Made by a program: the position numbers and the translations under genes. Shown here piece by piece: positions 1 to 32,000 of a stretch of 32,000 nucleotides of DNA. How positions within the stretch are numbered: the stretch's first letter is position 1; the number at the start of each line of letters is the position of its first letter. Under the pieces are notes generated by a model that was not told where the DNA came from, did not search any database, and saw nothing but the letters and a program-made list of their open reading frames with translations. This DNA comes from Chlamydiota bacterium (GTDB taxonomy: Bacteria > Auribacterota > JACPWU01), in the NCBI GenBank assembly GCA_016196885.1, contig JACPWU010000022.1:8763-40762 (forward strand). The letters are read 5' to 3'.

Positions 1-1021
1 CCGATCCATAAAGAACTGTGACTTCTATATCCACCCCTCTCTCATTCTTGGAATAGGTAGAATGAACATAGCCCTGAACATGGCCATCCGCATCTCGATG
101 TTCTGAAAAACGATGTTCAAGCCCGTCTCGATCTCTCCACTCGGAACTCCGCATGGTTCCCCCATTCTGTGTATCGGTGTCCCGTCCTTCTCGAGGGGGT
201 CGAGTCCCAGACCAGCCCCCAATTTCCCTTAGTATTCTCCTGCCGGGTCTGGAAAAACTGCCTCCTCCCTCTGAGACAATACCCAATCCAAGGCGAGATG
301 AAGGAGGAGCCTGGGAAGGCAAAGGAGCCTTTCCAAAAGAACCCAGCTCATCCCTTCCGGGTTCCCTCTCTCCCAAAGAATGCCCTGGAAAACTTTCTTC
401 ATCCCTTGGAAGGACGTCCACCTTTTCTATTTTCTCTGGAGCATCCTCCAAAAGAGGACTGCCAAATTTATCTCCTAAAACCTCTCGATAGGAATTCTCA
501 TCTTTGACTCCTAAAGTTCTTGAGGCATCCCCCAATATATTTCCATTCTCCAGCTCTCCTCGAGCACCCGAAGAAAGGACACCCTTCTCCACAAAATCTG
601 CTTTCCTAACATCCATCGGAATATCCATAGAAGCACTTCCAGAAGAAGGAACATTCGCAGGATTCATGGCGGCACCCATCGAGGGAAGCGGCCCAGCGGA
701 TGCTGGCAAAACAGATCCAGAGCTGCTTGAAGAAGCCGCATCGCGAATGGGTTGAAGCACCTGTGCTCTGGCAGGATCTTGAATCCCTGTTTGGGACAAA
801 AGAGAAGCATCTTGGGGGTTGTGCACAACATCTCTTTCTCCTAAAACCGTTGAAGACGCTCCTCCCTTCTGTGAAGCTGAAAACTGCGTCGAAATCCCTT
901 GTGACAAATTTATTTGGGAAGACCCCGATGTTGAGCTTATCCCCTTCTCATCGGAGGCTCCTTCCACCATCCCAAAAGAAATAAGAACCAGAAATAAACT
1001 GAAAAATTTTCTTCTCATCAT
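1..1021 (-). CDS. Partial CDS running off the window start: secreted Ser/Gly/Pro-rich low-complexity protein
   Basis: Absent from the supplied ORF track because there is no stop inside the window. Hand translation of the minus strand from ATG ATG at 1021/1018 stays open to base 1 (about 340 codons). GAGGAGG lies at 1029-1023, right after the TGA of the upstream gene. N-terminus MMRRKFFSLFLVLISFGMVEG looks like a signal peptide; the rest is low complexity. The + strand ORFs at 153-1064 are antisense shadows of it. Confidence 0.6.
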   Translation of the reverse strand, partial: MMRRKFFSLFLVLISFGMVEGASDEKGISSTSGSSQINLSQGISTQFSASQKGGASSTVLGERDVVHNPQDASLLSQTGIQDPARAQVLQPIRDAASSSSSGSVLPASAGPLPSMGAAMNPANVPSSGSASMDIPMDVRKADFVEKGVLSSGARGELENGNILGDASRTLGVKDENSYREVLGDKFGSPLLEDAPEKIEKVDVLPRDEESFPGHSLGEREPGRDELGSFGKAPLPSQAPPSSRLGLGIVSEGGGSFSRPGRRILREIGGWSGTRPPREGRDTDTQNGGTMRSSEWRDRDGLEHRFSEHRDADGHVQGYVHSTYSKNERGVDIEVTVLYGS

Positions 1022-1029
1022 TCCTCCTC

Positions 1030-1515
1030 TCAATCGCAAAAACCTGGAATATTATTTGGATTAAAACAACCTCCGCTTCCTGGATCCGAGCTCGCACCTG
1101 ATCCTTCGATTGAAGACCCGCCAGAGGATGATTCAGGAACAAGATCGCTCTCCTCAACAGAAGGGGACGACTCCGCCTCATCCGAAACCGCAGGCGAAAC
1201 TTTATCCCTGAGAACCTCCTCGCCTAAAAACGTTTGGGCCTCTTCTACTTCCTGATCATAAGGAGGAAGTCCCATCAAAAGCTGAGGAGGAATCATCTCC
1301 CATCGATAAAGCCTTACTTTTTCAATTCTCCACGGACGGTTTAATAAATTTAATTCCTCTTCGATCTTTTGATCCGACAAATAAGAGGGAGAATCTGCAG
1401 TCACACCCTTGCCCAATACACTTAAAAAAAGAGCAACCCAAAAGGTGATTCGAGAATTAAAGATCCCAATAGAATGAAAGCCCATAAATATTCCTCTCAT
1501 ATTCGGCAAAATCAT
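1030..1515 (-). CDS. Small secreted hypothetical protein
   Basis: ORF with a hydrophobic N-terminal segment (ITFWVALFLSVLGKGVTA), an acidic/Ser-rich C-terminal half and two Cys near the end (GGCFNPNNIPGFCD). Start could be 1515, 1500 or 1485. No family recognised. Confidence 0.45.
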   Translation of the reverse strand: MILPNMRGIFMGFHSIGIFNSRITFWVALFLSVLGKGVTADSPSYLSDQKIEEELNLLNRPWRIEKVRLYRWEMIPPQLLMGLPPYDQEVEEAQTFLGEEVLRDKVSPAVSDEAESSPSVEESDLVPESSSGGSSIEGSGASSDPGSGGCFNPNNIPGFCD

Positions 1516-2803
1516 AATTAGAACTTGTCGTCACATAAGTATAACTCAATTCTACCTTCGCCTTCTCGTTCCAAAAATTTCGAGAGAGTCCACCCCCACA
1601 CGTATAGACATCGTCCAATCTCTCTGGATCCGGCGTAAACTCTACATAATCTTCACTCTGGTATTCCACTCGACTGAAAAGCCGAAGCTTCCAAGGAAGC
1701 GCAAGAGAAATAAAACCGCTGATTCGATGGCTCTCCAGACGAAAGACATTTCCCTCCACGTCATTCCACTCAAAAAAATATCCAGGTCCTAAAACCAATC
1801 TGTTTTGGAACAAATAAAAACACTGCTGAGCGCCCACCTCATAACTCAAGCCATCTCTTGAAAAACGTTCTGGAAAATCCGTATCCGTTTCGAAATTTTT
1901 TTCATGTATGCTGATCTTAGGTCTGAAAACAGCCTGATCCAACCATTGAAAATCGAGTCCTGTAGAAGCTTCATATTCTTCGCTGAAATCCTCCCCTCCC
2001 AAACGGATAAAATGATAATTTCCCTGCAAAAAAGCCTGATAAGGGAAATCACCCCACCTGCCCTTGCGCTGTAAAAAAAGCCTTGGAGAATGACTCATGA
2101 CGTCAAAATCTTCCAGGGTCTCTTCCTCATGAAAACTCTCATAAAAGGTGTAACCTCCTCCCCAGGTAAAAGGCTTTCGACCCTCCTTTTGCTCCCAGAT
2201 TCGAAGTTCTATATCCGCGGAGGCAATCAAGCGATAAGACTCTGTGGCGTCATCTCCTTCTACGTGGCGAGAACGTCCCCTCACATTGTCGTCATACTCC
2301 CCTGATAAACGGAGTAAAAAATTCCAGCGCCGATCTTTTTTGCGCACCCCCTCCACTTGCCGAAGACGTTCCAAAACAGGCAAAACTTCCCTGGCCCTTT
2401 GTGCGTAGAGCGAATCCGGAGCCCTCTTTTGAATGTCAGTTAAAAGACGAATGGACTCTGATAAGTCCCCTCGATAAGCGAGCGCCTGAGCCAAGTGATA
2501 ACGGCAAGAAAAACTTTCAGGTTCAATTTTTAAGGCCTCTCGAAAAAGAAGAATGGCCTCATCTTCTTTGTTCAACTCTACAAGGCATATCCCTTTCATT
2601 CGCAGAAGAAAAGGATCTTGGGGACTTTTTTCAAGAAGCTTGTGAATCACTTCAAGGGCAGGGGCATATTCTTTTCTTTTGATCAAATAGGCTGCACTGT
2701 CCCAACCCTCAGTGTCCTGGAGAGCTGCAAGCCAACCCTGAGAGGTTAAAAGAAAAAAAACAAAAAAGAGACGGATCCTTTTTAACAATTTATTCATTTT
2801 CAT
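1457..2803 (-). CDS. TPR-repeat domain fused to a predicted outer-membrane beta-barrel
   Basis: ORF 1457..2866. Start placed at MKMNKLLKRIRLFFVFFLL (2803) because 2804-2866 belongs to a repeated non-coding element. N-terminal TPR-like helices (YAPALEVIHKLLEKSPQDPFLL..., ILLFREALKIEPES...). C-terminal ~300 aa is beta-strand-like and ends YGLSFYWDL. The architecture recalls TPR+porin exporters; no specific family recognised. Confidence 0.55.
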   Translation of the reverse strand: MKMNKLLKRIRLFFVFFLLTSQGWLAALQDTEGWDSAAYLIKRKEYAPALEVIHKLLEKSPQDPFLLRMKGICLVELNKEDEAILLFREALKIEPESFSCRYHLAQALAYRGDLSESIRLLTDIQKRAPDSLYAQRAREVLPVLERLRQVEGVRKKDRRWNFLLRLSGEYDDNVRGRSRHVEGDDATESYRLIASADIELRIWEQKEGRKPFTWGGGYTFYESFHEEETLEDFDVMSHSPRLFLQRKGRWGDFPYQAFLQGNYHFIRLGGEDFSEEYEASTGLDFQWLDQAVFRPKISIHEKNFETDTDFPERFSRDGLSYEVGAQQCFYLFQNRLVLGPGYFFEWNDVEGNVFRLESHRISGFISLALPWKLRLFSRVEYQSEDYVEFTPDPERLDDVYTCGGGLSRNFWNEKAKVELSYTYVTTSSNYDFAEYERNIYGLSFYWDL

Positions 2804-2818
2804 TCTCTTGGCTAATCT

Positions 2819-2920
2819 CAATGATCTTTCGAGATCATCGTATGCGATGAAAGTTCTCCCCATCATGCTTTTTTCGTAGTCGCCCCATTTATGGGGCTGC
2901 CCGATGAATCGGGCGACTAC
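2819..2920. repeat. REP-like element copy A: 57-nt conserved flank (2819-2875) plus 45-nt compound palindrome (2876-2920)
   Basis: Core is GTAGTCGCC CCATTTATGGGGC T GCCCGATGAATCGG GCGACTAC. The flank CAATGATCTTTCGAGATCATCGT.TGCGATGAAAGTTCTCCCCATCATGCTTTTTT matches 26991-27047 with 2 mismatches. Confidence 0.85.
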
Positions 2921-2929
2921 AAAATGAGA

Positions 2930-4060
2930 TTACAAAATTTTGTCCTTCAACTCGCAAAGCCGAGCATGCTCATTCAAAGCAAAGCGATCCGTCATCCCCG
3001 CAATGTAATCGCAGACCACTTGCTGAAGTTGAGCCCCTTTAAGTTTAGCTTGCGTTGTCTCCTTTAAAAGATGGGGACTTGCTTTATAAAGCTTAAAAAG
3101 ATCACATACTACCTGCAAAGCCTGGTCATTCATTTTTTGCACTTGGGGATGGTTGTAAAGATTTTTAAAAAGGAAACTCCTGAGGGCCTGAACAAGACTT
3201 CGCACTTCTGGACTAAAATCCACCACTCTTTGTCGAACCTCCTTTAATTGATCTAGATTTTGAATTTTATTCTGAGCGATCAAATGATCCGTATATTTTA
3301 CCAAATCTGTGACCATGGTATTGATCATGTTACGAACGGTGTAATAGCAGCGAATCTCTGACGAAACCGACGCATGACCCTTGCGAATCGCCTCAAAGGC
3401 GTGATGCCAAAGCTCCACTTGGGCCAAATCCTTTTCACTTAAGAGCCCTGAAGCCAAGCCATCGTCCACATCATGGCAAAGATAGGCAATGTCATCCGAG
3501 AGGTCGGCCACTTGGGCCTCAAGACTGGAAGTATTCGCGGCTTCCCCCGGCCGATGTTTCTGAATTCCCTCCCGAACCTCCCAAGTCAAATTGAGCCCCT
3601 CAAATTGGGGATAGCGCCTTTCTAATTTTTCAATCATTCTAAGCGACTGATGATTGTGTTCGAAACCCCCTGCCTCCTGCATCATCAAATCTAAAGCCTT
3701 CTCCCCGCTGTGCCCAAAAGGAGGATGCCCCACATCATGTGCCAAGGCAATCGCCTCCGTCAAATCTTCATTCAGCGAAAGCGCCCTGGCAATGTTGCGT
3801 CCGATTTGAGCAACCTCCATGGTATGCGTGAGACGCGTGCGGTAATGATCCCCTTCGTGGTTCACAAACACCTGCGTCTTATATTCCAACCGGCGAAAAG
3901 CCCGCGAATGCACAATGCGGTCACGATCCCTTTGAAAAGCCGTGCGCACCGGATGTTCCTCTTCTGGATAAAGACGTCCCTTCGTCTGGCCACTTTTGCG
4001 CGCATAAGGGGCCAAAATTTTTTCTTCAATTTCTTCGTACCCTTGACGTGTCATCAACAT
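2930..4060 (-). CDS. dgt: dGTP triphosphohydrolase-like HD-domain protein
   Basis: Motifs FQRDRDRIVHSRAFRRLEYKTQV, HYRTRLTHTMEVAQIGR and AHDVGHPPFGHSGE. The ORF extends to 4201, but that part crosses the der 3' end and a heptamer hairpin. Likely start MLMTRQGYEE (4060 or 4054). Confidence 0.85.
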   Translation of the reverse strand: MLMTRQGYEEIEEKILAPYARKSGQTKGRLYPEEEHPVRTAFQRDRDRIVHSRAFRRLEYKTQVFVNHEGDHYRTRLTHTMEVAQIGRNIARALSLNEDLTEAIALAHDVGHPPFGHSGEKALDLMMQEAGGFEHNHQSLRMIEKLERRYPQFEGLNLTWEVREGIQKHRPGEAANTSSLEAQVADLSDDIAYLCHDVDDGLASGLLSEKDLAQVELWHHAFEAIRKGHASVSSEIRCYYTVRNMINTMVTDLVKYTDHLIAQNKIQNLDQLKEVRQRVVDFSPEVRSLVQALRSFLFKNLYNHPQVQKMNDQALQVVCDLFKLYKASPHLLKETTQAKLKGAQLQQVVCDYIAGMTDRFALNEHARLCELKDKIL

Positions 4061-4061
4061 A

Positions 4062-4124
4062 AGTCCATAGTCCATGGTCCATAGTCGACAGTCCACAGTT
4101 TTAATGGACCATGGACTATGGACT
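4062..4124. repeat. Heptamer array H1 forming a perfect 21-bp hairpin
   Basis: AGTCCAT AGTCCAT GGTCCAT AGTCGAC AGTCCAC (4062-4096), then ATGGACC ATGGACT ATGGACT (4104-4124), which is the exact reverse complement of 4062-4082. The der stop codon (4116-4118) lies inside the right arm. Confidence 0.9.
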
Positions 4125-5438
4125 GCTTCTTTTTCGCTTCCCGCTTTGATAAACAAATTTAATAGGCGATCCCTCAAACCCAAAAAGCTTTCTAAATTCA
4201 CGCTCCAAAAAGAACCGATAGGACTCCTTCACGAAACTGGCTTGATTCACATGAATATGAAACTCCGGAGGATGACTTGCCGCCTGCAAAATTCGATCAA
4301 ATCGAGGCATGTGCCCTTCTTCACTGGGCGGCTGGCGAATGGCGAGAAAATTTTCTAGAAATGTTTCCAATTCCTCATCTGAAATTTTCCTCCTTCCACT
4401 TTCATCCACTTGAACAATCTTTTCAATTAGATTGTCTATCTGAAAACCTGTGAGGGCGGAGCAAAAAAGAATGGGATAAATATCTAAAAATTTCCATCTC
4501 TCTCGTAAAGCCTTCGTGTATTCACTTTTTTGAACCTTCTTCACCAAATCCCATTTATTGAGAACCAAAACACAGGCCTTATAACGTTTTCGAATCTCAT
4601 TCAAGATGCGAATGTCTTGAGCCGTCACGCCCTCAGCCCCATCGGTCATCAACACAGTTAAATCTGCCCTTCGAATGCTCTTCAGGGAACGCATCACGCT
4701 AAAAGTTTCGGGCCCCATTTTGACTTGATTTCTTCGCCTCATTCCTGCGGTATCCACAAAAGTGAAAAGATGATTCTTAATTTTAATAGAAACATCAATG
4801 GAATCGCGGGTTGTACCGGGAACGGAATCTACAATCAAGCGCTGCTTTCCTAAAAGGAAATTGATCAGCGTGGATTTTCCCACGTTGGGTTTCCCGACCA
4901 CCGCTACTTTAAGAGAAGATATTTCCTCTTCTTCAATTTTTCCCAAATGTTTTGTCACTTCATCTAGAAGTTCGGCAATGCCGACCCCATGGATGGAAGA
5001 AATCATAAATACAGATTTAAAACCAAAGCTATAAAATTCTTGTGTGTTTTCTTCCATATTAGGATGATCGACTTTGTTCACCACGAGAATCATTTTCTTC
5101 CCAGAACGGCGAATCCAAGCTGCAACCTCATCATCCAAGGGCGTCACTCCATTCTTTGCATCCACAATCAAAAGAACAAGAGCCGCCTCTTCCAAAGCCA
5201 TTTTGACCTGCTCGTGCACTTGACGGTGAATAGAATCCTTCTGACTCTCATCCACTCCTCCCGTGTCTACCAGGCGAAGAGAAATTCCATTCCAGGTGAG
5301 ACGAGCCTCCACGCGATCCCGCGTAATCCCAGGCTCCTCATGAACAATGGAAATACGCCGACCGATCAGACGATTAAAAAGAGTGGATTTTCCAACATTG
5401 GGACGGCCGATGATGGCAACGATGTTTTTCGAGTTCAC
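4116..5438 (-). CDS. der: Ribosome-biogenesis GTPase Der (EngA)
   Basis: Two tandem GTPase domains with P-loops GRPNVGKSTLFNRL and GKPNVGKSTLINFL, plus a KH-like C-terminus. GTG start overlaps the pgsA stop (GTGA). Confidence 0.95.
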   Translation of the reverse strand: MNSKNIVAIIGRPNVGKSTLFNRLIGRRISIVHEEPGITRDRVEARLTWNGISLRLVDTGGVDESQKDSIHRQVHEQVKMALEEAALVLLIVDAKNGVTPLDDEVAAWIRRSGKKMILVVNKVDHPNMEENTQEFYSFGFKSVFMISSIHGVGIAELLDEVTKHLGKIEEEEISSLKVAVVGKPNVGKSTLINFLLGKQRLIVDSVPGTTRDSIDVSIKIKNHLFTFVDTAGMRRRNQVKMGPETFSVMRSLKSIRRADLTVLMTDGAEGVTAQDIRILNEIRKRYKACVLVLNKWDLVKKVQKSEYTKALRERWKFLDIYPILFCSALTGFQIDNLIEKIVQVDESGRRKISDEELETFLENFLAIRQPPSEEGHMPRFDRILQAASHPPEFHIHVNQASFVKESYRFFLEREFRKLFGFEGSPIKFVYQSGKRKRSSP

Positions 5439-6037
5439 AGAGAGAGCACCTTACCGCTTCCATTCAATTGTCTGCTTCCATAAATAAGATAACCGATCCA
5501 AGAGGCAAAGGTAGCTATGGCCGCAATCCATATTGGAACATCCGCATGAGGCCACTTCAATAAAATCCAGAAAACGGTGACCATTTGAGAAAAAGTCGTG
5601 ACCTTACCCAAAACGCTTGGAACGATTTTCACACTTCCATTTAAAATATGAATCAACAAAGCTCCTAACGTAATAAACACATCTCGAGAAATGACAAGCA
5701 CGACAAACCAAAACGGCAAGCGATTCTGCAAGGCATGATTGGGAAGTGCCAAAAGAATGATGGCCGACGTTAAAAGTAATTTATCCGCCAGAGGATCCAG
5801 AAAAGTTCCCAAGCGTGTTTGCTGGTGTCGCGTACGCGCGATAAAACCATCTAACGCATCCGTCAAAATGGCAATTCCAAAAGAGAGCATGGCCCCAATT
5901 CTAAGCCACTCGCTCTTGAACGCATCCGACTCTAAATAGCCCAAAAGCAAAACGACAAACAGAGGAACGAGAAAAATACGCCCCAAGGTAATACGATTGG
6001 CTAAGTTTAATGTAGATTTCTTGAGTTCTGCTTCCAT
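5435..6037 (-). CDS. pgsA: CDP-diacylglycerol--glycerol-3-phosphate 3-phosphatidyltransferase-like protein
   Basis: CDP-alcohol phosphatidyltransferase motif DALDGFIARTRHQQTRLGTFLDPLADK and multiple TM segments. Start at 6037 (MEAELKK...) or 6067. Confidence 0.8.
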   Translation of the reverse strand: MEAELKKSTLNLANRITLGRIFLVPLFVVLLLGYLESDAFKSEWLRIGAMLSFGIAILTDALDGFIARTRHQQTRLGTFLDPLADKLLLTSAIILLALPNHALQNRLPFWFVVLVISRDVFITLGALLIHILNGSVKIVPSVLGKVTTFSQMVTVFWILLKWPHADVPIWIAAIATFASWIGYLIYGSRQLNGSGKVLSL

Positions 6038-6115
6038 CGTCACAGTGATACCCCGTAACCCCTCCATCTCCCCTTAAATTAAGGGGAGAGCAAAACCCCT
6101 CTCATAGTGAGAGCT

Positions 6116-6137
6116 CCCCTCTTATTTCTAAGAGGGG
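6116..6137 (-). terminator. Hairpin downstream of gltX (no U-tract)
   Basis: CCCCTCTTA TTTC TAAGAGGGG, 9-bp stem, about 25 nt after the gltX stop. A second palindrome CTCCCCTTAAATTAAGGGGAG sits at 6068-6088. Neither is followed by a T-run, so terminator function is uncertain. Confidence 0.3.
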
Positions 6138-6162
6138 TTGGGGGAGTTATTAAATTTTTTAT

Positions 6163-7455
6163 CTACCGATCAAGCATGTCTTCCAACCTTTTTAAAACTC
6201 TCTCCCTCCCCAAAAGGCTCATCATCTGAAAAATCCCTGGGCTCACTTGCTTCCCTGTCAAAGCCACCCGGACCGGATGAATCAAATCACCCGCCTTCAC
6301 CCCGAGACGCGTGGCCAAATTTCGAATGCAAGGCTCCAAGGCAGCTTCATTAAAACCGCCCAGCCCTTTTAACTCTTCTAATAGAATTTTCAATCGCTCT
6401 CTGGACTCTGGCGTTGAAAGATATTTTTGAACCGCCTGAGGGTCTGGTTCAATGGAATCCTGAAAAAAATAACAAGCCTCCCTTGGGAAATCAGCCAGCG
6501 TCTTGATGCGCTCTTTAAAAAGAGCCACGAGGGGTTCCAAACTTTCTTCCGAGGGCACCTTTCCAAATTGGGCCTGAACAAAAGGCACTAAATCCTTTTT
6601 CAAACGTTGAGAATCCGCTTGACGAATGTATTGCCCATTCATCCATGTCAATTTTTCCACATCAAAGATAGCACTCTTGCGATTCACCCGATCTAAAGAA
6701 AAAAGACGGATCAAATCTTCACGACTCATTAATTCTAAATCCCCTCCCGGAGACCAGCCCAAAAGCGCCAAGAAATTCATCAGGGCCTCCGGCAAAAATC
6801 CAGCCTCGCAATATTGAAGGAGAGCCGTCGCCCCGTGCCGCTTACTCAAGCGCTCGCCATCCGAACCCAAAATCATGGGAACATGTGCAAAATGAGGCCG
6901 CTTAAAACCCAAAGCCTCATACAAAGCCAATTGCTTGGGCGTATTTGAAAGATGATCATCCCCTCGAATCACATGCGTGACATTCAAAGTTGCATCATCC
7001 ACAACGCAGGCAAAATTATAAGTCGGCGTCCCATCCGATTTCAAAATGACCAACTCATTCAAAAGACTGTTGTCAAATTCTAATTTGCCATAAACCAAAT
7101 CATCGAGTTCGACTTTTTCCGGAGGAATTTGAAAAACAACAGCACCCTCCTTTTCGAAAGCCATGTCCTTTTTCACCAAATCCTGCGCCAGCGAACGATA
7201 AAGATCAAATCGGCTAGACTGATAAATGGGCCCCTCGTCCCAATCGAGGCCGAACCACTTTAGGCTCTCTAAAATTTCATCCCGGAATCGATCTTCAGAA
7301 CGAACCGGGTCCGTATCTTCAATTCTAAGCTGAAAAATCCCGCCCGCATGCCTCGCAAAAAGCCAATTAAAAAGGGCCGTGCGGGCCCCTCCAATATGGA
7401 GGAATCCCGTCGGACTGGGCGCAAAACGAACACGCACTTTTTCTGAAGCTGTCAT
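6163..7455 (-). CDS. gltX: Glutamate--tRNA ligase
   Basis: RFAPSPTGFLHIGGARTALFNWLFAR (HIGH motif) and RLSKRHG (KMSKS-like). Start placed at MTASEKVRVRF (7455); the ORF extends to 7518. Confidence 0.95.
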   Translation of the reverse strand: MTASEKVRVRFAPSPTGFLHIGGARTALFNWLFARHAGGIFQLRIEDTDPVRSEDRFRDEILESLKWFGLDWDEGPIYQSSRFDLYRSLAQDLVKKDMAFEKEGAVVFQIPPEKVELDDLVYGKLEFDNSLLNELVILKSDGTPTYNFACVVDDATLNVTHVIRGDDHLSNTPKQLALYEALGFKRPHFAHVPMILGSDGERLSKRHGATALLQYCEAGFLPEALMNFLALLGWSPGGDLELMSREDLIRLFSLDRVNRKSAIFDVEKLTWMNGQYIRQADSQRLKKDLVPFVQAQFGKVPSEESLEPLVALFKERIKTLADFPREACYFFQDSIEPDPQAVQKYLSTPESRERLKILLEELKGLGGFNEAALEPCIRNLATRLGVKAGDLIHPVRVALTGKQVSPGIFQMMSLLGRERVLKRLEDMLDR

Positions 7456-7564
7456 AAGGTATTGATGATAAAGGAAGTGAGGAAATTTTGCACATGGAAA
7501 AAAATAATCGCAGGTCATTGATCTTGAAAAGGGTGCGGCGTTCAGTCGTCTTCAATTTAATGTC

Positions 7565-7592
7565 TTGAAAAAGTAATATTTTGTATTACAAT
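7565..7592 (+). promoter_or_regulatory. Candidate sigma70-type promoter giving a leaderless RHH transcript
   Basis: TTGAAA (7565-7570), 16-nt spacer, TACAAT (7587-7592). The ATG at 7600 lies 7 nt after the -10 and there is no SD. Confidence 0.35.
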
Positions 7593-7599
7593 ATTATAT

Positions 7600-7743
7600 A
7601 TGAAACAAGAGCTCAAAACCATACGTCTGACCCGACAGGAAGAAAAGGAAATGAACCATTTCCTAAAGGTTCACCCTTATATTCGTAACTTTTCTACTTT
7701 GGTACGCGCGTCTGTTTGGGAATTTTTTAAAAAACATGAATAA
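7600..7743 (+). CDS. Small ribbon-helix-helix (CopG/Arc-like) protein, 47 aa
   Basis: Below the ORF-track size cutoff. MKQELKTIRLTRQEEKEMNHFLKVHPYIRNFSTLVRASVWEFFKKHE fits a beta-strand (TIRLT) plus two helices. It is the first gene of a toxin-antitoxin-like cassette. Confidence 0.5.
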   Translation: MKQELKTIRLTRQEEKEMNHFLKVHPYIRNFSTLVRASVWEFFKKHE

Positions 7744-8001
7744 AAAAAAAAAAAAAATGAAAAGCCTTCCTTTCTATGGGAATATGATTTAACCCATGGA
7801 GAAATCGTGGAGATCCTGAGAGGCCCCCAAAAGAACCGTCTCTGGCTTGTGGGAAAAATCATTGAACATGGGAAATGGGGCGAGGTATGGTCTTACTTAA
7901 CCCTTGAACAAATCGCTTACGATTTTCCCTTGCTACGACTCCCTTCGAAAATAAAAGAACACTGGCGTTATGCACTGGAACGATGGGGGGCCCGTCCATG
8001 A
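7736..8001 (+). CDS. Small protein upstream of the AbiEii-like gene; its N-terminal part is out of frame across the A16 tract
   Basis: Frame 1 is open from 7744 (KKKKNEKPSFLWEYDLTHGEIVEILRGPQKNRLWLVGKIIEHGKWGEVW...ERWGARP) but has no start before GTG 7807. ATG 7736 joins this frame only if the A-run is 17 or 14 nt. The FLWEYDL...IIEHG...W pattern resembles small proteins I recall preceding AbiEii-type genes. Confidence 0.45.
7742..7757 (+). repeat. A16 homopolymer tract
   Basis: Sixteen consecutive A counted directly. It starts in the TAA stop of the RHH ORF and ends in an ATG. Confidence 0.95.
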
Positions 8002-8651
8002 ATGTTTTAACAGAGTTACAACAAAAGGCTCTTAGGGCTTTTTTCTCCGTTCCAGAACTGAAAAGGCATTTCTATCTGACAGGGGGAACCGCCCTTTCAG
8101 GATTTTATCTAATGCACCGATTCTCAGATGATCTGGACCTTTTTACACACTCGATTGAGATTGACGACATTGAAAGAATTGCAATAGATGCATGGAAAAA
8201 CTTTGGACTACATCCGGTGAAAGAAAGGGGCTCTCCTACTTATAGACGCTTTCTCCTGAACGATGGTTTACAAGTAGATCTGGTCAAAGATATTGATTTT
8301 AGAGTGGGAACCCCGCAACTGCATCAATCCTTTATGGTGGACAATCCCAAAAATATTGCAGTGAACAAAGTCACCGCGATTTACGGACGCTTTGAGCCCA
8401 AAGACTATGTTGGTCTGTATTTTTTAAAGGCTTATCTCTCATACAATATTTTGGAACTTCTCAAATTGGGCATGCAAAAAGATGGAGGACTTGAACCTTT
8501 TCACTGGGCAAGAATTATTAAAGATGTAGAAAACATCACCGTGCTTCCACGCATGTTGAAACCTTTGGAATTGACAGAGCTGAAAAAATTCTTCATGAAC
8601 TTTAGAGAAGAAATTATAGACAGCCTTAAACCCAAGAATTCAACATCCTAG
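7998..8651 (+). CDS. AbiEii/AbiGii-family nucleotidyltransferase (type IV toxin-like)
   Basis: N-terminal signature HFYLTGGTALSGFYLMHRFSDDLDLF (GGTAL...R.S.D.D). ATGA start/stop overlap with the upstream ORF at 7998-8001. Confidence 0.8.
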   Translation: MNVLTELQQKALRAFFSVPELKRHFYLTGGTALSGFYLMHRFSDDLDLFTHSIEIDDIERIAIDAWKNFGLHPVKERGSPTYRRFLLNDGLQVDLVKDIDFRVGTPQLHQSFMVDNPKNIAVNKVTAIYGRFEPKDYVGLYFLKAYLSYNILELLKLGMQKDGGLEPFHWARIIKDVENITVLPRMLKPLELTELKKFFMNFREEIIDSLKPKNSTS

Positions 8652-8760
8652 CGCCCGACCTTCATTCTGTCTGAAGCTTTACTGAAGGCAGAAATGTGGG
8701 TTAGTACCTCGTGGCAGCACATTACAAGGTCTTGCGGCATGATGCCTCATGAACCCCTGC

Positions 8761-9951
8761 TCAAAGATTAAAAATCCTTTTTAAACCCTCTTGCCAAGGA
8801 AGACAATGCACCTGTGCAATTTTTTGAGGCGTTGGATCCAAAGAAAGCCAATAGGCCTTCGCTTCCTTAAATGCCTCAACTTGTCGAGCGAATTTTTTCA
8901 CCCTGTGCTCATCCACCGTCTCACTCGATTTAATCTCAACTAAAATTTCCTCATTGGGTCTTGAAAGAATGAGATCCACTTCAACATCTCGCGTCCTAAA
9001 ATACGAAAGTCGAAAGTCTTTCATCAAGAGATCATTCAAACGAAAAATCTCCAAAATAACCCAATGCTCAAAAGCCTCTCCATAGGCTGAAGTTCTGGGA
9101 CTCAGAGGTACGTCCAGAACACCTGCCAGGACACGTTTCACACCCACGTCAAAAAAATAAAATTTAGGATGTGTCCGTTGGGCCTTTCGAACAGAACGGC
9201 TGTATCCAGACAAGAAAAATCCCAAGTGCGTATCTTCAAGAATCTGAAAATAAGATTGAAGAGTCTTGTGATCTGTTCCCACATCACGGGCAATCGCACT
9301 ATAATTCAACGGAGCCCCATTGCTCTGGGCAGCTACCTCCAAAAAGGAACGGAAGGGAGTCAGCCGTCTCACCAACTGCTCAAGTTGGATTTCTTCTTTC
9401 AGATAAGTCAGCGCGTAGGATCTTAGAAACAATGATTTGTCCTGAGAATTCTCGATCTCACTCAATTTCGGAAGCGTCCCCCAATGAAGAGCTTGGCTCA
9501 AGTCAAAACGCTTTCCCAATTCAAAAGAGCCCAGGGGATGGAGCGCATAGACAAAGGCACGACCCGCGAGCAAATTGGCTGCACCTCTCTTTAATTTCCT
9601 AGCGCTAGAACCCGTCAGAATAAACTTAAGATGAAGAGACTCTATGAGATGATGAACCACATCCAAAAGCCTGGGAACTTTTTGTACCTCATCAATAAAA
9701 ACCCACTCAAGCTCCTTCTTCTCTAAATGTTCTAACACCATCGCCTTAAGCCTCCCAGGGTGCCGAACATACAAATCCTCTACCTCTGGCAAGAGCAAGT
9801 CCAAGACCAAAATCTTCGACAGATCAACATCTTTCAAGAACTGATCTTTAACAAAGGTCGATTTCCCCGTCCCCCTAGCCCCAAAGAGGAAAAAACTCCC
9901 AGAGCGTGTTGGATTGATCAATCTTGGTATCATACTCCCAAATTGTGACAT
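8761..9951 (-). CDS. AAA+ ATPase with DUF4143-type C-terminal domain (COG1373-like)
   Basis: Walker A GARGTGKST, Walker B VFIDEVQ, C-terminal EVDLILSRPNEEILVEIKSS (D..E.K nuclease-like motif). Confidence 0.8.
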   Translation of the reverse strand: MSQFGSMIPRLINPTRSGSFFLFGARGTGKSTFVKDQFLKDVDLSKILVLDLLLPEVEDLYVRHPGRLKAMVLEHLEKKELEWVFIDEVQKVPRLLDVVHHLIESLHLKFILTGSSARKLKRGAANLLAGRAFVYALHPLGSFELGKRFDLSQALHWGTLPKLSEIENSQDKSLFLRSYALTYLKEEIQLEQLVRRLTPFRSFLEVAAQSNGAPLNYSAIARDVGTDHKTLQSYFQILEDTHLGFFLSGYSRSVRKAQRTHPKFYFFDVGVKRVLAGVLDVPLSPRTSAYGEAFEHWVILEIFRLNDLLMKDFRLSYFRTRDVEVDLILSRPNEEILVEIKSSETVDEHRVKKFARQVEAFKEAKAYWLSLDPTPQKIAQVHCLPWQEGLKRIFNL

Positions 9952-10091
9952 CTTTAGGGAGTATAGTCAATATTTTTGCTCCATCCTAAAAAACGCAAAC
10001 TTCTCGGGTCAGGTCTTGTAATCGCACATAAGCCATTTACGATTTATATTTACAACTACCTCCATTGAAATGAATTATAGAATATTTTACT

Positions 10092-10119
10092 CACGACTCA
10101 CCCCTCACGACGCACGACT
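10092..10119. repeat. Heptamer array H6
   Basis: CACGACT CACCCCT CACGACG CACGACT. On the sense strand it reads TAG TCGTGCG TCGTGAG GGGTGAG TCGTGAG TAA, starting at the oxidoreductase stop codon. Confidence 0.8.
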
Positions 10120-13100
10120 ATTTTCCACTGTTGATTTTGACACCCTCTATGGAAGCAGAAGAAGGTGTCAATCTCTTTGAATGGGGAGATGAAGTCCCCA
10201 AAAGCTCACTCACTTTGAGTTTGGCCTCATCCATTTTGGGATAGCGCACTTGGCGATAGCCTCGGACCTCTTCAGGGGTTTGAAGGGCCTGAACATAGAG
10301 ACGATAGGAGGCTTCTTCCTGAAAATCAAAATTGTCTACCAAGTCAGAATACCATTGTCGAAAATCTTTTTCTGCCTTGTGCCATTGGGGAAGGATCTTT
10401 CTCAAAAATTTCAAATGTTTCATAATATTGAGCTGCCAATTCTGGGTCACAATGTCAAATTCGATATTCCAGGGGCCTATTTTAAATTGTGGCCGATTGA
10501 TGTGGCGATAAATCAACCGATCTCCTGCATGATGGATGTTGTAGCGTTCCTCATCCCTCCTCTTCTTTTCCACACTCGTCAGTAAATGGGCCACATAAAC
10601 TTCGTCCTTGATTAACATCACCTTGGCCAAATTAAAAAGCGCTGCCTTTGTGGCTTGGTATTGCAGTTCCAACCGGTCTTTGTGATAGACAGAAAGAACT
10701 TTTTCTACATAATTTTTCGCATAAGCTACGTTTTCATATTGAATGAGATCGTAAACACGAAGGGCAAAATGACGCAAGGTCTCATCGTCTAAAACCAATT
10801 GTGTCAAGGCTCCCTGAACGATCTCCCGATAAACCTTGGAGCGGTAACTTCCCTGCCAACCCCGACCTAGAATTTTTTCTTTCTCTTCAAAAAGAGCTTG
10901 AAAACCTTTGGGCTGATTTTGCTTCTCAAAAAATTCTCTCGAAAGAACCATGCGCCGACCTACATTAAAAGCCAAAATATTTCTCTTCAAATCGCTGTGA
11001 ATGGTATCTTGAATCGCCCCCAAAATACTTTCCAGACTCAAAGGGAGTAACCCCTTTTGAAAGGCCGCACCCAGCATCACCAAATTGACGTAGAGCTTAG
11101 ATCCCAAGTATTTTTCTGAAACGTCCGAGAAATCAAAACCGTCATAATAATCCTTGCGCGTGTATTTCTTCAGCAACCCTTCTAATTCGTCAAGTGAAAA
11201 ATGGTCCAGGCCCATGAGACTTCGAATGGTGGGCGTTTTGTATAAATTAACAAAGGCCACGGTCCGGTCCGGACTTCCCATGCGTAAATGCATTCGAGAA
11301 TCCAAGGCCCGAACGGCCTCCAAGGCGTCTAATCCCCAGAGCAAATCGGCCTTTCCATTGGGAATCACTTGAGAAACAGGCAAAGGTCCCTTGAGAAAAC
11401 TGATTTCGGAATAGACCCCTCCGTTGCGAATCGCTAAACCCTTCTTGTCGCAGAAAAGGACGTGATAACCTTCCTTCATCCCGGCATGAACCAAGATAGA
11501 AGTGAGAACCCCAATTCCCATTCCTCCCACGCCCGCAACATAAGTGTGCCACTGGTCCTTGATTTTCCAATAGACGGGTGAAGAAAAATGATCCAGATCC
11601 AATTTTTTCAAACGATCTTCCGGTTTCCCCGATCGCTTCACAATCACCTTTTCAAAAGAGGGGCAGACCTTGACCTTGGTGCAAGCGGTATCTGCCACAC
11701 AAGTGGAAAGATCCGTCACAATTTTGGGACCGTAATCCGTCTCCTCCACCGTGAGTCCGGGACATCCTGTAGATTTCGTACACTCCAAACAATATTCGCA
11801 AACTTGAGGTGTGATATTGACAAATTCTTCCCTAGGCAAATACCCCTTCTCCCGAATGGTCCGACCCTTCTCTCGACGAACCCGGCGGTGATAGGTAATA
11901 CCGCATTCTTTATCCGCAATTAGAACCTTGACACCGTCCTGTAAAATGGTCTCTTCCAAAATGTCCCGATACTGCGTCCGATAAGCCGGATTAACCCGCA
12001 TCACTGGAATGGTGCCATCATGCGTCATCCCCTTCAAAACATGCTCGATGTCCTGGGCAAAGGTAGGACGGCCTAAAATATCGGTATCAGACTCAGGCGT
12101 GGGCTGATGACCCGTCATGGCCGTGGTTTTATTATCCAAAATAATGTAGGTGATATCTTGATGATTCTTGACCGAATCAGAAATGGCCGCCATACCGCTG
12201 TGAAAAAAGGTGGAGTCTCCCATGAACACCACTTGCTTATTCACAATAAAAGGATCAATGCCTGCCCCTGTTCCCCCGCCCAGACCCATGCCAGAATAAT
12301 TGTGCATCAATTCTTGATTGGGCTCGAACATCAACATGGTATAACAGCCGGTATCCCCATGAAAAAGCAAGTCCACGGGATTTGTTTCATGACGAGCTTT
12401 CATGTATTTGGGATCCCGAAAATCTTTCTTAATTTCGATCAGCACACTAGAAGAATCGCGGTGGGGACATCCCGGACAAAAAGTCGGCGTGCGAAGAGGT
12501 ATTTCAGCAGAAAAATTTCCTACCGCTTCAATCAAGGCCAATTCACTTTTGATCCTTGCCTTATTCATTCCCTCAACAGGAAATCGCAAAAAGAGCGGGC
12601 CCAAATGTTCTATCAAAATAGAGGGATTGAGCCCACGTGTGGCTGGAATGCCAGAAAGTCCTTCCGGAAAAGATTTTCCCCAGATTTTCGGTGAAATCCA
12701 ATTGGAATGCCTTTGAGAAGCATCCTTCAAAAGAGAAGTGATTTGCTCTTCAATAAATCCTCTCTTCTCTTCAATCACAATAATGTTTTTCACCTGATTG
12801 GCAAAATCCAAAACCAATTCTGGATCCAGAGGATACGTAATCCCTAATTTTAAAATGGGAAAATGCGCCTGAAGCCCCATTTCCAAAAGCGCATGTTCCA
12901 AATAGCTGTACGCGAGACCCGAACTGACGAATCCAAAATCGCTCAGGCCTTGAGCAGGATAATGAATGACATTCACCCTTTTTTCGCGACATAAACGATG
13001 AAGCTCTCTAAAGCGCCCCTCTAAATCTTCTTCTCGACGTGCAGTTCGGGGCGGCAAAAGAACCGTATCGGCCACCGGAATTTTTCGCGTGTCTAATTCC

Positions 13101-13708
13101 ACTTTGTGATGAAGGTTAATGCGAGGATACTGGTTCGGATAAACCTCGACCATGCCTCCTCCATCCGCTTGATTGGTCGTGACAAGATAAAGAATATAGA
13201 GGTTGGAATCCCGAGACAGTTCAAACGCCCATCTCACCCAGTCTTTTAATTCCTGAAAAGAACTGGGCTCCATCACGGGAACTTGAAGATGCCGAGAAAT
13301 AAATCGGGTATCGGCTGGCACCTGTGTGCTGTCGGTCCAAGGGTCATCGCCTACGACCACAATAGCCCCGCCTTTTTTCCCAAATTTAGAAAGATTTCCC
13401 AGGGCCAAACCGTCTGAGGCCACATGCGCCCCGACGCTTTTCATCACGGCCATGGCGCGAATGTCTTCCATCTGGGACCCATTCAGGCGGGCTACGCTCA
13501 AGGCCTCATTGTTGGCGAGCTGGGCCAAAATCCCATGCTCCAGCAAAAGCTCCTTGATGCTGGAGGCCACATCAAAAACGTCCGCTACAGGTGACCCCGG
13601 ATAACCCGTCATCAGGCTCACCCCAGCCTCCAAGGCCCCTTTCACAAGAAGCTCATTGCCGTTAAAAACCTCTAGCCCTTCTGATTTCGTAAAACGCTTG
13701 TCCATCAT
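10118..13708 (-). CDS. Indolepyruvate/2-oxoacid:ferredoxin oxidoreductase, fused alpha-beta form
   Basis: 1196 aa. N-terminal GNELLVKGALEAGVSLMTGYPGSPV, CPGCPHR, TPP-binding GDSTFFHSG, and Cys clusters CEYCLECTKSTGCPG / CTKVKVCP. Confidence 0.85.
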   Translation of the reverse strand: MMDKRFTKSEGLEVFNGNELLVKGALEAGVSLMTGYPGSPVADVFDVASSIKELLLEHGILAQLANNEALSVARLNGSQMEDIRAMAVMKSVGAHVASDGLALGNLSKFGKKGGAIVVVGDDPWTDSTQVPADTRFISRHLQVPVMEPSSFQELKDWVRWAFELSRDSNLYILYLVTTNQADGGGMVEVYPNQYPRINLHHKVELDTRKIPVADTVLLPPRTARREEDLEGRFRELHRLCREKRVNVIHYPAQGLSDFGFVSSGLAYSYLEHALLEMGLQAHFPILKLGITYPLDPELVLDFANQVKNIIVIEEKRGFIEEQITSLLKDASQRHSNWISPKIWGKSFPEGLSGIPATRGLNPSILIEHLGPLFLRFPVEGMNKARIKSELALIEAVGNFSAEIPLRTPTFCPGCPHRDSSSVLIEIKKDFRDPKYMKARHETNPVDLLFHGDTGCYTMLMFEPNQELMHNYSGMGLGGGTGAGIDPFIVNKQVVFMGDSTFFHSGMAAISDSVKNHQDITYIILDNKTTAMTGHQPTPESDTDILGRPTFAQDIEHVLKGMTHDGTIPVMRVNPAYRTQYRDILEETILQDGVKVLIADKECGITYHRRVRREKGRTIREKGYLPREEFVNITPQVCEYCLECTKSTGCPGLTVEETDYGPKIVTDLSTCVADTACTKVKVCPSFEKVIVKRSGKPEDRLKKLDLDHFSSPVYWKIKDQWHTYVAGVGGMGIGVLTSILVHAGMKEGYHVLFCDKKGLAIRNGGVYSEISFLKGPLPVSQVIPNGKADLLWGLDALEAVRALDSRMHLRMGSPDRTVAFVNLYKTPTIRSLMGLDHFSLDELEGLLKKYTRKDYYDGFDFSDVSEKYLGSKLYVNLVMLGAAFQKGLLPLSLESILGAIQDTIHSDLKRNILAFNVGRRMVLSREFFEKQNQPKGFQALFEEKEKILGRGWQGSYRSKVYREIVQGALTQLVLDDETLRHFALRVYDLIQYENVAYAKNYVEKVLSVYHKDRLELQYQATKAALFNLAKVMLIKDEVYVAHLLTSVEKKRRDEERYNIHHAGDRLIYRHINRPQFKIGPWNIEFDIVTQNWQLNIMKHLKFLRKILPQWHKAEKDFRQWYSDLVDNFDFQEEASYRLYVQALQTPEEVRGYRQVRYPKMDEAKLKVSELLGTSSPHSKRLTPSSASIEGVKINSGK

Positions 13709-13784
13709 TTTTTACTCGTCGTTAGCCCGCATTTCATCTGAAAATAGTCTTTAGTTATTCTTATACAATAAGTTATGATGACTT

Positions 13785-13829
13785 GTAGTCGCCCGATTCA
13801 TCGGGCAGCCCCATAAATGGGGCGACTAC
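13785..13829. repeat. REP-like compound palindrome copy B
   Basis: GTAGTCGCCCGATTCATCGGGCAGCCCCATAAATGGGGCGACTAC, the exact reverse complement of core A. It sits inside a larger segment bounded by imperfect inverted repeats CCCGCATTTCATC (13727-13739) and GATGAGAAATGCGG (13918-13931). Confidence 0.85.
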
Positions 13830-13933
13830 AAGGGTGATTTTCATCCCCCTTTGTGACTGAAAGGATCCCCGATAAAAACACTCGGGGATGACAAGCTGTA
13901 GGCATTTTGAGCTCGTGATGAGAAATGCGGTTT

Positions 13934-13961
13934 AGTCGCTCGTCATTCGTATTTCGTACAG
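13934..13961. repeat. Heptamer array H5
   Basis: AGTCGCT CGTCATT CGTATTT CGTACAG, about 40 nt downstream of the nadK stop. Confidence 0.7.
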
Positions 13962-14000
13962 ATTGCAACCCAATATCCATTATACAGTATTTTACGGGTA

Positions 14001-14870
14001 TTAGGATGGTTTCGTAACAGTTCCACGCCAACCCAATTTCTCTCGAAGAATTTCAAAATAGCAATTTTTCAGTCGAATCAAAGGAATGGTCCTTGCGCCC
14101 TCTTTGATCTCGACCGCATCCCCTTCCTTTAAATCAAGCCCGAGCTGGCCATCCAAGGTGAGACCCACTCCCTGGGAGCTCGAGGTCAATTGAACACGAA
14201 CAGTCTGGTCATGAGAAAGGACCAAAGGACGGTTCGAGAGCGTGTGAGGGCAAATAGGTGTGATGAGCATCACCTGACAATGAGGAACCACGATAGGTCC
14301 ACCGCCTGAAAGGGAATGGGCCGTAGAGCCCGTTGGCGTCGCAACAATCAAACCGTCCGAACGATAAGTGGTCAAATATTCTTCATCCACAAAAACATCC
14401 AGGCTGAGCATCCGAGAAAGGGCCCCCTTGGTAATCACCGCATCATTCAGAGCCTCGTAAGACCGCTCCTTCCCCCCTTTTCGAAGGCGGCGAATTTGCA
14501 GCGTCTCCCGTTCATCTATTTCAAAATCACTTTTTAGAATTTTCCCGAAGCCCTTCAAAAATTCTGCTGCTGAAAATTCCGTCAAAAAACCCAAGCCACC
14601 TAAATTCACACCCAAGACAGGCAAATTCGGCCGAGAGACACGCTTCACTGCCTGAAGCAAAGTTCCATCCCCCCCCAAGGCCACCAAAATATCGGCCTCG
14701 CGGGTCAACTGGGTATCCGTTCGATAAAGATCCTTTCGCGCCAAAGACAAGGCCAAAAAGCGATCCAAAAAGATCATCACGTCTTTCTTACGAGAGATTT
14801 TCTTGAGCAGTTTCCCCACCACTCGAGGGGCATGAATTTTATGGGGGTTTGAAAGAATGGCAATTTTCAT
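14001..14870 (-). CDS. nadK: NAD+ kinase
   Basis: GGDGTLL motif, NDAVI, TPTGSTAHSLSGGGP. Confidence 0.9.
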   Translation of the reverse strand: MKIAILSNPHKIHAPRVVGKLLKKISRKKDVMIFLDRFLALSLARKDLYRTDTQLTREADILVALGGDGTLLQAVKRVSRPNLPVLGVNLGGLGFLTEFSAAEFLKGFGKILKSDFEIDERETLQIRRLRKGGKERSYEALNDAVITKGALSRMLSLDVFVDEEYLTTYRSDGLIVATPTGSTAHSLSGGGPIVVPHCQVMLITPICPHTLSNRPLVLSHDQTVRVQLTSSSQGVGLTLDGQLGLDLKEGDAVEIKEGARTIPLIRLKNCYFEILREKLGWRGTVTKPS

Positions 14871-14937
14871 ATTAAAAGGCTATCAAAGTCAGGGCTATTT
14901 TGCTATCTTTAGTCAAAGATCATAAAAAGGAAATACC

Positions 14938-15420
14938 ATGGACCCCATTTTAGAAATTTTAGAGAAAGACGCTCGGCTCAAGCCAGAAGAAATCGCCAAA
15001 ATGGTCAAAAGAAATGTAGTCGAGATTAAAAAACTCATCCAAAAATATGAGAAGGAACGGGTGATTTTACGCTACAAAACCGTTCTGAATAAAGAGCTTT
15101 TAAGAAATTCCAGCGAGGTGAGGGCCTTGATCGAAGTCAAGGTCACCCCCCAAAGAGACGTTGGCTTTGATGCCATTGCCACGCGTATTTATCAATTTCC
15201 GGAGGTGAGAAGCTGCTACCTCATGTCCGGCGGCTACGATCTTCTCGTCACAGTCGAAGGGAAAGACCTTCAATCGGTAGCCTCCTTTGTTTCTGAAAAA
15301 TTGTCCACCCTGGAGAATGTGCATGGAACGGTCACCCATTTTCTCTTAAAAAAATACAAAGAGGACGGAGACATTCTGCGCTCACGGGAAGAAGATAAAC
15401 GGATTGCCATTTCATTTTAG
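14938..15420 (+). CDS. Lrp/AsnC-family transcriptional regulator
   Basis: N-terminal wHTH (ILEKDARLKPEEIAKMV) followed by a RAM-like domain (ALIEVKV...YDLLVTVEG). Confidence 0.8.
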   Translation: MDPILEILEKDARLKPEEIAKMVKRNVVEIKKLIQKYEKERVILRYKTVLNKELLRNSSEVRALIEVKVTPQRDVGFDAIATRIYQFPEVRSCYLMSGGYDLLVTVEGKDLQSVASFVSEKLSTLENVHGTVTHFLLKKYKEDGDILRSREEDKRIAISF

Positions 15421-15497
15421 CGTACAGCGTACAGCGTATAGCGTTTAGCGTACAGGAAAAACAAAACTTCTTTTTGCTGTACGCTATCTGCTAAACG
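15414..15497. repeat. Heptamer array H2 with partial inverted arm
   Basis: ATTTTAG CGTACAG CGTACAG CGTATAG CGTTTAG CGTACAG (15414-15455), a 21-nt A/T-rich loop, then CTGTACG CTATCTG CTAAACG (15477-15497). The regulator stop TAG (15418-15420) is in phase with the array. Confidence 0.85.
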
Positions 15498-15511
15498 CCA
15501 AAAAGAACGAT

Positions 15512-16678
15512 GTGAAAAACGACTTAAATCAATATCTTAACAAGCAAGTCCAGGCCCTTCCCCCTTCCGGCATCCGAGCGTTTTTCGAGCTGGTCATTGG
15601 GATGAAAGACATCATTTCTCTGGGCGTTGGGGAACCTGATTTCGACACCCCGTGGGCCATTCGTGAATCTGCCATTTATTCGATTGAACATGGCCATACC
15701 ACCTACACCTCTAACAAAGGGCTTTTGCAATTAAGAAACGAGATCGCAAAATATCTCCGGGGAAAATTCAAGTTGGATTATGACCCTGAAAATGAAATCC
15801 TCATCACGGTAGGGGTGAGCGAGGCTATGGATTTGGCTGTGCGAGCCCTTCTCAATCCCCGCGACACCGTCCTCATTCCGGAACCTTGCTATGTCTCTTA
15901 TTCTCCCATTGTTTCTTTAGCCGGGGGAAATCCTCAATATCTTTCCACGCGAAAAGAAGAAAAGTTTAAGCTGCGCCTGCAAGACCTCGAAAAAATAAAA
16001 GGCGCCAAACCCAAGGTACTGATTTTAAATTATCCCTCTAATCCGACAGGCACTTCTTATTCTAAAAAGGAATTAGAGGCCATTGCAAAAACGATTCACA
16101 AAATGAATCTCTTTGTCATCAGCGATGAAATTTATTCGGATCTCTCTTATGAAACACCGCACACGGCCTTCGCGAGCCTTCCTCAAATGAAAGACAGAAC
16201 GCTTCTCGTGAATGGATTCTCAAAAGGTTATGCCATGACGGGCTGGCGTATCGGATATGCTGCTGGGCCTCGTCCCCTCCTAGACGCCATGACCAAAATC
16301 CATCAATATACGATCATGTGCGCTCCCATCATGGGACAATGGGCCGCTTGTGAAGCCCTCAAAAATGGGGAAACCGCCATTTCAAACATGCGCAAGGAAT
16401 ACGAACGGCGAAGAAATTTTATCGTAGACGGCCTCAACAAAATAGGCCTTGAATGCCACCACCCGGAAGGCGCCTTTTACGCGTTTCCCTCTATTCAAAA
16501 AACAGGGATGGATTCAATGAACTTCGCAAAAAAATTGCTCGAAAAAGAAAAGGTCGCTGTGGTGCCTGGAACTGCCTTTGGTCCCTCCGGAGAAGGCTTT
16601 GTCCGTCTTTCCTATGCAACCGGAATGGATAAGATTAAAGAAGCGCTTTTAAGAATGAGAAGATTTATTAAGAGTTAA
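15512..16678 (+). CDS. Class I/II PLP-dependent aminotransferase
   Basis: PPSGIRAFFE, LGVGEPDFDTP, NYPSNPTG, FSKGYAMTGWRIGY (PLP lysine). GTG start. The 3' end overlaps convergent tonB by 30 nt. Confidence 0.85.
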   Translation: MKNDLNQYLNKQVQALPPSGIRAFFELVIGMKDIISLGVGEPDFDTPWAIRESAIYSIEHGHTTYTSNKGLLQLRNEIAKYLRGKFKLDYDPENEILITVGVSEAMDLAVRALLNPRDTVLIPEPCYVSYSPIVSLAGGNPQYLSTRKEEKFKLRLQDLEKIKGAKPKVLILNYPSNPTGTSYSKKELEAIAKTIHKMNLFVISDEIYSDLSYETPHTAFASLPQMKDRTLLVNGFSKGYAMTGWRIGYAAGPRPLLDAMTKIHQYTIMCAPIMGQWAACEALKNGETAISNMRKEYERRRNFIVDGLNKIGLECHHPEGAFYAFPSIQKTGMDSMNFAKKLLEKEKVAVVPGTAFGPSGEGFVRLSYATGMDKIKEALLRMRRFIKS

Positions 16679-17341
16679 GATGCCAGATGATGCTTCATAA
16701 CTCCCCCCACCCCTCAAAACAAACTTCACAGGAACTTCCAGAACCCTTGATAAACCTCGTGAAAATTTCCATTCCTGAATCGTATGAAGAGCAGACGCAT
16801 CCAATATTTCACGCCCAGAAGATTGAGAAACTGAAACACTCGAAACTTGACCCTCTTCATTCACGGCCACCTTCAACAAAACCTCTCCCTCCCATCCCTT
16901 TAAAAGAGCCATTCGCGGATAAGGAGGGACCGGATTTCCAGAAATGCCACTATCTGTGTCAGGAACCCCCAGGGTTTGAGAAGAAGGAATATTCAAAGAG
17001 GAAGTGGCGGCGGGTTGAGACGAACTCCTGTTTGTGTCATCCCGAGGAACATCGCAACGAGGGATCCTTTTCCTAGAATTAAAAGGCAAGATTTCTCCTC
17101 CGATTTCGATCGGGGTCGAAATGACAGCGGAATCCACCTTGTTTGAATCTGCTGTCACTTTCTTTTCAATATTCTTCTCAACCCCCTCCCTCCCCACACT
17201 TACAATCTCAACCTCAACGCTTCCCATCCCTCTTTGGACAGAAAATGGCTTCTCCCCAAAATCATGTAGGAATAGCCCCCACGCTGTCAAACCTAGACCC
17301 GCATGCAGAAAGGTTGAAAGGGCTAAAAAGAATGGTTTCAT
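16649..17341 (-). CDS. tonB: Energy transducer TonB
   Basis: N-terminal TM anchor (MKPFFLALSTFLHAGLGL), a linker, and the C-terminal TonB domain PVPPYPRMALLKGWEGEVLLKVAVNEEGQV...ALHTIQEWKF. Confidence 0.8.
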   Translation of the reverse strand: MKPFFLALSTFLHAGLGLTAWGLFLHDFGEKPFSVQRGMGSVEVEIVSVGREGVEKNIEKKVTADSNKVDSAVISTPIEIGGEILPFNSRKRIPRCDVPRDDTNRSSSQPAATSSLNIPSSQTLGVPDTDSGISGNPVPPYPRMALLKGWEGEVLLKVAVNEEGQVSSVSVSQSSGREILDASALHTIQEWKFSRGLSRVLEVPVKFVLRGGGSYEASSGILTLNKSSHS

Positions 17342-17350
17342 CTTTAAAAC

Positions 17351-17424
17351 CGTCGTTCGTTGTCTGTCGTTCGTCATCCGTCAGTCGTTTCAACGAAATA
17401 CGAGTAACGAACGACGGACGACGG
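17351..17424. repeat. Heptamer array H3 forming a long imperfect hairpin
   Basis: CGTCGTT CGTTGTC TGTCGTT CGTCATC CGTCAGT CGTTTCA, then ACGAAAT ACGAGTA ACGAACG ACGGACG ACGG. CGT-phased units switch to ACG-phased units at the apex (17389-17392). The array fills the receptor-stop to tonB-start gap. Confidence 0.85.
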
Positions 17425-17427
17425 CAT

Positions 17428-19287
17428 TTAAAATTCTCCCCTGACTCCTCCAAACACCAAAATCCCGGGCGCAGGAAAGCCGGAGGCCTCTTCATAATCG
17501 TCATCGAGCAGGTTTTCAACTCGCACATACGGCGCCCAATGCTCATTCACCTGATAAGAAACAGCCACATCCAACTTCACATAACCTTCCAACTCCTTGT
17601 CAAAATCCGGCCGGGATCCTACAAACGTCGCATCGGTTGAGAGAGTCCACTCTTGCCATTTTAAGATAGCACCCACCGAGCCGCTGTCATCTGGCCTACG
17701 AATCAGGGGCTCTCCCGTCACATCATTTTCAGCATCCAAATGCGTCCAACTTCCCTTGAGTGTCAAACACTCCCAAGGCTTCACGAACCCAGAAAGTTCA
17801 AGCCCATCAATGCTCGCCTCAGAAATATTATTTGCCCTGGAAACAAAGGGATCCAATGAAATGACTTCTGAATCAATCAAATCATCGTAATCCGTCTGAA
17901 AATAAGCAAAATCGATCCCGACCTTTTCCTTTAAAAATGTCTGCTCAAAACCCGCTTCCCATCCTTGCGATTCCTCAGGCTTCAAATCGGGATTTCCATA
18001 ATCCGGAAAAACGAGTTCATTCACACTGGGTGAGCGGAAACCCTCTCCCCAGCTGGCCTTGAGCTTGGTTTGGGGAAAAATCCAAAAGGCCCCTGACACC
18101 TTGGGAGAGACCTCCCCCCCAAAAATGCTATTCTCATCATACCTGACTCCTGGCACGATAAAAACGCGATCCCAAAAATTAAACTGATCCTGGAAATAAA
18201 ATGCAAAATTATTGGGATCTTCTTCAAAGGGATAATCCGATCCAAAGGCATTGCCCGTCGTCGTGTTTTTCCCAAACAAATCTTGATATTCAAACCCCGC
18301 CGTCAGGGTCTGAAGATCACCCCAGAAAAAATTGTGCTGCCACTCGACGGTGCTCATTTCATTCGTGATACGGCTAAGCGTTTCCACGCCCACTTCATCC
18401 GGATTCAAAGGATCCCGATCCTTGAGAAATTCATGATTGAAAGAAAGTGTCAATTGATGTTCCCACCCACTCGTCAGCCAATGGTCTATCTTCAACGCCA
18501 CCCACTCAGAATCCGTCTCAAGAGAACGGTTGGGATCAGGAATCGTAATTCCAAAATCCTGAATCTCTTTTTCGGCCCTCCCCACACGAGAAATAAGATC
18601 CAATCTTAACTGATCCGAGACATCCACTCCCGCATTCCCCGTCCACTGAAAATTCTCGTAGGCATCGTTGTCAAACTCTCCCTCCGTGGTGAGATAAGAA
18701 TAGGTAGACGAAAGATCCACCCTACCTTTCTTCCCCGAAAAACCTGCAAACCCTCGCGCCGTCTCATCCATCCCGCCTTCACCTTCAAAGAACAAACGGG
18801 GCCTCCCCTCTCCTTTTTTCGTAATAATATGGATGACGCCCCCCATGGCCTCGGAGCCATACAGAGCACTTTGGATCCCTCGAACAATTTCAATGCGGTC
18901 CACATGATCCACCCTCAAATGGCCAAAATCGAAACTTCCCACCGTCGGTGCATTCACCTCCACCCCATCCATCAAGACCAGCGTTTGTGCACTCGTTGCA
19001 CCCCGCAAAAACGTCGTCGCATTAGCCCCTTGTGTGCCATTTCTCACCACGAATACACCCGGCACATTTCGCAAAGACTCTTCGACCATCTCTTCATGTC
19101 GATCAGAGATCTCACCCGAATCGACCACAGAGTAAGACTGCGTCACATGACTCACCGGCGTTTCGAGTTTTGTAGCCGTCACAATCACGGGTTCTGTTTT
19201 CTGGACCTCGTCTCCCCAAGACGGTAAATAAAATCCTAAAGACAAAATCAACGCCAAAGAACTTTTAAAAAAATGTCTTCCCTTCAT
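17428..19287 (-). CDS. btuB: TonB-dependent outer-membrane receptor, probably a corrinoid transporter
   Basis: Signal peptide, TonB box EPVIVTATK, plug and barrel, C-terminal Phe (GGVRGEF). 619 aa, BtuB-like in size, and in an operon behind a cobalamin riboswitch. Strong SD GAGGAGGGG. Confidence 0.7.
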   Translation of the reverse strand: MKGRHFFKSSLALILSLGFYLPSWGDEVQKTEPVIVTATKLETPVSHVTQSYSVVDSGEISDRHEEMVEESLRNVPGVFVVRNGTQGANATTFLRGATSAQTLVLMDGVEVNAPTVGSFDFGHLRVDHVDRIEIVRGIQSALYGSEAMGGVIHIITKKGEGRPRLFFEGEGGMDETARGFAGFSGKKGRVDLSSTYSYLTTEGEFDNDAYENFQWTGNAGVDVSDQLRLDLISRVGRAEKEIQDFGITIPDPNRSLETDSEWVALKIDHWLTSGWEHQLTLSFNHEFLKDRDPLNPDEVGVETLSRITNEMSTVEWQHNFFWGDLQTLTAGFEYQDLFGKNTTTGNAFGSDYPFEEDPNNFAFYFQDQFNFWDRVFIVPGVRYDENSIFGGEVSPKVSGAFWIFPQTKLKASWGEGFRSPSVNELVFPDYGNPDLKPEESQGWEAGFEQTFLKEKVGIDFAYFQTDYDDLIDSEVISLDPFVSRANNISEASIDGLELSGFVKPWECLTLKGSWTHLDAENDVTGEPLIRRPDDSGSVGAILKWQEWTLSTDATFVGSRPDFDKELEGYVKLDVAVSYQVNEHWAPYVRVENLLDDDYEEASGFPAPGILVFGGVRGEF

Positions 19288-19302
19288 ATCCCCTCCTCGT
19301 TC

Positions 19303-19923
19303 TTATAAGATTTTCAAAACCAAACGAAACACCATCACACTCACCATCACACTCACTTCCATCGTCTCTTCAAAAAGGAAAAAATATTTCTTGAAGAATC
19401 GTAAACCCATGGCCAAAAGAGCGACCGCCACCCCAAACACAAAAATCCCCAGGGGGCCACAGGCCAAGGCCAAAGAAAGGCAAATAAAGGAAGCCCATAA
19501 CACATCTTCCCATTCCCACCCTTTTGGCTTCGCATCCCTTATCTTCCAAGCCCAGGCCCCACTGGAAAAAGTTGTCATAAAAATCAAGCTCATCCATCTC
19601 AAGGGAAAAGGGACGAGACACAAAATCACCCCTTTCAAAAGCGTCCAGAAAAGCGTTTCAAAAAAATGAGACGAGAAACTCAATAAGTTTTCTAGGCCGC
19701 GAGAATACTTAAGCCCCATCCAGCCAAAGAGCAAAATTCCATTCGCCAAGAAAAGTGGAACACAGCCCCTCAGCATCTGGTCCAGATACACCAACACCAC
19801 ACCCGCAAAAATCCCAATCACAGGAAAATAGGCGAGGGCCCGCGACTTCACCTCTTCAGAAGGCTCCGTCTTTCCCAAATGGACACAGGTCAAAAATTGA
19901 AGTGCTTGCCTAAATGAATTCAT
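19303..19923 (-). CDS. CobS-like polytopic membrane protein (divergent; catalytic motif not seen)
   Basis: N-terminus FRQALQFLTCVHLG...ALAYFPVIGIFAG resembles adenosylcobinamide-GDP ribazoletransferase. I find no H.DGLAD..DG motif, and at 206 aa it is shorter than typical CobS. Confidence 0.4.
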   Translation of the reverse strand: MNSFRQALQFLTCVHLGKTEPSEEVKSRALAYFPVIGIFAGVVLVYLDQMLRGCVPLFLANGILLFGWMGLKYSRGLENLLSFSSHFFETLFWTLLKGVILCLVPFPLRWMSLIFMTTFSSGAWAWKIRDAKPKGWEWEDVLWASFICLSLALACGPLGIFVFGVAVALLAMGLRFFKKYFFLFEETMEVSVMVSVMVFRLVLKIL

Positions 19924-19972
19924 TTTTTCGTCGTTCGTTGTTCGTCGTTGGTCGTTCGTATTTCGTAGATAC
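19924..19972. repeat. Heptamer array H4 abutting a start codon
   Basis: TTTTTCG TCGTTCG TTGTTCG TCGTTGG TCGTTCG TATTTCG TAGATAC, immediately 5' of the cobS-like ATG (19923-19921). No SD. Confidence 0.85.
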
Positions 19973-20013
19973 TAAACTTAGAGAAAAGAGAACCTGAGGG
20001 ATAAAAAAGAGGA

Positions 20014-20055
20014 CAAAAAAACCCATCTCTTCGCATTCATACGAAGAATGGGTTT
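20014..20055 (-). terminator. Rho-independent terminator (riboswitch expression platform)
   Basis: Minus strand reads AAACCCATTCTTCG TATGAATG CGAAGAGATGGGTTT followed by T7. Confidence 0.75.
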
Positions 20056-20159
20056 AAAATCTCATGAGTTCTAAAAAGAGATACGTCTGCATCTTGCCTT
20101 CCCCTCGAAGGTCTCACACCCTAGACAAATGATTTTTCACTTGCCCGGGTCATTGATTA

Positions 20160-20350
20160 TTTTTTTATTCACCCAGGTCTTCTGGCTCCCCAGCCCTTTT
20201 GACTGCCTTCCCAATCCAACCCAATGTCAGACCAGTGGCTCCTTCTTCGTCAAAAGGTTCCTTTCTCTTTCGAGAAAGGACTAGGTTACAGCGGCGGGGC
20301 CGCTCCGGATTCTAACCGGATTCCCTTAGAGTAAACGCGACCAGTAAACT
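20160..20350 (-). promoter_or_regulatory. Cobalamin (B12) riboswitch aptamer
   Basis: Minus strand contains CTAAGGGAATCCGGTTAGAATCCGGAGCGGCCCCGCCGCTGTAACC, then GAGCCACTGG...TTGGGAAGGC, then the B12-box-like GAGCCAGAAGACCTGGG. Order and sequence parallel the E. coli btuB leader elements. Confidence 0.85.
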
Positions 20351-20460
20351 CCATCTCCAAAATATTGTCAATAAAAAATGAGGGTGGCCCCAAGGAAAGG
20401 GTGTGGGAAAAACGAGCAAATCTTTCCCATGGGCTATAAAGTTGTGATAAAGTTTCAACT

Positions 20461-20832
20461 ATGAAATGGCTTTGTCTCACCCTCGGGGGTATTGCAGGAA
20501 CATTCGCCCGCTATGTCTTGGCGGGTCTGGTCTATGAAATCACAGGAACGAGTTTTCCCTACGGGACCCTGATCGTGAATCTCACAGGCTGCCTTATCAT
20601 CGGTTTTTTAGCAGCCCTGTCCGAAGAAAAATTTCTCTTGGGACCGAACGCGAGATTTCTCCTCATGGTTGGTTTCTGCGGAGCTTTCACCACTTTCTCT
20701 ACCTTCATTCTAGAAACATCTCATTTGATCAAAGACGGGGAAAATCTCAGGGCACTCTGGAATGTTTTTTCAAGTATCATGATCGGTTTTTTTATTTTTA
20801 GATTGGGTTTTTTTATCGGAGAAGTTGTTTAA
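20461..20832 (+). CDS. crcB: Fluoride channel CrcB/FluC
   Basis: GGIAGTFARY, GTLIVNLTGCLIIGF, GFCGAFTTFSTF. Confidence 0.9.
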   Translation: MKWLCLTLGGIAGTFARYVLAGLVYEITGTSFPYGTLIVNLTGCLIIGFLAALSEEKFLLGPNARFLLMVGFCGAFTTFSTFILETSHLIKDGENLRALWNVFSSIMIGFFIFRLGFFIGEVV

Positions 20833-20851
20833 CAAATAATAAGGAGCTCCC

Positions 20852-21190
20852 ATGCGCCTCCCATCAGATGGAAAATTGTTGAGAATCTTTATCGGCGAGC
20901 AAGATGTCTGGCAGGGCCAACCTCTTTATGAGGCCATTGTCCATTTGGCCAAACGAGAAGGCATGGCAGGCGCGACCGCTATCAAAGGCTTCATGGGCTT
21001 TGGCTGCAAAAGCCATCTGCACACAACCAAACTTTTGAGGCTTTCAGAAGATTTACCCATCATCATAGAATTGGTAGACAGCGAAGAGAAAATATCAAAA
21101 TTTCTCCCCCATTTAGACGAGATGGTGAAAGAAGGCCTGATCACCCTTGAAAAGGTCAATGTGATCCTGTACCGCGCACCAGGGGTTTAA
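20852..21190 (+). CDS. DUF190 (PII-like) protein commonly paired with crcB
   Basis: KLLRIFIGEQD...PLYEAIV..AKREGMAGATAIKG..GFG, then LPIIIELVDSEEKI. Good SD AAGGAG. Confidence 0.75.
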   Translation: MRLPSDGKLLRIFIGEQDVWQGQPLYEAIVHLAKREGMAGATAIKGFMGFGCKSHLHTTKLLRLSEDLPIIIELVDSEEKISKFLPHLDEMVKEGLITLEKVNVILYRAPGV

Positions 21191-21254
21191 ACCATCTTGC
21201 ATATTCTCTCAAATACGTTAGAATAAGAATAGACAATCCAAGCTGGGAGTTCCC

Positions 21255-21914
21255 ATGAAGACGGAAACGGTTGTTGGGCTTCAAATTAAAGCAGGAGAGA
21301 AAGTTCCAATATTTCCTCTTCCGAACGCCATTCTCTTTCCTCACGTGGAACTTCAATTGTACATCTTCGAACCCAGATACCAACAAATGTTGGAGGATTG
21401 CGTCAAAGGCCATTCCCTCATGGCCGTATCACTTCTCAAAAAAGGGTGGGAATCCCATCAAGAGCCCTTCCCCGCCTACGATGTGGTCGGAGTGGGCTAT
21501 GTGAAACTCTCGATTCAAAACACGGAAGGTCATTCTAATATCATCTTGAAAGGCATCGGCCGAGCGAAAATCTCAGAATATATTCAGCGCGACCCTTATC
21601 CAATCGCGAAAGTCATACCCATCGAAAAGGCCTCTGAAAGCTCTCAAGAAATCACCTGGCGAACGCGGAAACTCTCAAAACTCTTCACTGAAAAAATTTT
21701 CCGAACCAAAAAATCATCGGATGAAGAAATAAGATCCTTTGAAAAAATCACGGACCCGGAAGAACTTTCAGACATCGTTGCCTTCACAGCCAATCTGGAT
21801 TATCACACCAAGCAAGAATTGCTCGAAACCTTTGATTTAAAGGACCGCCTCGACCGCCTGATTCAAATTTTAGAATCTGAGCTGCGTCTTTTGAAGGCGC
21901 AAGATAATAGCTAA
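21255..21914 (+). CDS. Stand-alone Lon N-terminal (substrate-binding) domain protein
   Basis: IPIFPLPNAILFPHVELQLYIFEPRYQQMLEDC is typical of the LON N-domain. No ATPase or protease part. Confidence 0.75.
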   Translation: MKTETVVGLQIKAGEKVPIFPLPNAILFPHVELQLYIFEPRYQQMLEDCVKGHSLMAVSLLKKGWESHQEPFPAYDVVGVGYVKLSIQNTEGHSNIILKGIGRAKISEYIQRDPYPIAKVIPIEKASESSQEITWRTRKLSKLFTEKIFRTKKSSDEEIRSFEKITDPEELSDIVAFTANLDYHTKQELLETFDLKDRLDRLIQILESELRLLKAQDNS

Positions 21915-21920
21915 TTTTCT

Positions 21921-22979
21921 TCAAAAAAAGAAATTGATCAACCCTCCAAGAATCAGAATCTGAGGCACACAAAGAGCAATCATCCACCATGCTGTTTTCC
22001 TTCCCAAATTCGTCCACACCAAGCCAATCTCTGTATAATCCGTCGCCACGCCCGCCATCAAGAAAACAAAACTGTTTCCCAAGGCCCCTGTCTGCCGATA
22101 AATTTCAAAAGCCAAGGGAGCCGTTCCCTCGGAGCATACCTCCAGAATCGCAGCAAAAAGAAGTGTAACCCCCAACCCCATTAAAGAAGGCCCTAGAAGG
22201 TGATGAAACAAATGGGATGGCACATAGGCAGAAATTAAACTGGCCAAGATAAACCCGATCAGAATCCACCAAAGAACCATCTGCGAAAGCTCCCACACCC
22301 CTCGGAGAATGCCTCTGACATCCTTCCAAAGAACTTCCAAACTGAAATGATATTCTTGCCAGCGACGCTTCACATCTCCCAAAATCGAAAAATTTTCATC
22401 TACTGGAACCTCATGAATATTTTTCTCTATCAAACCTCGAACCTCCAATTTTTGAAAAACAAGCCCCGTCACAATCGCCACGATCAAGGCACAAAAAATA
22501 ATCAGAACCCCTTTGACCCCAAAAAAACCGACAAGAAGGAGCGTCACCGGTAAATTGGCCCAGGGACTGGCCAAAAGAAAACTCACCACGGCAGGTCCCC
22601 CTGCCCCCTTTTTATGAAGCTCCATCGCAAGCGCCAAAATCCCATGGCTGCAAGCACTCATCAAAAGCCCCAGCCCAACTGAATAAAAAATGGTGCGCTT
22701 ACGGCGACGCGCCAAATATTTCGAAATATAAATTTTAGGAATATAATAATCGATCACACCGCCCAATATCATCCCAGCGAGCAGGGCCCACCAAATCATT
22801 CTCACATAACGCCAAAAAGCGATCTGAAAAGGATGAAGCCATGGAATAAAACATCCAAAGAGTAAAAGCGTCGCTAAAAAGATCAAAGTAACGATCAATT
22901 TATTTTTATACCAGACTGCTTTTTTAAGAGCCGTTTGGCAACAAGCATGGCTGTTTGGAACCGATTGATTTGATTGCAT
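21921..22979 (-). CDS. Polytopic permease (DUF318/ArsP_1-like)
   Basis: Many TM segments. Paired motifs LLMSACSHG and LEVCSEGTAPLA are typical of this permease family. Confidence 0.6.
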   Translation of the reverse strand: MQSNQSVPNSHACCQTALKKAVWYKNKLIVTLIFLATLLLFGCFIPWLHPFQIAFWRYVRMIWWALLAGMILGGVIDYYIPKIYISKYLARRRKRTIFYSVGLGLLMSACSHGILALAMELHKKGAGGPAVVSFLLASPWANLPVTLLLVGFFGVKGVLIIFCALIVAIVTGLVFQKLEVRGLIEKNIHEVPVDENFSILGDVKRRWQEYHFSLEVLWKDVRGILRGVWELSQMVLWWILIGFILASLISAYVPSHLFHHLLGPSLMGLGVTLLFAAILEVCSEGTAPLAFEIYRQTGALGNSFVFLMAGVATDYTEIGLVWTNLGRKTAWWMIALCVPQILILGGLINFFF

Positions 22980-23036
22980 ATCTATTGATTATATCACGAT
23001 CTTTTATCTAAGAGCCTATCCCCTCACTCTCGAGTG

Positions 23037-23068
23037 TAATGCTTGTCAAACATAATGCTTGACAAACA
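23037..23068. promoter_or_regulatory. Tandem 16-bp repeat with internal palindrome, overlapping a TTGACA box
   Basis: TAATGCTTGTCAAACA TAATGCTTGACAAACA. Each unit contains TGNTTGNCAANCA. It lies in the divergent region between the permease and an ATPase gene. Confidence 0.5.
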
Positions 23069-23094
23069 TCATGTTTATGAAGCATTATATTTGC

Positions 23095-24405
23095 ATGTAC
23101 AGCTTCTGGGATAGAGAACGGGAATTCTTAAAGGCAAAACGTTTCATTCACAAGACAGGATTTGGCTACGTCACGGGACGCCGCCGCATTGGGAAAAGCG
23201 CCTTTCTAACCAAACTCTGCCGAGAGGAAGGAGGCCTCTACCATCAAGCGGTTGAGGGAGAACCCCAACAACAATTGCTGCATTTGGCAGAAGAATGGAA
23301 AGAATCCCTCCCCCTCTTTCGAGAAATAAAACCAAAGACATGGAGTGAATTTTTCGCCCTTCTCTCAAAAGAAAACCTTCCCAAAATATTGATCTTTGAT
23401 GAATTTCCCTATTGGGTCGAGAGTGACCCAACCCTCCCCAGCTTTCTGCAAAAATGGATTGACCATGAACTCCCAAAAAAGAAAACCTTTATCTGGATGT
23501 CCGGATCTTCTCAATCCATGCTGCACTCTCAATTCTTAAACCAGGGATCTCCTTTGTACGGTCGCGCCACAGCACATATTCATTTAGAGCCCATGCCTTT
23601 TCACTGGTTTTGTAAGGCACTCGACTACCCGCTTCACGACCCTGTGTCCTTCGAGAGATATTGTTTAGTAGGCGGCGTTCCATACTATTGGAAGCTCATG
23701 CCATCAGGATCCGTCATTGATCAGGCTCACACGCTTTACTTTGAGCCTACAGCCATTCTCTCAGAAGAGCCTAAACACTTGATTCAGGATGAAGGCATCA
23801 CGGGAACCATTCCGAAAGCTATTCTAGATTTGATCGGACGAGGTGTCTCCAAACCCAGCGAACTGGGAGCTCGAATTGGAACGGCTCAAGGAAACCTGTC
23901 CAGACCTCTGGCCCTTCTTCTGGATGTTAACCTCATTTCAAAAGAGCTCCCCTTCGGTGAATCTTCCAGAACAACCAAAAGGGTTCTTTACACCCTTCAA
24001 GATCCTGCTCTGTCTTTTTACTATGGGACTTACCTTCCCTTCAGAGAACGCTGGAACAAGATTACACCTCCAGAAAAAAAGAATCTTCTTCATCTTCATG
24101 CATCAAAGCAATGGGAAATTTTTTGCCGTCAAGCCTACGGAGGATCCCGTTATTGGGAAGAAGACGTTGAAATAGATCTGATTTCACTTCAGAAGGATGG
24201 GCATAAAACATTGGTTGCAGAGTGCAAATGGAGTGATCTTTCAAAAAAGGAAGAAAAGAACTTACTTGAAGACCTTCAATATCGCTTCGCCAAAACAAAA
24301 ATTGCAGAAAAATTGGCCCCTATAGATTTTAAAATCTTTTCAAAAAAAGACCTGCAAGAAATCGCAAAAACAGAAGCTTCAGAAAAAGCAGTGAATGGCA
24401 CCTAG
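23095..24405 (+). CDS. AAA+ ATPase (archaeal-ATPase type) with DUF234-like C-terminus
   Basis: FWDREREFL, Walker A GRRRIGKSAF, Walker B LIFDEF, C-terminal EIDLISLQKDGHKTLVAECKW. The ORF opens at TTG 23059; ATG options are 23071, 23077 and 23095. Confidence 0.75.
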   Translation: MYSFWDREREFLKAKRFIHKTGFGYVTGRRRIGKSAFLTKLCREEGGLYHQAVEGEPQQQLLHLAEEWKESLPLFREIKPKTWSEFFALLSKENLPKILIFDEFPYWVESDPTLPSFLQKWIDHELPKKKTFIWMSGSSQSMLHSQFLNQGSPLYGRATAHIHLEPMPFHWFCKALDYPLHDPVSFERYCLVGGVPYYWKLMPSGSVIDQAHTLYFEPTAILSEEPKHLIQDEGITGTIPKAILDLIGRGVSKPSELGARIGTAQGNLSRPLALLLDVNLISKELPFGESSRTTKRVLYTLQDPALSFYYGTYLPFRERWNKITPPEKKNLLHLHASKQWEIFCRQAYGGSRYWEEDVEIDLISLQKDGHKTLVAECKWSDLSKKEEKNLLEDLQYRFAKTKIAEKLAPIDFKIFSKKDLQEIAKTEASEKAVNGT

Positions 24406-24423
24406 TGTTTAGTGTATAGTGTG
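24403..24423. repeat. Heptamer array H7
   Basis: TAGTGTT TAGTGTA TAGTGTG. The first TAG is the ATPase stop codon. Confidence 0.75.
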
Positions 24424-24472
24424 TCTCATTATTCTTTCATACGCACCATCCCCCATTCCCTGTTTTGAAGGG

Positions 24473-24545
24473 GGGCGATTAGCTCAGCTGGTAGAGCGCC
24501 ACGTTTACACCGTGGATGTCAGAGGTTCGAGCCCTCTATCGCCCA
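24473..24545 (+). tRNA. tRNA-Val (anticodon TAC)
   Basis: Cloverleaf read by hand: acceptor GGGCGAT/ATCGCCC, D arm GCTC-AGCTGGTA-GAGC, anticodon arm CCACG-TTTACAC-CGTGG, variable ATGTC, T arm AGAGG-TTCGAGC-CCTCT, discriminator A. CCA is not encoded. Confidence 0.9.
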
Positions 24546-24595
24546 AGCTGTCACAAGAATTTGCATCTGGGTATGAGTTGTCCCCCCCCCTTTTT

Positions 24596-25792
24596 TTAGA
24601 CATGTCTCCAGGAAATAATCCTATGATTCTTATATTGAAAAGATTCATCACCCGCATAGAATACACCGCAATTTCTTAAGCGAATATCCTGAGAAATAGA
24701 TCTAAATTTATCAACTTGTTCAACATAACGGCCGTCAAATGTTTCTGAAGCCTTGATTTCATAGGCGTCTATGTTTAAGCCGTCTTCAATGAGAATATCA
24801 ATCTCAAGCTTATTGGACTCTCGCCAGTAATAGAGTTTAGAAGATAACTGATGATGGTTAATGGTTTTAAATAAGTCTGCAACAATGAAATTTTCAAATA
24901 GGGCTCCCTTGAGTGGATGCGTAACAATCTCCTCGGGTGAGCGTATCCCTAAGAGGTAGCAAAGTAACCCCGTATCCGTGAAATAGAGTTTGGGTCTCTT
25001 GATAATCCGTTTATTAAAATTTTTAAAGTAGGGCCTGAGTGTAATGATTTGAAACGAAGCCTCCAAAATTGAAAGCCAACGCCCCACGGTTGTATGAGAG
25101 ACAGCGCCATCATTGGCTAGAGATGCCTGGTCTAAGATTTGTCCACAGCGTCCCGCACAAAGAGAAAAGAAGCGTCGATAACTTTCCAAATCTCCAATGT
25201 TAATAACGGATCTTACATCCCTTTCCAAATAGGTTTGAATATAATTTCCAATCCATTCCCTGGGTTCCAAATGTTGATCATGGATTCGAGGGTAAAGTCC
25301 TGAAAAAAGGATCTCATAAAGGTCGTCCTTTTTAGATGACTCGAGCAGCTTTAAATCATTCCTGTTGAAAAAATGATGTTCAGGGTCGTCTTGTAACTCA
25401 CTCAGTGTGAAAGGCATTAAATGGTGGATACTCACCCTTCCTGCGAGCGATTGTCCGATCGCTTCCAACAACAAGAAATTTTGTGATCCCGTCAAAATAA
25501 ACTGACCGGGTTTTTGCCTTTGATCCACAATTCCTTGAATATAGGAAAAAAGATCGGGAACCCTTTGAGCTTCATCAATGATGACGCCCTTTGAATATCT
25601 ATTCAAAAAACCTTTAGGATCGCTTAAGGCAAACTCTCGATCTACTGGATTTTCCAACAAGACATATTCATGGTTTGGAAATAGGGATTTTACCAGGGTT
25701 GTTTTTCCAGATTGTCTGGGGCCTGTTAGGCTAATCACAGGATAATGTCGACTTGACTCTATAAGGGCTTTACTGATGCTACGTAGTTTCAT
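24596..25792 (-). CDS. AAA+ ATPase with DUF4143-type C-terminal domain (COG1373-like)
   Basis: Walker A GPRQSGKTT, Walker B VIIDEAQ, C-terminal EIDILIEDGLNIDAYEIKAS. Confidence 0.8.
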   Translation of the reverse strand: MKLRSISKALIESSRHYPVISLTGPRQSGKTTLVKSLFPNHEYVLLENPVDREFALSDPKGFLNRYSKGVIIDEAQRVPDLFSYIQGIVDQRQKPGQFILTGSQNFLLLEAIGQSLAGRVSIHHLMPFTLSELQDDPEHHFFNRNDLKLLESSKKDDLYEILFSGLYPRIHDQHLEPREWIGNYIQTYLERDVRSVINIGDLESYRRFFSLCAGRCGQILDQASLANDGAVSHTTVGRWLSILEASFQIITLRPYFKNFNKRIIKRPKLYFTDTGLLCYLLGIRSPEEIVTHPLKGALFENFIVADLFKTINHHQLSSKLYYWRESNKLEIDILIEDGLNIDAYEIKASETFDGRYVEQVDKFRSISQDIRLRNCGVFYAGDESFQYKNHRIISWRHV

Positions 25793-25798
25793 AGTGTT

Positions 25799-25827
25799 AT
25801 ATTAATATATGCAAAATGAATATTCAA
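25799..25827 (-). promoter_or_regulatory. Candidate promoter for the 24596-25792 ATPase (leaderless)
   Basis: Minus strand: TTGAAT, 17-nt spacer, TAATAT, then 6 nt (AACACT) and the ATG. Confidence 0.35.
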
Positions 25828-25855
25828 TAGTTATATTGCATAAGCAGATATTTCC

Positions 25856-26776
25856 TTATTTCTTCTTCTCTTTAAAAATCAACGAAGCCGCGACGGATAC
25901 AGTTAAGACCAGCGCAATCAAGGCAAGCGTAAAGCCTGTTGGAATTTCAAAAATGCGGGAGATCATTAATTTAATCCCGACAAAGGTCAAAATCACACAA
26001 ATCCCGATTTTCAAGAATCTAAAAAGATCCATGACCCCCGCCAGCATGAAATAAAGCGCCCTTAAGCCTAAAATGGCAAAAATATTAGAGCTGTATACGA
26101 TAAAAAGATCTCGTGAAATTCCAATCACAGCGGGAACAGAATCGAGCGCAAAAATTAAGTCACTGGTTTCAATTAAAATAAGAACAATAAAAAGGGGTGT
26201 TGCAAACCATTTTCCATTTTCCTTGATGAAAAACTTTTGATCTGGAGATTGTGTGCTTACAGGCATAAACAATCGAAAGAAACGCACCGCCCAATTTCGA
26301 TCGGGCTCAAATTCACTTTCTTCATCGAACAAGATTTTTAGCGCTGCAAAAATCAGAAGCCCCCCAAACACATAAATCATCCAGTGAAAAAGATTGAACA
26401 GGGTAACTCCGGTCGCGACAAAAAAAGCTCGCATCACTACAGCGCCCAGAATGCCCCATTTCAAAACGCGGGGCTGATGAAGGGATTTCACCCGAAAATG
26501 AGAAAAGATCATCACGAAGACAAAAAGATTATCAACCGAGAGGGATTCTTCGACCACATAACCGGTTAGAAATTCAAGGGCCTTCCCTGAACCTTTGAGG
26601 TAAAAAACAACCCCATCAAAAACCAGGGCGAGCGCCACCCAGATCAAAACCCAAAAACCTGCTTCTCGAATCGAGATCTCGCTGTCACGGCGATTGGCAA
26701 TGAACAAATCTATGCTCAAGGCTGCGCACACAAGAAAGCCAAAAAGGGCCCAAAGAAAAAGATCTACTTGAAACAC
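25856..26776 (-). CDS. TerC-family integral membrane protein
   Basis: EESLSVDNLFVFVMIF and ETSDLIFALDSVPAV motifs; polytopic. Confidence 0.85.
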   Translation of the reverse strand: MFQVDLFLWALFGFLVCAALSIDLFIANRRDSEISIREAGFWVLIWVALALVFDGVVFYLKGSGKALEFLTGYVVEESLSVDNLFVFVMIFSHFRVKSLHQPRVLKWGILGAVVMRAFFVATGVTLFNLFHWMIYVFGGLLIFAALKILFDEESEFEPDRNWAVRFFRLFMPVSTQSPDQKFFIKENGKWFATPLFIVLILIETSDLIFALDSVPAVIGISRDLFIVYSSNIFAILGLRALYFMLAGVMDLFRFLKIGICVILTFVGIKLMISRIFEIPTGFTLALIALVLTVSVAASLIFKEKKK

Positions 26777-26990
26777 ATCATACCTCTTTACGAAACAATC
26801 CCCTGAGCCACAGGAACTGCCGTAGCCGCAAGAACCCCATAGCCTTCCAAGACATGGATCAAAGGAAGCGCTGCCTCAGGGATTTGGAAACCAACTCATT
26901 ATATAAGACATCCTGACCTAAACCCAGCAATTTCAATTGAATTTATAAGAGGGTCATAGGATAATCTTCTCATTATGAAAATATCAATTT

Positions 26991-27115
26991 CAATGATCTT
27001 TCGAGATCATCGTGTGCGATGAAAGTTCTCCCCATCATGCTTTTTTTGTAGTCGCCCGATTCATCGGGCAATCCATGCAAGGGGCACACGGCAGCCCCAT
27101 AAATGGGGCGACTAC
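26991..27115. repeat. REP-like element copy C: conserved flank (26991-27047) plus flipped core with a 23-nt insertion (27048-27115)
   Basis: Same flank orientation as copy A, but the core reads GTAGTCGCC CGATTCATCGGGCA [ATCCATGCAAGGGGCACACGGCA] GCCCCATAAATGG GGCGACTAC. It ends 3 nt before the ATG at 27119. Confidence 0.85.
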
Positions 27116-27118
27116 ATA

Positions 27119-27919
27119 ATGAACCTCACTTTCATAGCAAAAATTATTTATATTTTTTTAATTGTCTCATCTCTATCCATTCAAGGATGCGGAAAGAAAG
27201 AAAATGAAAATTCTTCTTCACAAACTCCCACATCCCAAAATAACAAGCCTACTCTTTCCATAGATCCCCAAAAAACGGGAACGATTTCAGGAAAAGTTTT
27301 ATTCAAGGGACAAGCCCTCCAGCCTAAAGAACTTCCCATGGGCGGCAATCCCGAATGCAGCACTTTTCATCAAGGGAAGGCCTATAGCGAAGAGCTTTTG
27401 GTCAAAGACGGCGCCCTGCAAAATGTGTTTATTTACATTAAAGAAGGTCTTGAACAATATTCCTTCACGCCCCCTCAGGAACCTGTAAAATTAAATCAAG
27501 CGAAATGCCTCTATTCACCGCACGTGGTTGGAGTTCAGGTCAACCAACCTTTTATCTTGGTGAACAGCGATCCTACCCTTCACAATGTTCACTCCTATTC
27601 TCAAGCGAATGAAACCTGGAATGTAGGCATGCCCTTTGAGGGGATGGAAGTGACAAAAACCTTTTCAAAATCTGAAATCATGATTACCTTAAAATGTGAC
27701 CTACACCCCTGGATGATAGGCTACGTGGTAGTTCTCAACCATCCTTATTTTGCAGTCACGGATGCCCAAGGACATTTTGAAATTAAAAATCTACCTCCTG
27801 GAAAATACGTGATAGAAGCCTGGCATGAAAAGCTGGGAACTCAAGATCAAACCATTGAAATCAATGCCCAAGAAACAAAAGAACTCGAATTTTCATTCGA
27901 GTTCTCGTCTAAAAAATAA
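27119..27919 (+). CDS. Secreted/lipoprotein-like cupredoxin-type protein with C-terminal carboxypeptidase-regulatory-like beta-sandwich
   Basis: Signal peptide ending LSIQGC. Type-1 copper-like ligand pattern HNVH ... CDLHPWM (compare amicyanin C-x-x-H-x-x-M). GHFEIKNLPPGKYVIEAWHEKLG is typical of CarbopepD_reg-like domains. Confidence 0.55.
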   Translation: MNLTFIAKIIYIFLIVSSLSIQGCGKKENENSSSQTPTSQNNKPTLSIDPQKTGTISGKVLFKGQALQPKELPMGGNPECSTFHQGKAYSEELLVKDGALQNVFIYIKEGLEQYSFTPPQEPVKLNQAKCLYSPHVVGVQVNQPFILVNSDPTLHNVHSYSQANETWNVGMPFEGMEVTKTFSKSEIMITLKCDLHPWMIGYVVVLNHPYFAVTDAQGHFEIKNLPPGKYVIEAWHEKLGTQDQTIEINAQETKELEFSFEFSSKK

Positions 27920-27934
27920 AGCTTTTCCTCAAAA

Positions 27935-28555
27935 CTAGAAGTCTGCCCCTGCTTTGTTAGAAACCTTAATCAAATGCCACGCAATCGCAACACCGACTGC
28001 GAGAACAATGGGCAAATACCAAATCTTAAATTCAGGGAAATGGCCTGCCGCCCCCATTCCAAAAAGCATGGGAATGGAAAGATACGTATTGGTTCGAGAA
28101 GCCAAATAGGCTCGCTTCACAAGCCCCGCCATTTCAGCTGGAGCCTGACCCGCTTTGATCCAAGAAATGATTTTCTTTTGAGCGGGCCAAATGATAAACC
28201 AAACGTTAAACCACATAATGGTTCCTAAAAGTCCGCCGAAAGAAATCCATTTTCCCCAAGTAGAGGTGAAAAGTCCACCGACTCCCATTAAACCCCCATT
28301 GCTGCCAATAAAAATCTTCCAAACGATATAGAGAACACCCGAGAGAAAAGTGAACATGGCACCCCACCTGAACCAGAAAAGGGCTCGAGGCGCAAGCTGA
28401 GGAACCACCTTTTTCTTTGTATCGGCGTCCATCGTCTTCGCGAAAGGAACATTCACAAAATTAAAAAAGTACAAATGACCGATCCAGGTAATTCCAGCGA
28501 TAAAATGAATCCATCGCAAAAGGAATAAAACATGAATATGCGCTTCGGCTGACAT
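27935..28555 (-). CDS. Polytopic membrane protein with urate-hydroxylase (PuuD) N-terminal-like motif
   Basis: LRWIHFIAGITWIGHLYFFNFV resembles the RW.H...G..WIG...YF signature. Start moved to MSAEAHI (28555), which is preceded by GGGGGGAG. Confidence 0.45.
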   Translation of the reverse strand: MSAEAHIHVLFLLRWIHFIAGITWIGHLYFFNFVNVPFAKTMDADTKKKVVPQLAPRALFWFRWGAMFTFLSGVLYIVWKIFIGSNGGLMGVGGLFTSTWGKWISFGGLLGTIMWFNVWFIIWPAQKKIISWIKAGQAPAEMAGLVKRAYLASRTNTYLSIPMLFGMGAAGHFPEFKIWYLPIVLAVGVAIAWHLIKVSNKAGADF

Positions 28556-28726
28556 ATTTCTCCCCCCTTTGAATAAAATGGAATGAATAGAGCCAAATTT
28601 TCTCACAACTTATACGAAAATCAACCATTATTCTTGCATCCGATTTATATTTACTATGATTTGAAATATCGTATTATTTTAAATTATGTTTAGAAGAATA
28701 TTCTCCTTACCTAAAACCAAAAGCTT

Positions 28727-29026
28727 TTAATCATAGGCGTTTTCCACCGAACGACAGAAACTCACCAACCTTCTCTGAAGGGCATTGTATTGTGAGTATG
28801 CATCTGACGTCGTCTTTTCCAAAAGCTTGTAAAGTTCGTGATGGGGAGGACTGGATTCTCTGTCTATCAAAGCATTTGGAATATCTATTCCCAAAAAACG
28901 CAATCGGGGAGCAGCCATGAATACCAATAAGGCATGAGTCGTATGGGGGTGCCCTTGTGAAATGTCTTCTAGCCCCCGATTGACCAATTCCCAACCCGGA
29001 ACATTTTCAAAATCATGGTTTCTCAT
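28727..29026 (-). CDS. Small hypothetical protein, partner of the upstream nucleotidyltransferase
   Basis: Likely start MRNHDFENVPGW (29026), overlapping the upstream gene end by 14 nt. Predicted helical. Contains RESSPPH (an R-x5-H spacing). Confidence 0.45.
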   Translation of the reverse strand: MRNHDFENVPGWELVNRGLEDISQGHPHTTHALLVFMAAPRLRFLGIDIPNALIDRESSPPHHELYKLLEKTTSDAYSQYNALQRRLVSFCRSVENAYD

Positions 29027-29546
29027 GAATTGAACTCCTAAACTGGTCAAGTTTCTCTTTCAACTTTTGGGGTTCAATCCCAGGATATCTAATCAACTGA
29101 GGCTGTATCTGGTTAAAAAGATCCATCAGTTTATCCATATCTACGGAGTGACCCACGAAATGTTCTGCATCCTTCAAATCCATTTCCCACCCGCGTTCAA
29201 CTTTTGCCAGAACCTGGCTGTACAAGTCATAGTGATAAAAAGATACCTTGCCTACTCTTTTAATAAAAACACTGCGCGATTCCCAACCAGGCAAAGGAGG
29301 AAGAAAATGATCAGGAGAGGCAAGCTCGATGTTAATATGCAACTTTTCTTTTAGATCCCGAATGGCTTTGTATACTTCATCCGTGTCCGGTTCAAACTTT
29401 AAATCTGCATCGATCGTACTGGACCGAAAACCCAGTAGGACTGCTGTTGTTCCACCGACAAAGTAGACATTCGTATCTTGAGAGATTTTCTCTCCAAAGA
29501 CCCTCATCAATTTATCAATTTTATTTTGATCAGAGATCTCACGCAT
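29013..29546 (-). CDS. Nucleotidyltransferase-fold protein (minimal NTase / AbiEii N-terminal-like)
   Basis: VYFVGGTTAVLLGFRSSTIDADLKF shows the GG.A....G..R.T.D.D pattern. Confidence 0.6.
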   Translation of the reverse strand: MREISDQNKIDKLMRVFGEKISQDTNVYFVGGTTAVLLGFRSSTIDADLKFEPDTDEVYKAIRDLKEKLHINIELASPDHFLPPLPGWESRSVFIKRVGKVSFYHYDLYSQVLAKVERGWEMDLKDAEHFVGHSVDMDKLMDLFNQIQPQLIRYPGIEPQKLKEKLDQFRSSIHEKP

Positions 29547-29654
29547 ACAGGGTCCTATGGGCTTATTGAAAATAATTGTACCATGTTCGCACTGTTATTG
29601 AATTCAAATTCCAAGCGTGCTATTCTTCTCGAATGATTGAGGAGAATTTTATTT

Positions 29655-31937
29655 ATGGAAAATGCCTTCGCCCCTGAAAATTTTTACAAAAATTTTGTTT
29701 CAAAAGTGGATGTTGCAAGAAAAAAATTTAAACGGCCTTTGACCTTGGCCGAAAAAATCTTGGCCGCTCATGCAACGGATTTGAATCATCAGGAATTTAA
29801 ACGTGGGGAAAGCTATCTTGTTCTCGCCCCTGATCGTGTGGCCATGCAGGATGCCACGGCCCAAATGGCCATTTTGCAATTCATGTTGGCAGGTCGAAAA
29901 ACAGTGGCCTCTCCCACCACCGTTCATTGCGATCATCTGATTCAAGCCCGAATAGGGGCTGCTCAAGATATGCAGCAAGCACTCAAAGTCAATGAAGAGG
30001 TTTATGATTTTTTGAGAAGCGCCTCTCAAAAATATGGCATCGGTTTTTGGAATCCGGGCGCGGGGATCATTCATCAAGTGATTTTTGAAAATTATGCCAT
30101 GCCCGGGCTCCTTATGATCGGGACAGACTCTCACACCCCCAATGGCGGTGGAGTGGCCATGCTTGCAATTGGGGTGGGAGGTTCAGACGCAGCAGATGTC
30201 ATGTCAGGTCTTCCTTGGGAAGTGAAATGCCCCAAACTCATCGGCGTTCATTTAAAAGGAACTCTCAATGGCTGGACTGCCTCTAAAGATGTGATTCTAA
30301 AACTTTGCGGGATTCTGACCACCAGCGGCGGAACAGACAAAATCATTGAATATTTTGGACCTGGGACGCGCTCTATCAGCGCCACAGGTAAAGGGACCAT
30401 CACCAATATGGGAGCTGAACTCGGAGCCACCACTTCCATTTTCCCTTACGATGAAAGAATCGAGACTTACTTAAAGGCAACACGCCGCGGAGAAATTGTC
30501 ACAGCACTAGAACCTTTTCAAAAAGAGCTTCAGGCCGATCCCGAAATCGAAAAAAATCCCAAAGATTTTTTTGATGAAATTGTCGAAATTGATTTATCTA
30601 CTTTAGAACCTTATGTGGTCGGCCCTCATTCCCCTGACGTAGCAAGACCCATTTCACAAATGGCCAAAGAGGTGGAGGAGAAGAAATATCCAAGCCATCT
30701 CTCAGCCGCTCTGATCGGGAGCTGCACCAATTCTTCTTATGAAGACATTGGACGCGCCGCCGCCGTTGCAGCCGAAGCCAAATCTCTCGGACTCAAGGCA
30801 AAATCTTATTTTCTCATCACGCCCGGCTCATACCAAATTCACAACACCATTCAAAGAGATGGACAGTTGAAAACGCTCACAGAAATGGGCGGAACTGTTT
30901 TGGCAAATGCCTGCGGCCCTTGCATTGGACAATGGAAACGTGATGACATTAAACCGGGCACAGCCAATTCTATTATTACCTCCTTCAATCGAAATTTTCC
31001 AAAGCGCAATGATGGTAACGCAGAGACACTGGCCTTTATTGGGAGCCCAGAGCTTGTGACTGCCATGGCACTGGCCGGCGATTTACGCTTCAATCCTCTC
31101 AAGGATACTTTAACAGCGCCTAATGGGCAAAAAGTGAAACTGACGCCCCCGTCGGCCCCTGAACTTCCTTCAAAAGGATTTGTCGAGGGAGAACAGGGAT
31201 TTATTGCTCCCATTCCAGAATCAGAAAGAGCAAAAATTGAGATTGAAGTTGCTCCCCAAAGTGAGCGCCTGGAACTTTTGAAACCTTTTGAAAAATGGGA
31301 CGGCCGAGATTTTGAAAAACTTGTCATTCTCATCAAAGCCAAAGGACAATGCACCACAGACCATATTTCTCCCGCAGGTCCCTGGCTCAAATACCGAGGG
31401 CACTTGGACAAAATTAGCGACAACATGTTTTCGGGGGCCATTAATTCTTTCAATGGAGAAACGGGCATTGGGAAAGACATTTTAGATGGGCAAATCAAGA
31501 ATTTTTCTGCCATCGCTCGGCATTATCAAGCCAATCACTTAGGCTGGGTGGCTATCGGCGACCAAAATTATGGAGAGGGCTCAAGTCGTGAGCATGCAGC
31601 CATGTCTCCCCGACTTCTCGGCTGCAAAGCCGTCATCGCCAAAAGCTTTGCCCGTCTGCATGAGACCAATCTTAAAAAGCAAGGGATTCTCCCTTTTAAA
31701 TTTTCTAGCTTAACAGACTATGATCGAATCAAAGAAGATGATAGGATCAGTTTGAAAGATTTAGCAAAATTGACTCCAGGAAAATTTGTGACAGCAACCC
31801 TCCATCGTGCAGACGGAAAAACCGAAACGCTTGAACTCCAGCATTCATTGACTCCAGACCAAATTGAATGGTTTAAAGCGGGCTCGGCACTAAACTTGAT
31901 TCGTTCAAAAGAAAAAGAAATTAAAAGTGAAAAGTGA
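29655..31937 (+). CDS. Aconitate hydratase, ~760-aa mitochondrial-like type
   Basis: DRVAMQDATAQMA, GTDSHTPNGGG, Fe-S ligands IGSCTNSS and NACGPCIGQW, swivel domain GDQNYGEGSSREHAA. Start at MENAFAP (29655) after GAGGAG. Confidence 0.9.
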   Translation: MENAFAPENFYKNFVSKVDVARKKFKRPLTLAEKILAAHATDLNHQEFKRGESYLVLAPDRVAMQDATAQMAILQFMLAGRKTVASPTTVHCDHLIQARIGAAQDMQQALKVNEEVYDFLRSASQKYGIGFWNPGAGIIHQVIFENYAMPGLLMIGTDSHTPNGGGVAMLAIGVGGSDAADVMSGLPWEVKCPKLIGVHLKGTLNGWTASKDVILKLCGILTTSGGTDKIIEYFGPGTRSISATGKGTITNMGAELGATTSIFPYDERIETYLKATRRGEIVTALEPFQKELQADPEIEKNPKDFFDEIVEIDLSTLEPYVVGPHSPDVARPISQMAKEVEEKKYPSHLSAALIGSCTNSSYEDIGRAAAVAAEAKSLGLKAKSYFLITPGSYQIHNTIQRDGQLKTLTEMGGTVLANACGPCIGQWKRDDIKPGTANSIITSFNRNFPKRNDGNAETLAFIGSPELVTAMALAGDLRFNPLKDTLTAPNGQKVKLTPPSAPELPSKGFVEGEQGFIAPIPESERAKIEIEVAPQSERLELLKPFEKWDGRDFEKLVILIKAKGQCTTDHISPAGPWLKYRGHLDKISDNMFSGAINSFNGETGIGKDILDGQIKNFSAIARHYQANHLGWVAIGDQNYGEGSSREHAAMSPRLLGCKAVIAKSFARLHETNLKKQGILPFKFSSLTDYDRIKEDDRISLKDLAKLTPGKFVTATLHRADGKTETLELQHSLTPDQIEWFKAGSALNLIRSKEKEIKSEK

Positions 31938-31976
31938 AAAATTAAAAGTTACAATCGAGCATCGAGAATCAACATA
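31921..31976. repeat. Heptamer array H8
   Basis: TTAAAAG TGAAAAG TGAAAAA TTAAAAG TTACAAT CGAGCAT CGAGAAT CAACATA. The aconitase TGA stop (31935-31937) begins the third unit. Confidence 0.7.
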
Positions 31977-31993
31977 TTTTTAAGGAGACTAAC

Positions 31994-32000
31994 ATGATTA
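31994..32000 (+). CDS. Start of a CDS running off the window end
   Basis: AAGGAG (31982-31987), 6 nt, then ATG at 31994. Only 7 nt are visible. Confidence 0.3.

Follow-up and report, generated by a model that had tools for sequence, protein, structure and literature searches.

A 45-nt compound palindrome, T-shaped in its predicted fold, occurs three times in the 32-kb stretch of DNA analyzed here in its entirety (henceforth the window), and in two of these cases lies in opposite orientations beside one and the same conserved flank. This raises the question as to what kind of element it represents and how its orientation came to differ. The original prediction likened this configuration to the flip and flop forms of parvoviral inverted terminal repeats (ITRs), and named the REP/BIME elements mobilized by RAYTs (REP-associated tyrosine transposases of the Y1/HUH type) as the nearest bacterial precedent. 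The latter comparison proved to give the identity of the element itself: its arms are GTAG-tagged REPs, and RAYT genes with matching flanks are found in metagenomes. The element is a REPIN, i.e. a head-to-head doublet of GTAG-tagged REPs forming a BIME-like unit. This class assignment is well supported because of the anatomy of the element, the covarying family to which it belongs, the existence of RAYT genes flanked by REPs of the same architecture and the published roles of the tag and the loop. The best explanation for the observations as a whole, to which we assign a probability of about 0.85, is a REPIN moved by a RAYT encoded elsewhere in the genome, with the flip between two of the loci arising through insertion or replacement of the doublet.

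Anatomy and genomic context of the three copies

All three copies of the 45-nt palindrome were confirmed, at 2876..2920 (copy A), 13785..13829 (copy B) and 27048..27115 (copy C). Copy A is a head-to-head REP heterodimer, whose left arm (2876-2897) reads GTAG-TC-GCCCCA-TTTA-TGGGGC on the + strand and whose right arm (2899-2920) reads GTAG-TC-GCCCGA-TTCA-TCGGGC on the - strand, with a 1-nt spacer (T at 2898) between them. In copy B the TTCA-loop REP comes first and the TTTA-loop REP second, with a 1-nt spacer (A) between them, while copy C shows the same arms in the same orientation as copy B, with a spacer of 24 nt. The latter spacer contains an extra segment of 23 nt (27070..27092, AATCCATGCAAGGGGCACACGGC), which is absent from A and B and has a GGCA direct repeat at its borders. 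Copy B is the exact reverse complement of copy A, the identity reaching 2 nt beyond the element (47/47), and copy C becomes exactly copy B upon removal of the 23-nt segment. The arms are accordingly 100% identical across the three copies, and each 22-nt half has 6 matches in the window on both strands, as against 0.00 expected from 100 shuffles.

Each of the 6 arms in the window carries GTAG at the 5' foot of a hairpin with a perfect 6-bp stem and a 4-nt loop. The REP unit can be described as (T)GTAG followed by the linker TC, a stem of 6 bp with A as its last base, the tetraloop TTYA and the returning stem. The two arms of the 45-mer differ at 3 of 22 positions (19/22 identical), with 2 of the 3 differences constituting a compensatory swap of a G-C pair for a C-G pair, and what had been termed flip and flop are the two orientations of this heterodimer. 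When folded as single-stranded DNA the 45-mer adopts a three-way junction with a 6-bp outer stem and two 6-bp hairpins (-15.4/-15.6 kcal/mol; z = -6.4/-5.7), in agreement with the prediction of two small hairpins within an outer stem. The latter stem results from pairing of the two tags and their linkers (GTAGTC with GACTAC), to which a G and a C at the junction might add a seventh pair, and the inner hairpins are the two REP stem-loops, the GTAG tags being outermost. The outer arms as a whole constitute a perfect 10-bp inverted repeat (GTAGTCGCCC/GGGCGACTAC). Copy C, at 68 nt, preferentially folds as one long imperfect hairpin under the same single-stranded DNA folding.

The copies are all intergenic, with a density of 3 per 32 kb, and are situated 11-13 kb apart among housekeeping genes in the interior of a 40.9-kb chromosomal contig belonging to a Chlamydiae metagenome-assembled genome. 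The stop codon of a gene encoding an HD-domain (dGTPase-like) protein (2930..4201, - strand) is followed 9 nt downstream by copy A. Copy B is placed between the genes for NAD kinase (14001..14870, - strand) on one side and indolepyruvate:ferredoxin oxidoreductase (10118..13708, - strand) on the other, and the end of copy C is 3 nt upstream of the ATG of a lipoprotein-like gene (27119..27919, + strand). Relative to transcription copies A and B are oppositely oriented. A Logan contig carrying the NAD kinase gene ends about 70 nt before copy B. The sizeable ORFs of the window are ordinary chromosomal genes, coding for the Der GTPase, an HD phosphohydrolase, GltX, indolepyruvate oxidoreductase, NAD kinase, a TonB system, TerC, aconitase and others. 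The scanned ORFs bear out the prediction that the window contains no transposase: no Y1/HUH protein, RAYTs included, is encoded in the 32 kb.

The REP family in other genomes and its probable RAYT transposases

A scan of genome contigs from one genome per species with the degenerate 22-mer GTAGTCGCCCSATTYATSGGGC recovered at least 51 contigs or loci, in metagenome-assembled genomes (MAGs) labeled as more than 10 phyla, where by our own estimate fewer than 1 chance occurrence of the 22-mer is expected in the genome collection. The labels among the matches listed are Stahlbacteria, WOR-3, Zixibacteria, Poribacteria, Nitrospirae, Nitrospinota, Planctomycetota, Actinomycetota, Doudnabacteria, Elusimicrobiota and Proteobacteria, and the family is found on many contigs per genome in the MAGs of Stahlbacteria. 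The original prediction had allowed that only the three copies in the window might exist; this is not the case because the family is widespread, being present in at least 51 contigs. Among the matches listed, the seed REP is mostly paired with a second, different REP in inverted orientation. The listed loci together with the three in the window yield at least 33 head-to-head dimers, all of which have two different stems. Spacers within the doublets are mostly 1-3 nt among the matches listed and extend up to 24 nt or more, so the long spacer of copy C is normal for the family.

Comparison of 28-30 distinct monomers revealed that GTAG, the T following it, the TT.A loop and the closing A-T pair are fixed and that the other stem positions co-vary, with the invariance of GTAG among 30 distinct sequences pertaining to a set collected by a search requiring GTAG. 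A fair test of covariation is provided by 83 occurrences of the tag together with the loop, from which the search seeds were left out and among which there was no selection for pairing. In 60 of these 83 at least 5 of the 6 positions form Watson-Crick pairs, as against about 14 expected; the excess derives from 50 cases with 6/6 pairs (5 expected) and 10 with 5/6 (8.5 expected), and 18 distinct fully paired stems are represented. Double-sided changes are seen at all 6 stem pairs, and the covariation score is 0.86 versus 0.22 in shuffles for sequences that were pre-selected for pairing. A T directly precedes GTAG in 110 of 122 cases. By our own count, about 28 of 32 doublets and 9 of 12 distinct pair types combine one TTCA loop with one TTTA loop; as a rule this pairing loses its significance when copies within a genome are left out of account, and it is to be read as a tendency only. 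No protein family recurs as a neighbor of the REPs among the at least 51 related loci, as expected because the elements are dispersed intergenic repeats. A literature search for the sequence string retrieved only unrelated primer matches.

A profile-based scan of metagenomes uncovered 80 loci encoding RAYT homologs, 17 of which are flanked on both sides by REPs of the form (T/C)GTAGTN, a 5-7 bp stem and a TTYA loop, including head-to-head doublets. For example, the locus L104 shows head-to-head doublets both upstream and downstream of the gene, with the structure GTAGTC-A-GGCGATTYATCGCC-gtaagat-GCGCTATGAATAGCGC-GACTAC, and L123 has REPs with 6-bp stems ending in GA/AA and a TTCA loop. The proteins encoded by such REP-flanked genes contain the HUH motif (NHYH) and a tyrosine motif of the form NYIH(N/Y)NPVKHG, and on the NCBIfam RAYT equivalog model NF047646 (cut-off 80 bits) the L104 and L115 proteins pass with 96.7 and 85.9 bits respectively, with that of L134 lying just below at 79.0 bits. 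The genes are single and bracketed by REPs (the REPtron layout), with no tnpB alongside. All 17 belong to a clade of proteins of about 200 aa typified by the signature MYEYR...YGKGWD, for which the RAYT group of Cyanobacteria and Chloroflexi may be the appropriate placement.

The sole RAYT-like gene found in the window and the at least 51 REP loci taken together is that of a Stahlbacteria locus (L005), whose product shows distant similarity to Escherichia coli RayT (E = 2.7e-8) and a weak match to the IS200 model (25.9 bits, below its cut-off). We considered its clade as the partner of the REPs in the window and rejected it: the L005 gene is flanked by a different REP (GGAGTAG-stem-TTTA, of the general form GGAGTAG-NNNN-TTYA), and its closer homologs have flanks with GGAGTAG-tagged or, in Chloroflexi, GGATC-tagged hairpins, which share the TTYA loop. 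The MYEYR...YGKGWD clade is the more distant one from L005.

These observations, made on other organisms, lead us to infer that a cognate RAYT is encoded in the source genome of the window. According to Corneloup et al. 2021 (PMC8266576), the GTAG motif guides the choice of the cleavage site and the loop bases are decisive in the case of small perfect-palindrome REPs; the invariant tag and loop seen here fit these published roles. The same source notes that REPIN transposition has never been fully reconstituted, model species included. By analogy with the known systems, the hairpins would extrude in single-stranded DNA at the replication fork and would be recognized, through the GTAG tag and the loop, by a RAYT encoded once elsewhere in the genome, for which single-stranded TGTAGTC-GCCCGATTCATCGGGC is the putative substrate. 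The enzyme would then cut beside the tag and rejoin the strand elsewhere, and doublets could in this manner spread to intergenic DNA with no target-site duplication. Because both strands present a near-identical GTAG-hairpin, differing at 3 of 22 positions, a doublet might sit, re-insert or be repaired in either orientation.

The relationship of RAYTs to classical insertion sequences raises an alternative, in which the element is a MITE or palindrome-associated element derived from IS200/IS605, and a classical TnpA(Y1), alone or together with TnpB, takes the place of a domesticated RAYT in moving it. RAYTs and IS200 TnpA proteins are homologous, the L005 protein has the aforementioned sub-threshold match to the IS200 model, and the hairpins used by both systems are reportedly subterminal and have a guide tetranucleotide on their 5' side (PMC8266576). 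In addition, IS200/IS605 elements such as IS608 and ISDra2 resemble the window element in the recognition of a single-strand hairpin by a Y1 HUH enzyme and in the lack of target duplication. However, they encode their own transposase, have non-equivalent ends on one strand and insert in one orientation, whereas the window element is non-autonomous and near-symmetric, with two equivalent GTAG-hairpins on opposite strands in place of distinct left and right ends on one strand. Moreover, the flanking enzymes in the metagenomic loci pass or nearly reach the RAYT equivalog model and not the IS200 model, and they are encoded by single genes bracketed by REPs, with no tnpB. We hence consider an origin from IS200/IS605 to be very improbable.

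Orientation of the doublet beside the shared flank

Copies A and C are adjoined on their left by a common module, positioned at 2814..2875 and 26986..27047 respectively, which is on the - strand in both cases and has the same orientation at the two loci, the element beside it being inverted. This much had been foreseen, but the module is 62 nt long with 59/62 identical positions and a sharp left boundary, and not 57 nt with 2 mismatches. At A, two small hairpins are formed by its - strand, and the module separates the REPIN from what is probably the true start of the gene at 1457..2866 (- strand); at C it is followed only by a remnant reading frame of 21 codons. The ORF at 1457..2866, which codes for a TPR outer-membrane-type protein of 469 aa, most likely starts at M22/M24 (MKMNKLLKRIRLFFVFFLL), giving a predicted signal peptide, and the flank would therefore be a 5'-UTR or intergenic leader; judged from its sequence it is probably not coding. 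To the right of the element, the heptamer AAAATGA at A (2921..2927) has its counterpart in ATAATGA at C (27116..27122), which includes the ATG of the gene 27119..27919. With these right flanks being alike at 6 of 7 positions (P about 0.0015), the homology between A and C spans the REPIN. The element itself shows 7 mismatches between A and C in direct register and 0 after inversion, which upholds the claim that both orientations occur beside one conserved flank. The flank has diverged at 3/62 positions (about 5%) with the arms remaining identical; copies A, B and C are young relatives.

A 23-nt core of the shared flank had 0 matches in JGI metagenome contigs, and an exact-protein look-up for the 469-aa and 266-aa products at loci A and C returned no record. 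An 8-bp inverted repeat (TAATCTCA/TGAGATTA) that brackets the module and REPIN at A is not conserved at C and is probably fortuitous. In the shared-flank clusters among the at least 51 related loci the adjoining REP type is always the same; the one exception among those listed is a monomer variant of a different REP type and is not a flip. A flip beside a conserved flank is thus atypical of the family, in which other shared flanks keep one REP type, and has to be attributed to a special event.

The flip between A and C is most likely the result of insertion or replacement of a near-symmetric doublet, which can be accommodated in either orientation. An intergenic module of about 70 nt with a REPIN site would have been present in two copies, at loci A and C, and at A the doublet would have been inserted or replaced, in the opposite orientation, by a short-spacer master copy identical to B. 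The doublet could have been excised and inserted by a RAYT, or an ectopic copy could have served as the template for repair or gene conversion, its near-identical arms allowing it to pair in both orientations. A single event of this kind accounts for both the inversion and the difference in spacer at A. Independent insertion at the identical site in two module copies would need a strong target preference.

The alternative that the doublet inverts at a fixed locus, with A and C as two states of one ancestral unit of flank and element, has to be weighed against this. Such an in situ inversion might involve the 10-bp outer repeat, through recombination or template switching, or might proceed by cutting and rejoining through a RAYT or by hairpin transfer of the parvoviral type. 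It would agree with the homology to the left (59/62) and to the right (6/7) of the element, which spans the insertion point, with the exact inversion of the element between A and C (0 mismatches after inversion) and with outer arms that are perfect inverted repeats. However, the 23-nt spacer segment is a further difference between A and C, and the identity of A to B, including 2 flanking nucleotides, points to copying from the short-spacer lineage and not to an inverted C-like ancestor. Inversion in place is less likely than insertion or replacement because it requires a second event, namely deletion of the 23 nt between the GGCA repeats. Furthermore, among the at least 51 related loci no other flank cluster shows both orientations. 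Taken together, we regard inversion in situ as unlikely.

As for hairpin transfer, AAV ITRs are about 145 nt long and reside at the termini of a linear ssDNA genome, where Rep68/78 produces flip and flop through terminal resolution. The window element resembles them in having an outer stem around two small hairpins and two configurations related by inversion of the inner part. In contrast to an ITR, it is 45 nt long, multi-copy and located inside a bacterial chromosome. None of the copies A, B and C occupies a terminal position on a linear single-stranded replicon, no domain of a Rep/NS1 HUH nickase-helicase or of an invertase was detected in the scanned ORFs of the window, and a pattern scan of 2.9 million viral contigs gave 0 matches. 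The parvovirus-like mechanism of the original prediction is therefore not supported: there is no terminal hairpin on a linear replicon, no Rep nickase and no viral match, and the copies are internal to the chromosome.

The existence of two orientations within a geometry bounded by inverted repeats is also the only observation in favor of an invertible switch, in which a serine or tyrosine site-specific invertase would act on the outer inverted repeats. The segment that could be inverted is, however, 25 bp in length and has neither promoter nor coding content, no invertase or integrase is encoded in the window, and no neighboring gene family recurs among the at least 51 related loci. Both the switch and the IS200/IS605-derived MITE are disfavored because such genes are absent and the two ends of the element are equivalent, and the probability of the former is negligible. 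A different kind of proposal would make the palindrome a host regulatory RNA or DNA element, such as an intrinsic terminator, an mRNA-stabilizing stem-loop, a translation-modulating structure or an operator. Its placement immediately after a stop codon at A (9 nt) and before a start codon at C (3 nt) and its great stability in the transcript context (-52 kcal/mol; z = -6.0) would accord with such a role, and E. coli REPs are described as affecting mRNA stability and termination (PMC3733652). But with respect to transcription A and B point in opposite directions, and the occurrence of the same 22-mer beside unrelated genes in MAGs of more than 10 phyla argues against a gene-specific operator. 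Scans for terminator and promoter consensus sequences found nothing at A or B and, near C, only sites outside the element close to the shuffle expectation. At the gathering level Rfam gave no match to the element, the only families in the window being a tRNA and a cobalamin riboswitch elsewhere, and E-value-mode scans around A and C returned chance-level matches only. With no terminator or promoter at A and B, no Rfam family and opposite orientations, a primary RNA-regulatory role is unlikely, and we hold the host-element explanation as a whole to be quite improbable. Side effects on the neighboring genes are nevertheless plausible because of the placement of A and C with respect to the stop and start codons, and a secondary host effect of this kind is compatible with the REPIN explanation.

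Implications and comparison with known systems

The identification of the T-shaped structure as belonging to an ordinary class of bacterial repeat means that there is no need to pursue it as a virus-like replication origin. What is documented instead is a compact REPIN family with units of 45-47 nt, a (T)GTAGTY tag and a TTYA loop, along with a recognizable RAYT clade. To our knowledge, there are hardly any descriptions of REPIN-RAYT systems from Chlamydiota and from many uncultured phyla. Such systems are reported to be inherited mostly vertically (bioRxiv 10.1101/2022.05.22.493013); if the occurrence of an identical 22-nt REP across more than 10 phylum-level MAG labels is genuine, a REPIN-RAYT lineage would be spreading horizontally, contrary to this prevailing picture. 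We offer this cross-phylum conservation as a lead, given that it is defined by MAG labels, for which mis-binning is possible. The single pair of opposite orientations beside a conserved flank is a further lead that might be of note to specialists, and both bear on how REPINs move and whether horizontal transfer ever occurs. A more far-reaching scenario, which we consider doubtful, would couple horizontal spread of the REPIN-RAYT lineage with a REPIN orientation that is dynamic at a fixed site, through excision and re-ligation or inversion across the perfect 10-bp outer repeat, by the RAYT or through processing of hairpins at the fork. If true, the A/C pair would be the natural footprint of such a reaction and a chromosomal analog of ITR flip/flop.

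The closest published counterparts of the window REPs are the GTAG-tagged REPs and their head-to-head (HH) heterodimers described by Di Nocera, De Gregorio & Rocco 2013 (PMC3733652). As characterized there, GTAG REPs likewise carry GTAG as a terminal tag on a small-looped hairpin whose stem is short and perfect (6 bp in the window), are intergenic and often directly follow a stop codon, and the families GTAG-1/2 share the dinucleotide linker between tag and stem. The HH dimers of that survey have the tags on the outside and consist of two different REPs, heterodimers being preferred, with spacers of 1-2 bp in some families and longer ones in most. The pattern TGTAGTY - GYYYRA - TTYA could be matched to none of the 24 published families as these are described in the text of that paper. 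The survey covers 8 phyla according to the same text, and the host range seen here is wider, with Chlamydiota and many candidate phyla.

The E. coli REP/BIME system with its TnpAREP (RayT/YafM) offers a second point of reference: as described (PMC3479197, PMC8266576), it has a GTAG guide 5' of the hairpin, inverted Y- and Z-type REPs that form a heterodimer, and an HUH/Y1 enzyme that acts on folded single-stranded DNA. The REPs of E. coli differ in being longer and imperfect, with a bulge, whereas the palindromes in the window are short and perfect and have a conserved loop. In this respect the latter are closer to the REPs of 'group 3', whose loop bases are reported to be the key determinants (PMC8266576). 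Bertels & Rainey 2011 (PMC3116915) introduced the name REPIN for an inverted doublet of REPs that can fold as a single hairpin. In Pseudomonas fluorescens SBW25 (PMC3116915; Bertels et al. 2017, PMC5581495) the inverted doublet is likewise the replicative unit, and the RAYT gene is flanked by the same repeats, as in the metagenomic RAYT loci found here. The SBW25 REPINs differ in that their spacers are roughly 70 bp and they are lineage-specific; in the present family the commonest spacer is 1-3 nt, the unit is 45-47 nt and identical 22-mers extend across phylum-level labels.

REP families beside RAYT genes

A distinct REP family, with a GGAGTAG tag followed by a 4-5 bp stem, a TTYA loop and a C, flanks a clade of RAYTs (Y1/HUH REP-associated tyrosine transposases) on Stahlbacteria-like contigs. 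The members of this RAYT clade are 181 aa in length, display the motifs NHYH and NYIHNNPIKH, and have these REPs beside them, in arrays of up to ~10 units, at positions 1400-2130 of the Stahlbacteria locus L005 and around 2900-3760 in loci L055-L064. As the GGAGTAG family occurs in the same Stahlbacteria-like MAGs as the GTAGTY family, to which the REPs of the window belong, these genomes contain at least two REP families. The RAYT homologues of loci L066-L068 (an Anaerolineales MAG) and L069 (a JGI metagenome contig) are likewise flanked by TTYA-loop hairpins, which are devoid of the GTAG tag (L066/L068, 1900-2700; L069, 1900-2800). In L066/L068 the tag is instead GGATC, as in GGATCGCGGAC-TTTA-GTCCGC. 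This retention of the loop without GTAG suggests that in the wider RAYT clade the TTYA loop is the conserved recognition feature, with the tag being variable.

Tandem arrays and inserts in REP hairpins

At about 5850-6030 of contig L035 at least six REP monomers are arranged head-to-tail in tandem (GTAGTCGCCCRATTYATCGGGC AGGTTTCTCTCT), with a period of 34 nt and a fixed 12-nt spacer. The spacing is similar to that of CRISPRs, but the "spacers" of the L035 array are identical. In Stahlbacteria and related MAGs the second REP of some doublets contains structured inserts of 20-45 nt within its loop or stem, such as CCCCGCTCCTTTATAAGGGGCGTGGGT (L005, 3700-3790; L024, 1072-1150 and 4714-4790; also L022, L027, L039 and L042). 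Some of these are accompanied by a short duplication of loop bases, and the inserts resemble an additional, very small element whose targets are the loops of REP hairpins.

Other repeats and genes of the window

Besides the REPIN (the head-to-head pair of GTAG-tagged REP hairpins), the window contains a second dispersed intergenic repeat, which is CGT-rich (e.g. TTCGTCGTTCGTCATTCGTATTTCGTA) and lacks the GTAG tag. Its copies lie at 13932-13958, 17350-17423 and 19927-19972; it forms an inverted pair of its own at 17350-17417, and one copy is separated from REPIN copy B by ~100 nt. Copies of this repeat bracket the gene cluster of the TonB-dependent receptor, TonB and a cobalamin riboswitch. The riboswitch (20175-20326, minus strand) is situated upstream of the CobS-like, TonB-dependent receptor and TonB genes.

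At locus A the entire REPIN, together with the 62-nt left flank that it shares with locus C, is enclosed by 8-bp inverted repeat arms (TAATCTCA / TGAGATTA; 2813-2820 and 2925-2932), which are paired in the predicted transcript fold. These arms are not conserved at locus C, and are therefore probably fortuitous. A perfect inverted repeat with 21-nt arms (AGTCCATAGTCCATGGTCCAT ... ATGGACCATGGACTATGGACT) and a 21-nt loop is situated at 4062-4124, upstream of the HD-domain gene; it overlaps with the der stop codon (gene at 4116..5438, minus strand), and its arms contain GTCCAT-like internal repeats. The window additionally harbors a tRNA gene (24473-24545, plus strand), three ATPase genes of the AAA_14/DUF4143 or ATPase_2/DUF234 type, and a gene for an AbiEii-type nucleotidyltransferase.

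Follow-up and report, generated by a model that had tools for sequence, protein, structure and literature searches.

What are the tandem arrays of 7-nucleotide units found at gene boundaries in this DNA, and how did they come to lie there? The stretch analyzed, here called the window, comprises 32,000 nucleotides and belongs to 38 kb of source sequence on one contig of a MAG annotated as "Chlamydiae bacterium", which agrees with an earlier note that had listed 8 such arrays and judged the gene content not to be cyanobacterial.

The Period-7 Signal and Its Stability

Arrays in the window were detected with Tandem Repeats Finder (TRF) and with a lag-p scan compared with shuffled sequence. The scan identified 6 period-7 segments at a threshold of 10 and 10 segments at a threshold of 8, versus 0.05 and 0.75, respectively, in the shuffles, and among all periods from 4 to 15 only period 7 was comparably enriched. 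The 7-nucleotide period is specific and nonrandom, and the phenomenon that had been suspected by eye is genuine. TRF recovered 6 of the 8 listed arrays, starting at 4062, 10089, 15419, 19927, 24403, and 31923 (table 1), whereas the 3-unit array at 13934 and the array at 17351 were too degenerate for TRF and are counted as arrays only because they are members of the CGT/ACGA family described below.

The arrays were almost wholly located in noncoding DNA, which makes up 8.7% of the window, and 7 of the 9 array loci were at least 48% intergenic. Five stop codons were located inside arrays and 1 more at a distance of 1 to 3 nucleotides from an array. The units were contiguous and lacked spacers, so that these are not CRISPR arrays, in agreement with the earlier note. 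The density of period-7 arrays was 0.34 per kb in the source and 0.23 per kb in the relatives L084 and L085. In 79 unrelated control loci the density was 0.023 per kb, and 63 of these loci contained no array at all. L001, the closest GTDB representative, had no arrays in a 21-kb region centered on der, so this region does without them.

Table 1. Period-7 arrays and the cobalamin riboswitch in the window, with their units, gene context and predicted RNA folding
Position	Strand	Feature	Evidence	Units	Gene context	RNA fold
4062..4124	-	Inverted pair of heptamer arrays	TRF (4062-4099, AGTCCAT x5.4; 4104-4124, ATGGACT x3), sequence, RNA fold	RNA sense: (AGUCCAU)3, loop, (AUGGACY)3-5	Entire 55-nt spacer between der and HD phosphohydrolase gene; der stop codon (4118-4116) within 5' arm, HD start 2 nt past 3' arm	-39.3 kcal/mol, z -7.8; perfect 21-bp stem
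10089..10119	-	Single array, no inverted partner	TRF x4.4, 75% matches; lag score 8, marginal taken alone	RNA sense: UAG UCGUGCG UCGUGAG GGGUGAG UCGUGAG	Opens at stop of 1196-aa IOR-like oxidoreductase	No significant structure (z -0.9)
13932..13960	-	Short degenerate CGT/ACGA-family array, 3 units	Family identity (85% over 27 nt to 19941-19967, family D3; edge unit ACGAAAT common to both); TRF-negative	RNA sense: ACGAAAU ACGAAUG ACGAGCG	About 40 nt downstream of nadK stop	
15419..15502	+	Array and inverted arm	TRF (15419-15455, AGCGTAC x5.3, CGTACAG-type); inverted repeat I5 (31 nt, 81% complementary); fold	Inverted arm: CTGTACG CTATCTG CTAAACG	Starts in Lrp/AsnC stop codon; nearly whole 91-nt spacer; aminotransferase start at 15512	-33.2 kcal/mol, z -4.0
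17344..17427	-	Inverted pair, CGT/ACGA family	Sequence, repeats I23 and D11, fold		Entire 84-nt spacer from TonB-dependent receptor stop (17430-17428) to likely TonB start (17343)	-37.1 kcal/mol, z -4.2
19927..19967	-	Single ACGA-family array	TRF (19927-19959, x4.7), lag score 16	RNA sense: ACGAAAU ACGAACG ACCAACG ACGAACA ACGAACG ACGAAAAAAUG	Ends 3 nt upstream of first start codon in cobalamin-riboswitch-controlled operon	Unusually unstructured (z +2.5)
20175..20326	-	Cobalamin riboswitch aptamer	Rfam RF00174, 65.9 bits vs gathering score 31.5		Riboswitch terminator at 20048-20027	
24403..24422	+	Three-unit array	TRF x2.9, 92% matches; lag score 10	TAGTGTT TAGTGTA TAGTGTG	First TAG is stop codon of DUF234 ATPase; tRNA-Val 50 nt downstream	No structure (z -0.1)
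31923..31951	+	A-rich array	TRF (31923-31949, x3.9); lag score 13	AAAAGTG AAAAGTG AAAAATT AAAAGTT	Overlaps final codons and TGA stop (31935-31937) of 766-aa ORF; about 50 nt from contig end	No structure found

The earlier note had reasoned that artefactual arrays should collapse on re-assembly. The arrays were instead intact and base-identical in the NCBI contig and in 6 Logan contigs from 3 other sequencing runs, each array matching in up to 4 assemblies from these runs. The arrays at 4062, 13934, 15421, and 17351 were 100% identical between the NCBI assembly and contigs from SRR12113387, SRR12113416, and SRR12113417; the sequence at 4062 was unchanged in 3 assemblies, that at 15421 in 3 Logan contigs and that at 17351 in 2. 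No copy-number polymorphism was seen in the 3 runs, which probably sampled a single population and in which the arrays are short and imperfect, and active slippage was therefore not observed. These data bear on the idea that the arrays are phase-variation (contingency) loci, at which gain or loss of units switches genes. A 7-nucleotide indel would cause a frameshift at arrays that extend into coding ends, and the sister ortholog P0121 is truncated near one of the arrays located inside an ORF. However, the constant array lengths (with the limited sampling of 3 runs), the shortness and imperfection of the arrays, and the housekeeping rather than surface-antigen nature of the neighboring genes (der, nadK, glmS) make such switching barely credible.

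Inverted Array Pairs and Position Relative to Genes

Three of the loci (4062, 15421, and 17351) consist of inverted pairs of arrays, which are predicted to form very stable intercistronic hairpins with stems of 20 to 30 bp. The 5' arm contains or adjoins the stop codon of the upstream gene, and the start codon of the downstream gene follows 2 to 10 nucleotides after the 3' arm. Fold z scores for the window hairpins lay between -4.0 and -7.8 and those for the relatives between -4.1 and -6.1, and the stems grade from perfect to decayed. It was also noted that this paired architecture was absent from the earlier description of the loci.

Since many arrays begin at stop codons and 3 form strong hairpins, they might be thought to act as intrinsic terminators and to mark the 3' ends of transcripts. 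Yet none of the 47 terminator-like sites checked, with a stem followed by a T run, overlapped an array. The hairpins lead into start codons instead of T runs, at distances that leave no space for a promoter, and 5 arrays are without any hairpin. It is extremely improbable that termination is what the arrays are for.

The arrays had also been described as lying invariably between a stop codon and the next start, or directly after a terminal gene, and as kept out of coding sequence, and neither generalization held. The array at 19927 is located beside a start codon and, given the cobalamin riboswitch upstream (20326-20175), within a regulated 5' leader, and the arrays at 31923 and 4104 share sequence with the final codons of genes. 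Furthermore, an ORF of this contig that lies just beyond the window contained 6 in-frame arrays, which represent insertions relative to distant homologs and in which every unit is free of stop codons in all 3 frames. At 3 start codons where a Shine-Dalgarno sequence is not evident, an ACGA-type array in sense orientation lies directly upstream. The arrays occur wherever the reading frame survives, be it in spacers, in the last codons of genes, where they supply the stop, in 5' leaders, or as in-frame insertions in a tolerant ORF.

Array Families and Their Dispersal

The units in the window were of the types AGTCCAT, CGTACAG, ACGAACG, TCGTGAG, TAGTGTT, and AAAAGTG, and at least 10 unrelated units were identified within the 38 kb of source sequence. 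It had been claimed that each locus has its own unit, and this was contradicted by the CGT/ACGA family, which was present at 5 to 6 sites in the 38 kb, namely at 13934, in both arms at 17351, at 19927, and in 2 arrays that precede glmS just beyond the window. Its members have the edge unit ACGA[A/G]AT in common, and the arrays at 13934 and 17351 were 70% to 87% identical to that at 19927, in agreement with a hint in the earlier note that these 3 loci are related. Each of the other window units was seen only once in the 38 kb.

Dispersed families were also found in both relatives. L084 contained 3 copies of a palindromic element of about 125 nucleotides with heptamer arrays as arms. The copies were 86% identical and located at gene 3' ends; both Der and LNT take their C-terminal tail and their stop codon from the element. 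No clear target duplication was seen at the ends of these copies, and the similarity extends about 12 nucleotides into the flanks. L085 contained second or third copies of its array families, and a CGTNAGA array at the stop codon orthologous to the site at 10089. Each genome contains several array families, some of which have been dispersed as whole blocks, including the palindromes. At orthologous junctions, the source, L084, and L085 had different units, and agreement in the presence or absence of an array was no better than predicted from the high array density.

The unit at 4062 is not private to this locus either, as over 120 unrelated metagenome contigs contained (AGTCCAT)3. Contigs picked solely for this sequence contained 83 arrays of unrelated units, with a density of 0.177 per kb, about 8-fold that of the controls, and a GC content of 24% to 69%. 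The metagenome set comprised 244 period-7 arrays, versus 3 to 31 arrays for other periods, and 84 different units; 69% of the arrays were located outside ORFs, although ORFs covered 80% of the sequence. Array-richness is a trait of particular genomes and not of any one unit.

This diversity is hard to reconcile with the suggestion that a protein reading about 7 nucleotides per subunit, such as a cold-shock-domain, S1, or Sm-like protein, binds to the arrays. The strict 7-nucleotide register and the single arrays in 5' leaders beside start codons would suit such a protein, and binding has been proposed in the literature for the TAACTGA repeats of Beggiatoaceae. However, the numbers of unrelated units in the source and in the metagenome set are incompatible with one sequence-specific reader, and the arrays occur in both orientations. 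We consider a common binding protein very improbable.

Comparison With Known Repeat Classes

The earlier note had named the STRR repeats of heterocystous cyanobacteria as the only analogue. They are a close one, but other heptanucleotide repeats have been documented, both in a survey by Mrazek, Guo and Shah and in Xanthomonas, Geobacter metallireducens, and Beggiatoaceae. Among long simple sequence repeats (LSSR), those with 7-nucleotide units are the most frequent in many bacteria, as the survey is cited in later papers, and polymerase slippage has been proposed as their source (Mrazek et al. 2007, cited in PMC4679880 and PMC4692102). The window arrays resemble this LSSR class in the dominance of heptamers, the sporadic phylogenetic distribution and the intergenic bias. 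They consist of head-to-tail units within the range of 5 to 11 nucleotides and not a multiple of 3, are longer than chance predicts (by TRF and shuffles), and are mostly located outside coding sequence (7 of 9 loci, and 69% in the metagenome set).

The STRR heptanucleotides (Mazel et al. 1990, as cited in PMC4692102) include TTTTGAA, GACYAAT, and GGGGAYT in Nostoc. Likenesses to the present arrays are the tandem 7-nucleotide units, the several families per genome, with copies that are dispersed here in the case of the CGT/ACGA family and of families in L084 and L085, and the mostly intergenic location, often by start codons. In contrast, the arrays described here are shorter (3 to 6 units), a larger share of them are inverted pairs, and the MAG is not annotated as cyanobacterial. 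Identity with the STRR consensus was rejected, because the window units differ from CCCCAGT, TTGGTCA, and CAACAGT, none of which was found here, and the source is not annotated as a heterocystous cyanobacterium; L085 does contain a GGGGATT array.

In Xanthomonas, GGGAATC arrays form 70 to 75 convergent inverted pairs capable of folding into stem-loops, the type of which is conserved between species while the length varies (PMC4692102). The inverted pairing is shared, whereas the Xanthomonas arrays are built essentially from a single G-rich unit that could form quadruplexes; the many units that coexist here are not G-rich, and a quadruplex explanation is therefore inapplicable. Geobacter metallireducens has multicopy elements of 4 or 5 tandem heptanucleotides between and within genes, for which a role as regulatory sites has been predicted only (PMC2700814). 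The dispersed blocks and their location are similar to those seen here, but the Geobacter families each have one consensus in 16 to 49 copies, and hairpin pairing is not their main feature. The TAACTGA repeats of Beggiatoaceae are direct repeats of 2 to 6 copies that precede start codons at a distance of a few nucleotides, with a proposed role in translation (PMC4679880). The array at 19927 and those in the glmS leader are likewise proximal to start codons, whereas TAACTGA is a single unit genome-wide with almost no inverted copies.

Small dispersed palindromes of the REP/BIME, Correia, and ERIC types are located at gene 3' ends or inside operons and form stable stem-loops in mRNA, and Rickettsia palindromic elements are also found as in-frame insertions in protein-coding genes. 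REPs are tied to the RAYT transposase; for Correia elements, the terminal repeats are defined and the target is TA. All of these differ from the present arrays in having a conserved sequence and no internal 7-nucleotide periodicity. The window hairpins were considered as REP/BIME elements (REPINs) and rejected as such, as the 3 hairpins have unrelated units and no conserved palindrome in common. No RAYT (IS200/IS605-like) transposase is encoded in the window, and no Correia-type terminal repeats or TA target were seen at the arrays. In comparison with MITEs, multiple copies are present in L084, whereas in the window recurrence was limited to the CGT/ACGA half-elements. The arrays are a further example of a long-known class of bacterial repeats, and not a new kind of system.

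Proposed Origin and Possible Roles of the Arrays

That these are STRR-like heptanucleotide simple-sequence arrays is very probable; for the origin and the RNA roles set out below, the odds are about even. Taken as a whole, the reading of STRR-like arrays produced by DNA-level slippage and block copying, filtered by selection and with REP-like effects in RNA, has in our estimate a probability of roughly 0.65. Slipped-strand mispairing in steps of 7 nucleotides would create and reshape arrays at the DNA level, the arrays might be duplicated as blocks or inverted via template switching, and purifying selection would then filter them. Once transcribed, inverted pairs would behave like REP/BIME or Correia-type intercistronic stem-loops, as possible barriers to 3'-5' exonucleases, possible substrates of RNase III, or possible means of coupling translation of the downstream gene to that of the upstream gene, and single AC-rich arrays may supply unstructured leaders without a Shine-Dalgarno sequence. 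Every one of these roles at the RNA level is one that we infer. It counts against this explanation that slippage alone accounts for neither the preference for 7 nucleotides nor the dispersal of whole blocks.

Alternatively, the arrays could be selected cis-acting RNA punctuation that adjusts how strongly the genes of an operon are expressed relative to one another, by way of translational coupling, RNase III processing, or stabilization of mRNA, the repeat structure being merely how such elements are built. The perfect stem at 4062, with one variant unit mirrored in both arms, and the flanking of stems by stop and start codons could reflect such direct selection. The 3 hairpins fill entire co-directional spacers, hairpins are located at gene 3' ends in the relatives too, ACGA-type arrays precede start codons without an evident Shine-Dalgarno sequence, and Nostoc reporter data suggest that heptamer repeats affect expression. 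Against this, in-frame insertions in ORFs and single unstructured arrays after stop codons also exist, the gradation from perfect to decayed stems fits a process of birth and decay, presence at orthologous junctions matches no better than expected from density, and the der region of L001 is free of arrays. We regard selected punctuation as possible but unlikely.

A more doubtful proposal is that array-rich genomes carry a dedicated, sporadically distributed activity, for which a specialized polymerase, primase, reverse transcriptase, or HUH-type nuclease would be candidates, that makes or copies DNA in 7-nucleotide steps, its products being adopted as intercistronic punctuation. Such an enzyme would account for the few array-rich genomes and for the many unrelated units in each. 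The distribution is strongly bimodal, with no arrays in most control loci or in L001 and 0.2 to 0.5 per kb in a few lineages; a contig that contains one unit tends to contain unrelated units as well; and whole blocks are dispersed. However, no candidate gene was seen among the window genes, neither terminal inverted repeats nor target duplications nor nick-site signatures were found, and a suspected link through TAGTCG between the arrays and a REP-like element showed no enrichment. If true, this activity would explain why arrays of many unrelated units are found together in certain genomes of different phyla yet are missing from close relatives, and the hairpins would couple or insulate neighboring cistrons, and even supply stop codons, in lineages like that of the source.

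The REP-like element belongs to a separate, genuine family in the window, GTAGTCGCC...GGCGACTAC, which is not heptameric.

Period-7 arrays in the window

Period-7 segments were strongly enriched in the window, where a lag-p self-match scan found 6 of them at a score of at least 10, against 0.05 in shuffles, and 10 against 0.75 at a score of at least 8, which bears out the arrays described in an earlier note; none of the other periods from 4 to 15 stood out. Of the eight loci listed in that note, six were called by Tandem Repeats Finder (Table), whereas those at 13934 and 17351 were too degenerate to be detected and were counted as arrays because of their 70% to 87% identity to the array at 19927. 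Although intergenic DNA made up 8.7% of the window, 7 of the 9 array loci were at least 48% intergenic.

The window matched the terminal 32 kb of JACOUD010000083.1, an NCBI contig (GCA_016178005.1, "MAG: Chlamydiae bacterium"), from which it differed in three places, a 120-nt indel, a poly-A patch and a single SNP, all of them outside the arrays. Furthermore, the arrays at 4062, 13934, 15421, and 17351 were 100% identical in six Logan contigs assembled from three sequencing runs (SRR12113387, SRR12113416, and SRR12113417). The check for collapse or loss on re-assembly, which had been proposed earlier, thus found the arrays unchanged in the NCBI and Logan contigs and ruled out an assembly artefact, and no array length polymorphism was seen among these contigs.

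Positions of heptamer arrays, hairpins and neighbouring elements. Positions refer to the window unless L081 (coordinates reaching left of the window) or another genome is named; copy numbers of heptamer arrays are from Tandem Repeats Finder.
Feature	Position	Copies	Remarks
AGTCCAT array	4062-4099	5.4	
ATGGACT array	4104-4124	3	reverse complement of AGTCCAT
ACTCACG array	10089-10119	4.4	
AGCGTAC array	15419-15455	5.3	
TTCGTCG array	19927-19959	4.7	
TAGTGTA array	24403-24422	2.9	
AAAAGTG array	31923-31949	3.9	
Hairpin	4062-4124		der/HD phosphohydrolase spacer
Hairpin	15434-15498		Lrp/AsnC/aminotransferase spacer
Hairpin	17344-17427		TonB-dependent receptor/TonB spacer
ACGA-family arrays	13960-13932; 19967-19927		
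ACGA-family arrays	L081 17310-17345; L081 17531-17577		upstream of glmS
Cobalamin riboswitch	20326-20175		minus strand; Rfam
Riboswitch intrinsic terminator	20048-20027		minus strand
Six arrays in 1549-aa ORF	L081 19541-21323		about 4 to 6 kb left of window
Palindromic elements, L084	838-961; 11323-11446; 19266-19389		each at a gene 3' end
GGGGATT-type arrays	L085 13675-13697; L070 7574-7608		
Dispersed non-heptamer element	2814-2927; 13783-13832; 26986-27119; L081 17380-17500		intergenic
gltX-pgsA spacer	6068-6162		no heptamers
16-nt tandem repeat TAATGCTTGACAAACA	23037-23073	2.3	
12-nt tandem repeat CACCATCACACT	19330-19356	2.2	
AbiEii-type toxin and two ATPases	7600-8651; 8761-9933; 24596-25792		

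Inverted pairs, stop codons and leaders

Three of the loci were inverted pairs of arrays, an architecture absent from the earlier note. In RNA sense, the pair in the der/HD spacer reads (AGUCCAU)3, a loop and (AUGGACY)3-5, and was predicted by RNA folding to form a perfect 21-bp stem of -39.3 kcal/mol (z -7.8), while the pairs at 15434 and 17344 folded at -33.2 and -37.1 kcal/mol, respectively (z about -4 each). Each hairpin occupied nearly the entire spacer of a co-directional gene pair. The stop codon of the upstream gene fell within the 5' arm or next to it, and the start codon of the downstream gene followed the 3' arm by 2 to 10 nt. The remaining arrays occurred singly and lacked structure (z -0.9 to +2.5). 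Stop codons were located inside arrays for five genes, namely der, the IOR-like gene, Lrp/AsnC, the DUF234 ATPase and a 766-aa ORF. The arrays are not intrinsic terminators, since no site in the window with a stem and a T-run overlapped any of them, and no known RNA family was found at the arrays, the Rfam matches being confined to tRNA-Val and a cobalamin riboswitch.

It had been claimed that all arrays lie between a stop and the next start or after a terminal gene. The array at 19927 departs from this rule: it ends 3 nt short of an AUG, and the riboswitch and its terminator lie upstream, which places it in a regulated 5' leader. The operon under riboswitch control, in which a gene for a 206-aa membrane protein is joined by those for a TonB-dependent receptor and TonB, probably serves the uptake of vitamin B12, an unusual trait in a genome labelled Chlamydiae.

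Gene starts and stops that adjoin heptamer arrays should be regarded as unreliable. For the HD gene, each of three gene callers chose another start, the positions falling within or after the array. The called start of TonB (242 aa), which falls inside an array, and that of the glmS-like gene in the related genome L085 (13689), which lies upstream of its Met-Cys start, both appear wrong and are doubtful because they too adjoin arrays.

Arrays inside a reading frame

The claim that arrays are restricted to gene boundaries did not hold just outside the window, where we identified six arrays within a 1549-aa ORF on the same contig, with the units CATCCAA, AGTTCAA, TCCAACA, ACATCGT, ACATCGA, and CGAAGTA. 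These arrays were in-frame and translated in all three frames, yielding peptides such as SSNIQHPTSN and TSYIVHRTSN. Alignment of homologs indicated that the segments are insertions, present in a sister ortholog of 63% identity (P0121) and missing in four distant relatives (P0122 to P0125). All of the units were free of stop codons in all three frames, as is required because an array in coding sequence cycles through the frames, whereas the boundary arrays mostly contained stop triplets, which there set the stop codon. This difference fits a DNA-level process followed by a selection filter and not a dedicated boundary signal.

It was also noted that the sister ortholog (HYS08_04295) seems truncated near the ACATCGT array. 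The N-terminal part of the ORF was crowded with repeats of intergenic type, every one of them in-frame: besides the six arrays, it contained the palindrome CCCCTCTTA...TAAGAGGGG, which occurs a second time at 6116-6137 in the window, and a stretch akin to the element of the 120-nt indel (TTACCCCAGGGGGCTACTTCGTTGA).

Unit families and orthologous junctions

Read in ACGA orientation, the arrays at 13934 and 19927, both arms of the hairpin at 17344 and the two arrays upstream of glmS outside the window belonged to one ACGA family, which confirms and extends a family relationship that the earlier note had hinted at for positions 13948, 19957, and 17399. The variant unit ACGA[A/G]AT opened four of the copies, which favours copying of whole blocks over independent local expansion. 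Array orientation agreed with transcription at 4 of 4 ACGA-family loci, which is not significant (p ~0.125). Each locus had been thought to carry a unit of its own; this is contradicted by the recurrence of the ACGA family and by the presence of (AGTCCAT)3 in over 120 contigs from metagenomes, against about 2 that we estimate to be expected by chance.

Similar dispersal was seen in both relatives of the source genome. L084 (61% identical in Der) contained three palindromic elements of about 125 nt, 86% identical to each other, with arms made of (ATCAAAA)n arrays, and in 2 of the 3 copies the AAAATGA of the element made the C-terminal tail and stop codon of the host gene. LNT and Der have C-termini overprinted by the element, with tails of Lys, Ser, Ile, Asn, and Gln and a TGA stop that it supplies. 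In L085 (59% identical in Der), the glmS-leader hairpin was duplicated 6 kb away and TAGGTTG arrays occurred at three loci. GGGGATT-type arrays were observed both in L085 and in a Peptococcaceae MAG (L070); the same G-rich unit, which has been investigated in Nostoc for quadruplex formation, thus recurs across phyla.

Each of the three related genomes had a heptamer array at the der-HD junction, with the unrelated units AGTCCAT, AAATCAA, and GTAAGCN, and at least one relative also had arrays at the stop codons of IOR, nadK, HD, and gltX and in the glmS leader. Since L085 had arrays at all 8 junctions compared, it carried no discriminating power, and the source genome and L084 agreed at 1 of about 5 informative junctions. 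Such coincidence is at the level predicted by the high array density, and positional conservation as a sign of selection is therefore unsupported. The units differed at every orthologous junction compared, which shows their rapid turnover. At the gltX-pgsA junction, the window contained the GC-rich palindromes CTCCCCTTAAATTAAGGGGAG and CCCCTCTTATTTCTAAGAGGGG, in place of which L084 and L085 had heptamer arrays.

Distribution across genomes

The density of period-7 arrays was 0.34 per kb in 37.9 kb of the source genome, 0.23 per kb in L084 and L085, and 0 in the closest GTDB representative (L001, 59% Der identity), compared to 0.023 per kb in 79 unrelated der loci (1.28 Mb). As many as 63 of these 79 control loci were array-free, and the control arrays clustered in a few loci from Terriglobia, Anaerolineae, Desulfobacteraceae, Peptococcaceae, Sphingomonadaceae, and Omnitrophota. 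They shared the same anatomy: of the 30, 23 were situated at gene boundaries and 12 had an inverted partner.

We analysed 80 metagenome loci selected solely for (AGTCCAT)3, which ranged from 24% to 69% GC and were all unrelated to the source genome. These contigs contained 244 period-7 arrays, versus 3 to 31 for other periods; 69% of the arrays were outside ORFs, although ORFs made up 80% of the sequence, and 27% had an inverted partner. With one-mismatch variants excluded by requiring at least 3 mismatches from AGTCCAT, 83 of the 244 arrays had other units, corresponding to 0.177 per kb or about 8 times the control density, which makes array richness a property of particular genomes, whatever the unit. 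One heptamer unit on a contig thus predicts unrelated units there, across 24% to 69% GC. This co-occurrence points to a genome-level cause and is probably the most useful lead, such that a search for a co-varying factor is worthwhile.

Period 8 showed a smaller excess in the selected loci (31 arrays versus 3 to 13 for periods other than 7). Extreme cases occurred among contigs near 40% GC, such as L151, where 6 kb contained 12 heptamer arrays of unrelated units; these contigs may be cyanobacterial.

Comparison with known repeats and possible origin

Tandem heptamers (STRR) have been known in heterocystous cyanobacteria since 1990 (Mazel 1990, cited in PMC4692102), and among long simple repeats heptanucleotides are described as the most abundant in the majority of genomes analysed, polymerase slippage being offered as an explanation (Mrazek 2007, via PMC4679880 and PMC4692102). 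The earlier note had named STRR as the only analogue. The window arrays are indeed STRR-like and qualify as heptanucleotide long simple repeats, but they differ from the named STRR families in sequence and in taxon, the gene content being non-cyanobacterial as had been noted, and contiguous heptamer arrays are also found in other bacteria. Xanthomonas has about 185 GGGAATC arrays, including 70 to 75 convergent inverted pairs whose type is kept between species while the length varies (PMC4692102); Geobacter metallireducens has elements of four or five heptamers within and between genes (PMC2700814); and Beggiatoaceae have TAACTGA repeats directly upstream of start codons (PMC4679880). In Nostoc, several heptamers are found close to promoters and start codons and have modest effects on reporters. 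The window arrays were neither CRISPR arrays, in agreement with the earlier note, nor a phase-variable locus. By analogy, they probably work like REP/BIME, Correia and Rickettsia palindromic elements, which, unlike the arrays, have a defining conserved sequence.

The arrays are specific for period 7, form several families per genome, disperse as whole blocks and cluster in particular genomes; they are tolerated only where reading frames survive, and stop and start codons bracket very stable hairpins. Slipped-strand mispairing in 7-nt steps may create and reshape the arrays, which would be copied as blocks, inverted through template switching and then filtered by selection. Transcribed inverted pairs would act as REP-type intercistronic stem-loops, which could be exonuclease barriers or RNase III substrates, or could hide the downstream initiation region until melted by the upstream ribosome, and the AC-rich single arrays may serve as leaders that lack both structure and a Shine-Dalgarno sequence. 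The feature is genuine and belongs to a known class in a new lineage, and is no new kind of system. The locus adds a deep-branching uncultured lineage to the array-rich genomes and offers clean, compact examples of whole spacers made of a single hairpin, elements that supply the last codons and the stop, and in-frame insertions translated in three frames.

Neighbouring non-heptamer features

A dispersed intergenic element without heptamers was identified, whose core is a nested palindrome (GTAGTCGCC CGATTCATCGGGC AGCCCCATAAATGGGGCGACTAC); its longer copies also have a flank of 84 nt (AATCTCAATGATCTTTCGAGATCATCGT...). The copies were 85% to 100% identical, and one of them lies within the loop between two heptamer arms upstream of glmS. 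The element has a GTAG head and resembles a REP or a MITE. A shared TAGTCG motif that would tie the arrays to this element, and through it to a RAYT-type mechanism, was rejected, with 11 occurrences observed versus 14.9 expected, most of them inside the element itself.

At 13862/13863, the window lacked 120 nt of JACOUD010000083.1, bounded there by a duplicated TTTCAGTCACAAAGGGGGATGAA; at 7742-7757 it had A16 versus ATCGTTTAAACAAAAA, and the SNP was at 8413. These differences could stem from population variants or a different assembly version. The 16-nt repeat, in which TTGACA occurs, runs across the start of the ORF for the DUF234 ATPase, and the 12-nt repeat is located at the 3' end of the gene for the 206-aa protein. 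Finally, the window encodes an AbiEii-type toxin, preceded by a small ORF, and two AAA_14/DUF4143 ATPases that are paralogs; these genes look like accessory or defence-type cargo that splits a housekeeping block, which is contiguous in L085.
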